A stretch of DNA of 64,000 bases, taken from positions 1,178,001 through 1,242,000 of the forward strand of contig OZ287700.1 in NCBI GenBank assembly GCA_965649825.1, given 5' to 3'. The stretch is from Penicillus capitatus. Its lineage: Eukaryota > Plantae > Chlorophyta. Within the stretch, counting starts at the first letter, position 1, and each line of letters starts with the position of its first letter. The notes beneath the pieces are model-generated. The model saw only the letters and a program-made list of their open reading frames with translations. It was not told where the DNA came from and made no database searches. Of this stretch, positions 1-64,000 are shown one piece after another. The position numbers and the translations under genes were made by a program.

Positions 1-382
1 CGTTTCAATCGGCTATAGGTATACGTCAACATGATACACAATTGTAATTGTAGACCGCGTCTATCGACATCAGGAGATAGAATCGAGCTCGATCTCTGAT
101 GTGGACACACAACTGATTAGATGGGATTGTGATCACGTTTCAAACGACGTTTTAAATAGTCGTCGATCTCCATCGGAGAATCGATCTTTGATAATCTTGA
201 TCATTAACCAATCAGAGTCTGGCGTCCGGTATTTGTTGAAGCGTTATAGATAAGAACTAAAAAAATGATCATTCGATTTTTGACATACCATTGTTAGTCG
301 TACTTATCGTGTCGATGGTGTTCGTGCTGGTGACATATTTATCGACGAGCTGCATAGACCCTGAATAATCACATCAAACGTC

Positions 383-402
383 GCGATCGATCGATCGATC
401 GC
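383..402. repeat. Perfect 20-bp palindromic (GATC)n tract GCGATCGATCGATCGATCGC
   Basis: Read directly; the tract is its own reverse complement and lies in non-coding DNA. Confidence 0.9.
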
Positions 403-1030
403 CGCATCCTATCTTATCATTCTCGATCACATGATCAATCAATTTGTAAGAACGTCACGTCAGATTCTTGAACAAAATGACTTCCTCTTAGCTTTGATTC
501 AAAGCTCTGCTTTTGACAATCTGAAAGAAATCGACAAGGAAACGAGGCCAGTCATTCTAAGATCCTTTCTTTGAAAAATGCGCGTTGCCTCAGGCGTTAG
601 TGAAAAAGACTTGATGCAACAATTGTCGAATACACTTAAAGGTCGTTGAAGTCATCCATTTCGGCGGTTGTTGTGATTATTCGTGATACTCGATCGATCA
701 TCGCGACTGTCGTGGACAGCTAGTCACCCTTCGCGCACCTGTCTGAGGAATGCTTTAAATCCTAGAACACCAACGAATAGAGAGTCTTTGTTAATCGATA
801 CGCCTTCGTCGTCATCGGTTTACAGCGTGTTTTTCGAGCGTTTCGAACGGCGGGGCTGCGACAGTGACTTTATGATCATAATAAATTGATCGTTCTGTCG
901 TAACGATTGCGAGTTAAACCCATTCATCACAAGTGTTCAGTACGATGTGTCGTCACATGACAAGCTTTTCTCAACTGATCGTAAACTCTTTACCCATCAA
1001 TTCGAAAAATAGCCCGCCAGCAACGAAGGC

Positions 1031-1581
1031 TCATGCCGTTTTCATCAACAGTTTGCTTTGTTTTTTACTCTTCAGCATCTTCTTAAGTGTCTTCACATTC
1101 GAGATCTATATTCACCTTCCGTCGCATCAAATGTTTTTAATCTATAAACTTCTCACTTTTTCAACAACCGCACTCTTCTGTCGATTCTCTTTCTTACGTT
1201 GTTCTGCGCGTTCATGTCGTTCTCTTAATTCCTAAAACCAAACGAAGAGACTTCGTCCCAGTCCATCATATGTTCCCAGCACTCACTTTTAAACGAGCTC
1301 CACGCGCTTCGCGCAGTTCCTTCTTCGCCTGTCGAAACATCTTTTTCGATTGTCGCTCCTTCTGGATCCGATCCAACGACATCGATGGACTCGAGTACTT
1401 CATCGCGCATGCTGGAGCACCGCGTTTCTTCCAACATCTCTTTGCGATCTGTGCCGATTGACACAATACACGCGATGATTCATCGACAACACAGAAGGTG
1501 GTGTACTCTTCCGCGTCCGAGGCCCTCGATTTTCGTCGATTGCCTTCCAAGTCGAACGGGTGCAGCGTCGTCGATTTCCAT
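1031..1581 (-). CDS. CGR1/CCDC86-like rRNA-processing coiled-coil protein (3 introns: 1449-1506, 1232-1286, 1106-1156)
   Basis: Splicing GT-AG introns gives MEIDD...GRIAKRCWKK...RQAKKELREARGARLKELRERHERAEQRKKENRQKSAVVEKISNVKTLKKMLKSKKQSKLLMKTA*, which fits the Cgr1 pattern (basic coiled coil ending in a K-rich KMxKKQ-like tail). The start could instead be the upstream ATG at 1731. Confidence 0.7.
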
Positions 1582-1764
1582 CGCGTCGTTCGTTTTTTCA
1601 ATCGCGACGAATTTGTTTTCGTTTTTGACTTTGTATCCGCGAGGTCCATAGGCAACGGCACGAAAATCGATCCGTTCTGTCTTCTTGACCTGAGCCGGCA
1701 CCCAGTCATCATCGAACGGACATGTCGACATTGTTCCGAACGGACCAATCGTTGTTCGCCTTCG

Positions 1765-2213
1765 ATGGATGCCTTGAAACAAATCGTCGTCACGTTTTGT
1801 CAAGAGTATGATCGAACGCCGACGAAACTCAAAGTAATGGGCTCTTGCAACAACCAAAATCTCTCCTAAGAGGGGCACCTCTGTTTAGCTTATCGATGGC
1901 TTCATTCTCTACACTCTTGCAACAGCAAGCGTACAGGTAACAAACATCACAGCAAGGCTCAAATGTGTGACGGTGGTGTTGTTTGATGTGACCACAGTTT
2001 GCTTATATGCTTTTCGCGGGGTCCTTTCCTTTTAACGCGTTCCTCTCTGGATTGCTCTGCTGTTTGGGGATGTTCGTTTTTACGGTATGTCTTCGCATGC
2101 AAACCAATCCGGAGAATCGAGACGAGTTTGAGTTCTCGACGGAAAGAGCATTTGGAGATTATTGCTTTGCCTCACTGACACTGTTTCTCATCGCATGGAA
2201 TTTTATGGGATAG
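1765..2213 (+). CDS. DAD1: Oligosaccharyltransferase subunit DAD1/OST2 (introns 1834-1888, 1937-1997)
   Basis: Spliced product MDALKQ...RTPTKLKLIDGFILYTLATASVQFAYMLFAGSFPFNAFLSG...ERAFGDYCFASLTLFLIAWNFMG* has the DAD1 motifs GSFPFN and ERAFxD and the C-terminal NFxG. Confidence 0.96.
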
Positions 2214-2228
2214 AGAAAGTGACACTCC

Positions 2229-2233
2229 TGTAA
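2229..2233 (+). terminator. Chlorophyte-type poly(A) signal TGTAA downstream of DAD1
   Basis: TGTAA lies 15 nt after the DAD1 stop; UGUAA is the established chlorophyte polyadenylation signal. Confidence 0.6.
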
Positions 2234-2266
2234 CGAGAACCTTCTACGCCTATCACTGCCTGTGAA

Positions 2267-4721
2267 TCACGACTGAGATGCGACGGATTGTCGTTTGTTT
2301 GCACGATGCTGTTGCAGCCACTGCATGACTCTGTTAAATGTGTTCTTCGTTCGTTGGCTTTCTCTCTCCTGTCGGTGAAGCTGAAGCCATGCCGTGAAGA
2401 GACGGCGGATTCTTAGTTGATGGAGATGGTGTAAGGCCTTAAGCACCATCTGCGATTCATGTTCCTCTCGAAGAGCGATCTGCCGTTCGGAATAAGTACA
2501 GAGAGAGATGTGATTCTGATGACCTTGTCTTTTGCAGATGTCTTCCACAACAGAATGACTTGTTGAAGCTGTCGTGTCTTTCCGATTCTGTGTGCGATTT
2601 GACGACGATCATTTGCTTGTCTCAAGTACACGGCCCAGCACGACAGAAACTGATGTTTGAGGGAGATTTTTCGGTAACGTTCGGCAGATGCCACATCAAG
2701 CCACCTTTTGATCACGGGCAGCAAGAATCGCTTCTGTTAAAGAAGATATCGTGACGGAAGAAATCCAGGTGAGGAAGAGATTTACCGTGTTGTGTGCACG
2801 TGCTTTCTGATAGAGATCGATCTCTCTGACGATGCCTTTCCATTTGTATGGGAGCATGTGGAGTTTCCATTCCAATAATGCACTTTTCTGAAGGCGCCTT
2901 TTCCGAAACAGGATCCCTTTTTGATCCTGCGCCTCTCTGTCGTTGAGCACCGTCCGCCATTGTTTCCATTTTGATCTAATGAGGTCACCGGAAGCTTCTT
3001 CCAATGAGAAGCTGATGTGACCTTTGCAAGGATCGGTGATAGTGCATGACGGCCAAGTCACTTAATTTTGTGACGAGTTTTCTTTCGATGCTCAGAATAG
3101 AGCACGGAGTAATTGATGCTCTCTTGACCGAAGGAGACCATCGAGCAATGGAACCCGAGGTACTCGACGAAACTACATGAGGCGTTTTTGTTTTGGGAGA
3201 GACTGGATGTAATTCATCGCTCTTGGCATTTCTCCGAATCTCATTCGACAGATTCTGAGGTGAATTATTGGGGAGGCTCGAAGAGACAGCACGATCCGAA
3301 CAGACGTCCACATGGATGTCATTCGATGCCACACACTGTGAAAAAGGCTTCTCCATAGATGTCGCACATTTGGTTGATAGGATGCCAGATTTCGCAGTGG
3401 GAAAATGTTCGCTGGCATGACAAGAGGCATCGACACTGATTTTTTCTTCTTTGAAAATATCACTCCTTTGCGAGGTAACACCCTGTATGCCCTTTAAGTT
3501 ACTATGTCTAGGTCAGACGACAGGCAGTTGTACCTGCTGCAGTCGATGTGCGATTTTTTGATGCAGGAGTGATTTTCGAGCATCCAGTTTTCTGAATGCT
3601 GCTGTCGCCGAGGCAACATTCCTCCAATGAACGAGCGTCCACCGCAGCAGATAAAGCGTCCTATATCTCGCGGCAGTCGTTGCTTTCATCATCTCCTGTC
3701 ATGACACTCTAATCTGGCAACTGTTGGTTAATCGTCAGCAGCACACTTCTTGCATATGCATTTCATTTAATCTCTGTGTCTCCCTTTGCTGTTCGAGGGC
3801 TTTAATCCATGCTCGAAATGAACTCTGTAATAAGTACAGCGAACGAAATCGTTCTGCCGTTCTGTGATATCGCTCTTTCTTTTCTTGCTCTTTCAGTGAT
3901 TCGAAGGTTGTTTGCTGCTCGGATACGTTAATTGCCATGCTCCACCGATGGATTGCCATGCGCATGCTGTATTGTAAACGAATAAGGTCTTCTTTTTGCC
4001 AGTGAAAGTCGCAAACATGTGCTTACCGCGAATCGATGTCAAACCGTGAAGCAATGGCGTTTTGCTGTTCGCTCTCTGATCGAATCTTCCTCCAGACTTT
4101 GAAAACGTCCGAGATTCTGATGAAAGTGCAGTTTGGTACAGAGGGTCCCGGAACATCCAGTTCTGTGTTTTCGATTTGATCGATCGGTGCCTGATCGCTC
4201 TCGATCGACAAAGAGCTAGCAGAAAGAGCCTCTTCCGTCTGTGATCGAAACTCGGAATATCGATTCGTTGTTTCAAATCCGATAGTGTCTGTTTTCGATA
4301 CGTACAAAGCGCGATTCGATCGATAACGATCTAGGAGTTCATCGTCGATGCTATTTTCGATGTCGATACGTTCGATGAAAGACAAGTGCTCGTCGATCTC
4401 GCGACAAGCGTTTTCGTATTCGGCGGTACTCCAGATATCTTCGATCACTTTGTCCACTTTTCTATCGATGTCCGTCACAGACTCTACGTCGATAGCATGT
4501 GTCGATCGATTCGAAAGGACGGGATTCGAGAAAGTATCGTCTCTTATCCATCGATCCGAGAAGTACCAATCCGATTGACTTTCCGATTGACTTTCGGCGC
4601 GATTCCATGTTTCATCGTCAATTCGCAATTCTTTACGCCGTTGTTTATCGGTGAGTGATATCTCTGCGTTGACTCCGTCCATTAGATCGTCGATGCCGCG
4701 ACGATCGTCATATCTCGCCAT
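2267..4721 (-). CDS. Sfi1-like centrin-binding repeat protein (about 6 introns)
   Basis: Exons join in frame through GT-AG introns. Periodic Trp-containing helical repeats (RLFTAWLQ, FLSCWAVY, LLQSSFRAWIK, RSKWKQWR, SALLEWKL, TLVHWRN) are typical of Sfi1 repeats. The N-terminal exon is acidic and low-complexity; the start is uncertain. Confidence 0.7.
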
Positions 4722-5066
4722 CCTGCTGCGATGACGTGTGAGATCGTAAAATCATCTATCTGTTTGTTAAGACAGCAACGGCACAATGGCATTTCGATCG
4801 AAGTATCCTCGGCCGAGTAAAACGCTCACCAATCAGTCGGTCGATCCTCTTTCGCGTCTCGCCTATATTCCTGTTCTGCAAAAAAGTGAAGCCGTTCGCT
4901 ATTTTTGTCGGTCGATTTTTATCACTATCATCGCTGTACGAGGATCGAATGCGTGATAAGACTTGATGGCCGGTTGATCGGAAACGAACGTAGCGCAACG
5001 ACGGCAATCATTACTCCATCTGTTTCTTTCACCCATCGTAAAATCTCATTCGTCGCGCGCATTTGT

Positions 5067-7724
5067 TTATGCGCCATGTTCTTCATTCGTTCCTGTGATG
5101 ATATTCTCGAAACTGGCTCCTCCAGGAATCATAGGCAACACGTGTTCGATATGCGGTACCATCACATCCAATAGATACGGTCCAGGCGTATCTAACATCT
5201 TCCGAATGGCTCCTCTCAACTCCTTAGGATCGATCACTCTTGCTGCTGGTATGTTGAACGATTGCGACATCGTCACAAAATCCGGATAAATATCATCGAT
5301 AGAATGCGTATCGTGGAAAGCGGCATCCCTCTTGCCCAAGTAGGTATGACCGCGATTACTCTATGAAAAGACACAAGCCTTTGGTGCAACAACGAATGTC
5401 AACTAAGTACCTCATAGAATCTGTCTTCCCATTGCACCACCATTCCCAGGTGCTGATTGTTTAGGATGAGGACCTTGAGATTGAATTTTTCAATGTAAGC
5501 CACGGCCATCTCTTGAACATTCATCAAGAAGGAGCCATCTCCGTCGATGTCTACAACGACTTTGTTCTCGCGGCCATTCTTTCCATCGAAAGCGGCTGCT
5601 GCGCCCAGGGCAGAGGGCAATCCAAAACCCATGGCGCCCAATCCACCAGACGTCACCCACCGTCGAGGCTTAGTAAACCCGTAATGCTGAGCAGCCCACA
5701 TCTGATGCTGACCCACACCCGTCGTGATAATAGCATCTCCATTTGTCTCTTCATAGAGCATCTAACAGAGCACATCTATCGCACACATTCGCTTACTGAC
5801 GCCTCACTTGGATCGCCATCTGCGGCAAAATAACACCCTCTTCTTCAGGGAATGTGAGAGGGAATTGCTTCTTCTGCTCTTTCAGTTCCTCTCTCCAGCT
5901 TTGGAACTGCTGTGCACTGATCGATTGATCTTTAATCATAGAATTAAGCATTTGCAATGCGGGCTTAGCGTCTGCACACACTGGAATGTGTGCATGCTTG
6001 TTTTTGTGAATCTCTGCTGGATCCACATCTATGTGAACAATCCTTGCATGCGCTGCAAAGCTCTCCAGTTTCCCCGTCACACGATCATCAAACCGTACAC
6101 CCACAGCCAATAGAAGATCTGAATGGTGGACGGAATAGTTCGCATAGACAGTCCCATGCATGCCCAGCATCTTAAGCGAAAGATCATCTTGGAGTGGATA
6201 AACACCCAGTCCCATCAAAGTCTGGGCAACAGGAATGCCAGTCAACGACACCAGCTCACGTAGCTCTTCATATGCATTCAAGCATCCTCCTCCACAATAG
6301 ATCACCTGTGGCATTCCTGTATCGATTGCAGATTTGTAAAAGACATGTTACCGGTTTCTTAGATTGCTGAATGGCCTTGAGGATTTTCTTGATAGATCCT
6401 GGACGTGGCGGCTGCGGCAAACGGCTCATGTATCCTAACACACTACCATCACTCATAGAATTGGTCAAAGCTTATAACCACGCCTGAGATACGCATGCTG
6501 CTGAGCCAGTCTGGAACAGCCATGGATTGCTGGATATCTTTCGGCACATCGATGAGTACGGGTCCTGGTCTTCCTGTCACATCAATATCTCATCTTTATT
6601 TCCTCGGCAACGTCCCCTCTTACCTGTGCTTGCTATGTAGAACGCTTCTTTAACGATTCTGGGAATATCATTGACATCCTTGACCAGGTAATTATGCTTT
6701 GTGATTTGACGGGAGACCTCGACAATCGGTGTCTCCTGAAACGCATCTGACCCAATGAAGCGTCTGGGTACCTTTGTTGCATACATCGCATGAGAATGGC
6801 CTTTTGGCAGGACCTCCTCACCTGTCCAGTAATGGCTACGATGGGCACACTGTCCAATAGCGCATCAGCCAATCCCGTTACCAAATTTGTGGCACCTGAA
6901 CAGCAATCCACATCTCCTGCCACTCTCCACAGACAAGACCTGGTCCAGAAGTGGCAATACAGACACCGACTCTTCCAGTAACCTTTGCATAGCCTTCAGC
7001 TGCAAAGATCTCTCCCTGAGACACACCCATTCCCGCACACATTCCAATGTGGAGCATGGATCGATGTGACAGACCTGTTCGTGACGGCACAGGACGTTAC
7101 GAATGCCATTGCTGCGTGTCAGAGCTTGATGAATCTCCATCGAGGCCCCTCCGGGGTAAGCAAAAACGGTGTCGACTCCTATTTCCTCGCTCTCAATATC
7201 ATCGATCTATTTTGAGCGACAGGGACCTTCTCTTTCCAAACTCTGTATGAGGATGTCGCATCCTTTCCGTTCTTTGTCTCCATAGCGATCGACCCATTCC
7301 TTAGCATCCTCGCCGTGCAGTGCAGCCTGGGCTGCCTCTTTGGCACGTTGCAACTATTTGTGCAGCACAGGGTCATGGGCAAACATTCGATTCATTAAGA
7401 TTTCCACCTCCGCTTTCATCGCTCCCTTTTTCTCCTCCGTTAGTTTAGCACGGACAGCGATCGCTCCATTGTTTCTTCTCCAGCGACCCCTTCACAGCAA
7501 CGGGCGATCGAGGAGACATGAGATTCGTTGCTTACGAAGCGGAGCGTGTCAGTTTCGGCCGGCGACCCAAGAACCGACAATAGCGCTACACAGGATTGGC
7601 CGTATTCCAGTCGATGTTGAGGCACAAAGGCATCTCGCTTGTTCGTTCGTGTACATACCTTTGATGTCAGTCCTCTATTCGGAGCCGTGGCAATCGGCAT
7701 TGCGATCGAGGATGGACCACCCAT
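5067..7724 (-). CDS. ALS: Acetolactate synthase large subunit, plastid-targeted (12 introns, one GC-AG)
   Basis: Motifs [67 protein letters not shown] (TPP-binding), [10 protein letters not shown] and HVLPMIPGG; Arg/Ser-rich transit peptide. Confidence 0.97.
6435..6483 (-). other. GC-AG intron in ALS (TCAG|GCGTGG...GTGTTAG|GA)
   Basis: Only this junction restores [14 protein letters not shown]; the nearby GT donor is in the wrong phase and produces a stop. Confidence 0.85.
6574..6584 (-). repeat. Intron-terminal motif TGATGTGACAG (ALS intron 3' end)
   Basis: The identical 11-mer ends introns at 11545-11555 (-), 26236-26246 (+), 31567-31577 (+) and 37238-37248 (-). Confidence 0.9.
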
Positions 7725-7905
7725 CACGACCCACGTCTCCTTGGCGACAAAACGACGGATTCTATCCTCGATGCGAAGCAATCAAATTTCGCGTTTTTGT
7801 CGATTTCGCGATCGACGTTCTCAACACTTTTCTGTTTGTGCGCTGCGTCTGTGTGTCTCTCTCTCCGTTGTAAATTTTCTTGGCGTTGCGACGTCACGTT
7901 TGTTC

Positions 7906-10058
7906 ATGTTTCGCGTTGGAGAACGTCTTCCAGGGGACAAAGATGCGCGACATAAGTCGAGAAGGAAGGCCACTCGCGTCAACGCCACAGAACACGTACC
8001 TCACCCGACGGGCATCTTCCCGAACCCGTCAACGTTCCAGAATTTTGGAACGAAGGAAGCCGACGCTCTTGCTGACGCGTTGAGAAGACTCTCGACGGAA
8101 GGACAGCCGACTCGATATCAAACAAGGCGTCGTCGAGCCTTACGCTCTCGTCGACAAGGTCCGCCACACAATCCCGATACAAAAGTGTGAGAAGTGTGAT
8201 GTCCTTAGCATCATGGGTATCGAGGGTACAAAGATGGGATCCGGATGAGAGTGGGGAACTGAGAGAACGCGTGTTCTTTGCCGAAGGGAAAAATGGAAGA
8301 GGCCATATAAAGCGACGACAGCGAATGGTCAGGAGACAGAGCAAAAACAATGAGGCCTCTGCAGAGAATATGTTTTACTTTGAAGACTCGCCCGACAGGC
8401 GAAAACCGACGAGAAATGAAAATCGCGCCGATCTGTCCACGTCTACGGCCACTCAGATGTTGCAAGAGTACATTCAACGTTCCGAGAAGCTAAAGACAGA
8501 AGGCAATGAGGCATTGCGTCGTGGGGATTATGCCAAAGCAGAGAAGCTGTACTCAGAAGGGTTGCGATGCGTTATGGGGAATCGAGTGGAATGCCGCCAG
8601 CTCGTTTCGGCATTGCTGACCAATCGAGCAGCGGCCTATATGCATCAGTTCAATATTCCGCAGGCGATTATCGATTGCCGCGAGGCATGGAAGATCTGTC
8701 CGAAGCATATACGTGCTTACACAAGGGCTGCTACCTGTTACGTCCGACACGGACAATTCCAAAAATCAAAATCGATACTGGAAAGGGCACTGCAGATGCT
8801 CAATGCCTCCGATCCGCAATTCCGAACGATTCAGGAACAGATGCGTCTCACTCTCCGACTCAAGCAGCAAACGGAAGAAGTGAGCGCTCGTTGTGCGGAG
8901 GGAGATGTCGATGACGATCTGCTGAAGACACTAGAAGACCTCTCTGACCATATGCAGTGCTGTGAAAAAGTCTGGAAATTGGAGGCGCTGACATGTCTCC
9001 AATCTAATAAGTTTACCAAACTGGACAACGTTTTCCAGCGTGTTCAAGATCTCTTTCATGTTCAAGAGACGACAGATGCGAACCTGCATTGCTGGTGGCA
9101 GTGGATGCGAATGGAATCGCTGTGGTGGAATCCCCAACACGCACTCGATGCTGTGCTCCAACAAATTCAGCAAGTGCTCGAATCGATGCAATCTCGATCT
9201 CTGACAGAGTTGGAGACCACTCCACAGACAGAGGCTCTAACACAATCGGTGTTGCAATGCCTCATGAACCAAACGCGTTTGGCCAATGTGAAGAAGGATG
9301 CTGGGAATCAAGCAATGGCCCAAAGAAACTATGATCAAGCCTATAAACGCTATTCTGAGGCCATTGTCTGCTGTGAAACGGCAGGCAGTCCTGCGACTTT
9401 TCTTTCTGTGCTTTACTGCAATAGAGGCGCAGCGCTGCATGGCTCTGGGTGTTACATCGAAGCCATGGGAGACGTCTGCATTGCCATAAGCCTTTATCCC
9501 CACTACGCCAAAGCGTATTTAAGACTTGCCCAGATGCATGTCGAGACATTCAATGCCGCAGCAGCTGGAGAGATTCTGAATGCCTGTCAGGCTCAATGTG
9601 TTCAGCTGTCGGCACAGGACAGTGCAAGTGTCTGTTCCCTCAGATCGACCATCAGCCGCCTGGAAAGAGCATCGCACAAACTGGATGCCTACAAACTCAT
9701 GGGCCTGTCGAGACACTGTCAGAATTCGGCCGTCAAGAAAGCCTTCAAGAAACTCGCTCTGAGGTTACATCCAGACAAGGCCGCCCATGCCGTGAAGCTG
9801 AACCTGAGCTGGATGAAAGAGAAGCCGCCTTTTGTCAAGGCTGCCGAAAAGCACATCCGCGATGCATTGCATGATCACATGCAGCAGCTCTTCAAGCTCT
9901 TGAATGGTGCCAATTCTGCCCTGAGTGATCCTCTTTTGCGTGGAAAGCTCGATCAAGACCTGCACCGTACGGAAGGCGCCTCGCATTTCCACCCCAACCA
10001 TTCTCCCTCCTACCGTCCCTACCCTTCTGGACCTTACGCTTACTATCATGGTTACTAA
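7906..10058 (+). CDS. TPR-repeat and C-terminal J-domain co-chaperone (DNAJC7/TPR2-like); one intron at about 8188-8234
   Basis: TPR motifs (LKTEGNEALRRGDYAKAEKLYSEG, NRAAAYM, KDAGNQAMAQRNYDQA, YCNRGAAL) and a J-domain with RLHPDK; upstream exon joined via a GTGAGA...AAAG intron. Confidence 0.9.
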
Positions 10059-10156
10059 ATTGAAAGAATGCCTTCTTATGCAATAAGGGAACGACAATTT
10101 TTGTCAGCCGTTGAAAGGACCGTCTGCATTGTCTGAACAACAAAGGTAACTAACTA

Positions 10157-12403
10157 CTAGAATCGCGTCGATGATATTTCCTCCGATGCCTTATTGAGAA
10201 GCTTGAGTCTTTGAAGGCACTGGGCACGACGCCGTGTGACATCTGGATCTTCATGCAACAAACGAGAGAGCTCCTCTTCGTCTTTTGATGCGACCTCTTC
10301 TTGCAAGGAATCCAATATATTATCTTTGGCCTTCATCACCTGCACATAATATTCTTTGACTGAACCTGTCATTTCATATTATGCGCGTTTTGGACTTGAG
10401 AATGGACAATGGCTTTCGGGATGGTGTTGAGGAGCTGACGCCGAACGAAGTTAAGATAGGCCGACACCTGTGAAGCTATTTTCTTCAAATAGACGGCGCC
10501 TGTCACACCATCTGTATTCTCAGAATCGATATCCCTCCCCGAAAGCGTCCTGAATTCTCTCAAAGCGATCCTCGCTTCTTGACTGGTGCCTGAACGGCCC
10601 TGAAGTTCGATGATGTGACGGAAGATGTTCGCCGAGAAGTAAGAGGCCTCCATTTCTACCAGCGTCTTCACAATGTCACGCGAGTCATTCTTCAATGACT
10701 CCAGTCTTGTCACGGCGGCGTTTGTGATCTCTGTGCTCAACGTGCCATACTTTGACAGCATTCTGCAGAGCTCTGTCTTCATCGCGAGTTCAATGGTCTC
10801 GAGCAGAATGCGATGAACCTCTTCCACGGCTGACTGTGCTGGATCTTTCATAAGCTTCAGGCCAGCTTCCAGCAAACGACGATAACCCATTTCAGGTGCA
10901 ATTAAATGTGGACGAATGCCATCGGCTTGGCTAACGATACGGCGGACGTTGTCGATGTTGAGTACCTGCTCGAACGGTAACTGATGCAGCTCGCCATGAA
11001 GCTTCTGTTCGAAGACTTCGAGGATGCGCTCGCCGCCGCCCTTACCACGATCGATCATCTCTGTGTAAGATGTCTCAAACTCACGGCAGCGCTTCAGAAT
11101 GAAGTGAACCATCTTGCCACGAGAATCCATAACAGAGCTGCCCAACACGGCCAACTCCTTCTCGATATTCAGGATACTGCAGAACACACAGGGAACCGTA
11201 GGTCAGCACAGAGCGAGGGCGTTAGGGATACGGACTCTTGCTTAATGGATGTCTGCAGGCCAGGCAGGGCCCGTCGAACTTCATGCAGTAGTCGATCGCT
11301 GAGTTTTTGTGACAGAAAGGCGGTTCCCACATTTGGCAAATCTGAATAGTCGGCAGAGCTTTTGAAAAATTCTTCTTCCCTTGCTCGGGCGGACTGCATG
11401 TTCATCTTGGAGTTGATGTCTTTCTGCCCTCGGTTCACGACACCCACCCATCCGTTCCTCAATCTCAGCTGCTTCGACTGCAGGATGTCACGGACACTCG
11501 TTCCTGGGTCCATAATGTCGATCTTGGTGAGCACACCGATTGTCCTGTCACATCACTGAGATAGGCAGAGATCATTAAAGATCGGATCGCAGCAGCACCG
11601 TTCTCCGTTTGGATCAACGTCCCTCGCCATGCGCAGGGCATCAGAGGTGGCCAAATCTGCATTGGCAGGTGAGACGGCAAGGATGATGGCGTTTTCTCCC
11701 TTGATGTAATGACGGACCATATCGTCGATTTCTTTGACGATGGATCTTGGTTGACCATCGATGGGGACTTTCGTCAATCCTGTTCCATACATGACAAATG
11801 ATCATTTATAATCGCATGTTTCGCAGGGACATCAGCTGCTTACCTGGCATATCTACAAGCGTCAGATGCGGAACGTGAGGAGAAGTGACAGTTAAGAAAA
11901 TCGGCTCGGGCGATACAGCTTTGTGTGATAGATTTCCCAAATGCCGAACAGTTTCATCTTCGATTTCCTGGCGAATTTGATCTGCACACGATCACCAGAC
12001 CTCACTCTATCGTACGGTCACACTTTTCACCCTCTTACCGAAATCTGTGTAGCGGCGGCCCTTGGCATGCATAAATTCGCCAGCCTCATCTGCGTCTGGA
12101 TCGTCCAGGTGAATCAGGTTGAGGACGAGTGGTCGACGCGTCACGATTCCTGTCCCTCGTGGCAGAAAATCGCGTCCCACGACAGCCTCCAATACAGAAC
12201 TCTTTCCGGAACTCTAGACACAAATGTGTGACGCATCGTCGAGAGAAAGAGTGAGGAATGTCTCTCACTTGGCCACCAATGACGACGATGCTTGGCAAAC
12301 GGTCCCATAGACTGGGAAACGATGAGTTCTGTCCTCCAATGCCATCGCCGAGAACGGCAGCAGCGTTTTGCAAACGCGTGACGAGGGAGATAACATTATC
12401 CAT
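10157..12403 (-). CDS. DRP1: Dynamin-related protein, DRP1/phragmoplastin-type (6 introns)
   Basis: GTPase motifs [30 protein letters not shown] and TKID; middle domain; C-terminal GED ([15 protein letters not shown]); no PH or PRD domain. Confidence 0.93.
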
Positions 12404-12524
12404 TTCGCGAAAGCGCAATACTCAACAAACACGACACAATACGCGAAACTCAAATTCGAAAGTGAATGAATATACGCACACGGAGCGACAGTGTTGATTA
12501 TTATACGGTGCCTTGAGGGAGTTG

Positions 12525-14223
12525 ATGCGACGGACGGGATGGAGGCGTTTCTTGGAAGCTACGACAGCACGGAAGACGGGGAGACAGAAACAACAACGGG
12601 TGCCGTTCTCACCCATACAACGTGCTCTTTCTCAACATCCATCCGTAAGAAGGCAGTCGACGCACTACTATCTCGTCAAAAAGAGTGAGACAGGTCTTGG
12701 TCGAAGAATCGGGATTCCTCGGCGTTCTCACACTTAACAGGTCCAATTCCATTCTCGGGATGACGTGTGATGACATCTTCTGCTCGGCAGGCCTCAGAAA
12801 CTCAACGCATTGAATCTTGACATGGTGGGATGTGAGTGTATGTGTTGAGGACCTCGGCAGGTCCGTGTTCAGGTAACGCGAATGGGACAGAAGATCAAAG
12901 AATGGGCGCATCGGGATCATCCAATCCGGACCATTCTGATCAAGGGAAACGGCAGAGTGCGTTACGCTGTCTTATCTCTCTGCAGCAAAGCTCTCAGGCG
13001 TTTTGCAGCGGAGGGGATGTGAAACACATCACTCAGCGCAGTTCTGTCGGCGACATCGAGACAGGTCGCGCCTTCTTCAGAAAGAATTACTGGCTGGATT
13101 ACACCATATCGCAGCTCGAGAAGCCGTGTGTGGTGCTGATGGATGGAATCACTCATGGAGGTGGGTGCGGCATCGCCATGCATGCATCGCACCGTATCTG
13201 CACCGAAAAGTGAGGCCCGAAATTATAACGATGTAAGAATGAGCATCGTCTCAGTACCGTATGGGCGATGCCCGAGACCAGAATTGGTTACTTTCCGGAT
13301 TGCGGATCTTCTTTCGTTTTCCGCAGAAGCGATCGAGTGGGTCAGAAATGGGGATTGCTCTATGCCCTGACGGGAGAGGCCGTACCATCGCCCGTAATGA
13401 AACTATGACGACACTCTCTGATCTCGTCTGACCTGTACTCGCTGTAGGACATGGTGCCCTACGGAATAGCAACACACAGAATTCGATCGGAAGAGTGGTC
13501 AGCGATCGAGACCAAACTCAAAGAGCACCCCGTCGATATTTCCACCCTCTTGCACAGCCACGCATGCCCTCCAGTAAAACAGCAGTAGACGGAGGAGATG
13601 TCGATCTTGGGTGTCGTGTGCTTAGCAAGTCGAGCACAAGGAGGCACCTCTGAGAAGATGGGTCATCGATGCATTGACGACCCATGGGTACCAAGAGGCT
13701 GGAAGTGTGATCGACATGATCGAGCATCTCAAATCCTTATCATCTGCCAAATCTTCGTCCCTGTCCTTTGTGGAGAATCAGGAGAACATAAACGGGGATT
13801 CCATGAATAGCTTTCTGCTCAGAGATTTCACAAAACGCATCTTGGAAAGCATCGAGCGGTAAGAACACGTGCGGAATCAAACAAACAACGTATGGGCCAA
13901 TTCCAGGGCCTCTCCCCTTTCGTTGAGCATCACTTTTGAGTTACTGAAAAGAGTGAGAGATTCGGAAAGCCTCGAGCAATGCATGCAGAGGGAATGGATA
14001 CTGTCAGACAGTTTCCTTCGTCTGCCGAGCGATTTCATTGCCGGTGTCCAGGCGCAGCTGATCGATAAGGGCACACCCAAATGGAGATTCCCGTCCCTCG
14101 AACAGGTAACGCTTCTCGCTTGCTCATGACTCCATCCGTCTCGTTCAGGTGGATACGCGACTGGTGCAAGAGTTCTTTCGTGGCAGAGATGGTGTTGATC
14201 TTGATGTGACGTCTGTCTTGTAA
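12525..14223 (+). CDS. HIBCH: 3-hydroxyisobutyryl-CoA hydrolase-like protein, mitochondrial (9 introns)
   Basis: Spliced LTLNRPQKLNALNLDM, KGNGRAFCSGGDVK, MDGITHGGGCG, WAMPETRIGYFPD, ASPLSLSIT and DFIAGVQAQLIDKG; Arg-rich N-terminal presequence. Confidence 0.92.
14219..14223 (+). terminator. TGTAA poly(A) signal overlapping the HIBCH stop codon (TTG TAA)
   Basis: Sequence ...GTC TTG TAA; the signal includes the stop codon. Confidence 0.5.
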
Positions 14224-14241
14224 ACAGTCTCTCCCTTCCGT

Positions 14242-14646
14242 ATGCCGCTCTATGCGTTGTTCTGTCTGTTGCGTCCGACACTCACTAAGCCGCAAAAGGC
14301 CGCCGCCATTAAACACAGTGCCATGACGGTGCTGAACAACGACGGCATTGTGACGGATATCGTATCCCATGGCACCTATCGTCTGGCCAAAGCCATCAAG
14401 AGCGGCAATGAACGCTTCACAGATGTCAGCGTCCTCCGGAAGCTGCCTGGAAGCTGAGAATGTCCTATGCAGGCAGCGATCTTCGATCTGCACTTCTTTG
14501 TCAAGACGGAAGTGCTGAAAGAAATGGAGCACGACCTGCGCGTTGACGAGAATGTGATGCGGTGGGTCATCCGAAAACGCCCTGCGATGGCAAAGCTGCC
14601 GGACATGAGAGCTCTGTACAAGGAGGTGGTCGAACTCCAGAGATAA
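14242..14646 (+). CDS. RPS6: Mitochondrial ribosomal protein bS6m (one 48-nt intron)
   Basis: MPLYALFCLLRP...HGTYRLAKAIK...HFFV...EMEHDLRVDENVMRWVIRK matches the bS6 family; the MPLY start is typical of plant and algal mitochondrial S6. Confidence 0.88.
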
Positions 14647-14653
14647 ACATCGC

Positions 14654-16446
14654 ATGATGCTCAGCATGAACGTCTGCGTCGCGATCTGTCCTCACGCAAC
14701 GAAGGCAACGTCGATTGTCCACGTCGAACGCGGCGGCGCCATTCGTGTCAACATCCAAGGCGAGCGAGAAAGACGCTATCGTTTGACGCCACTGACTGCG
14801 ACATCTGGTCCGTCGCATGCGGCGGAATGGATGGAGCGATGCGGAGAGGAAGCGATCGACGGCGTCATTCGTGGCGGCGATGTTCTGCTTCTGTCGACGG
14901 GTCAAGTGGGCCTCTCCAAAAGGGCAACCATGTTCCATCGTCCAGGCGGCATTGTTTGGCGTTTTCTCAAAAAACTCTGGAAAACACTCGAGGAGCAAAA
15001 AAGTGATGTCGCCTGCAGCCTGACGCTGTGGGAGATTCGCGATAGAGAGATACTAGATCTGTTGCGCCCGACTGGACCACCCTTCACTTCCTCACTCTTT
15101 TGTCACAGCGTGCCGCTGGCATCGATGGAGGATATTGCTGTCCTGCTGAAAGGCGCTCTCACGGACGCGCCGTCAGCGGAATGTCTATCACATCTCTTCC
15201 TGCGACTCACCATGCAGCGGAACAACAGTCTGCACAAAAGCAGTGTCTGTTTCGTGGATATGGCAGATACGCCCTTCCTCACACGCCATGCTTCCCACGG
15301 CCTGTCTTCGGAACGATGCTGTGCGATAGATGGATCCAGCGATGGCGTTGCCGACCTTCGACAGGTCAGCAGAATGATTTCCTCGATGGCGAAGCGAGGT
15401 CGCCCCCACGTGATTTCTCTCTGTTCCTGCAATAAACTGTGCTGCGATTCAGGAGTGCATGAAGCTTCGTGCGATATGGGATCTGTCAAACAACAGCACG
15501 GCATTCTGGCGGCTGAGCTACGAAAGCGTCTGGCTGACAGTATGACGTATGCCGTCTGTTCTGTGTCGGATCGGCCAGAAGACGCGCTCAATACCATTCA
15601 CACGCTTCGGTTGGCCACGCAGATATCCCGCATCCCAAATAGAACGCCATCCGAAGACGTGTTCTCGAATTCATCTCCACGCGCTGTTTTTCAGAACGCG
15701 ACGTCTTTTCCCGCAGATATCTCTGCGACATCGCAAACACCATGTCCGTTGTCTTGCAGACGGCCGGCACCCCATACGTCACATCTTACGCCTCCTTGTG
15801 CCGTCAGCGATGGGATATGCTGTCTCCACGGCGACGTGCTTTTCTCTTCGGCGACTAAGGCATCGCAGGAAATGTCGAAAGACGAAGAAGAGGGCGAAGC
15901 TCAAAGCATCAACCGGACGCTGCTCAATTTGATCGACAAGCAGAAGCGTATGCAGGACCACATGGAATGCTGTCTTGAAGATAGCAAGACTGCCAAAGCG
16001 GAAGCGCTTCTGCACAAAGAAGTGCGTTGGAGAGTAGCCCCAACTGCGAGAATCGTTCTTGGTGTTTTGTTTAGATCGAGATGGAAGAGCTGAGAATCGA
16101 GATGGAGACGCTGCGCAGCAAATGCCGTTCTTTGGAAGCGTCCTCACCCTACGCCACACAATTCGATGCCTACGAACGCGAAACCCGCACTCAACTTCGA
16201 CAGATCCACAGTCTCAAGGAGGAGAATGTGGCACTCGCCAAGCAGCTAACGGCACAGCAAGAGCGACAAACAAAGAACGCTGCCAATATGGAATCTCCGA
16301 CGCACTTCACGGCCAAAATGCGAGGCATCGCAGAAAAAAAGGTGACCCAAAGGACCATTGCTCGACTGGAGAGAGAACTGACCGCGTTGAAAGAAGAGAA
16401 CATCACACTTCGGCAGAAAGCCCGATGCTACGATTTCTTTAAGTAA
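14654..16446 (+). CDS. Divergent kinesin-like protein with degenerate motor domain and C-terminal coiled coil
   Basis: Kinesin-fold landmarks in order: NVCVAICP, GGDVLLLSTGQ, SLTLWEIRDREILDLL, FVDMAD, TIHTLRLATQISRIPN. Introns at about 15398-15451 and about 16021-16073; coiled coil in the last exon. Confidence 0.75.
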
Positions 16447-16685
16447 GATACCGGTCACACTTTTTCAGACATTCCCACTCCTGCTGTCTTTTCAGAAAAC
16501 AGTGCGGGCTATTGATATCGGAGATCAAAGCTGGCAAAGAGAGACGCTGGAGACGGGGTCCGTATTCAATGGAGACTCATTCAACATAATGCGTGGTGCC
16601 ATCCAAGATCTCATACATTTTCACAAACCGTCACACTTTTCCGCTTTCCTCATTCTTTCGCCAACGCATGTTTCCAAATGATCAT

Positions 16686-17406
16686 TCAGGACAGTTGTCC
16701 ACAGTCGGCGATGACGATCTTCTTCGAGGTGTTCCCCCCTCTGCTGCCGTACGCTTCGACGGACTTGACGGTATCCATCCCATCAACCACTTTTCCAAAA
16801 ACGACATGCTTTCCATCTAACCACGACGTCTTGACCGTCGTGATGAAAAATTGAGACCCATTTGTGTTCGGTCCGGCATTGGCCATCGAGAGATATCCTG
16901 GGAGATATTCGAATATGATGTGACAGCTGTGATGCTCTCACCTGGTTCTTCGTGCTTAAGGGAGAAGTTCTCGTCGCTGAATTTCTCGCCGTAGATAGAT
17001 TCGCCTCCCGTGCCGTTGCCTCTTGTGAAATCTCCGCCCTGAACCATTCTATTGATGTGACGTCTCGATGGCGGCGCGGTTCACTTGGCACATGAAGTCT
17101 GGAATCACGCGATGAAACGTAGATCCCTTATAGTGCAATGGCTTTCCACTTCTTCCCTGGCCTTTCTCCCCTGCCAGCACCACAAACGAACGTACAAACA
17201 CCTCGACGATCTATGCCGTGACGCACCGGTGCAGAGAGCACGGAAATTTTCGGCCGTCCGCGGGACGATATCTGCAAAGAGCTGCGCCGCAAGCACCGAT
17301 CGCAACAGGAATGCGGCTGCAACGGCGGCATTACTTGCATGGTAATGCGACCGACGGGCTGCCCATCGGCTTCGATGTCAAAGAAGACCGTCGGTCGGGA
17401 AGCCAT
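16686..17406 (-). CDS. Cytosolic cyclophilin A-type peptidyl-prolyl isomerase (4 introns)
   Basis: [11 protein letters not shown]...[17 protein letters not shown]...[16 protein letters not shown]...SIYGEKF...[31 protein letters not shown]. Confidence 0.97.
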
Positions 17407-17615
17407 GACTGAGCACAGACGGAGAATAAACGAACGAACGAACGAACACAGACGGCACCGCCGAATCCTCAATGACTTAATGGCAACGCATCACCATCAC
17501 AAACGACTCAAATGATCTTTTGATTCATCAACGAACCAACAACAAAAGGAAAGAGACGGAGGCGTGTAGACGACCTCCTCTCGTACGCACAGAGAACAGA
17601 GCATCCATGTCCACT

Positions 17616-20511
17616 TCAGGTCGACAAGCTCTTGGTCATGATCTCTTTGGTGTTGGTGGAGAGACCAGGCGTGTCCACAATCTTCTGAATCTCCTTCTTC
17701 ATCAATTCCTGTCGTTCAGGATTGTATTTCTTCCATTCTGTCAATACTGTACTGATGCGCGCCGCCACTTGAGGGTTGAGTTTATCCAGCTCGATGAGCT
17801 TGGTCGAATAGAGGGAGTATCCAGATCCATCTGCTGCGTGAAAATTGACAGGACTCATCGCAAATCCACGGAAGAGTGCATAGTTGTTGTTGGGATTGTC
17901 GATGCGGTATGCCGGATGCTCAAACAATGCCTTGACAGCATCGGTGTTGCCCTCGATGTTAGACATAGCCTGGAGGGTAATCCATTTGTTCACCACCAGA
18001 AATTCTTCCTTCCATTTCTCATAGAACTCGTTCAGCATATCGGTACGCTGCTGACAGTCGATGTCGATCACGGCCCGGACAGCCGCAATCGCATCTGTCA
18101 TGTTGTTTGCCTTGCGATAACGTTCCAGGCATTCATTCAAGTACTCTTCCTTCCCAGTCATGGCCAAACCGATCAAAGAGATGTTCTTCATGGCACGTTT
18201 AGACATCTGGCCAGGACTGATGTCAAAGACTTCGCCTGCGGGAGGATCTGTCGTAAGAGATCTGTGTGCATGGGAGGGAGGTACCTTCAGCGGCGTCGTT
18301 CTTCTGGAGGACATTGCGGAAGGTGTCTTCCAGATTCTTCGCCAGTTCGACCCCCACATGCTCGATCACTCGGTACAGCAGTACTGGATCCACTTCGTGG
18401 AGCTCGCCGGTCATCTCGTTCTGGCTTGGAGGTGTCAGTGCCAGAGCGCCAAACTGTCCATCGATAACCTCATCTTCCAAAACGGATTTGTAGGCATCGA
18501 TCAGGTTCTGAGGGACGTTGCCCAGCGGCGCATCGGCGCCATTTGCCAGGGCTTCGGTATAGAGCTTCTTAATAATCTTTTTCGACAGACGTTGACCTGC
18601 ATCCCACCTGAAAGGCACACCGCATCCAAAACGTCACATCATTGTGTCAGCAAGACACCCACCTGTTGAACTCGTCACTATCGTTTGCGAAAAGGAAAAC
18701 CAGATCTTCATCCGTTTGTCCTTCGATCTCCAGCTTCACAGGGGCCGAAAAAGAACGGAGAATGGAAGGGACTGGATTGGAGGACACGTCTTCAAAGACA
18801 TACGTCGCTTCCGCCGTATCAAATTCCAGAACAATCTCAGGGACCGGCTTCGCCGAAGCGCCTTTCAATTTGAGCGGCATTTCTTTGCCATCCGGTCCCA
18901 AGAGCGCCATTTTGAGAGGAATCAGCACAGGGATCTTCTCCGTCTGTCCAGCTGTCGCGGGCGTCGACTGCGTCGCATGCAATGTGTACGTCCGATTGGT
19001 TTCGTTGTAGCTCGTCGTGATCTTGACGTTTGGCGTTCCTGCCTGACCATACCACTTGTGCAAATTGGACAGATCTTTGCCGTTCGCTTTCGACATCGCC
19101 GAGAGGAAGTCATCGCATGTCACGGCCTTGCCATCGAAGAGGCTAAAGTACAGATCCATGCCCTTGCGGAATCCATCGTCGCCCAAGAGCGTTCGATAGA
19201 TGTTGATCACTTCTGCACCCTAGACGCACATCTCACTCCAAATCGCGCCGCATAAGATTGGGGATAGATCCCCGTCTAACCTTTTCGTAGACGGTTGTGG
19301 TGTAGAAGTTGTCCATCTTGATATAGGACTCGGGACGAATCGGATGCGACATGGGACCAGAGTCTTCGCTGAACTGCACGGAACGCAAGGTGCGAACATT
19401 GCCGATGCGTTCGACGGCGCGCGAATTGAGATCAGAAGAAAACTCCTGCATCACACATAGCGATGGTTAGCGGTTGTGCCGATCTGTTAGGTCGTTCGTT
19501 TACCTGATCTCTCCATACAGTCAGTCCTTCTTTGAGCGTCAGCTGAAACCAGTCGCGACACGTGACGCGATTTCCCGTCCAGTTGTGAAAGTACTCGTGT
19601 CCCACGACTGCCTGAATGTTGGAAAAGTCCATGTCCGTTGCCGTCTCGGCCGATGCCAGGACATATTTCGAATTGAAAACGTTCAGCGACTTGTTCTCCA
19701 TCGCTCCCATGTTGAAATCATCCACGACCACAATATTGAACAGATTCAAATCGTACTCGCGTCCAAAACGCTCTTCATCCCATTGCATAGCCTCTTTTAA
19801 CGATTTCATGGCATGGCCAACTTTATGGGTATTATGCTTCTGTGCATAGATACGCAGGGTCACCTCTTTGCCGCTCATGGTCTTAAAGGTATCTTCCTGA
19901 TGACCCAGATCGCCGGCCACCAAGGCAAAGAGATAACACGGTTTGAGAAAAGGATCGACCCATCGAGCATAATGACGACCGTTTTCCAGATCTCCCGTTT
20001 CCTCGAGGTTGCCATTCGATAACAGAACTGGATACTTTTCTTTGTCCGCCTCAATACGGACATCGTAACTTGACATGACGTCTGGACGATCGAGCGCATA
20101 CGTAATACCTCGGAATCCTTCCGCCTCACACTGTGTGCAGTAATTCCCACTCGACTTGTACAGTCCTTCCAACAACGTGTTCTCTTGCGGTTTGATTTCG
20201 GTCACCACTTCCAAAACGAAGTCACCGACGGGGACGTTGCTCAGCGTCAAGCTGTTTTCCGTCAACGTTTGGTTTTCGGGGGCAACTGGAGTGTTGTCGA
20301 TTTTGATGGATACGAGTTTCATGTCTTTGCGTCCGTTGAGAAAAACGACGCCGCTGCGATCGTCGGATTCAGAGTTAAGTGTGTATTGTGAGGTCGCCAC
20401 GACGGTCGTCACATCTTCGTTGAGATTGAAGCTCAGCGAGATGCTGCGGATAAGATAGGGGGTCGGTTTGTAGTCCGTGCGGTGGATCTCTTTGAGCTTT
20501 TCGCCCTCCAT
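17616..20511 (-). CDS. M1 aminopeptidase N (PepN/puromycin-sensitive type); possible extra transit-peptide exons upstream to about 20800
   Basis: [51 protein letters not shown] and the C-terminal [11 protein letters not shown]. Confidence 0.95.
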
Positions 20512-20977
20512 TGCCTTCAAAACGCAAAAGCTGAACAAAAATGCAGAGGGATGAAACGCACAGTGGAAGTGGTCGTGGCGGAGGCGCTGAAAACAACGAA
20601 CGGTCGGATCGAACCTTCTACACACAGCTGTCACATCATATGGGAAATGAGGCTGGCCGGACCAGCGAAGGGGCAAGGCCGAATGTAGGTCTCACGCGAT
20701 GGGATGTGCCACGGCCGACGCAGACGGATGGCTCTTGAAGACGCTAAGGACACACAGCAGATGATCAGTGCCGATAAGAAGCGACAGCCAAACGGCAGGG
20801 TCGGTGGAGGAGAGGCACGAAGCGCTGGAAAGAAGGAAAGAAGGATCGCAACGAAGCCATGTCGAGCTGAAAAGTGTCTCCGTCGACAACGGGCCCAGGG
20901 CGTCAGGCTGGACGAAAACGGTGGACGTGTGCGTCGATGATGTGTCTGTCTGGTGTCGTACTGTTGTTGGTGCATCC

Positions 20978-22908
20978 ATGGAGGTCTACGGCGCTCGATG
21001 TCTGAATATCAATGTGGGAGTGATGGGCCACGTGGACAGTGGCAAGACGAGCTTAGGTCCTCTGTCTGGTATCCCCACTCTGTGAACGCTGTCTCTCTTT
21101 TCAGTTGAGAAGCTCTCGACGGTTCTCTCAACGGCAGCACTGGACAAGCACCCACAGAGTCAGGAACGTGGGATCACACTGGACCTCGGCTTCTCTGCCT
21201 TGCGTGTGCGAAAGGGCGATAGGGAAAGGCAGAAAAGAGTGTGCGAGTGTTGCAGGTGCCTATTCCGGAGAGACTCGCGGGGGAGGGCAGCACGTATGAA
21301 TCGCTGCAGTTCACGTTGGTGGACTGTCCTGGACACGCATCGCTGATCCGGGCGGTTTTGGGAGGCGCACACATTATGGACATGATGATCCTGGTGATCG
21401 ACGTGACGAAAGGCATCCAGGTGCAGACGGCCGAATGTCTGGTGGTCGGAGAAATTTCAGTCGACAAGATTCTGGTCCTGTTGAACAAAGTGGATCTCTA
21501 TCCTCCGGAAAAGCGTGAGAAATTTGTGAGTAAAGCGAAAAAAAGAGTGATGCAGACACTCAAACTCACCTCCTTTAAGAATCCCAGAATCCTCCCCGTC
21601 TCAGCAAAAGAAGGTGTGCAGCATCCGAAAGGGTGGATGATAGGAGTGATGCTTTCATAGGCGAGGGGATCAATGAGATCATCCACGAGCTCACACAAAT
21701 GGTCGATGGCCTGCCCAGTCGACGCACTGGGCCTTTCCTCTTCGCCATCGATCACTGTTTCCGCATCAAGGGACAAGGAACTGTTCTGACAGGCACCGTT
21801 TTACAGGTCTTGTTCGGGCAGAGATCTGATCCGACACATTGGATCTCACTCAGTGAGAATGCTGTAGGGAAGTGTGACCATACATGATCTCATTGAATTG
21901 CCAGTCCTGAAGGAGTCGAGAAAGGTCAAGAGTATTCAGGTGTTTCATCAAGCTGTCACATCAGCTTCTGCTGGAGATCGAGCCGGCATCTGTGTTGCTC
22001 GGTTGGATCCATCCCGCATCGAACGTGGACTGGCTGCAACTCCCGACAGCATCCAGTCCTTCCAAGTCAGCCGTCCCGTCCTTAACGCACACTTGCTCAA
22101 GGGATTTGTTCAGATGGCCATCGCTTCGGTGGAGAAAGTGCGATTCTATGCGGACCAAGTGCTTTCTGGGCAGAAACTGCATGTCATGTTGGGACATGCC
22201 ATCGCCATTGGCAAGTTCACTTTTTTCACATCATCCACCAAGCCATCTCGTTCGTACTGCATTGGAAGAGTGTATTCGGAAGGCGTTGGTCATGTCTTGT
22301 GGCAGGGTTTGCTTTGGGCGATGAAGAGTATCAGTTCGTAGAGGAGCTTCTTCCAGACGTCACCACTACTCAATGGGCTCTCATTCAGTTCGAGGTGCCA
22401 ATGACATCGCCCGTGGAGCTTTCGTTGATTGCTGCCCGGCTCGGCGGAGAATCCGATGCTCAGCACTGCAGAATGGCATTGCATGGGAAGATTCTGCAGA
22501 CCATCGATCCTGCACAACGCGAACAACTCAAGATCTACAAGGCATCCTTTGCCTGCCACAATTCAGACCGCAGGATCTGTGTGCTGACAGCTGAAGCGAC
22601 GACACGGGATGATAAAGGCCGTTATGGATGATGGGAAGACGGCGATCTGCAGCGGCATGTTCAAGAAGGAGACAGATTTCAGTTTCTTCATCGGCCTGCC
22701 CGTATCCTGCAGCGCTTTTCTGTTGTCTCTCTCTTCTCACCATCAGAATTGTGCAAAGGTCGTTTCGGAGAGAGGCGATCGAGGGAAACTTTTACGGCCA
22801 CACGGAGGCGAGGGCGATTTCCTTGTGCTTTTTCAGAAACCTCTATTGCAGAGAACCGAGGAATACACAAACATTACACTCTTCTCCCGAAAACACATCC
22901 ATCCTTGA
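20978..22908 (+). CDS. EEFSEC: Selenocysteine-specific elongation factor eEFSec (7 introns, one GC-AG)
   Basis: INVGVMGHVDSGKTSL, LDKHPQSQERGITLDLGFS, VDCPGHASLIRAVLGGAHI, AIDHCFRIKGQGTVLTGT and GMFKKETD. Confidence 0.93.
22542..22590 (+). other. GC-AG intron in EEFSEC (TACAAG|GCATCC...GCTGACAG|CTG)
   Basis: Removing these 49 nt joins LKIYK to LKRRHGMIK, matching the eEFSec LKxYKLK pattern; the unspliced form frameshifts to a stop. Confidence 0.85.
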
Positions 22909-22963
22909 TCATCAAACATCGTCCCCGATACCTTGCCATCGACCACCGTCTAGATAGGGCGCG

Positions 22964-22968
22964 TGTAA
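22964..22968 (+). terminator. TGTAA poly(A) signal downstream of EEFSEC
   Basis: TGTAA lies 55 nt after the stop codon. Confidence 0.5.
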
Positions 22969-23034
22969 TGCTTTAGATTAGAGATGAAGGTTCTGGATAT
23001 TTGAATGCGGGGTTAGAAAACTGCGAGGAAGCCA

Positions 23035-25865
<2,831 letters not shown>

Positions 25866-25957
25866 GGCCAACGTGTCGACCGGGAAATCGGAAACGCAAA
25901 CGTCACATCAAAGTCGATCACCCATCGCACGTCATTTTGGACTTCGGGTTGTGAAAA

Positions 25958-26295
25958 ATGCCACCGCTGAAGTCGATTCGATTGAAGGAAGTGGTCTACA
26001 CGCTCAGTCCCTTTGAGCAGTCGGTCATGTCAGGGCTGTGGAAACACGGGCCGACGAACTTCCTCCACACTGTCAAAGAAGTGAGGCTATCGCTAGACAC
26101 ACGTGTATATCGGCGAGGGTCCTTCTCGAATGGTTCCGCTGTAGAAAGGCTTGAAGATCAGCGTCTTTGGCCTGTTTCCTTTCTTCGGAACCGTCTGGTG
26201 CGATCCCACTCTCGGCCCTTGCGATCGAGGCGATGTGATGTGACAGGTATGCCCAGAACTACAAGGAAAAGGAGAAACTGGCCAAACGTTACTGA
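25958..26295 (+). CDS. QCR8: Cytochrome bc1 complex subunit 8 (2 introns)
   Basis: MPPLKSIRLKEVVYTLSPFEQSVMSGLWK...VWYAQNYKEKEKLAKRY* has the plant/algal QCR8 motif VVYxLSPFxQ. Confidence 0.9.
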
Positions 26296-26482
26296 AAATT
26301 CAGCGAGGACGTCGTCCAAACAATGTCTTTAATGATGGATGGCCTATGATTGTGCTTAGAAATGTTGTGCATACAAAGCGTTGTTCAGCCATCAGAGTCA
26401 TCAACTTTAAAGCACATCTTATCGATCACGGGTGGTGAACGCCTCCGCTCCGCATGATTGATCGGGGTCATCCTATCATCCA

Positions 26483-27892
26483 TCAACTGCGTTTTCGTTT
26501 CCAAGAGAGAAAGCGTTCATCGCCAAGTCTTCTTGGGAATTGTAGATGGAATATAAAATAGATAATGCCCGTCACAACGGAAATGCATCCTGCTGTGATG
26601 TAGACACCACCCAGGAACAGGTTATGCCCCCCTAGCCATGATGTTGTGCTTAGAACGATCTTCTTCTTGCCTCCGAAGAGGTAAGTATTATAATTGTTTC
26701 CAATGACAATTTGCAGCGGGTCACCCTCTTTCAAATCTTCGTGAAGGATGCCGTACAACTTTCTAAATTTCGGTAAGGAAGCCACCCGCATCCACACAAC
26801 GAAATGCTCGTCTTCAGCAACGCGCCCTATGATCACCCAAGCGTCATGCGTCTTGTGAACTTTCTATAGAGATTGCTTACCGTTTATGGTTCCTCCTCCG
26901 CGGTAGGCTTCCTTGTTATTAAAATTTTCTGTTGTGTAGGTTCCGAAGAGATCCTCACGATCACTTTTCCACGAAATGCCTTTGTGGCTCATATCCAGCG
27001 TATCATTATTCTTCCTGACCTATAAACGATTCCATTTAGCCTAAAAGAGTGTCCAGCGAGAAAAAGAGTGACTTCGAAGGTGTCGTTGAAGAATGACCAA
27101 GCTGTTAAACCGCATGGTTTGATGAGGAGATTTGGATCTTCCCTTTTTTTATCAGAATGCTGATAGAGCTTGGGTTTGCAATCTGCCGTATGTCCTCCGC
27201 TTCTTCCAGCCAGTTGGTGGTCGTTGCGGCTTTTGACATACCTGTTTACACACACGCCGTCATCTCACTCCAAATCTCACACTTTCTCACCGTCTATGAT
27301 TTTGATAATAATTTTCCAGTTCATAGTAGACATATACAGGCGCCTTCAAATCCTTTGACACTGTGAGGCTGATCTTACACCGACGGCTCTCCTTACAGCA
27401 CACACAACGCTCAATGATGGACATTATGAAGCACAGATGCCTCTGCTGTCGGGTCCTGCATGGACGCAATACGTTGCTCTTTCGAGTCGCCTGGGTCACA
27501 GGCTTGGTCATTGTCATACCTCTTAATCAACTCCTTCGCCTGTCACACATCAATCTCACTCACAAACGTCACATCATGTTTCGAAGACCGACATCGGATG
27601 CGGCAGATAGACAAACAGCACCGAGTGGAATCAGAATGAGCCCCAAACACAAATAAGCCGTAACCACCTGCAGGAGCACTTGCTTTACAAACAGTCACAC
27701 CGTCTGCTGTACACTGGACCTTAATGGGCGTGAAAACGGGACGAAATGCGCTCAGCTCTTGCTGAGTAAAACGCGAACCTGCACAAACAAACACAGTCCG
27801 TCGTCCTCCAGTCGTTCTGGCGTTGTCGCATTGTCCACGACTTGCGTTTTCTTACTCCTGGGTTCACGCGTGGTTCTTGTCGCTTCTGACAT
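26483..27892 (-). CDS. CDC50/LEM3 family flippase beta subunit (ALIS) (about 7 introns)
   Basis: [80 protein letters not shown] and a C-terminal TM helix. Confidence 0.94.
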
Positions 27893-27958
27893 TTCGATGA
27901 AGACTCCCGTCGTTTCAAAAACGCTTCCCTCGGATGCCACGTCTACTGCATTTGTCAG

Positions 27959-30900
27959 ATGTCCGATTCAGATTCTGACGATTTGGCCTTCGGTGACGAA
28001 GCCGATGCGTCGTCGCCGCCACCTGTCGCAACGAATGCTCCTCCGATGGAGGACGTTCAGGCGCAGGTCCCGCTGAAGATGTCGGGAAGAGGACTGGGAC
28101 TCGAATACGTCCCTGTCGATCCGGAAGCGCTTGAAGAGCTGCCGCAGGCACCTCAATACCTCTACCCACGTACACGCGACATCAGCGATTTCGTCTTCGG
28201 CGGAGCTGCGTCGCAGACCGACGTTACGGCGCCAAACGAACCAACTGCATTCGAAGGTGTATCCACTGCAGCAACGGAGGAACAGAGCGAGCAGGGTGCT
28301 GTCGATCGAGCGCGGGATAAGTTTCGTCGTTTTCAATCTGAGCTTTTTGATCAACGCGAGTCCCTCGATCCGCGTCTCCGAGAAGAATTTGAGATGGGAT
28401 ACAATGTGGATATGACTGCCTTGGCCGATGAGAACGTGGAGGGAGAGTTTGCCGAAGACGAGCGATGGATCGTTGTCTCTTCCTTCTTCCAAGAGAAGGG
28501 CCTTGTCCGTCAGCAGCTCGATTCTTTCCGCGAGTTCATGGAGAACACACTACAAGAGATCGTGATCGAGAACGGCGATGTTGTTATCCAGCCAGAGGCG
28601 CAGCACAAAGGAGAGGACGAGGATCAGGAAGAACTGGAATATCGCATCACGTTTCATCAGATCTCGATCAGCAAACCAAGCTTCAATGAAGTGGATGGCG
28701 ATGCCATTGAGCTCTTCCCTAGAGAAGCCCGTTTGCGGAATCTGACGTACTGTGCTCCTGTGTTTGTGGATGTCACCAAGAAAGAGATCGTGCGTTCTTC
28801 GGATGGCCACAGCAAAGAGGCGGAGACGAAAGACAATGTCTATCTCTGCGATGTGCCTATCATGTTGCGCAGCGCCTTCTGTGAGCTGAACAATTTCCAG
28901 AAAGAGGATGTGACATACATGGGAGAATGTCCATACGACCAAGGTGGATATTTTGTGGTGAATGGTTCAGAGAAAGTGCTCATTGCTCAAGAACGTATGG
29001 CAAATAATCATGTCTACGTGTTCAAGAAATCGTTGCCAAGCAAGTATGCCGTGACAGCCGAATGCCGTTCGGTGGTGGAAAAGAGCTCAAGGGTGCCTTC
29101 CTTGGTCGGCGTGCATTTGATGGCGCGTGCTGGAAGGCGAGCCGCCCTCTCAAGCAGCCCCATCCGCGCCACACTACCTTATATCAACACCGACATACCA
29201 GCCCTTGTGGTGTTCCGGGCACTGGGCTGCGTCGGCGATCTGGATATACTGGAACATATCGTCCCCGATTTTCAGGATGCTGAACTGATGGAAGCATTGC
29301 GGCCTTCCATCGAAGATGCTGAGCCTATCAAGAACCAGGAAGTCGCATTGGACTTCATTGCCAAGAGAGGAGCCGCTGTGGGCGTAGCACGGCATAAGAG
29401 AATGAATTATGCACGGGATCTACTGCAGAAGCACTTTCTTCCCCATATCGGCCTCAATCACATCGAAGTGGATGCTTCACGAAAGGGATACTTCTTTGGT
29501 TATATGATCTACCGTCTGCTGCTTGTGGCTCTGGGCCGTCGAGCAGAGGATGATCGAGATCATTATGCTAACAAGCGATTGGATCTGGCAGGGCCATTGA
29601 TGGCTGGTCTTTTCAGGCTGCAGTTCCGTCGTCTGGTGAAAGACATCCGGCGGCGCGTTCAGCGCTGTGTCGATACAGGAAAAGAGATCTACGTGCCGGA
29701 CATCATCAATCATAATCTCATCAGCAGCGGTTTGAAGTATTCTTTGGCCACTGGCAATTGGGGACAGCAAGGAACACAGAACGTGCGTTCGGGCGTCTCA
29801 CAAGTCCTGCAGAGACTGACCTATGCCGCAACGCTATCGCATCTACGCCGAGTCAATTCGCCCATTGGTCGTGAAGGAAAACTGTCGAAACCGCGGCAGC
29901 TGCATAACAGTCAATGGGGTATGCTGTGTCCAGCCGAGACACCAGAAGGCCAGGCATGTGGCTTGGTCAAGAATCTGGCCTTGATGACCTACATCTCTGT
30001 GGGCACACCTGTGGAAAGCGTTACCGAGTGCTTTGCCTCGTGCGGCTGTATGAATCTGGAAGACATTCCCACAGGAAAACTGAACCAGTTTACCAAGATC
30101 TTTATTAACGGTCGTTGGCTGGCGATGGTCGAAGAAGCGCAGCAGTTTGTCGATATGATTCGAACCCTTCGGCGTGGGTCAGAGCTGGATCCAGAGGTCA
30201 GTGTCGTTCATGATCTGTCCCTTCAGGAGATCCGTATCTACACAGATGCAGGACGTACATGCCGACCGTTGTTTATTGTCAACAACCAACATCTCCTCAT
30301 TCAACGCGAGCAGATTCTCAGTCTTGTTCCCAGAGAAGAGCCAAACGGCACATCGACGGCACCGGAGGCAAACTGGGATACATTGCTGAGCCTGGGAGTG
30401 ATCGAGTACATCGACACGGCAGAGGAAGAAACGACGATGATTGCGATGACGCCGCTGGATGTGAAGAAAGCTCGATTGCGTTCAGCACAGGCGTACTGCG
30501 ATACCTACACGCATTGCGAGATCCATCCGGCCATGATTCTGGGCGTCTGTGCCTCCATTGTGCCGTTTCCCGATCACAATCAGTCTCCAAGGAATACCTA
30601 TCAATCGGCCATGGGCAAACAAGCTATGGGACTGTATGCCACCAATTTCCAAGTCCGTATGGACACGCAAGCATATGTGTTGTACTATCCTCAGAAGCCG
30701 CTTGTGGTGACACGTGGGATGCAGTATCTGAACTTCGAGGAGATGCCAGCCGGACACAATGCCGTTGTCGCCATCGCATGTTACTCGGGATACAATCAAG
30801 AAGACTCCATCATGATGAATCAGTCCGCCATCGATCGAGGATTCTTCCGATCGATTTTCTATCGATCCTACAAGGACGAGGAGAAGAAAGTGGGATCGCT

Positions 30901-31988
30901 CATCTATGAAGAGATCGAGAAACCGGACCCCACGACAACCGCCGGCATTCGGCACGGAACCTATGACAAATTGGACGACGATGGAGTCATTCCGCCCGGG
31001 ACGCCTGTCAATGGAGACGATGTGATTGTGGGGAAGACGGCACGGCTGCCAGCCAATGAAGCACAGGAGTCCAGATTTACCAAACGCGACTGCAGCACGT
31101 CATTGAGACACAGCGAGCGAGGCGTCGTCGATGCCGTCCTCTTTAGCACGAATGCAGAGGGTCGCCGATTTGTCAAGATTCGTGTGCGATCGGATCGTGT
31201 GCCGCAGATTGGTGACAAATTTGCCAGTCGACATGGGCAGAAAGGAACCATTGGAATGACCTATGCTCAAGAGGACATGCCGTTCACTTCGGAAGGCATC
31301 GTTCCAGATCTTATCATCAATCCTCACGCGATTCCTTCCCGTATGACGATTGGACACTTGGTCGAGTGTCTCATGAGCAAAGTGGCGGCCAATACTGGCG
31401 TCGCCGGAGATGCCACCCCCTTCAACGGTATCACTGTCGACGCCATTTCTCGACAGCTTCATGAAGCAGGATACGAGCGCCGTGGATGGGACGTCCTCTA
31501 TAACGGCCACACTGGCAAGCCTTTGCAGGTCGGATACAGAATGGCGGCTTCTGTGGTCGAGTGGTGTGATGTGACAGGCGAAGATCTTTGTGGGACCGAC
31601 CTACTATCAGCGATTGAAGCATATGGTGGATGACAAGATCCATTCAAGAGGAAGAGGCCCTGTGCAGATTCTGACACGACAACCTGTCGAAGGTCGATCC
31701 CGTGAAGGCGGTCTGCGTTTCGGCGAGATGGAACGCGACTGCATTATCAGCCATGGCTGCGCCGCCTTTCTCAAAGAGCGCCTCTTCGATCAATCCGACG
31801 CCTATCGTGTCCACGTCTGCGAGAAATCCGGCCTTTTTGCCATCGCCGATCTCAGAAAGAACCATTTCTACAGTCAGATCCACGGCAACGACTCCAACGT
31901 GGTGCAAGTCTTTTTGCCCTATGCATGCAAACTCCTCTTTCAGGAGCTCATGTCTATGTGCATTGTCCCCAAAATTGAAGTGGACTGA
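27959..31988 (+). CDS. RPB2: RNA polymerase II second-largest subunit (single intron 31529-31577)
   Basis: [87 protein letters not shown] and [12 protein letters not shown]. The intron joins KPLQ to [13 protein letters not shown]. Confidence 0.98.
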
Positions 31989-32045
31989 GTGACGGACAGA
32001 TCGACGCGTCATGAGTGACAGACAGTCCTATTGTCAATGATTGCG

Positions 32046-32050
32046 TTACA
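32046..32050 (-). terminator. TGTAA poly(A) signal downstream of RPS23
   Basis: TTACA on the + strand, 15 nt beyond the RPS23 stop. Confidence 0.55.
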
Positions 32051-32065
32051 GGGCATAAGAGACCG

Positions 32066-32646
<581 letters not shown>

Positions 32647-33114
32647 ATCAACAGCGGCAGTGGCGGCGGCGTCGACGACGACGATGGGACGTCCCAGATG
32701 GCACTATTAATTTTATAACGACAATGATGACTAGTTCTGTTCAACGAACATGGGTGGCGTTCGTTAGGAGGACGCAGGTGAGACATGCATACACCAACTC
32801 CACCACAGTCCATACCCTTCCAATCCGTATGTTACCACTACCCAGTCGGGAGGGCCACTTGTGGGATATTTCTATGTGGGTTAACCGATATTGCGGGATT
32901 TGGTCAATTGATCTTTTTGTCATTCCTCAATATCTCAAACACTGCAAAGTAATTCTATAAAAACGTGACCAGACAACGAAAAGACATCGAGACAAAATAT
33001 TCGGAAAGTTCGTTCTACATGGAACCCATGCTCTCTCTGCTTTTACGTTTCTTAAGGCGGTGCTGTGACACCTGTGTGTATACAGAACGAAGACTATTAT
33101 AAACTACAACAAGC

Positions 33115-33215
33115 AAACGAACAAACAGGTCGACAGACGGACAGACAGACAAGTAAGATAAGACAGTTGCAGTATGTCGGCCAGTCAATCATCCAGTCAG
33201 TCAATCAGTCAGTCA
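33115..33215. repeat. Degenerate (CAGA)n/(CAGT)n simple-sequence tract
   Basis: acagacggacagacagacaag...cagtcaatcatccagtcagtcaatcagtcagtca, read directly in an intergenic region. Confidence 0.7.
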
Positions 33216-33369
33216 CATACGACTACCACACATACTCCTCATCCGGGACATCTAGTGCCACAGCTAACAGAAGTCTACGAGCCGTCAAGAATCGACTTCT
33301 TTATTGATCATTGCTGATCGAAAGCTGACGCTAGAAGTGAACAAAGATTGCTGAATGGTGGGCGAGCAG

Positions 33370-34149
33370 TCAATATGTAGCGACAGGATCGATGTAATCG
33401 TCAGGAAAGGCGGGCATGAGGATATCATCGCCATCATGCATCGAAAACGGTCCGTCAGGCCGCAGTACCGAGTCTCTTGACTTCGCCGACGGCGAAATGA
33501 ACGAGAAGACACGCGTCGTCAAAGACCAAGAGCCTTTCCGCGTTACTTGGTCCTCTGTTGAGAATTCTTCCTCTTCGTCATCGCTAGAACCTACACAACA
33601 GGACACCAACCGTCACCCGCGCCGTTTGTGGTCGACGTCTGCCGCTGATACCTGCCCAAAGAGCATCCCACAGTTTTTCTATCCTTGCGTACTGTTCTTT
33701 CTCTTTGTCTGGACGCTTCTTAAAAATTAGGCTCGGGAGTGAAATGCGAGTCGGAACAGCAAAGCCGCAGAACGGCGGTGGTTCCGGTGTGTTGTGTTTG
33801 TCCAATGGCAGACGGGACGGAAACCCAGCGTCGTTAAACACCATGGCTTCCTCTGTGTTTGTGTGTACGTACATTCGGGGTACTGTGTCGAACAGTCTGT
33901 AAAAGAAATCGGCGTAGTAACTCTCGGGGAACGAATCTATGCCAGCACGTGTTTCATAACGAAGTGGTGAAAATGTGGATGGTGTCCAGGTCAGTCACCA
34001 GAACAGGTACTGATAAATCCGAGACCGAGCTGAAAAGGACTGCGACCGCTTCCGCCGATCCTGAAATGAGCGACACCGAAATTGCCGCGTTAGGGTGAAG
34101 TACAAACCGCCGAACGATTAGGACGTTGAACAATGGCACTCAATACCAT
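33370..34149 (-). CDS. Hypothetical protein, spliced; start uncertain
   Basis: Protein-like exon (SFPESYYADFFYRLFDTVPRMYVHTN...RIEKLWDALWA) joined via a GT-AG intron to an acidic exon (GSSDDEEEEFS...PVATY*). No family recognised. Confidence 0.6.
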
Positions 34150-34195
34150 GATGCAAAGCTTTTAGTAACATAATATGATGCGACGTTCGTTCCTT

Positions 34196-36117
34196 TTACA
34201 CCCTTTCCTCGACGGGTGCCTGTGTCGAATTGGCATTCTGAGGAGCGGTCTGTTCGACAGGATCGGATTCCGACAGGGTGAACGGCTCCGATTCGGATTC
34301 GTAGAAATTCGGCTGACCGATCGACGCCCTCAATCGATTCCAGAATTTCCCGCGCGGATCCACCCGTCTTGGACACATGATGATGACGGGAATAGGCAGA
34401 TAGACGTAGTGCGTGTTGACTAGACCAACCGTAATGCCTGTATATCCAGCAAAGGCCGCGTGGACGGCATTGTGGGCCAAGATCTTGCAGTAGATGCGAT
34501 CCGTCGGCGAGGCTGGAATGGCACGGATCATATAGGTCGGATCGATATACTTGACGTCGGCGTCTGCAAAGTACTGCTTCATTTCGTCCCTTAAGTACTT
34601 TCCAATATCCTTGAGGATGGGATTCCCGCTGGCGTCACGGCCGTCCTGTGAACCGTTGAGCGCCTGAAGCAGATTCTGTCCGGCTCCTTCGGCTACACAG
34701 ACGACGGCGTGACCCTTCGTGTGCAGAATGTTGTTCAGGTAAGCAAAGAGCCCATGTTTGCCGTATAGATCAAAGGGACTCTCAGGGATCAGACAGGCGT
34801 CGACGATACCTGCCGAACGAGAGATGGTCGTTTGTGGACAGAGCGACGGAAAGAGCGCACCTGCTGCCAAAGAGGACTGCATAGCAATGAATCCACTCTG
34901 TCGTCCCATCAGCTTCACCAATCCGATACCGTGTCTGGCACTGGAGGCCTCGACCTGTGCAGCCAGCAATGCCCGTTGAGCTTCGTCCACTGCTGTCTCA
35001 AATCCAAAGCATCGATCGATCTACACGAATCCATGGACGTCCTTTTCATAACCGTAGCGCTCTCACCAGGAGGATGTCATTGTCAATGGACTTGGGAACT
35101 CCCACAACGGCACAGTGCACATCGTGTTCCTTGCAGTAGTTATAAATTGCATTGGCTCCAGCATTGCCGCCGTTTCCGCCAACAACGAATAACATATTGA
35201 TCCCCCACATATCAATTCTCTTCACAATTTCCCTGGCACACAGGCATCGTACGATCGGCACAGCAATCGGCAGCTTCACTTCATATTAGCTCCACCGCGT
35301 GATGTCCCCAGTATAGTGCCTCCCTCCAACTGGATGCCTTCGACCACCTGCTTTGTCAAGACGATAGGTTTGTGATCGGGATCATAGAATCCTCGAAATC
35401 CGTATCTGATGACAGGCCAGACGTGAAGGGAGAGGCAGAACGGAGATCATAGCAATACCTGATGCCAAGGACCTGTCCTTTGGGCACACCATAGTCCTCC
35501 AGTTTGCTCACGATTCCTTGAACAACATCGTTCAGTCCAGGGCACAATCCTCCACATGTCACAATAGCTGCATTGACCGACTCTGGATTATAATAGATCG
35601 TTTTGCGGGCCCCTGCACGTACAGCCCATTCCGGCAATTCGATGCATTCCTCCACGTCGTCATCGTTTTCATCTTTGGAAGCTACTCGCAGACCAGGACA
35701 ACTGGCTCCTGAATGTATCCATCCGCCGATTAAGGGAGAGGATATGAGAGGCAGATGATTTCTGTGCCTGTCGATTCTGGCGAGGCGTAGTGAATGGAGA
35801 CCAAGGAGACGCGATCTTCATCGCCCACAAATCCTCCTCCATAGTTACGATGGGGAGCAAAGGGACTCTGACTGCAGCACAGACATCGCTGATAGGCACC
35901 GTAACGTCACGTACGCTCACATAGGTTTCAGATGTGTTTTCAGATTCGGACATTCCAGAATCTCTTTGGACAGATCTGGCGAGAGAAGGCAGATGAAACG
36001 GAAGCCGTGTCCAAGATGTCCATACCGATATCGCGGAGCAGATCTGAAGGGAGATTGCATCGAACAGTAAACGCTCCACGTCGATGACGCGTCCCCGAAG
36101 AGGACGACCATTTCCAT
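34196..36117 (-). CDS. PFK: ATP-dependent 6-phosphofructokinase, plastid PFK-B/PFK5-type (about 6 introns, one GC-AG)
   Basis: [64 protein letters not shown] and [15 protein letters not shown] overlaps the stop (GTG TAA, 34196-34200). Confidence 0.96.
35709..35767 (-). other. GC-AG intron in PFK (TCGACAG|GCACAG...ACATTCAG|GA)
   Basis: Needed to join HYASPESTG to ASCPG. There is no GT between the conserved exon and the in-frame TAA inside the intron. Confidence 0.85.
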
Positions 36118-36630
36118 GTGCGCGAGGCACGCAGATGCACAGCACTGGGACGAATGCGACGGCAGGGGGGCACGCTTCTTCCCAGCACACGATGTCCGGT
36201 GTTTCCCCTTAGGGGATAAGAACGCAAGTGCATTTTCCTAACACCACATGACGCGTATCAACAAACATTCAGCGCGACATTGCGTCCGCCCGCGCTACGA
36301 GGTCACGCAGCGTGCGTAGCTGCGGGTCGTCACGCACACCGTTTCCAAATAGGTGCTACAGACGCGTTAGCCGCCGGCGGCTTGGCCTTAAGTATCGGCA
36401 CGTGCCTTGAGTGGTCCGTCTCGTTTTTCTGTTGGATTTCGCCGAAGGACGACGGCCGCGCAGAAGCGACAGATCAATATCGAATCAATCGATGCCTCGA
36501 GCGTCCTTTCGTTAAAATCGAGAGCAGTCCTGCGTCATGAGACGTCTAGACATCAATCGACGCCCCTCATTAACAAAATTTAGGACTGACGTTCATGGAG
36601 CAAATTCTCTCCACAGTGAAGCTTGCCGTG

Positions 36631-38329
36631 TTAAGAGCTCTTGATCTGTTGAATAGCAATGTTAAAAACAAGGGCGGCAATAAAACCGCTGACGGCGAAG
36701 AAACCTTTCTGCCTCCAGCCAGAAGTCGTCGTCGTTTTTGGAGACTTGAAAATATATTCACTCTTGTGTGCATCACCCTCGACGATGTGACCTTCACCGA
36801 TCAGGGTATACTTGTTGGTCATCAGTCCTTCCACGCCCACCTAGATCACCACAGACGGCGAAAAATAAAGGACCTCTCCTCGTGTTCGAAGGTATTACGG
36901 GTCCACGGGCATGGATGCGCGATGTGCTGATGCCCACTTCAGCTCCGAGACCGTAGCGGTAGCCATCGGACCATCGGGTTGAGGCATTGTGATGCACACA
37001 GGCACTGTCTACGAGCTTGAGAAATCTCTCGGCGTGATCAGGATTCGCCGTCACAATAGAATCTGTATGCTTCGATCCGTAGATGTTGATATGATGTATG
37101 GCATCGTCTAAACTATCGACGACTTCGATCGTCACCTCGGGGCTTGAGTACTCGTGGCTTAGCGTCGGTGCTGGATCCATACTGAGAGACGCCAGTCGTG
37201 GGTGATTTCCTTTGTATAGACGTCCTCCTGCCATCACCTGTCACATCATTCTTCCTGTCCAGTGGTGCGCACCTTTCAATGTTAGCGTATCACAGATGGT
37301 CTGAAATCCATCGTTGTCCATCCAGGAGCTGTGGATGAGAATGGTCTCCACTGCATTGCACGCAGCTGGATAATCCATCTTCGCGTCGAGACAGATTTTG
37401 CAGGCCATCGAGAGATCCGCATCCCGATCCACATAAACATGACAGATTCCATCCGAATGACCCAGAACAGCAATCTTCGTGTTCGTCTGAATGTAGCGCA
37501 CCAGGTTGTTGGACCCCCTAAACATCGCCATTCCTTTACACATGCCCAGCCGAGCGCACGGAGTGTCCACCTGGGAATGACGAGATCGATGACGTCATTC
37601 AATTTCAATAAGTCATCGATATCTTCCCTCTTCTGTACCAGAGCAATCAAGTTGGAGCTCACCTGCATCGATTGCATAGTGTTCAGATGTTAAGGAATGC
37701 TGAGGGGTGCCTCTGGAACGACGGCATTGATGACACTGCAAACGATTTGATGGAGCAACGCCGTGGTTTCTGCTCCCTCTTTCCCTCCTTTCAAAAGACA
37801 TCCGTTGCCACTTCGTATAGCCAACGCCGCGATCTGCAGCAGCACTTCCGGACGAGACTGCACGCCACACCGCACGTCACATCATTCGGAAATGGTTTAC
37901 AGATCTGATCATCCACTTCAAAAATGATGAGCAAGACGCCGATCGGAACCGTGATTTTCTTCAAGAACAGTCCTTTCGTGATCTCGAGCTTCGAGACGAT
38001 CTTTCCAATCGGTTCATCCAGTTCCGCTATTTGTCGTATGCCCGCCACGGCCGACTGCAGCTTCTCTTCCTTAAGCTGCAGGCGTTTCAAGACGGAATCC
38101 GTAACGAGACCTGTCCCTTTCGCACATCAGATGCACGACGCCGAGTGGAGGACGCGCCTGAGGATCTTTGCACGTCGGCATCGTTTTTTTGAAGAATCTC
38201 TCCCTGCCGTTTCTCGACGGCCTCGGCGAGTTTCTCGAGAAGCTCTGCGCGTATTTCAGATGGCAAGACGCGAAGTTTCAGCGAGGCTGCTCTGGCGTCG
38301 AGAGCCAAATCGCGTGGCTCTCTTTCCAT
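36631..38329 (-). CDS. proA: Stand-alone gamma-glutamyl phosphate reductase (glutamate-5-semialdehyde dehydrogenase)
   Basis: [74 protein letters not shown] and [29 protein letters not shown]; no glutamate-kinase domain. Confidence 0.95.
37663..37710 (-). other. Probable GC-AG intron in proA (CCAGAG|GCACCC...GATGCAG|GTG)
   Basis: No GT occurs inside the segment. An in-frame GT donor 12 nt upstream is an alternative that would delete VVPE. Confidence 0.55.
38111..38157 (-). other. GC-AG intron in proA (TCCTCAG|GCGCGT...GGGACAG|GT)
   Basis: Only this phase-1 junction gives [19 protein letters not shown]; the adjacent GT is phase 2. Confidence 0.8.
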
Positions 38330-38461
38330 TCTCGCAAACAAACAAACAAACCAACAAATGAGACCGGCATCAAGAACCGTATCTCCGCCGTAGTTCTCGT
38401 ACCCTGTTTTTCTTCATTCCCTTTGTCCGATCTATCATCTTTCGGCACGTCGTTTCCGCCT

Positions 38462-38899
38462 ATGGCAATGATGGAGGATCGGGGACAAGACGTCTCCCTG
38501 AAAGAGGTTTTGGAGAGTCGCCCCAAAGGTTCTTTTCTTTTCCCCAAAAACGTTGTCATCGAGGAAGTTCTTGAACATATCGACGAAACGTGGACTACTC
38601 TTTGGGAAGGTACACCCTTCGACGCCAACCATCGCTCAGCCGAACGGTACGGCCACGGCAAAGGGGGACAGGCGAAATCTGGCGACAATACAAGCGAGGG
38701 CAGTGCATCTGAGACATCGGTGCTGCGAGACACCGACCCGCCGAAGAAATTATCATGGTTCAATCGAACGCTTTCGCGACTGAGTCTCTGGCCGAAAAAA
38801 CCGAACGTTCCCGTAACTGGACGCGTTTTTAGCATCGACCGCATTCATTCTTTCATTCCAAGGTATGCGAGAGCTCACACTTTGGAAAAGAGTGACTAA
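38462..38899 (+). CDS. Hypothetical intronless protein of about 145 aa
   Basis: Open frame MAMMEDRGQDVSLKEVLESRP...HTLEKSD* with protein-like composition, divergent from proA. No family recognised. Confidence 0.5.
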   Translation: MAMMEDRGQDVSLKEVLESRPKGSFLFPKNVVIEEVLEHIDETWTTLWEGTPFDANHRSAERYGHGKGGQAKSGDNTSEGSASETSVLRDTDPPKKLSWFNRTLSRLSLWPKKPNVPVTGRVFSIDRIHSFIPRYARAHTLEKSD

Positions 38900-39541
38900 G
38901 TAAGGACGCTTGTGCGATGTAGATTTCCCAGTTGGGTCCAATGGAATGACGAATTCGAGAATCCCTCTGCGTTAACACCAGCAACCCAGGACTCTATCCA
39001 GAGATCCTAGAAACTGTGTTTTCGGCAATCGTTCATAGTCCTGTTAAAGCATTGCTGTTTTCGAATCACATGGCCTTCTCCTTTTTTCTGACCGTGACTT
39101 ATTGCCTAGAGATCACGCGTCCGAAATCCAACCCGCTGAAGTGGACAGACGGGTGCATTTAATTTTCTATGTTAGCAGTTTTTTCTGGAGTGTTTTGTGA
39201 AGACGCTGCACAACGGGATCGCTTAAGGTCAAGAAGGTAAATACGATGGTCACGTTGATGTTCTGCCTTATCGTTCAACAACAAATGGTAGGGGGTGGGT
39301 AAATTGCGCGACATATGGTTAGACTGCCTTTACTGGATTGCTGTTGACGCATGTGCAGTGTTGATCTCAGACTTGCGTGAAGACGCGTATTTGATGACAA
39401 ACAGCAGACAGTTATTAGACAATACAGGTTTCTTAGCATGCCTGTATGCCGCCGAACATGGTCCAATTTAAAGCGACGAGACAATCTCTAGCGTTCGCCT
39501 TGTGATTGTACATATTCTTGTTAAGATCGAACATTCGTCGT

Positions 39542-41395
39542 TTATTTTTTGCCGCCGCGTTTTGAACCTCTTCCCACTCTCTTCTTTCGTAACGTCTTCT
39601 TTTTCTTCGTCTTCGGTTGCTCGGTGGCTTTTCCGTCGTCGCCATCCACAAGTGCTCTCTTCCTCTGGCCTTTGGTCTTCGGCACGTTCGCCTCGGCTTC
39701 TTCAAAAGCGTCTGGATCGAAGATGGGAAAGTCTTTCAGATGAGAATCCGTAGGGTCCACGAGGAAGAGGGTAAATCCGTGACCACAGGCGACTTGATGT
39801 GTATAGAGGCCTTCGAGAGCATCACACTATGGAAGACATGTGTGTGGAATCATCCATCGACCGTGCGATGGCCTGTTACCTTCTCCGGATTGGCGCAGCT
39901 TCGTTTGCCTTCGGATCCTTTGGCCAGTTCTCCATTCTTTGCCTGTCCCCAAAGAATCACGGACCTCTCAGCTGCCACAGCAAAGGTTCCTGGGCCACAT
40001 GACATATCGCGTATCTGAAAGCAAACGAGGGCGTTGTCAGAAAGTGCTGTGCTGAGATGCAGCAACCGTCCATCCTTGAAAGTCAATGAATGGACGCGGA
40101 TACATCTCGCAGTCACTGCTCGATGGTTTTCTATTGCCCCAGGAGTATAACATCCCACCCGCTGCTGTGCAGAATGTCGTCATGCCCCCCGCCGCCATCT
40201 GTCACGTCACCAACAGTGAGGATCACGTTGATCAGACATGCTTACAATGAGTTTCTTATGATCGAGGCGCACTCGACCTAGGAAGCCTTCGATCGGACGC
40301 GGCCGCCACTCGTCTTGCTGCACCGCATGACCTAGCCTTCCATAGTTTCCTGTCAGCGATTCCGTATCGTCATTAGCAGATGATTTCCATATCTGTCGTT
40401 TACCGTTTCCCCAAGTGTACGGAATTCCGTCAGAATCTACAGCCATAATATGATGATTTCCAGCCGCCACTTTGACGATCTCTCTCTTCTCTAACGCTTG
40501 GATGTGCTTCGGCGTAGGTTCCGGCTCGAACGCCATCTTGACCGAATCTAAGGCCGGCCCAGATGACGGCCACAACAGATCGCCTGTATCTGAGGCCTCG
40601 CACTTTCGCTCAAGTTGTATTCGTGACTCGATCCATCGCCCAATACACCATACTGTGGCGATCCTGCTGCATAGAGCTTTCCATCGCATAGCCAGACGGT
40701 GAACTCCGCTCCACACACTGCAGAGCGGCATTGAGTGACGATGGCCTGAATCGGTGTGAGCACATGGAGCTTGTCTTTCATTTTGAGCTCCCCTAATCCG
40801 CACTGCCCCGAGGCATTCGAGCCACAGGCATAGGACAATTCATTTTCCGTCACAAACACCGTGTGACTCTTTCCGCACGATCCAGAAATCACCTCCAGTT
40901 CAGAGAGGGCCTCCAAAACGGTCGGCTTCGATCGGTTCTCCGTATCGCCGTGACCCAACTGTCCTCTCTACAGAACGGAGGGACAGCTTCGCATTGGATA
41001 GAGCATCATCATCTTCACGTCATTTCTGCCCCACGTATAACAGAGTCCATTGATGTCGAGGGCCATACAATGACAGGCAGAAGGTCCGGCAGCGATGTGA
41101 CGTATCTTGACATCGAGTAAAGACTTGAGTCGATGCGGTTCAGGCAGATCAGGCCACTTGGTCTAGGAAAAAGAAAACGATCGGCCGGGACAAAAGACGG
41201 GCGATCGGTACGTCTTCCGATTCTCTCTTCTTGTTCGGCACTTTTCCTATCTGCCAAGCCACAGGAGACTCTCGAAAACGGTTCGTCAAAGCGTCGCCTC
41301 GGCGACAGACAACGACGCACCATGGCCCAGTCCGTGGCGCCGGCAAACAGCAGTTCGCCGCCGTTCCAGTTCTTCGGTGCGTCGCTCTCTGGCAT
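39542..41395 (-). CDS. RCC2: RCC1-repeat protein, RCC2/TD-60-like (about 8 introns)
   Basis: GELLFAGATDW, YTWGRNDRGQLGHGD, SCGKSHT, CGAEFTV, GSPQYGVLG, WGNGNYGRLGH and VACGHGFTLF; Lys-rich tail. Confidence 0.88.
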
Positions 41396-42491
41396 GGCGT
41401 CGTTATTCGTCGGCGTCAAAGCGACGGGCTCTTACGAAGACAGAAATGACGAGATGGAATGCATCACGAAATTGCGGCGGATGATTCCCAATGCGACGAC
41501 ACGATCAGCAGTCAATGACGACAAACTGGCAGGTCGCATAGACTTAGGCCATCTATCTCACTCGACCCATCCGGACGGTGAGACTTCTAATCTCATGAAT
41601 TGCTGTTGATCCAGACGTCGCGTCGCGTAGATACGATACAAGTGAAGAGATGAAAAGCAATCTGCCTAAAACGCAATCGTTTATTTACGTTCGGCGCAGT
41701 AATCTGCCGGGATGCGGTTTTTGTGTTTTGGCGAGGCAGAGCGAGATCGACGCGTGCGGCGACTCCTGACGTCGTTCTCGCAGTCACATCATTGCCGTCT
41801 TTTCACGATAGTCCGTCGAGACGCTACCGTTCATGTCATCATTATCTCGACAGAAGAAAAACAAAAAGTCGACTGAGACCCACATCCAGATGGCGAGACG
41901 ATATCTCAAGACTCAGCCAGGAGAAGCATCCAATTAAAAGCGATCCTTAAAACCCCGACCTTCATCATTCTCTCTCTCGCTCTCACACTTTTCTACACGA
42001 TCCACCTGAGAGTCGGGAACAGACTGTCACTCATGACCATTTCTGGTCACTCTTTGTGCAAGGAATCGTTGTGTGAGCACCACCTCACTTGTGACAGAGC
42101 CGACACTCGCGAATAGCATACATTTCACATGTCCCAGTGGCCCCCCGGGACTCTTTGGGTCTTGTTCATTCGTTCTTCTCTAACGAACTGAGAACGAACC
42201 GGGTTCACTGAAACTTAAAGATGATCCATGACTGAGAGTAAAGAGAAATAAACATACGCACAAAGGTCGAGTCTAAATAGAATGCAGTTTCCATGAAAGG
42301 CTCCCCCAGTCAAAGCTCAGTACTTATTTGCAGTCGGTGCATGAAAAGTCAGTCAAGTAAGCATGTGGCTGTTGTTGTTGCTGTTCTTTATCAAAGAGTT
42401 ATCCGACCGAATCCACTGCCTGTCTGTCATATCAATCAATGGTGTTCCGTCTGACTTCCCACACTCCATTATTAAAAGAACAAAGAACAAA

Positions 42492-45383
42492 CTAGAAATC
42501 ACCTCTCCGATCCATAACATCCCTGAGAGATTCTATTGAGAAATAAGGAAAGTGATCTTTGATCATAGAAAGAGAGAGGAGAATTCCTTCTTGCATCAAA
42601 TCTCTCCCAGATATCCAAACCGCTTCGAATATTCGTTTCTGGGCAGTTCTTGACGTCACGCCTTGTTTTTTCGTTGGACGCAAGAGAACGATCTTTCCTG
42701 GTATAATGAACTCTCGAGCGTTGGAAAAATCCTCTGTGTCTGTTGCGCGTACAGCTGCTCTGTATTTTCTAAATGCATCTAATGGCTCTCCATCTACTTG
42801 CTCTGGTGTAAAAAACAATTCATCTTCCGTCCTCTTAGCATTGAACAGGCCAAAGAACAGGACATTCATTTTGCTCCTTCGACACAGCGTCGCAGCACGA
42901 ACCTACATAGCAGAGCAATCGATACAGGATAGATAGACCTTCAAAGAGTGAAATGGCGGCTACCATTTGGTCTCTTAGACGCTCAACAGTTCTGACACTT
43001 ATTCGTGGAACAATGTCCTTTCCATGAACAAGGCTGTAGCAGAAAGGGGACATAGCGGTGGCCAGTTCAGGGCTCATCGTACACCCGGGAGGCGAAATAG
43101 CAAAACACTCGATTTTGCGATGTGGAAATCTAGGCAACACACAGACATACATGTCTGGCGTCTCCATGCGATCAAGATTTCACCTGCTCTTTAGTAAGAG
43201 AGTTGCTAATGATACCACTCCAGCGCCAAGGCTGTGGCCTGTCATGACGAATTTCCATCTTTCCATGTCAGGAAGAGACATTCCAGCATTGCTCGCTGCC
43301 AATTGAAAAGACCCCGTTTCCAAGAACTCCAGCATTCCAACGCTTTGCATATTGTGAATTAATCCGCGGGCGCTTCGCAGCATTCCCGAATGTACAGAAA
43401 CATCTGGAAGACATCCTGCTCTGCTTGGATCGAATCCTCGTAAATCTGCTAACAACTGGTTCACTTCGGTGGCTTCCTCTTGGTTAAGTGGTTCAGGATG
43501 GATTAGAAAATCTGTTACTAGGTCACTCCAACTCCATGTCCCGCGGACGGCCACGACGACTGCCTTATCATCATGGTCCAGTGCAACGAAATAGGGTAGA
43601 TGACCAGCCAATACATCCTCGTGGCTCCTGTACAAGATGTTCTCTTTCTGAAACCCATAACGCAAGACTGCCTCTTCGTTCAATCTCTGTCTAAGGCTTG
43701 GTCCTCTGTTTGAGCCATTTGGTGACCGGACTTGATTCCCGGCTAAAGAAAAGGAATGAACGGAGCTGCGTGGCGCTGCGTGGATGCACAGGCCGAAGAA
43801 ACGACCAAAAACATCCATCATGCGCTTCCCAGATGCCAAATACAATAAAGCGCCATAAGAAGCCAATGCATAGCGATGATATAAGTGCATTCTTTCTAAT
43901 GTCATATAGTCAACTTTCTGGGAATGATTTAAAGCTTCTTCTGGACAACCCGATGACGGTATGAGGACAGGGCCAGAGAAATCATCACCCCACGACAACA
44001 TCGTCTCAACGGAAGACCCTCCATCGGACAACCGTGCTTGATGTATCTGAATCTCATCCATACCGTCTTCCTCTGCCTCTCCCACCTGAACGGCCGGTGG
44101 AGATTCCCTGTTCGAGAACTGATCTGGACTGTAAGACGGGACAGATTCAGCATGACCACACGAATCTGGGTTCGAGAGCGTCTCGTGAGATGCGCGTTCA
44201 AAATCGTCCATCTCTTGAATGGCCGCAGTGTTCTCGTATCTCAGCGTACTCAAATCGACATCGAAATCAATAGACGCTGTGCGACGGTGACGTGGTCCGA
44301 GTCTCTGCTGCACTTCTTGGTCAAACTGGATGTTCTCTTCGTCTATAGGTTCGAACGGTAAGGGCAGAAGCTGTGGCAGAATTCCGGAAGATGGCTGGCC
44401 TTCATCGATGTTCGCTTCTTCGGCTTGCTGGACTTCTTCCTCTCTGATCTCCCCTTGTTCCATCATATCCATGACGGCATCTTCGGAGACTGTTGTGAGT
44501 TTTGTTGAGCGCAACTCGATGTACTGTTGTGTGTTGTCTTCCCGTGTTCTGTTATTCGCTCTTCCATTCAAGACTCCTGCTGCATCGTCCAATGTGGCTA
44601 GATACGTTGGCAAGGATTCGCCATCTGTTTGGCATTGATGCCTTAAAAAGCTCTGCCTCTTGGCCGCCAAGACCATGGAGGCCAATGTATCTGTCGCTGA
44701 AAAACTCATCGGATTGAAGAATCGCTCGAAGACGAGTGCCATTCGAGCAAGAGATTCGCTTTCGTTCCGATCAAATCCTCCACAGCAACACCAGTTCACA
44801 CACCTCACACCATCACGCCTCAGTCAGGAACATTGTCTCGGCTAAAGAACTGGATGCACCTGATGCGTCTCTTCCATTGAAGAACAGAGTTCTTCGGAAA
44901 GGCTTGATAGGAGATGATGAAAAGGCAGACATAGAGAAGTATGATGACCCAGGTTGATACAATAACAGCTTGCATGAGTATGTTCAGTTCAGATGTCTCT
45001 TTTAGGCATTCTGGCTTTTCGATAAAGACCAGATACGTACCATAGCCTATGATGCCAATCTTCATGAGAAAATTGACCGTTAGCACATACATCACGATCT
45101 CAACGCACACCCGTGACGACGGTTGGAGAATTGAACCCTTTAGTCCGTTTCTTATGATCAGAATGTCGCTGATCGTGGAGATAAAGGTGCTAAAAAGCAA
45201 GCATGCCATAAAAATAGCCAATTCTTTGCAGTCTTTCGGTTGGCTGTATGAGAGGGCAATAATGGAGAAAACAATGAGTAAAAGCAGCCAAGCACCATGG
45301 AAGAGTGCTCCCAGAAATCCAATGGCAGGCAAATCGTCACTCGCCAGCGCCCATTGACGCCCACACAGTGAAAGACTCGGCAT
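42492..45383 (-). CDS. Diacylglycerol lipase-like class 3 lipase with N-terminal transmembrane helices
   Basis: MPSLSLCGRQWALASDDL (DAGL-type start), four hydrophobic segments, VVAVRGTWSWSD, nucleophile GHSLGAG, and SLVHGKDIVPRIS. Confidence 0.9.
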
Positions 45384-45576
45384 CCTCTGGCAAAACACAG
45401 TCCAGACCTAGAAACCTCGACGCCGCAGCGGAACAGACTCTTTGTTGTCTGGCGCCACACACACGCTTCAGAAGACAGAAATCTTTATCAAGGCGTCTTC
45501 CATGGACATCAAAGCGCACTACTCGACCACGTGGTTGAATTGACGTGTCAATGACAACGAACGCGTAAATGGCATC

Positions 45577-47365
45577 ATGCGCGCTCTGGCCCCACGCGGA
45601 CCGCCATGGATGGCACGATGCACAGAACTCGCGAAAGAGTAAGAGATGATATGGATACCTTGCACGAATGAAAAGGCAGCTGCGTGTAGTTGGTTGGAAG
45701 AGACGGCTGTGCGTTGTCAGTGGAGTCGATGGTTCGCAAAAAAGATCCGTCGAAAGAAAGGACCGGTCGAACCGCTAAGCGACACACCGAACAGTGTCGC
45801 CGCGCTCATGAGCGAACGTCCGATCCCTGATGATATGGATGTGCGCGATGTATGGGATCGAACGGCCTATAGGAAGGAAAGACAACTCGAAAGGCTCGCG
45901 GTACGATCGACTGCGCACCGCGCAATGCCATCTCGCCTGTTGCGTAGAATTTCGAATCGACGACACGGTTTACAAAGGAAGGGTCCATCGACGGAGTCAG
46001 CGACGGCGCAATGGAGAATGATCTCATCTCGTCAAATGCATCTCCTGAACTGAAGGCAACAGATGTGTGTCGGTAGGAATGGCCATAGACGACGGTAGTA
46101 ATGAAGACGGATGTGTCATAGGTACTACACCCTGGAGAAAGGATACATTCAAGAAGCATTCCGAGAATTTTACAAGTTCGCCGGTGAGGATGGCAAACAT
46201 GACTTGCCGGCAAGAGGATGCAAAGCACTGTACAAAGACGTTCGGGTAAGACAGTACACATGGCCTGCCTCTAACGATGCCTTAGATGACGGGACTGGCA
46301 TCTGTCTTGAACCGTGAGTGCATGCACAAACTGCGAGAGCGTCTAACGGATGAGAAACCGTTGCGGATCTGGCTGGATGGCAAGAGTGGATCAGGAAAGA
46401 GCATCGCTCTGGTTTCCCTTGTAGAATGGGCCAGACAGAACAGCTGGTTCATTGCAGTGCCCCTTCTCTTTGCTTCCTCCTGCATTTGGTTTGCAGGTTG
46501 GTGCTGTATCTGCCGTCCGCCTTGTCACTGGTTTCGGACTATTTCTACATAAAGAGACCCGGCGACTCGGAGATGTATGATACAATAGTCGCCGCCAAAG
46601 AGATCTTAAAAAGCGTCTATGCTGTCTACGGAGGCGAATCTGGATCCCTCTCCGCTCTTTCGAGAACGCAGACAGAGACAACGGAACGCGATTTAGGTCA
46701 GACATTGGAAGACGTGTGCAAAATCGGTATGTCTAGTGGAGATCCGGTAAGCATCGACCCCCTTATTAGGGTACGTCTTTCCGTACCGTACGATCTAGGC
46801 TGTCGTATGCGATGCCGTCACCCAACTGCTGCGCGAATTTCTCTACGGAGATCACGGCGTCGAAAAACTCGTCGCTGTTGACGATTATAACGCACTGTAC
46901 TGGAAGACGCAGTACTACAGATGGAAGAACGAGCGGCACAAAGTCATGATCCCCGCGGAAAATGTCACGCTGGTAATGCCCAAACGTTTTTCGACGCAAA
47001 CGATCCAGGCGTCGTTCTTGCCACAGAGCAAAGCTTTTCGCGAGTTGCATGAGAGCGATGCGTTACAGAGCCATGTCGTTGTATCTCCGACAGCTTCCGG
47101 CGGCATCCCGCAACGCATCTGGATACCGAATGCCGATCGCTTCGAGTCTTTGTCAATTCCGCCGTTCACCGAGGTGATGCGTCAGTCGTTGCTCATATCG
47201 CTTTGCCAACAGTCGTGGTATCGACAGGACGAGATGGCTTGCGTCCTCTGCTACTACTGGCAACAGCAACTCATTCAGGCCGTTCATCCGCACAGCATGA
47301 AGCGACTCTTTTTTGTTACTGGTGGCAACATGCACGATTTGAAGCGTGCCCTCTCAACGCTGTGA
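45577..47365 (+). CDS. DAP3: Mitochondrial ribosomal protein mS29/DAP3 (about 8 introns)
   Basis: P-loop LDGKSGSGKSIAL, WARQNSWLVLYLPS, LVAVDDYNALY and a C-terminal FVTGGN; Arg-rich presequence; TGTAA at 47379-47383. Confidence 0.85.
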
Positions 47366-48620
47366 ACGCTTCTCTAACTGTAACGTGAAATCTACATGAG
47401 CTTGAACTTGCGATGAACGGACCATGCGCTGCTCTATTTTATCGTCTGAACAGTCGACGTCCACAGTTCTTTGGTCTTTTCTTTCAGTCGTTTCACGTGT
47501 GTGTCTTTTTCGCGCAGGCCATCCCATTAGCCGTGTGGTTTTTCGTGATTCGCGTATTGAGTCCTGACAGAAGTTTCTCATTCGATTCTCACGGGAGTCA
47601 GAAAATAACAACTTCTCGCTGTCGCGATTTCTGAAGTCTGCTGCCTGGCGTTATTCGTTTGTGCGACGAATTAGCGCATCACCTGCTTTTCAGTTTCTGC
47701 AACTGTCGCTTAATTGAACGCAGTCCGCGTGTATATATACCTGACAAGGTCGCGGCAATATTTTATTGTGACCGTCAGCGTATCGACCAGAAGTCCTTTT
47801 TGAAGTACGAACTGTTTTCGCATCGCTCAAAGGTTCAGCTGTTGGGGACAAGGCGTAACCAACGACACGCCGTCCGCAATTTGACATTGAGACATTCCGT
47901 CTTAACCTTATTGGAACACGCCGTCAAATACATACACTACGCGCTGCACGCTGTTCGTTTTTGAAGAGAGGTCAGAGAATAGCCGAACTTTGTTGCCCCG
48001 CCTCGACCACGTTCTGTCGCCTTCTGTTCGCTTGGAGTTCCGGCATTTCATTCGGTTTTGAAGTAGTCCGTGTCATTCCACCTAGTCCCGAGCTCCTACC
48101 CGTGACTGACTGCTTCTCGTCACGTTCACTGTTCTTCTTCCACTCTGCCAGACAGTACAACACTTTGAACAGCGAGTAAGATATGGCACATATGGCTTGG
48201 GGCCTCGTACCAACCGTACCTTTTGACTTTTCCTTGGTAGCACATTATTCACGTGTTATCCTATTCACCCCACGTACGTAAAGCGCATACGCGTGTAGTC
48301 AGGCGTATCAATTGTTGAAGGCGTTGGTTTCCATCGATTCTCCTGTTTGGATAATTTCGTGTTGAGCGTCGTCTGTGTCTAACCATTGTGTGTCTTTCAG
48401 TTAGTTTCAGATTTCGAGGGGTCGGTCGGAGAAAAGCGGTCGCGGTTGAGTCGTGCGCACTGCAAGTTTGAATACCTTCGACTGAGGAGTACATTACGTT
48501 TCTTGGAAGCATCGACCATTTACCCCAAGGCAGAGCCGTTGAGGTTGGTGTGAACCACGGTCGTGAAAAGCGTATTGGATAACCACCGGGGAAAGAATAT
48601 GGTATTTGGTATGCGATCCA

Positions 48621-51600
48621 AAAAATCGCAGAAAAAGAAAGGGACGTCGCGCTCCATGTGCGCATCAAAGTAAGAAATGCCCCACCTAGAAGCTCCTCAA
48701 ACCCTACAGCTGCTTGCTGTCTGGCCACTCAACGGAGCGGCCACATTTTTGTTTCTGCTGCGATACATGGGAAAGGGCAGCTGTGATGAAGCTGTGTTTG
48801 TCTTAGGCCGACGACACGTTCACGGGAAATGGACAGATGTAATGATAGTGCAAGATCAGCCGCCCGCGGCACACGAAGCGTTTCCCGTCCCACTGGGCGT
48901 GACAGCATGAGAAATCCAAGAAGCAAGGGTGAAGGGTCAGGGTCCATGCGGATATCCCGACCGCCGCCAGCACGATCCTTCCGTAAAGAAACATCGGCAC
49001 CACCAGGGCCCAGCAAGAGTCGCGATGGATCGACATCAGGAATCCGAGTGACCGTCCGTTTTCGACCATTGAAGTATAGCATACCTGCTGCATCTCATTA
49101 CGATCCCAGTCAACCGCGTGGCCTTTTTACAGCCGAACAGAGCGCTCGAGAGGCGATACAGCCGTCTGGGGTGTGGACGAAGACAACAATGTCGGCCGTT
49201 ACCAGAGAGGCGCTTTCTCTCCAAAATACCACTACGATACCGTGTTCACCGAGGACAAAGATAACCAGTCCGTTTACGAAAACGTTGCCAAAGAGGTATT
49301 ATACCCATGACGTCCATGTGAGATGCACTGAGATGTGGTGGATGGCATAGATCGTCGAAACAGCTATGGGAGGCGTAAATGGAACGGTGTTCGCATACGG
49401 CGTAACGAGCAGTGGAAAGACGCATACGATGATGGGCAATGACGAGGAAAGCGGACTTGTACCGCGCACTATTCAACACGTTTTCGATCTGATCGAACAG
49501 CATCCCGACAAAGAATACCTTCTCCGTCTCTCGATGTTGGAAATCTATAACGAGGTTGGATCCATGCAGATGGAAGGCCCCCTCTTACAACACCTCATCC
49601 CATGTACCAGGAGTTGAACGACTTATTGGATCCCGCCCGTCGAAACTTGAAAGTCCGTGAGGACAGGACCAAAGGCGTCCACGTTGACGGACTGACCGAC
49701 GTTGTACTGGAATCCGTCGACCAGGCGCTTTGCCTAATCAACAAAGGAATCAAGAATCGACAAGTAAGTGTGTTCAATGCCTGTCTTGTCCCGAGTGTGT
49801 TCATGTTGTTTGGCGTGTGTTCAGGTTAGCGCCACAAATCACAATGAGGGGTCAAGTCGTAGTCATACATTGTGCAGGATATCTGTCGAGACCCATGACA
49901 GATGTGCGGGAAGAGGCGGACGAACGTTGTCTTTCCTCAATTTGATTGATCTAGCTGGATCAGAAAGTGCGCGTGCGGCAAAATCTAAAGGGCACAGGAT
50001 GGAAGGGAGCTTCATCAACAAATCCTTGCTCACACTAGGGACAGTTATTCACAAGTTGAGCGAGGCCAAGAAGAAGAGTCACATTCCATTTAGAGATAGC
50101 AAGTTGACGCGCTTATTGCAAAGCTCTTTGACGGGGAATGGTTCAAAAATGGCTGTCATCTGCTGCGTGACCCCTTCATCTGCTCAAGCTGAGGAGACAG
50201 AGAACACACTCAAATTTGCTGAGAGGGCCAAAAAGGTCAAAATCAAGCGTTCAAAGAACGAGATGATGGATTCAAAGTCAGAAATCGCTCAACTTCATCG
50301 CGTGATCGCAGATCTGAAAACCCAACTCAAAGAGATGTCAGAAAAAGCGGCGACCCAACCTCCGCAATCTGCTGTTCCAGACCCTCTGCTCCAAGAAGAG
50401 CTGGTCAAGGCGAAGGAAAGGCTAGAGGAAGAGCTCAGGGCAAGAATTAAGAGGGAAGAAGAGCGTCAAGCACTTGAAGCCACCATCAAAAGACTAACAC
50501 GCCTGATACTGCATTCCACTCGAGCTCAAACCGGAAACATGTACGGCAGACACACTCTTCTGTCGAGCAGAGATTTATGACGGCGGTGTGTTGCTTGTTA
50601 GGATTCCTCACGCCAAAATGCATAGGTCCCACAGCTTCGATGCGCTTAAAGCAAAATCGGCAATGGAGTCTTTTTCGCTGATGAGCACTGAGAGCGTCGT
50701 CATCCATCCAGAGTTCCCAACTTCGCTGCCGGAGGAAATCTCAGAGATGAAATCGTTCTCTTCTGAAACCGTGCCTTCCATAAATCCAGGTAACGATCCA
50801 TCACCCTACCTGTCCCTCTTTCCACGATATCCATTCATTGTGTCGCATTTGAGACACGCCTCTCACATCGTCGTCGGCTGAGATTGTTTTTCTCTTATGA
50901 TTTTCAGTGAATGATATCACTCCTGTTGCACATGAACGTCGAACATCGTTTTCGGCGCCAATGATTAGAAGTCCAGCGTCGAGCCACCTTGCTCTTCCAG
51001 GGAACCCGTCGCCTGACAAGGAAGCGCTAACGGAAAACGAATTCCTGAGAAAGCAATTGAACATCGTCAGACAATGTGTCGCTGAGAGAGAAAAGGAGCT
51101 CATCATTAGAGTACGGCATCGTCCATTCGGATTTCATGCACTCAAGCATTGTCTCCCTTGCAGCACCGAGAGTCTACCGAGCTTCGAAGACGACTCGCGT
51201 CTTATGAAAGCTCCAATCCATCGACAGCGAGATCACATGTGGCCGAGGACGACGCAAATACCCAATCATTGGAGTACTCGGTAGACATATGCCGCATTTA
51301 TGGACACGCTCTTATTTTGTTTCGCTTGTCAGTTGCTGGAAGCTGACCGCGGCGTTCTTGAAGAATCGCTGATTGCAGCAAAGAAAGATAAAGATCGTTT
51401 GACCACGGAATTGTTGAGAGCAAAGAATGAATTAAAAAGAACCAAGAAAAGGCTACAAGAATACGAGGGGAGCAACGAAATGCCTCAATACTCAGCAGAA
51501 AAGGTACGCTCTCCCCACATCAACGTGTCCATCCACACGCACTCACTCACCTCTGTTCTTCGTGTTAGCTTTTCCGGGCCGGTTCTTCGGAAAATGTTCC

Positions 51601-52039
51601 AATGAGTCCAACTGGCAGTGCATCCACGGTTGAGACTGGAGTGTCGGACAATATGGTCAGTCCCGGCCGAAATTCGGACGAAAGACCACCGCGGCATCCG
51701 CAGCACCAAGTTCAAGTTACAGGGTACGTTTCTGTTAGTTGGCAGCGTGTATCAGAGCAGAGAGGGTGTGTTTGATGCAGAGCCGTGTATGAACAGTTGG
51801 TTGTGAGTCCGACGGAACTGCGAGCCAAGCTTGGTAAACTTGAAGCTGAAGTACGCTGTGCCCTTCAGGCCCTCACGATCAAAGACAACCAAATCGAATC
51901 CCAAAAACGCGAGATCGTGAGCCAAAAAGAAGAGGCCGAAGAAGTGAAGCAGCTGTTGCATAACTTGGGGTCGGAGAACGAGAGTCTGAAGCAACGCATT
52001 AAGATGCTGGAAGCGCAGCAACATAGGTATGCCACCTGA
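48621..52039 (+). CDS. KIN7: Kinesin-7 family motor (CENP-E/KIN7-like) with long coiled-coil tail (about 11 introns)
   Basis: IRVTVRFRPL, FAYGVTSSGKT, LSMLEIYNE, SSRSH, DLAGSE and HIPFRDSKLTRLLQSSL are all intact. The first exon (48621-48679) is inferred. Confidence 0.93.
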
Positions 52040-53244
52040 CATAACAGCACTTCTTATACCCTATATCCCTTGATTAAACGCTACTAGACCCTCACACCAC
52101 ACAATATGGTTCGTCTTGCATGTGTGCAGCGGAATGGGTCCTTGGGAGGGGTCTTTTTTAACCCACAAAATGAACATGAACAAGATGTGAGCAACTAATT
52201 TGAGACTTCGAGTTCAATCAGTCGCAGGATTGGGGTGGGACTGATCTTTGTTTGTCTGTTTACTGCAGTATGTCTGTCTATTTCGGGCTGTCTAACTGTC
52301 TGTTTCTGAAAGCTGAAGTAATTGTTTGATGTTATGTGTGTCAGATATGAAGCGGGCAGAGAACAGCAGAGCACCACTCGTTTGGGTTTTCAGGATTTGA
52401 ACAATAATTTCACAGCCGTCAGTAGTCCTCTCTGTCATCCAAGTCCGATGGACAGACTTGATAGCATAGTAGAGTTGCTCTATGAACAGTTTTGAAACAT
52501 TGGCGGATCATGTGAGGGTCATCATCTGTGTAACAAGGGGATAGCACTTGACAAAGTCAATTTCATTAATCGGTTCAACTTTTTCCTGTCTCTCTCTGAA
52601 CTGTGCAGCGTACCCACCCCTACCACTTCATCTTTTACTCTTCTCGTGAAGCACGAACTTCGGCATTTGTGTCTGTCGTCTTCTTCATTGTGAAAGAATT
52701 GCAACAGCATAGGGAAACGTTTCTAGGAAAGACTTCCAAGTTCTTGGATAACCGCTCGGGACACACATCCATTTTTTTATTTTCAATTTTTTCTGAGTTC
52801 GTGGCCGAGGAATTGATTGCCATGGAAAGTAGTTGCGTCCATGTATTCTCTCTTGTTCGAGCCGCATCCAGTTTTTCTTGTTCGAATCGTTGCCAAGCTT
52901 TAGACAAAGAAATCTTCAAAATAATCTGACAGTTCAATAAAAAATGGTACGCCACAATCTATTTCTTCACGCAGCTGACTCAAGAAGCGCGAGAAGATAC
53001 TTGCATGATTTCAAAAGTCATATCGTCTTCGTCGTCGTTGTCGTCATTTTCTCTTTCTCACTTTTATTTTGTTCAAGAATTTCGGTCAGTACAGGGTTCG
53101 CAAATGCTTTGCCGACACTCACATGATTGTTGTTGTTATCATGACTGTTCTCTTCTCCTTTACAGCACTAGCACTGAATTCAGCTGCAGTACGGTAATAA
53201 CCCTTGTCACCTGCGCGAACAGTCTTGTAACCGAAAAGAGATCT

Positions 53245-53301
53245 GCATTCTCTATCTGTCTATCCTATCCTATCCTATCTGTCTGTCTATCTATCTATCT
53301 A
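53245..53301. repeat. Imperfect (TCTA/CCTAT/TCTG)n microsatellite
   Basis: tctatctgtctatcctatcctatcctatctgtctgtctatctatctatct, read directly. Confidence 0.85.
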
Positions 53302-56300
53302 CATTCTCATTTCCTCTCATTGTTCGCTCACTGATCTTGTCCTGGTGTGTACAGGATGCAAGGCTATCTGCTTGATACCATGCCCACGACAGACTTGTAT
53401 GCTCTACGAGCCGAAATCAAAGATGCATCTCATCGATTGGAACGTGCTGCCTATTCCCGTCGAATCTCTTCGATACCTGCTCTCTCCTTTGACGAAATGG
53501 ACGCCGAATCGACGCAGGATATATTTGTATCGAAAGGACTCGATTCTACTGAAGTATAACTGACAGCCTTCGACATCTGGGGGGTTTTCTTTTTGCAGAG
53601 TTCCCGACTCATCGTCGTTCCAAGCACACTAATTTTCTGGAATGTGTGGCTGGCTCTTTGAAATGTGGCAGAGAAGAAGATGATTTTTGGTAAGAGGCGA
53701 GCAATCACGGCTCAATGTCAATAACGGTGCGTGTCACGAATTTTGTAACGAGCCCTACAGGATAGATAGGACGAAACACATAATTGACTTTGTTACCGTT
53801 TTGCTTTTGTTGTTGTGATTGGTCATTCCATTTATCATTCGACGTCCGTCTGTCTCTATCGGCATTCTTAGATCTCTCAACGCATTCCTCCTATCTCATG
53901 CATTCGATACTCTCTGTTGTATTCTCTCGCTTTGCACATCACGAAAATCCAATAAAAGAGCAAGCACAAAGCCTAACATTCTTTAGAGAATTGCTCAATG
54001 AGTGCTTAAAATGCACGTCCTAGTGGTTTGACAACCAAGGTGTTTGGCAGTACTACTACTGAAGAAAGATCTGGTGGGATAGTAGGTCTGTCTGTCTGTC
54101 TTTCGAGAATTGGGTTATGAATTGTTCGTGCGTTTTTCTACATCTAGCATCTCTATGAATCCTGTAAGCATTGTCGTTTTTGTGTCTACGCATTTGCCAT
54201 TATGGGGATGAAAGAGAGCCATAGGGAGAGAGATCATGACGCAGGAGTATCTCAGCAGCTTCTCAAGATAGTGGTGGCAACGACAATCTGTCATACTCTG
54301 CAGACGAATTAGCGGACCATGTTTACGGACAGTGTGCGTGTGTTATGTTCGTTACATATAGATTTCTTAAGACTTATGATGTTGATGCTTTGGGCCGGGG
54401 TTTTCCACTGACGTCGATGTTTTCATTCAAATGCAGTTGCCTCATACGCTTCGAAAGAAAACACTAGTCAGACTGCGTTGAGTGAGTCGTTTCTCAAGAC
54501 ATTTGATCCATTCCATGCCTAGGCATACATACTAAGATTCCTTCGAGTATGAGAAGATGGAGACCTTCCTCCGAGCATGAACCATTTAATTGAGCTTTTG
54601 CAACAGCTTTTCTTTCTATCGGATCGTTGCCTTGAATGAGGTACCCGTAGGACATGAGAATACTGACTGACGCGTTTTTATGACCTTGTGATTTATTCAC
54701 CAAGCAATTCTGGACGATCGACGACAACGACCCAGAATTCGAACAACTACACTACACTACCTACCCAACCCCTTTGGACTTTCCCTTTTCCCCAAGTTCC
54801 GTGTAGAACACGCGGACACAATGAACGCTTACTTGCTATTCATAAATTATAACCCTAACAAGTCTTGACGAACGTGAGAAGGAGCAGTCTTCCGATGTGT
54901 CATGACGGCTTTGACTGAGCACAAGGCAGAGCACCACGAAATGGCGACTATTAGAAGTGATGAGGACACTTAGAGCATCCAAAGAATGCTTGCTTCCATT
55001 CTGTGACGCTTCGTCCCCTGTGAAGTTGTTGATATGGCTGTGTCATCGAGCCACCAATCCATTCACTCAAGGGAAACAACCTGCTGCTATCTGGACTGAA
55101 ATTTGCATTCCGGCAAATTTTCTGTGTCAAGAACGCACTGTTTTGCACTTAAAATGAATCCATATCCTTTCCTTGTTTTTTCTTGATTGCCAGGCTTGAT
55201 GTCTCTTTCGTCTGCGACGTGTAATGAATGCTTTTACAAGTCCTGGGCTTAAACTGATTATGGGGGCTGTGTGCTGCTGTGTAGCTCAAACGTCTGGATT
55301 GAGGGTTTGTTTGGAGAGAATGGAGTTCCCGTCTTCTCTTTCGACCTTGCTATCTATTTTTCTAGCACTCTGCAATGCGCCGTCTAAGTGTCCTTGGAAG
55401 GAGGTCTAAAAACTGATTATTACTGTGCGTGTCCATAGCCAGATGTCTAATATGTTATGTTGCTGTAAACCTGCCCTTCTGATCCCATTCCTCAATTCCT
55501 CGCCTAGCCCTCCCTACCCCAGAAATGAAAATCACTTGTCGTTCTTTCATTTCGGCAGATGGGAAGCAATCAGCTTCTGGAATGCCGCCGCGTTCAGATA
55601 TCAAACGTTACAAGAATGCTTACATGCATATAGAAATGGCAGATCACCGCATCTATCACTCAACATCACAGCATTCATGCTTTTTGTTTATATCCATAAA
55701 CAATCAGGAGGCATTCCGATCATTGCCTTTCTTCTGTACCCGCAGCTCGTGTTTTCGTCAAACGTTTGATTCTGTTTCCGCAGCTTAATAACCATGGGAT
55801 TTGATTCGTTTACAGATAAAGTCTTGTGACAACGCATACGTGGTAGATCAGCTGACCGCTCACCTGGGAATTACCAGTCGTGTTTGTGGGCCCATTGCTA
55901 CCATTTAAGACTTTGAAGAATAACATCGGCATTAAGAATTCGCCACACATGCAGTGCTTCTGTTTCGCGTCGATGCATGCAGATCCAATGGATGATGGCT
56001 CGATTCTGCAATGGAGACAAACCGAGTTTGATGCACTGTTGTCCTCCAAAGATGCACCACCTCTGCATCATGAGACAACACCTGTATGTTCTCTCTGGAC
56101 AACGACGTCGAGCGCGAGACCACAAATAAAGAATCCTCTACGCTTTTCTGGAAGATGCTAATGTCCTCCATTGGATTCATTGAGAATAACTTCCATCAAA
56201 CACTGCCTGCCGTTCATTGACTGACGACTTGAGTTTCTGGCGAAATTCTCGGTGGCCATACATGATGTATACTTAGGAACGAACGGTCTGTCATTTAGTG

Positions 56301-56659
56301 AGATGCTCTGCAAGAAGCAAAGAGCACATGTGCTCTTTACTGACGATTCAAGAAACATGACTCCTTCTCCATCATTAGCATGGCAGAAACCATGATGATG
56401 TATCATCTATCACTCTTTCAGTGCATTTCAAAGATGGCAGCGACGGTGTCTGCCCCGAAGGCACGCGCTCTCTTATGGAACGGCATCTGTTTTGGTGGGC
56501 GAAGGTGGTGTTTCGTCTTTTCTTAGGCAACGGGGGACATCCACCGTGAACATTTCGGAGAGGCCCGTTATGTTCGACATCTTTTCGTAACGGATGCTTA
56601 GAAGAGAATAGTATCAATGCACAGGAGGAGTTTATCTCTGCAACAAATACACGATTCTT

Positions 56660-56875
56660 CTATTTCCTTCTTCCTGTTAGCTTTTCAATGCGTTCCTGTG
56701 TAAACCATTCCCCTTTCCCTTCCATCCGCCAGCGAATCGAGTTCCTTACCTGTCGTGCCTGCTCTTCTGCCTCTTTCTCTGCCGTGCGTTTCTGAACGCC
56801 GAGGAAGAATCGCACCCAGTACACGATCGGAGGCAGGGCGGCGATGAAACAAACAAGAGCAACAGAAAGATTCAT
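56660..56875 (-). CDS. Small single-pass membrane protein of about 53 aa (one intron)
   Basis: MNLSVALVCFIAALPPIVYWVRFFLGVQKRTAEKEAEEQARQ joined via a GTAAGG...ACAG intron to ERIEKLTGRRK*. No family recognised. Confidence 0.55.
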   Translation of the reverse strand: MNLSVALVCFIAALPPIVYWVRFFLGVQKRTAEKEAEEQARQVRNSIRWRMEGKGEWFTQERIEKLTGRRK

Positions 56876-57212
56876 CTGGCACACTGAATACTGTCTGGAT
56901 GTTAGGTAACCACAGGACGAGGCACCTGAGGTTCGAACGTCTGAACAGAAGAAATTTCAGCGACGTGTACAAAACGGAGTGCGCTCACAAATCCATCTAG
57001 GATCACTCAAGGTCAGAGTGCTCTGTGCGTCTGATACCTGAATGACCTTCAAGGGCTGCAGTAACGTGTGGCAGGTGCCGTTTGAGTGTCGCCTTTGGCG
57101 ATGTTTTCAGGTGAAGAGGAACAGGAAGCCTGACTCTCGTGTAAAGCTGACGTCCTCCAAATGCCGTCCCTTGACATGCGATCATCTCAACCGATTCCTT
57201 CAACTGGCAGCG

Positions 57213-58748
57213 ATGAACGTCACAGTGTCGAGCTGGACAGTGGCCCGATTGCGGAATCTCTCGAGTCCTCGTCAGATATCGTCGTTTCGCAGAGACAGGC
57301 GGAAGGATTTCAGCGGCGTCCTCAGCAGAGACACTCGGCGTCGCAGCCGGCAACGGGCTGGCATGGGATCTCGGCCGAAGGCAGTCGTGACAGAGTTCGA
57401 AACCGTGTCCCACGTAGCTGCAGCCACAGCAGGTTTTCTTGTGGCGCTCGTGTCGACACACGTCCTTCGTATGCGGAATGAAGCAAAAACTGAAGTGGAG
57501 GAACAGAATCGCGACCATGCATTGCAACAACGCATCGGAGAGTTGGAGACATCTTTGGCGAATATGCAGACAGAGTTGGACGCGGAGAGACAACGCGCAG
57601 TGATTCTGGAGAAGGCCAGAGCGGCCACTGTCACGGATGTCACCCATGCGCTCAGTCAGAAAAGGGATGCAGAGTTTGCATTGTCCGAGGCACAAGAAGA
57701 GATCACTCGACTGAAATCCAACACGATCCAACAAGTACCTAGCGATCTTACGAAAAGGAATTGTCAAGTAGTACGAGACCATCTCCTTGTGAAGGAAGGA
57801 GCCGAAGGAGAGGAGGGCACCACCATGGATCTTCTAGCGAAGATAATGAGCACTCCATTGACGGCCGAAGCGCGAGAGATGCTGAAAAATTGGATGGATG
57901 GCTCTGAAGCAGAAAAGCAGACGGATGATTCGGACGAACTGTCCGATGCAGATGTGGAGCCCGATGCATGTAAGGAAACGTGTTTATCGACTTCATCACT
58001 ATGCTCCTATCAGCAATGCAGGAATTGGAGATGGCGTTGGAGGAAGAAGAGAAACGAAGAAAAGATTTGGAGATTGAATTGAGGACCGTGACGGACTTTG
58101 CACAAACGGAACTTCAGTCCATGACTGCCAATCTTATCGAAGTGCGGAAGGCGAATGAGATATCTGTCATCATTGTGTGGAGCGCCAGGGGAGAGATAAA
58201 AGGAATGATCTTGAGGAGAAGATTTCAGAGCTCGAAAGCGAAATCATACGTCTGCGAGCTCAACTGTCCGACAGCCAGATGCGGATCGAAGAGCTGAATG
58301 TGCAAACCAGTCTCCCTTCTGCAGAGAGTGGCGGCCATTCCGTTGCCTCATCGGATAAGTAAGAGCCCACAAGGCTGGATGTGATGGACTAGCAGATTGT
58401 GTACATAGGTATGCGCATGCTATGCGTGCAAAAGCTGCTCAAATGGTGGAGACGATCGAAGATGAGGCCTATGCACAGGTCCAGAAGGTATTACAGAAAT
58501 CGCGGGCCACACAGCAGAGAGCGCTGAAAGAGCTCATCAGATCTGCAAAAGCAAAGGACAGAGAGAAAAAACTGAGAGCGACGCTTGAAGAAGCCGAAGA
58601 ACGCATTAGAGAACAGACAGTGCAAATGAACTATTTCAAGGAGCTCATTCAGATTCTCTCCTCTAGAGAAATGCAACAACTGGCAGAAGAGCAGACAATT
58701 CAGCAGAACTTTCCTCTCGAGGAGGAAGGAGATGGAGGAAATCTGTGA
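57213..58748 (+). CDS. Organelle-targeted coiled-coil protein with one hydrophobic segment (3 introns)
   Basis: Arg/Ser-rich N-terminus, hydrophobic VAAATAGFLVALVS, then long heptad-rich exons joined in frame by GT-AG introns. Confidence 0.7.
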
Positions 58749-58757
58749 CGACGACGG

Positions 58758-59715
58758 TCACTGGTTGAACAAAACATCACTTCTCAATATGTACTTGCAT
58801 CCGCTTTTTACCTGAGACAAAGAGCGGTGACGTATTGTATTAAAACGTCTTCTTACCTGGGCCCCTTCGTGCTCGCGGCATTGATCGCCGTGGATGTGTA
58901 GCAATGCCATTCCTGCCTCCGGGGAGATACTGGCGATCGTTCTGTTCTTTCGGCCTTCAGTATAGAACAGTATCCGAGGGCTATTCGTACACAATCTACC
59001 TTGCCATACCGTAGAACACTGTTTCGCCGCCAATAAGGGGCTGCTCCATCGATGATGTGTTGCGGTTCGAAGATGATGACGTTCGACCACCGGAAAGATA
59101 AATCAAGAGTGTGTATCGCGTTTTGGCCTCCCCAACGGTGATGCTTTCGTCGATGTGTCTTCCGAACCTCTGTCCTTTGGTGTACCTGCCTCTTAACTCA
59201 TACACTCTCACACGATGGGCGAAGAACAGATGCACCTGTAGAACCGGATGTGTGGATTTAGACCAATAGCACGACATCCTTCGAGATCGATCCCGTCAAA
59301 CAGAGCGCTCAATCCAGTACGATTCCAGAGTTGCTGGGCAAGCCGTTCATCATGGAACGAAATCCGATCGTTGTCTCGCAGTGCCTTTAAGGATAGAGAA
59401 GTAGAAATGCAGAAGATGACACACAACGGACTTCTTGGTGCGCTGCACCTCTGCTTCCTTGATGCTGAAATCCAAGAGATTCTGCAAACTCTATAAACTG
59501 ACGGCACTCCTTGAGACTCAAAACATCCCGTGCCTGTCAAATCACTCTTCTGAATCTTTGCATGAACAGTGAAGATGCCATACGATAAAGATTTCGGAGC
59601 TGAGAACAGTTTCTTGAGTTAGGGTTTTCCGAGAGAGGGTCGGAAGGGTGGACGTCTTTGGTTGGTCCGTCGAAGAGACCCGCGTATCCGACGTTCTCTT
59701 TTTCGCCTTACCCAT
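58758..59715 (-). CDS. 2OG-Fe(II) oxygenase, prolyl-4-hydroxylase-like (about 5 introns)
   Basis: RDNDRI, GLNPHIRFYRYTKGQRFGRHIDES (HxD), TLLIYLSG, GGETVFY, HEG (distal His) and KYILRSDV. Confidence 0.9.
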
Positions 59716-59787
59716 GCTCTCGAAACGATGTGACGTCCGGCACTCCAGTTTACGATAACGCGTAGAGTCGACAGATTTGGGCGACGC

Positions 59788-60807
59788 ATGTCGGCAAAAG
59801 ATAAGATCCAAGAGCACATTCGGGATGACCTCGTTCCCAAAACCCGCGATTTCATCAACGTACAGCACTCAGAACAGGCACGCACCAGCACCACGAATTT
59901 GTGCAGAACGCAAGCGCGCTACTCGATGCGCAAGTAAAGTTGGCGGACGTCTTCGTCGAGTGGAACCGACCAGACTTGGTACACGCTCACCACGCACTCA
60001 CTGTCCGTCCCAGATCACAAACGGGTGCACGTAGGCATCGCAGCTCAAAGCAGAAATTGAAGAAACACTACATCTGCGTCGCAATCTGCACTTGCATCTG
60101 CAAGCGATGGAGACAGTCGGCGAAGGATACCTATACGACCCTTCCACCACGACGGACTTTGAGCAGAAGATCTCGGAGCGCGTCTCTCAGCTTCAGAGCC
60201 GAAGGTACCCGCCTCCACCGCGACAGCATCGCATCACTGAGCGTCTTTGTTCGTGTGCAGATTCGATTACCAGGAGGCAGATGAGTACCAGACTTATCAG
60301 CAGTGCATTTCCAGGCACGCAGCTCAGGAAACAGATGCTGGGCCGTCCGAGCGCCATGAAGACGATGATGAGGTGCAGCTGGCACAGGAAGGTGATACGG
60401 GTGCGCCCAATACGAAATGTCCCGTCTGCGGAAAGCTCGTCTGTCACATCAGCAATCGGTTTCCAAAGAACATGGACTGTGTGCTGAGTAGTTGGAGGAT
60501 TTGGCACATCCTGTGATGGATAGTGTTGGATTCGTTTACGAACGGGCAGCGATTCACAAGTACATTGCCGATTTCTGGGCCGATCGCAATCCGGAGTTCA
60601 TGGAGCTCGAACTGGGCACCGTCAAGTGCCCTGTGGCAGGTGACTGCGCTGTCGTGCACGAGCATGGATGTGTAAAACGGCGCGTGTGTAGGGACCAATC
60701 ATATCGTAAAGGTGGACGAATTGACACCCTGTTTCGGCGTCGTTCGGAATCTCAAGCGCAAGAGACGTCAAGCCGGGCCTGTTACAAGAGAAGACGTCAT
60801 TGGCTGA
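59788..60807 (+). CDS. NSE2: NSE2/MMS21-like SUMO E3 ligase of the SMC5/6 complex (5 introns)
   Basis: Helical N-terminus; YLYDPSTTTDF; acidic EDDDEVQL linker; KCPVCGK..LAHPV..YERAAIHKYI..KCPVAG resembles the plant MMS21 SP-RING. Confidence 0.8.
60439..60451 (+). repeat. Intron-initial mirror motif GT-CTGTCACATCA (NSE2 intron 5' end)
   Basis: Exact reverse complement of TGATGTGACAG. A near-identical start occurs in the ALS intron at 7063-7074 (-), and GTCACATCA is itself the donor in Sfi1 (3013-3021). Confidence 0.85.
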
Positions 60808-60829
60808 ATCCCGTACGACCGATCGATTA

Positions 60830-62071
60830 ATGCACCGCACAGCTTTCTGCCTCATGCGACTCTGCGCCTTGCATGGTGGTGGACGCTATACGAGTCCTCT
60901 GACGTCGACACGTCTCTCTGCGCTACGCGTCGCGCGCTTCTCGTCATCGCCTCGACAACGCTGGCCGATCACCCACACGTCACACGCATCACGATTATCG
61001 ACCACCTCGGTACGTCACGTTATCGGTCTGTGTCCCACAGGCATCCGAGTGGTGGTTAAGGTGCGAATGGAAGCTCAGGCAGCGGAAAAGTTGCCGGCAA
61101 ATCTCAAGAAGATTGTTGGTGCCTTTCAGATGGTTGGCTCTTCTAGCCTTTCTGCTGTTTGGTCACTGAACATGCGTTTCTTGAGGTTCCGGATCCAATG
61201 GCGCGTTACAAACAGTTGCTGTTCTTTGCTTCGAAATTGGATCCTCTGCCTGTCGAAGATCAGACAGAAGAGAATCGCGTCCACGGTTGTGTTTCGCAAG
61301 TGAGATGCTCCGCCGTTGAGATAACGCAGATGACGTGCCTTTTCGAAGGTCTGGGTCACAGCGCAGTTGCTGCAGGGCGTCATGCATTTTAAGGCAGACT
61401 CGGATTCGCAGCTGACGAAGGTCTGTGTGAAAAGAGTTAGATGCTGAGCATCGATGATGTGACGTGTAGGGATTGGCAGCGCTACTGGTCCAAGGACTGA
61501 GCGGATGTTCGCCGCAAGAGATTCTGCAAGTGCAGCCAGATTTTATTGAAATGTTGGGACTGAAGCAGAGCTTGACCCCATCAAGAAACAACGGTTTCCT
61601 CAATATGTTCCGCATGATGCAGAGACGCACACTTGAACTCGCATCTCGCGATCTTCAAGATCCGACGGTCACACATGTCACACATCCCTCAACGACACCT
61701 TCGGCATTGCTGCTCCATAGGTATCTGATGGGACGGGTGATGGGACAGATGGCTCCGGAAGTGGCACATCTGATCCTACAGATACGAGGCCAGTGGAAGC
61801 AGCTATACGACGCAAGCTGACGGCGGAATTGGATCCAGAACAGCTGATCATCACCAACGAATCCGATAAACACGCAGGGCACATGGGAAACCCGAATGGC
61901 GATCCCGAAACGCATTTCCATCTGCGCATAATCTCTTCAAACTTTGACGGAATGAACGCCGTTCAGCGGCACCGACGCGTCTACCAAATCTTACAGGAGG
62001 AGTTGGCAGGACCCGTTCACGCCTGTGCCCTGGAAACAAAAACGCCAGAAGAAGTCAAGAGCACCGCCTAG
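60830..62071 (+). CDS. SUFE1: Plastid SUFE1 (SufE domain plus C-terminal BolA domain)
   Basis: [26 protein letters not shown] (catalytic Cys), [15 protein letters not shown] and [12 protein letters not shown]; BolA motifs SDKHAGH, ETHFHL, RHRRVY and VHACAL. Confidence 0.94.
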
Positions 62072-62372
62072 ATCGCATGCGATGCCACCGTTTATGTACG
62101 CCATCGACCCGTGCGGCATTCTATGATGTTTACACATTGGACCAAGAGTGAAATCTTGTTCTCTTCGCAAACACATATGTATCAGGCGATGTACAGACAG
62201 CATCCTTTTTCTCATGCGTTTCTCAGCTTTGTCACCAAGGCACCAAACACAGCTGCATTCATCTGGGGTCGCAAAGTACAGGAACAGAGCATCTGTTTGT
62301 GTGGTCATTGCCACCGTGGAATCTCTCCTTGTGTCAAAACAGGTCGCGCCCCAGGCCAAAACTGTCAAATCA

Positions 62373-63373
62373 TCATTTCAACGAACGCTTGATGATCATA
62401 ACGACGATCAACAAAATGGATCCGGCCAGAACAATAGGGGCTGCTCGACCACCCGGCCCCATGTTGACGAAAAGACGCCCGCCCAATGGCAACAGGCCCA
62501 CGAGGGCATCGTCCAGTGCACCACTAGCGTCGGAGACAATCCGTGATGTCTTCTTCACTAGGTTCCATAACCAGGTCAGGGCTGTCCTCACCATACGTCC
62601 GATAGCCGTCGCCACCTTCCGCAAACCTCTCAGGAGCTCGCCAAAAAAGCGGCCAATGTCATCGAGCATTGTCTCCAGAGGACTGGAACGACGACGTCCA
62701 CGGCGAGCCTGACACCCCACAAGCACACTTTTCAAAAGCCACGTCCGTTCTGACTTACCGCTGCTTCATCGTATGGAATGAGAGACGCAGTCCAGTCGTT
62801 AACCAACTCAATGCGTGTCTAAGACACAAGCTGTCACATCAGTCACCCATCAAAAGGAATGACATTAGAGAGCTCTTCGATCATGCTACGGAGTTCTGGA
62901 TCATCTTGAATCGCCGCCAATGCTGCCGATTGCACACCAGAGTGATTCACCTAAACAGCGCACAGCAGTTCTATCTCCTGTACAGGCCACGCTTCAGATG
63001 CGTTACCATTCGTTCACTGGCGCGCATGATGCGTGAGAAGTACGTGCTGGATCGCGTATGAGAGTTGGCAGCATCGATCACGCTGTCCGCCTGGGCTCCT
63101 CCACTTCCCTTGTTCTCATCACTGTCAACGCCAATCACTCGACAGGTATGTAAGAAAATTTTCGTACTCCGAACAAAGCCCGACGATTTCTTCAACGGCT
63201 TCGTTGACCTCTGCCCTTCCGAAGTGAACTTCGTTATCATTCAACGAAACTTCCAGCCATGCGTCCTCCTCGAGCTGCTCATACTTAAGACCCGGTTTCG
63301 TGGGAGTGCGTGTACCGTACTTGAGGTCGCTCGCTCGTGGCGGAGTTCGTGGCTTGTGTCTACGACGACGCAT
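62373..63373 (-). CDS. Hypothetical protein with amphipathic helix and C-terminal transmembrane tail (4 introns)
   Basis: Four GT-AG introns join in frame: MRRRRHK...EEIVGLCSDDENK...SAALAAIQDDPELRSMIEELSNTRIELVNDW...LDDIGRFFGELLRGLRKV...APIVLAGSILLIVVMIIKRSLK*. Confidence 0.7.
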
Positions 63374-64000
63374 ACATGTCTATCTGTTTTTTGTTCGATG
63401 CGTGTCTCACTCGAATGACTGGACGTACTGGACGGGCGTCCGCATGGGAAACGCGTCCCAACTGACTCGACGCCGCACCGGCCGCCGCACCTGTTCCGAG
63501 TCTCAATGCCACTGAACGCAACATGATTTACAAATGCTAAGGGCGACAGACACGTACATCGTCGTCGCTATCAGCTGATACGACGCGGCGTCATATAACG
63601 TGATGCGACGTCTCGGTGTATAGAATATCCATAGCGATGTGACAATCATATGCATGTGACGATGGTGTTTGCTCGTGAAACATCCATCGTACGTCACATC
63701 ACACTCTCCTGAACACCGTGGCTGGCAAACGTCACATCACTACATACTCTCATACGCCTCATCTTTGTTGTAGTTCTTTGCATAGACTGGAGGATCGATC
63801 GGTGGCGCACTGGGTGCAGGCTGTGCCAGATAGAGCGTCGTTGGATCATTCGGATCAACCAATCTACACAGAGGGAGAGCCTTGCTGTTGCATCTCCGTG
63901 AGATCCCGAGGCCTACGCTGTAGCGACGAGTTTTGAAGGTGGTTGGTTATGTGCATGAGATCTTTGGCTTTGCGATGTCGCTCCCGCTTGTGCCGTTCTT

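Follow-up and report, generated by a model that had tools for sequence, protein, structure and literature searches.

A strict nine-base word near the 3' ends of introns in a Bryopsidales green alga is most likely a new splicing signal and not a transposon relic

The nine-base word TGATGTGAC recurs in a 64-kb stretch of DNA (hereafter the window) from a Bryopsidales green alga, whose RPB2 is 80% identical to that of Caulerpa. Its occurrence in introns, on both strands, raises the question of whether it is the remnant of a transposon, a site read in DNA or a signal read in RNA. Overall, an exact-match count gave 25 copies, 9 on the + strand and 16 on the - strand (Table 1); the original prediction had found at least 24 by eye, all at correct coordinates, and had missed only 25902(-). 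Dinucleotide shuffles led us to expect 1.13 copies, and 0 of 100 shuffles reached 25. Under a second-order Markov model 0.88 copies were expected, and TGATGTGAC was the top over-represented 9-mer of the window. A maximal-order Markov k-mer test masked this signal because sub-words of TGATGTGAC are enriched too. The word is also sharp: its one-mismatch variants occurred at chance frequency (31 against ~25 expected) and were not preferentially conserved between the window and a relative, suggesting that all nine bases matter. A full-text search of the literature for the raw word matched only primers.

Globally, the copies follow genes. Gene domains hold all 25, leaving 0 in the ~13 kb outside them, and from our own reading of the gene maps they number about one per gene, many within ~650 nt of the start codon. 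The motif is found in about 15-20% of introns, for instance ~3 of the 17 in the PFK-proA-RCC1 block; whole multi-intron genes of the window are without it, and an 18.6-kb stretch containing multi-intron genes has 0 copies. Introns verified through their flanking exons by frame, Pfam or homology contain 11 sense and 3 antisense copies, and four others (14202, 27568, 63693 and 63731) are probably intronic as well, which roughly agrees with the earlier figure of about 18. The sense copies 20630, 25902, 41783 and 62833 lie in non-coding DNA; the first three of these are 5' of the first recognised coding exon and could be in 5'UTR introns or promoters. Copy 21955 is probably a chance copy, since the relative keeps only 8 of its 9 bases, through a synonymous change.

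With respect to the host gene, 19 copies are sense and 6 antisense (p=0.015), and TGATGTG is the 7-mer with the strongest sense bias in genic non-coding DNA (20 v 4). The first description of the motif as strand-symmetric is thus correct only in part; the antisense intronic copies nevertheless number 3 against ~0.06 expected, about 50-fold above chance.

Table 1. Exact copies of TGATGTGAC in the 64-kb window, their context and their state in the relative
Positions	Strand	Orientation and context	Supporting features	State in relative
1984..1992	+	sense; DAD1 intron, 5 nt upstream of acceptor (..GACCACAG at the junction)	exon 1992-2210 after the copy matches Pfam DAD positions 37-109	intact; spacer CACAG is TGCAG
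3013..3021	+	context uncertain; antisense to open - strand ORFs without Pfam match		9/9; flank 58/70
6576..6584	-	sense; abuts acceptor of 50-nt ALS intron	exon frame reads ..AFYIAST at the junction; _enzyme_M domain match downstream	intact
10611..10619	+	antisense; inside dynamin coding exon (cGT CAC ATC Atc = RHII)	exon 10372-11175(-) matches Dynamin_M	retention uninformative because the exon is 94% conserved
11547..11555	-	sense; abuts acceptor of 54-nt dynamin intron	frame ..GE R at the junction	intact
14202..14210	+	sense; 17 nt upstream of acceptor, probable intron before ribosomal-S6-like exon	exon 14224-14454 matches Ribosomal_S6 positions 2-53	intact despite next GT being AT
16916..16924	+	antisense; cyclophilin intron 4 (44 nt)	tblastn exon map	intact; 4-nt indel immediately adjoining
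17053..17061	+	antisense; cyclophilin intron 3 (46 nt)	tblastn exon map	intact; adjacent bases differ
18633..18641	-	sense; 25 nt upstream of acceptor, 55-nt M1-aminopeptidase intron	surrounding exons match DUF3458 and DUF3458_C	intact; spacer 3 nt shorter
20630..20638	-	sense, AG next; 5' of first coding exon of M1 aminopeptidase gene	possibly in a 68-nt 5'UTR intron beginning GTGAGA	intact, in highly conserved block (66/70)
21955..21963	-	antisense; SelB/eEFSec coding exon (gCT GTC ACA TCA = AVTS)	exon frame and L001 annotation	8/9
24204..24212	-	sense; 10 nt upstream of acceptor, 303-nt intron of RRM+Surp gene		intact; spacer 4 nt shorter
24225..24233	-	sense; second copy in the same 303-nt RRM+Surp intron, 31 nt upstream of acceptor		intact
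25902..25910	-	sense to RRM+Surp gene; divergent region common to QCR8	nearest downstream AG 72 nt away	intact, in conserved block (63/70), divergent promoter region
26236..26244	+	sense; abuts acceptor of QCR8 intron	exon 1 matches Cyt_b-c1_8 positions 5-42; exon 2 reads (W)YAQNYKEKEKLA	intact
27568..27576	-	sense; CDC50 intron (probable), 28 nt upstream of acceptor	variant TGATGTGTGACAG adjoins acceptor	8/9; acceptor-adjacent TGATGTGTGACAG retained
31567..31575	+	sense; abuts acceptor of sole RPB2 intron (49 nt)	frame ..GKPLQ at the junction	intact in L001; L002 has the intron position without motif
37240..37248	-	sense; proA intron A (45 nt)	frame and L002 homology	intact; L002 orthologous intron without motif
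37876..37884	-	sense; 18 nt upstream of acceptor, proA intron B (59 nt)		intact; L002 orthologous intron without motif
41783..41791	-	sense; about 390 nt 5' of RCC1-like start codon (5'UTR intron or promoter)		
60443..60451	-	antisense; positions 5-13 of 53-nt intron, NSE2/SP-RING-like gene	frame shift needed between ORFs 60241-60513 and 60492-60827; downstream exon has weak zf-Nse match to positions 31-55	
61455..61463	+	sense; 6 or 16 nt upstream of acceptor, SufE-BolA gene intron	downstream exon matches SufE positions 69-120; intron model from GT..AG enumeration joining open frames	
62833..62841	-	sense, AG next; non-coding DNA of unnamed - strand gene	variant TGATGGGTGAC just before the copy; no Pfam match for the gene	
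63693..63701	-	sense; second of two in probable intron beginning GTATGT at 63747		
63731..63739	-	sense; 8 nt past probable donor GTATGT		

The position of the word within introns is far from uniform. The 11 sense copies in verified introns of coding sequence lie 2-31 nt upstream of the acceptor, at a mean relative distance of 0.15 from the intron 3' end (p~3e-5 against uniform placement), and this holds even in introns of 170 nt and 303 nt. For RPB2, ALS, dynamin and QCR8, the AG right after the motif is the used acceptor (the intron ends in TGATGTGACAG) and the sole one that fits the conserved protein. These are the only four introns in which the word was verified to abut the used acceptor; other copies are 5-31 nt away. 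The original prediction had counted proA intron A as a fifth, but its true acceptor is 10 nt further 3', and both this acceptor and the motif-adjacent AG are conserved in the relative. Motif-bearing introns begin with ordinary, variable GT sites (GTAAGA, GTGCTG, GTGGGT, GTCGGA, GTGCGC and others). As to the intron models, enumerating by brute force the GT..AG pairs that join open frames tended to pick out long false introns, and a motif-blind automatic caller made 66 calls, many of them mis-bounded, and served as a guide only. Certain observations on these maps speak against a branch-site or acceptor signal in RNA: about 80% of introns manage without the motif, proA intron A skips the motif-adjacent AG that four other introns use, the first AG downstream of copy 25902 comes only after 72 nt, and three exact antisense copies lie in verified introns, two of them retained in the relative.

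No canonical CTRAY branch site was seen by eye in short introns such as those of proA-A (45 nt) and RPB2 (49 nt), where, on visual inspection, the best-placed UnAy units lie inside the motif. The conserved branch-pairing sequence of U2 is GUAGUA. In a manual comparison with U2, UGAU and UGAC within the motif fit UnAy and the other positions have no pairing to GUAGUA, so branch-site likeness does not account for the need for all nine bases. Pairing of the motif with the 5' end of its own intron was not found by eye. A U2 gene was not found in 178 kb of accessible sequence, and Rfam scans of the window and of five related loci returned neither an snRNA nor any other RNA gene.

A sister lineage with ~84% flank identity keeps 19 of the 21 alignable copies intact (p~1e-10), and 169 of 171 motif positions are identical between the window and this relative, against 84% in the flanks (p~1e-10). 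The comparison covered the relative outside its counterpart of window 42-64 kb, and thus the copies other than 41783 and 60443-63731. We rejected the relative as a homeolog: the window (ERZ25074695) and the relative (ERZ26696514) belong to different assemblies. At copies 1984, 18633 and 24204 the relative has both the motif and the acceptor AG, with substitutions or a different length in the intervening spacer. Copies 20630 and 25902 lie in blocks 90-94% conserved, 5' of first coding exons. The 9-mer alone is conserved between the two lineages, without its AG, GT and CAGCTG extensions. For this reason we discarded the apparent extended classes 'GACGT' and 'GACAGCTG', which had suggested bZIP or TALE palindromes. 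Taken as a comparison of sequences, these results indicate that all nine bases are held by purifying selection. By contrast, L002, a more distant relative, has 0 copies of the motif. The RPB2, proA-A, proA-B and RCC1-like introns occupy positions common to the window and L002, whose orthologous introns end in T-rich tracts at the site of the motif; the RPB2 position is absent from Bryopsis and Ostreobium. The motif is lineage-specific, being present in this alga and its sister lineage and absent from more distant relatives.

We find it somewhat probable that UGAUGUGAC is a cis-acting pre-mRNA element for recognition of the branch site and/or the 3' splice site in a subset of introns. Its reader would act on RNA, with branch-site or acceptor choice as the outcome. 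In such a mechanism, about 15-20% of spliceosomal introns carry UGAUGUGAC in their final ~30 nt, where a highly sequence-specific trans-factor would read it and so define the branch site and/or the 3' splice site. The motif offers two branch-site-like UnAy units, UGAU and UGAC. Where it abuts the acceptor, only its first A, which stands 8 nt before the AG, or an adenosine further upstream would be left to act as the branch point; where the acceptor is further off, either A of the motif could serve. The signal would have originated after the split from the L002 lineage, when T-rich 3' ends of pre-existing introns were converted to the motif, and purifying selection would have kept all nine bases since then. 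A signal that is read only from the sense RNA does not account for the antisense intronic copies, at 3 against ~0.06. They would find a place if the motif marked a third, young class of spliceosomal introns, in which a small RNA or a modular RNA-binding protein reads the nine bases, in antisense transcripts as well; we think this improbable. The small RNA might be a diverged U2-like snRNA with GUCACAUCA-type complementarity, such a dedicated reader would have assumed branch-site/acceptor recognition in about one fifth of the U2-type introns already present, in the time since two genera of siphonous green algae separated, and the antisense copies would be sites for spliced antisense or read-through transcripts.

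Two other readings keep a function for the word. As a double-stranded 9-mer it could be a DNA-level site, for example for a TALE-class homeodomain dimer, or an intron-mediated-enhancement element; either orientation would then work in transcribed regions, and the AG of the motif would sometimes be co-opted as an acceptor. TGAT-G-TGAC(AG) does presumably resemble PBX-MEIS TGATTGACAG and plant BEL5-POTH1 TTGACTTGAC, and the intronic antisense copies, about 50-fold above chance with both cyclophilin copies retained in the relative, are what such a site would produce, as are the conserved blocks around 20630 and 25902 and the roughly one copy per gene near the start codon. To this extent the DNA-level site suggested in the original prediction keeps some plausibility. 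Nevertheless, the 19:6 sense bias and the intron 3'-end bias have no reason under a DNA model, the ~13 kb outside gene domains, which includes the promoters, has 0 copies, the extensions that give the homeodomain look are not conserved between lineages, and the chance frequency of one-mismatch variants is atypical of transcription-factor sites. The copies show neither orientation-independent promoter or intergenic occurrence, nor a degenerate consensus, nor a conserved TGACAG extension, and we regard a DNA site as rather unlikely, if worth keeping in mind. Alternatively, UGAUGUGAC might be a regulatory RNA element, a lineage-specific RNA-binding-protein site or small-RNA pairing site that tunes acceptor use through intron retention or alternative AGs in a mainly housekeeping regulon and is not itself the branch site. 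Its restriction to a subset of introns, with whole multi-intron genes lacking it, fits such a role; so does proA, whose conserved motif-adjacent AG and acceptor 10 nt downstream permit alternative out-of-frame splicing. The RRM+Surp gene, with Pfam domains found in splicing factors, has three copies, and the all-or-none nature of the word is in keeping with base pairing or with a modular reader. However, the motif-adjacent AG of four genes is the only acceptor matching the conserved protein, and antisense copies are explained no better than by a core splicing signal. We hold this regulatory role to be unlikely.

The original prediction had also proposed a decayed Introner. In that reading the motif-bearing introns would be decayed insertions of an Introner-type or MITE-type transposon, with splice sites provided by its inverted ends CTGTCACATCA...TGATGTGACAG. 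Both orientations of the word do occur, and its reverse complement starts with GT, which would allow an element with inverted repeats to bring in both splice sites; there is one inverted pair, 25902 and 26236, 334 nt apart, and the RPB2 intron position is not common to Bryopsis or Ostreobium. Yet self-blastn of the window gave 0 non-self HSPs, the sequences flanking the 25 copies agree at 15.4/60 positions, as random sequence would, and no intron combines GTCACATCA at the 5' end with TGATGTGAC at the 3' end; the 5' ends are unrelated to one another. Terminal inverted repeats and/or target-site duplications were not found at the ends of motif-bearing introns, the 25902/26236 pair has the start codon of QCR8 between its two words and does not make up a single intron, and the copies are held by selection and not decaying. 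Four motif introns (RPB2, proA A and B, RCC1-like) share their positions with motif-free L002, the very finding that the prediction had set as contradicting an Introner origin. We consider such a relic very improbable. Two further identities were rejected. For a C/D-box snoRNA (UGAUGA-like), the introns are 35-60 nt long and the partner boxes are missing. U12-type introns carry an RTATCCTT 5' site and a TCCTTAAC branch site; the introns here, again of 35-60 nt, have neither.

Most likely, then, TGATGTGAC is a new and unusually strict splicing signal. It would be a branch-site or acceptor word that differs from every known splice consensus and is recent, at old intron positions, where it replaces T-rich tracts. 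If it is a splicing signal, this alga amounts to a natural experiment in the origin of a new intron-recognition code and its spread through existing introns. A corresponding alteration in a trans-acting factor (SF1, U2AF or an snRNA) would then be expected, and a comparison between the two lineages could reveal it. For gene prediction, programs trained on other green algae would put acceptors in the wrong place in this genome unless they model the word.

A comparison with known systems places the word among them. With U12-type introns it has in common a minority class with a sharp 3' element near the acceptor, read by base pairing in the U12 case; it differs in lacking both RTATCCTT and TCCTTAAC. 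TALE homeodomain sites share the two tandem TGAY cores, and some copies here continue to TGACAG; but the word has one extra base between the cores, its AG is not conserved, it has no intergenic copy, and its strand and intron-position biases are strong. Like Introners (Huff et al. 2016; Gozashti et al. 2022, PMC9860276), it is a lineage-specific sequence common to many introns. By definition Introners resemble one another as far as both intron ends (PMC9860276), and they frequently carry TIRs and TSDs and occupy new positions, whereas here only 9 nt are common and the introns are at ancestral positions.

Trichomonas has a fused branch-point/acceptor motif, ACTAACACAYAG up to the junction, and Giardia a related one (PMC13548475, PMC6679479). 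Similarly, the word runs into the acceptor (TGATGTGACAG) in four verified introns, and a branch at its first A would stand 8 nt before the AG, not far from the spacing of 7 nt within ACTAACACACAG. The Trichomonas/Giardia motif stands at a fixed distance in nearly all of few introns with a strict 5' site, GTAYGT; in the alga the distance is 2-31 nt, 5' sites are variable and ordinary, most introns are without the word, and a fixed position abutting AG in essentially all introns was not seen. Of the fused branch-point/acceptor in the original prediction, what survives is a lineage-specific, sense-biased word near the 3' splice site; with its variable distance and ~15-20% of introns, it is not a general acceptor signal.

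In intron-poor eukaryotes, strict branch-point words such as UACUAAC of S. cerevisiae (consensus WCTRAYN; Irimia and Roy 2008, PMC2483917) are likewise near-invariant short sense words in the 3' part of introns, with a UnAy unit and almost no variants. Such words are found in 66-100% of the introns of intron-poor genomes (PMC2483917), and they pair with U2 GUAGUA, while the alga is apparently intron-rich and has its word in ~15-20% of introns, without CTRAY. Its UGAUG part has no pairing to canonical U2 in our manual check. The sense copies, like U2-type branch points, are a short distance upstream of the acceptor, the three antisense intronic copies being exceptions. Strong branch-point regimes, with strict words in nearly all of few introns, and weak ones, with degenerate signals in many introns, are known with essentially no intermediates (PMC2483917), which makes a strict word in a minority of introns unusual.

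The 9-mer TGATGTGAC (UGAUGUGAC as RNA) occurs in 25 exact copies in the 64-kb window (+ strand, nine; - strand, 16). A second-order Markov model predicts 0.88 copies, and the word tops all window 9-mers for over-representation. All 24 start coordinates of the original prediction were recovered, together with one copy that it had overlooked, 25902(-). The enrichment also holds against dinucleotide shuffles: these carried 1.13 ± 0.98 copies, and in no case out of 100 did the count rise to 25. Only 31 additional sites with one mismatch were found versus about 25 expected, so the roughly 25-fold enrichment concerns the exact word, and near-neighbour words show none. The dinucleotide after the word is AG in 10 of the 25 copies and GT in nine.

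The window belongs to a contig of 1.17 Mb in ENA assembly ERZ25074695. Its largest exon, that of RPB2, shows 80% identity to Caulerpa lentillifera, 71% to Bryopsis and 70% to Ostreobium; judged by these nearest named relatives, its source is a siphonous green alga (order Bryopsidales). We compared it with a close relative (a sister lineage) represented by syntenic loci from a separate ENA assembly, ERZ26696514: L003 corresponds to about 1-20 kb of the window, L001 to about 18-41.5 kb, and L006 duplicates L001 at 99.4% identity. Local nucleotide identity between the two lineages is 82-93%. L002 (Logan SRR33785045; RPB2 84%) stands for a more distant relative and shares gene order with the window between RPB2 and an RCC1-like gene, and RPB2 loci from Bryopsis (L004) and Ostreobium (L005) served as outgroups.

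In the close relative, 17 of the 19 alignable copies read 9/9. Motif positions were identical at 169/171 sites; within 35 nt on either side the figure was 1141/1353 (84%; binomial p~1e-10). Two more copies, shortly before the window's left edge, are intact there. The exceptions are 21955, an exonic antisense copy with a synonymous change, and 27568, where a variant adjoining the acceptor is conserved in place of the exact copy. The spacer from motif to acceptor varies freely (CACAG to TGCAG at 1984; deletions of 3 nt at 18633 and 4 nt at 24204), and the bases 3' of the word are not kept either (GT to AT at 14202, AG to GG at 16916, CAGCTG to CAGCTC at 20630). Since neither is conserved, the selected unit is the 9-mer. 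Among 23 alignable one-mismatch sites, 11 were unchanged and one was an exact 9-mer in the close relative. Four such variants lie within 800 nt on the - strand at 368-1129, a low-GC region without clear ORFs, and none of them is an exact copy there. Occasional turnover between lineages exists. At window 40201-40209(-) the RCC1-like intron ends in TGACGTGACAG in the window (one mismatch) and in TGATGTGACAG in the relative, L001 22267 being exact and its window counterpart reading TGACGTGAC. A further case is L003 14443, an exact copy whose counterpart in the window's genome is TGACGTGTG.

Gene strands were assigned from codon-bias maps and Pfam hits on exon segments, with further evidence from local tblastn (cyclophilin) and from exon blocks common to the window and L002. 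The copies and their contexts are listed in the table.

Over-represented words and their contexts in the window (9-mer copies by start coordinate)
Word	Position	Orientation and context	Gene or location
9-mer	1984	sense, verified intron	DAD1
9-mer	6576	sense, verified intron	ALS
9-mer	11547	sense, verified intron	dynamin
9-mer	18633	sense, verified intron	M1 aminopeptidase
9-mer	24204, 24225	sense, verified intron	RRM+Surp gene
9-mer	26236	sense, verified intron	QCR8
9-mer	31567	sense, verified intron	RPB2
9-mer	37240, 37876	sense, verified introns	proA
9-mer	61455	sense, verified intron	SufE-BolA
9-mer	14202	sense, probably intronic	precedes ribosomal-S6-like exon
9-mer	27568	sense, probably intronic	CDC50
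9-mer	63693, 63731	sense, probably intronic	
9-mer	20630, 25902, 41783	sense, not in verified intron	5' of first recognised coding exon
9-mer	62833	sense, not in verified intron	non-coding DNA, unnamed - strand gene
9-mer	16916	antisense, verified intron	cyclophilin intron 4
9-mer	17053	antisense, verified intron	cyclophilin intron 3
9-mer	60443	antisense, verified intron	53-nt intron, NSE2-like gene
9-mer	10611	antisense, coding exon	dynamin
9-mer	21955	antisense, coding exon	SelB
9-mer	3013	ambiguous	
AAAGAGTGA(G)	12246, 12680, 13948, 15092, 21542, 24454, 25770, 27063, 38887, 42047, 42943, 56410		
GGCATAGATCGTCGA	17203-17217(-)		cyclophilin
GGCATAGATCGTCGA	24040-24054(-)		RRM+Surp gene
GGCATAGATCGTCGA	49344-49358(+)		gene at 49 kb

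Overall, sense and antisense copies stand at 19:6 (p=0.015). Within genic non-coding DNA, the full 9-mer is found 16 times in sense and once in antisense, and TGATGTG has the strongest sense bias among all 7-mers (20 v 4). No copy occurs in the approximately 13 kb beyond gene domains. Sense copies are disfavoured in exons because the word holds TGA in two frames. The RRM+Surp gene (23080-25950, - strand), whose domains are of the splicing-factor kind, has three copies, two in tandem within one 303-nt intron and one 5' of its first coding exon. The 18.6 kb at 41800-60400 hold no exact copy despite multi-intron genes at 45.6-52.1 kb and 57-58.8 kb. From 52 to 57 kb the GC content is low (0.44) and no ORF is convincing.

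For the 11 verified sense copies, the motif ends 2-31 nt from the acceptor, also in long introns (QCR8, 170 nt; RRM+Surp, 303 nt). Their mean relative distance from the intron 3' end is 0.15 versus 0.5 under uniform placement (p~3e-5). The AG abutting the motif is itself the acceptor in RPB2, ALS, dynamin and QCR8, as required by frame and conserved protein. In proA intron A, with copy 37240, the acceptor lies 10 nt past the motif's AG according to frame and L002 homology, and both AGs are retained in the close relative.

The word is as dense in the close relative (12 copies in L003, 10 in L001) as in the window, and absent from L002 (16.6 kb), Bryopsis (24.7 kb) and Ostreobium (27.4 kb), with 0 copies in each. 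The top enriched word of L002 is plain TTTAGG. The introns of RPB2, proA (two) and the RCC1-like gene occupy identical positions in L002, where they end in ...CTGTTAATAG, ...ATGCTTTTTAG, ...GGAAATTTAG and ...TTGTTTCGCTAG, respectively; thus either the introns are older than the motif, or the motif was lost in L002. In the PFK-proA-RCC1 block only about 3/17 introns carry the word, and the others have ordinary YAG ends. Neither Bryopsis nor Ostreobium has an RPB2 intron at the position found here. By tblastn exon blocks, RPB2 has one intron in the window (27959-31985), L001 and L002, at least four in Bryopsis (L004 10001-14723) and at least seven in Ostreobium (L005 10001-17405), which together with the unshared position implies heavy intron loss plus one clade-specific intron.

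The origin from the terminal inverted repeats of an Introner, put forward in the original prediction, is not borne out. Self-blastn found no repeated DNA in the window, sequences flanking the 25 copies are no more alike than random ones (mean identity 15.4/60), and the start codon of QCR8 lies between 25902 and 26236, the only copies that form an inverted pair. The four introns named above also share their positions with motif-free L002. None of the defining features of Introners given in PMC9860276 was found, and the word is not an Introner relic.

A different alternative is a protein that reads the double-stranded word at the DNA level. Verified introns hold three antisense copies versus about 0.06 expected, without preferred position, and a sense RNA signal cannot account for them, so this reading stays a live rival, albeit an unlikely one. 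TGAT-G-TGAC(AG) presumably resembles TALE homeodomain sites, a likeness weakened by the AG extension being unconserved between the window and the close relative. The two cyclophilin copies might be used by + strand transcripts. The kinesin-like gene (+ strand) converges on cyclophilin, and in the interval 16436-16720 (+) its stop codon sits within a donor-like TTTAA/GTAAGA whose GT is kept in the close relative. Further 3' lie an acceptor of the TCTTTTCAG type, also conserved, and then a stretch of high conservation that converges on the cyclophilin 3' end. Thus + strand transcription probably runs on in the direction of cyclophilin, and the convergent transcripts probably overlap.

Two further words are over-represented. 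The unrelated AAAGAGTGA(G) has 12 window copies versus 0.7 expected, mostly 5' of genes or intergenic, and is also enriched in the close relative, where 7/9 alignable copies are intact (77/81 positions versus 80% in flanks); a role in promoters or close to the TSS is possible. The 15-mer GGCATAGATCGTCGA has three exact copies versus 0.01 expected, every one sense to its host gene and inside or at the end of an intron; L001 has one and L003 none.

Taken together, the intronic word is real, sharply defined, selectively maintained and lineage-specific. Several features point to action at the RNA level: copies are biased to the sense orientation and to intron 3' ends, the AG next to the word can serve as acceptor, motif and AG are conserved across a flexible spacer, and the word is confined to transcribed regions. 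Most likely it is a novel form of 3' intron splicing signal on which a minority of introns rely. Such an element would help to recognise the branch site and/or the 3' splice site. Two UnAy units are contained in the word. Given known spliceosome geometry, an adenosine only 3 nt before the AG is too near to serve as branch, so in the four abutting introns branching would take place at the first A, 8 nt from the AG, or further upstream. That all nine bases are needed suggests a reader that pairs with them as an RNA or is a modular protein; no snRNA genes were found in the 178 kb searched.

Among known signals, the WCTRAYN branch-point consensus is not matched by the word. 'Strong' and 'weak' branch-point regimes with a gap between them have been described (PMC2483917), and the frequency of the word falls in that gap. 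The 8-nt distance from first A to AG resembles the spacing of the fused Trichomonas motif ACTAACACAYAG (PMC13548475).

Follow-up and report, generated by a model that had tools for sequence, protein, structure and literature searches.

A conserved spacer-less array of three nuclear genes with necessarily overlapping transcription units in a green alga

The 64,000-nucleotide stretch of DNA analyzed here (hereafter the window) carries three genes that lie head to tail on one strand and are separated by spacers of only 18 and 7 nt. They encode a protein of the 3-hydroxyisobutyryl-CoA hydrolase (HIBCH) family, the mitochondrial ribosomal protein S6 (bS6m) and a kinesin-like protein. All the coordinates of the original prediction are confirmed: the HIBCH gene ends with a TAA at 14221-14223, bS6m extends from an ATG at 14242-14244 to a TAA at 14644-14646, and the kinesin-like ORF begins with an ATG at 14654, followed by additional in-frame ATGs at 14657 and 14666. 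According to homology matches, the gene identities that it had proposed are also right. The features of the array and of its immediate surroundings are the following.

12404-12524, no strand: divergent spacer, 121 nt, from the dynamin ATG (12403, minus strand) to the HIBCH ATG (12525)
12525-14223, plus strand: HIBCH, 3-hydroxyisobutyryl-CoA hydrolase family, 10 exons, 426 aa
12525-12644, 12694-12740, 12791-12824, 12873-12956, 12986-13209, plus strand: HIBCH exons 1-5
13255-13393, 13448-13573, 13626-13858, 13907-14105, 14149-14223, plus strand: HIBCH exons 6-10
14224-14241, plus strand: spacer 1, 18 nt, ACAGTCTCTCCCTTCCGT, pyrimidine-rich
14242-14646, plus strand: bS6m, mitochondrial ribosomal protein S6, 2 exons, 118 aa
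14242-14424, 14473-14646, plus strand: bS6m exons, separated by a 48-nt intron (14425-14472)
14647-14653, plus strand: spacer 2, 7 nt, ACATCGC
14654-16589, plus strand: kinesin-like gene, 4 exons, 591 aa, C-terminal coiled coil
14654-15398, 15453-16021, 16075-16442, 16496-16589, plus strand: exons of the kinesin-like gene
14654-14790, plus strand: constrained 5' segment of the kinesin-like ORF, unusual nucleotide constraint relative to the sister species
16590-16685, no strand: convergent spacer, 96 nt, from the kinesin-like stop to the cyclophilin stop

The HIBCH protein matches almost the whole Pfam profile ECH_2 (PF16113; positions 2-335 of 335, residues 50-412 of 426, E = 1.8e-91). The nine introns of its gene are all GT-AG and are 29-54 nt long. 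When the gene model was applied to the homologous contig L001 of a sister species, the ORF was found intact, with intron length differences that are not multiples of 3. bS6m matches Pfam Ribosomal_S6 (PF01250, 2.5e-13), and its 14 PDB matches are all mitoribosomal S6 proteins rather than bacterial or plastid ones. The best of them, from Polytomella (8a22_Bf, 3.6e-18) and Chlamydomonas (7pkq_f, 4.6e-15), align from residues 1-2, as for a mitochondrial-type S6 without a transit peptide. The proposal that these first two products are both mitochondrial is plausible: it is shown by homology for bS6m, and for HIBCH it is suggested by a presequence-like, Arg-rich N-terminal extension of 40 residues. 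This mitochondrial theme does not cover the third gene.

The kinesin-like ORF aligns with the Kar3 kinesin motor 4h1g_A (1e-5). Pfam Kinesin is matched by the unspliced ORF (3e-8), and the spliced full-length protein has no Pfam match at E 0.01. Its intron 15399-15452 is shown by the comparison with the sister species (54 versus 56 nt), for which it would be a frameshift if it were coding. The motor motifs are degenerate (P-loop GQVGLSKR, switch I SLHKS, and GLSSER) and conserved as such in the sister species; intact Walker A (GxxxxGK[ST]), switch I (SSRSH) and switch II (DxxGxE) motifs were not found in the protein. The third gene works out, from its predicted product, as encoding a kinesin-derived pseudo-enzyme and not a kinesin ATPase. 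A profile search with this protein retrieved homologues in the same two species only, and a scan of JGI metagenomes with it retrieved nothing.

The RPB2 protein of the host has 80% identity with its counterpart in Caulerpa lentillifera, which identifies the host, on this protein comparison, as a bryopsidalean green alga and bears out the earlier assignment to green algae. A third and closer relative is present in SRR33785045 (RPB2 84%). The genome is compact (~2.2 kb per gene) and intron-rich, with introns of ~50 nt. The two divergent start codons are 121 nt apart and stop codons of convergent genes 77-98 nt apart, whereas the other anchored same-strand spacers of the window measure 209 nt, ~200-320 nt and ~720 nt. 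The 18-nt and 7-nt gaps are thus outliers among anchored tandem spacers and, since the latter reach ~200-720 nt elsewhere, the array exceeds the background compaction of the genome. A spacer too short for a promoter and a terminator is therefore a property of these two junctions and not of the whole genome. No second spacer-less array was found in ~37 kb of annotated sequence. The absence of other tight pairs between 4.2 and 41.5 kb was established by manual anchoring, the automated junction test of a conservation-based block map having missed both positive controls. Among the approaches tried, this block map was useful, a raw scan for stop-ATG junctions was too noisy, and a home-made gene finder based on dynamic programming split genes too much or too little and fused the three ORFs of the array.

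Three independent contigs, which come from two samples, share these junctions: the window and the contigs L001 and L002, the last two belonging to the sister species and originating from another metagenome. The sister species has in common with the window every exon boundary, the lengths of the two spacers and 24 of their 25 bases. Spacer 1 keeps its length and 17 of its 18 bases, next to a HIBCH stop changed from TAA to TGA, and spacer 2 is identical in L001 and L002 (7/7). Given a neutral identity of ~0.78 (estimated from introns and third codon positions), the probability of finding at most one change in 25 neutral bases by chance is ~0.016; hence, the junctions are not an assembly artefact. 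With a divergence between the window and the sister species of dS ~0.4, dN/dS is 0.23 for HIBCH, 0.27 for bS6m and 0.34 for the kinesin-like gene, so that, on these sequence comparisons, all three genes are under purifying selection (0.23-0.34). Adjacency in related algae, which had been put forward as a check, is kept in the sister species, where the spacers have the same lengths, and is not kept in a distant alga. The bS6m locus of the latter, a green alga from an Antarctic endolith metagenome (contigs L004 and L005, 3.6-4.5 kb), includes neither HIBCH nor kinesin; this alga is the only one that was found in JGI metagenomes with bS6m as a query. An exact-match look-up of the neighboring cyclophilin ORF retrieved only the contig of the window itself.

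The start of the kinesin-like gene displays an additional constraint. Its first 30 codons have identical third positions in the sister species (30/30) despite seven amino acid differences, compared to 22-27/30 for other gene starts and a background third-position identity of ~0.79, and this synonymous-site conservation spans the first ~45 codons. The three in-frame ATGs located within its first five codons are also conserved. Outside the genes, the only non-coding DNA upstream of the array is the 121-nt divergent spacer, which is 86% identical to that of the sister species (versus ~78% under neutrality) and is probably a bidirectional promoter region (12404-12524). The only non-coding DNA downstream is the 96-nt convergent spacer (91% identical), a candidate shared 3'-end region (16590-16685).

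There is no room in 18 and 7 nt for a 3'UTR, a terminator, a promoter and a 5'UTR, so that the dilemma set out in the original prediction (either one transcript with several ORFs or neighboring exons that harbor the promoters and UTRs) holds almost by logic. From these spacer lengths, we infer that the transcripts of the three genes must be shared or overlapping. Overall, the array is a conserved spacer-less set of three functional nuclear genes whose transcription units necessarily overlap. The absence of TGTAA between bS6m and the kinesin-like gene, to which attention had been drawn, is real and uninformative here: none of the 3' flanks of 14 anchored genes contains this motif, which is not the poly(A) signal in this lineage. 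As a candidate signal, it was rejected because it is depleted in the window (34-35 copies per strand versus ~62 expected) and because the copy located at the HIBCH stop is not conserved (TGTGA in the sister species). The k-mer most enriched in these 14 flanks, TTTGT (7/14), is not significant after correction for multiple testing. Neither a promoter motif nor a poly(A) motif was definable for this lineage.

We tentatively favor, with a confidence that falls somewhat short of even, nested and overlapping mRNAs whose start sites are located inside the upstream gene. The mRNAs of bS6m and of the kinesin-like gene would have their 5' ends within the 18-nt and 7-nt spacers or immediately upstream of them, and the corresponding core promoters would occupy the final exon of the preceding gene. 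RNAs initiated at the upstream genes would extend into the downstream genes or across them, perhaps as far as a shared 3' end in the 96-nt spacer. Multi-ORF RNAs would thus be physically present, but each protein would be translated from an mRNA of its own, with a short leader, on which its ORF is the closest to the 5' end. This reading is favored because the two spacers are too short for separate UTRs together with a terminator and a promoter, because the long and ATG-rich upstream ORFs (426 and 118 codons) make downstream translation from one long mRNA less likely, and because the genome already uses very short leaders and promoter regions, as indicated by its 121-nt divergent and 77-98-nt convergent spacers. 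The conservation of the spacers (24/25) and of the third positions of the kinesin-like start (30/30) would be expected if these sequences overlap start-site and downstream promoter elements, or signals for the 3' end of the preceding mRNA. When leaders are very short, the first AUG is often skipped; three conserved AUGs in five codons would suit such leaders.

Several observations argue against nested mRNAs. The other same-strand pairs have spacers of at least 200 nt, which suggests that promoters normally lie outside coding sequences, and the loss of spacers resembles the co-transcription signature of algal polycistrons. Furthermore, a core promoter embedded in HIBCH or bS6m would be located in the last 30 codons, and these do not display any excess of synonymous conservation (22/28 and 20/24 identical codons versus a background of 0.77-0.80, in a test of low power). 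The lack of a definable promoter or poly(A) motif in the lineage also counts against this reading. Known systems provide a precedent in favor of nested mRNAs: in the compact genomes of microsporidia and nucleomorphs, there are transcripts that start in upstream genes or end in downstream ones (Williams et al. 2005, summarized in PMC3629993 and PMC6009652). As in Antonospora, Encephalitozoon and the nucleomorphs of cryptophytes and chlorarachniophytes, the intergenic DNA of the array is too short for separate control regions, and transcripts starting in upstream genes and/or ending in downstream genes are the expected result. However, these genomes are compact throughout and nearly devoid of introns, whereas the host considered here is intron-rich and its other tandem spacers reach 200-700 nt.

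A close second, slightly less probable, is a true polycistron, i.e., one capped and polyadenylated bi- or tricistronic mRNA on which terminated ribosomes resume translation, by short-range termination-reinitiation, at the AUG located 18 or 7 nt downstream. Its most demanding version, a natural tricistronic mRNA of a siphonous alga with efficient reinitiation after two long ATG-rich ORFs, would amount to a cellular mode of translation distinct from leaky scanning and is less likely than not. The spacing of the array is an outlier, as in algal polycistronic pairs (PMC7896298), and the spacers are conserved in length and at 24 of their 25 bases, as reinitiation would lead one to expect. At the junction between bS6m and the kinesin-like gene, structure is weaker than in 197 of 200 shuffled sequences (z = +1.8), so that this junction is accessible, and the redundant AUGs at the start of the kinesin-like ORF would favor a restart at this site. 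Inter-ORF regions of a few bp favor reinitiation according to the work of Onishi and Pringle, as discussed in PMC11291117, where synthetic Chlamydomonas constructs with 6-10 bp between a long first ORF and a second one are described as expressing the latter. However, reinitiation efficiency drops steeply as the upstream ORF lengthens (PMC11291117), and the upstream ORFs reach here 426 and 118 codons. In both species, the ORFs that start from any upstream ATG, in any frame, all end before the next start, as would suit reinitiation, but chance, at one ATG per ~46 nt, would produce about the same pattern, and also ATG-free stretches close to those observed (35-49 nt). No TURBS-like UGGGA (TGGGA) was found within 120 nt upstream of either restart in the window and L001, and a constitutive mitoribosomal protein would owe its synthesis to a rare event.

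The stop-start gap of a few nucleotides, the unstructured junction and the lack of any ORF reading across the restart site are shared with termination-reinitiation systems, including the TURBS systems of calicivirus and influenza B and the synthetic Chlamydomonas constructs. Unlike TURBS systems, the array is devoid of the upstream UGGGA (motif 1, complementary to helix 26 of the 18S rRNA). It also differs in that it consists of cellular genes with long upstream ORFs. An IRES-like or processing structure was rejected as a candidate, since neither junction folds better than shuffled sequences (z = +1.8 and +0.6).

It is very improbable that spliced-leader trans-splicing or endonucleolytic processing at the junctions converts a polycistronic precursor into monocistronic mRNAs. 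A pyrimidine-preceded AG conserved in the sister species does lie just upstream of both starts (...tctgtcttgtaaACAG/tc and ...ctCCAG/agataa, the slash following the AG), but the second putative acceptor is located inside the bS6m coding sequence and the other genes of the window lack any consistent acceptor-like context. The window was scanned with Rfam and for tRNAs without any match, whether to a spliced-leader RNA or to any other RNA family, and we know of no case of spliced-leader trans-splicing in green algae (Chlorophyta). Same-strand genes separated by a few to tens of nt in a compact genome with tiny introns recall the spliced-leader operons of nematodes, Oikopleura and kinetoplastids; unlike in these organisms, no spliced-leader RNA was found and there is one such array in ~37 kb of annotated sequence.

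Still more improbable is a locus of the type that the original prediction had cited as its precedent (Gallaher et al. 2021), in which the upstream ORFs are bypassed by leaky scanning. The lineage is right, the ORFs are co-linear and close, and their co-linearity is kept in the sister species. As in the polycistrons of Chlamydomonas, Chromochloris and Auxenochlorella, these ORFs are unrelated and closer to each other than other same-strand neighbors, the arrangement is kept in related species, and one of the partners is a small mitochondrial protein. However, loci of this type require an ATG-poor upstream region and typically a short first ORF (PMC11291117). The polycistrons of green algae are indeed biased against ATG upstream of the second ORF, whereas the array begins with an ORF of 1281 nt that contains 28 ATGs. 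No depletion of ATG is observed: HIBCH has 28 ATGs versus 22.3 +/- 2.9 in codon-shuffled sequences and bS6m has 11 versus 9.0 +/- 1.4, both at or above expectation. The first ORF largely exceeds the known medians (444-600 nt), which bS6m, at 357 nt, would fit. The spacers of 7-18 nt also contrast with the median inter-ORF distances of 212-260 nt known in algae (PMC7896298). The precedent thus fits neither in mechanism nor in spacing, and such a long and ATG-rich first ORF implies that leaky scanning cannot apply to the array.

Finally, it is scarcely credible that the locus does not consist of three genes but of a mis-assembly, a pseudogene array or a single fusion gene whose internal stops are spliced out. 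A naive ab initio parse does join all three genes, and a GT...AG pair (14616-14664) would, in the window, connect the frame of bS6m with that of the kinesin-like ORF. However, both sister contigs have AC in place of the acceptor AG of this candidate intron, the matches of bS6m and HIBCH cover their homologues over the full length, each gene is under purifying selection in its own frame, and identical junctions are found in three contigs from two samples. Other coding candidates were also rejected. Read-through of the bS6m stop into the +1 frame (open to 15006) is not coding-like, with three synonymous versus six non-synonymous changes by hand count. An antisense ORF of 210 aa (14035-14667) is not conserved and crosses the bS6m intron, which differs by 2 nt in the sister species.

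Nuclear polycistrons in green algae are a recent addition to knowledge and have had so far one explanation, leaky scanning, with upstream ORFs that are ATG-poor and mostly short. The array, although conserved and an outlier in its own genome, breaks these rules by its ATG-rich first ORF of 1.3 kb and its 7-18-nt spacers. Whether its mRNAs are nested or shared, such genes will be wrongly joined or cut short by ORF callers and ab initio gene finders. If the three proteins are co-translated from one mRNA, the cellular ribosomes of this lineage would be able to reinitiate after long ORFs, and the array would be a natural counterpart of the synthetic stop-start constructs with 6-10 bp gaps in Chlamydomonas, its 7-nt and 18-nt junctions being ready-made parts for multigene expression in algae. 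If, as we tentatively favor, the mRNAs are nested, promoters and 3' ends would be embedded in the coding exons of an intron-rich, free-living alga, and the array would show a limit of genome compaction.

The gene models of the array, rebuilt from direct reading of the region, comprise three genes on the plus strand and two spacers:

12525-14223, plus strand: HIBCH, 10 exons, 426 aa
14224-14241, plus strand: spacer 1 (HIBCH/bS6m), 18 nt
14242-14424 and 14473-14646, plus strand: bS6m, 2 exons, 118 aa
14647-14653, plus strand: spacer 2 (bS6m/kinesin-like), 7 nt
14654-15398, 15453-16021, 16075-16442 and 16496-16589, plus strand: kinesin-like gene, 4 exons, 591 aa

Direct reading confirmed both gap lengths exactly as originally predicted. 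The Pfam ECH_2 match of HIBCH spans the entire profile (2-335 of 335, E 1.8e-91), preceded by a 40-residue Arg-rich N-terminal extension. Exon 1 (12525-12644) holds two overlapping open frames both in the window and in a second species (the sister): one Arg-rich and presequence-like (MRRTGW..., ATG 12525), the other acidic (MEAFLG..., ATG 12539). The splice phase into exon 2 fits the MRRTGW frame only. bS6m matches Pfam Ribosomal_S6; among solved structures it matches only mitoribosomal chains, best of all green-algal ones (Polytomella 8a22_Bf, 3.6e-18; Chlamydomonas 7pkq_f, 4.6e-15); since these alignments start at residues 1-2, the start codon is fixed. The N-terminal 320 residues of the kinesin-like protein resemble kinesin motor domains (Kar3 motor 1e-5, Pfam Kinesin 3e-8, unspliced ORF), with a P-loop GQVGLSKR, a switch I SLHKS and a degenerate switch II, and are followed by a coiled coil; after splicing, the full-length protein has no Pfam match at E 0.01. 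In the window, intron 15399-15452 of its gene (54 nt) keeps the frame and holds no stop, and ORF callers therefore read through it (the unspliced ORF is open for 479 aa); retention of this intron in the window species would add 18 residues. The sister version (56 nt) would shift the frame, which shows that the intron is genuine.

The sister is represented by two contigs of metagenome ERZ26696514, L001 and L002 (99% identical to each other, ~86% to the window), the window itself being part of a 1.17-Mb contig in metagenome assembly ERZ25074695. It is collinear with the window over at least 37 kb. All exons of the three models project onto L001, with GT-AG kept in 13/13 introns and three intact frames; intron lengths commonly differ by 1-2 bases. 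Between window and sister, dN/dS is 0.23 for HIBCH, 0.27 for bS6m and 0.34 for the kinesin-like gene (dS 0.36-0.44). As read from this comparison, all three are working genes, the kinesin-derived pseudo-enzyme included. All three contigs, from two samples, carry both junctions with unchanged spacer lengths: spacer 2 is identical in the two species and spacer 1 differs by one base, the adjoining HIBCH stop changing from TAA to TGA in the sister. Conservation of length alone is weak evidence, since about half of the ~48-nt introns changed length. Window and sister share 75-80% of bases in introns and at third codon positions, so that one change at most in the 25 spacer bases has p ~0.016 under neutrality. 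Intergenic DNA is 86-91% conserved, compared to 78% for introns.

The genome is compact (~17 genes in 37 kb). The other intergenic distances are short between convergent and divergent genes and much larger between same-strand neighbours:

10059-10156: TPR-DnaJ/dynamin, convergent stops, 98 nt
12404-12524: dynamin/HIBCH, divergent start codons, 121 nt
31989-32065: RPB2/RPS23, convergent stops, 77 nt
Same strand: PepN to cyclophilin, 209 nt, anchored by homology
Same strand: PFK to next gene, ~200-320 nt, anchored by homology
Same strand: gene after PFK to RPS23, ~720 nt, anchored by homology
Same strand: CDC50 to U2SURP-like gene, estimated at least 450 nt, U2SURP-like start codon placed by eye, not used in the comparison

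The array gaps are at least 10 times shorter than every other tandem spacer found, on a handful of homology-anchored pairs and with an automated tight-pair test that is insensitive. As judged by these comparisons, the array is real, conserved and locally exceptional. A 183-aa ORF (7639-8190) ending 8 nt before the TPR-DnaJ start was considered as a second tight pair and rejected, as it is not conserved as coding; the TPR-DnaJ start is ATG 8199 (kept in the sister) and not ATG 8325 (GTG in the sister). Low-complexity (TGAT/TGAC/GTCT)-type repeats occupy 32900-33100, in the ~720-nt region upstream of RPS23. A single U2SURP-like gene occupies 23038-26091 (minus strand), with successive RRM, SURP and CID regions; ORF calling had split it into an "unknown" gene and a Surp/RRM gene. 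A gene for the selenocysteine-specific elongation factor eEFSec lies at 21223-22905 (plus strand), the sister's calls carrying GTP_EFTU, euk_SelB_III and eEFSec_4th domains; its presence implies selenoprotein synthesis in this alga.

The RPB2 of the window (27959-31988) shares 80% identity with that of Caulerpa lentillifera, 70-71% with those of Bryopsis and Ostreobium and at most 64% with those of other named green algae and plants, which indicates a bryopsidalean host nearer Caulerpa. Conservation of adjacency in related algae, proposed as a check in the original prediction, holds for the sister, which keeps junctions and lengths, whereas the only other bS6m loci found, on two contigs of 3.6-4.5 kb from an Antarctic endolith metagenome (PMC7171226; 59% GC, 27% identity), include neither HIBCH nor kinesin. 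A closer relative, SRR33785045 (RPB2 84%), has a likewise compact, part-syntenic genome. Its 19-kb contig shares the order RPB2...PFK...RCC1 with the window; in place of the window's CDC50, a mitochondrial-carrier gene precedes RPB2 at a distance of only ~60 nt. Compaction is older than the split from this relative, and the gene order has been rearranged locally.

TGTAA is the poly(A) signal of Chlamydomonas and other chlorophyceans, and its absence between bS6m and the kinesin-like gene had been taken as support for a shared transcript. This argument loses its force here: none of 14 anchored stop codons is followed by TGTAA within 110 nt, the motif is under-represented in the window (34 and 35 copies per strand compared to ~62 expected), and the copy by the HIBCH stop reads TGTGA in the sister. 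The chlorophycean signal does not appear to operate in this alga; no replacement motif emerged from the 14 stop codons. A recurrent motif, GTCACACTTTT, has 10 occurrences in the window at up to one mismatch (1.4 expected), three of them exact (12017-12027, 16454-16464, 16630-16640) and seven with one mismatch. Copies occur within short introns, both in sense and in antisense to the host gene, and within the convergent spacer that separates the kinesin-like gene from cyclophilin; in the sister, the copy at 16630 is exact and that at 16454 differs by one base.

The alternative originally posed, a multi-ORF transcript or promoters and UTRs buried in neighbouring exons, is sound. The anatomy alone leaves no room between the genes for a promoter of bS6m or of the kinesin-like gene, nor for a 3′ end of HIBCH or of bS6m; therefore, RNAs must be shared or overlapping. 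We slightly and tentatively favour nested, overlapping mRNAs. Transcription would start in or just before the spacers from promoter sequence inside the upstream gene's exon, upstream transcripts would extend into or through downstream genes, and a common 3′ end may lie in the 96-nt spacer before cyclophilin. Three considerations favour nested mRNAs: reinitiation by eukaryotic ribosomes is inefficient once an ORF of 118-426 codons has been translated, expression of a mitoribosomal protein has to be reliable, and very short leaders evidently suffice in this genome. A fourth is precedent, since overlapping transcripts of this kind are described in compacted microsporidian and nucleomorph genomes (PMC3629993 and PMC6009652, citing Williams et al. 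2005).

A close rival, possible but rather doubtful, is that all three ORFs share a true polycistronic mRNA, which ribosomes would translate via short-range termination-reinitiation. The length of the upstream ORFs counts against it, but outlier spacing is a hallmark of polycistronic pairs in other green algae, and PMC11291117 describes synthetic Chlamydomonas stop-start constructs whose 6-10 bp spacers allow expression of the second ORF. Alternatives based on a stable junction structure or on a TURBS motif (the UGGGA type of viral termination-reinitiation) fail, as neither was found at either junction; at the bS6m/kinesin-like one, 197 of 200 shuffles were more structured than the real sequence. 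No reading frame begun at an ATG further upstream extends across either of the two downstream starts, in the window or in the sister. The kinesin-like ORF opens with three in-frame AUGs within five codons, kept in the sister, and its first 30 codons have 30/30 identical third positions alongside seven amino-acid changes (22-27/30 at other gene starts, background 0.79). Individually weak, these three features are compatible with restarting ribosomes or very short leaders. By contrast, excess synonymous conservation is absent from the final 30 codons of both HIBCH and bS6m.

Green-algal polycistrons, the precedent invoked initially (Gallaher et al. 2021), have upstream ORFs of 444-600 nt (median; PMC7896298) and are translated via leaky scanning, a mechanism that depends on short leaders, on a weak context at the first start and on avoidance of ATG ahead of the second ORF (PMC11291117). 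Leaky scanning does not fit the array and is highly improbable, since 28 ATG trinucleotides in the spliced HIBCH ORF and 11 in bS6m, both slightly above codon-shuffle expectation, leave no sign of depletion. Processing of a precursor into separate mRNAs is scarcely credible, as Rfam finds neither a spliced-leader RNA nor any other family in the window. Fusion or artefact is very unlikely too; a GT...AG pair joining bS6m in frame to the kinesin-like ORF was rejected, its acceptor being lost in the sister. The spacers of the array, 18 and 7 nt, compare with median inter-ORF distances of 212-260 nt in known green-algal polycistrons. Overall, the array is best regarded as a variant of overlapping or polycistronic gene expression of kinds already known.
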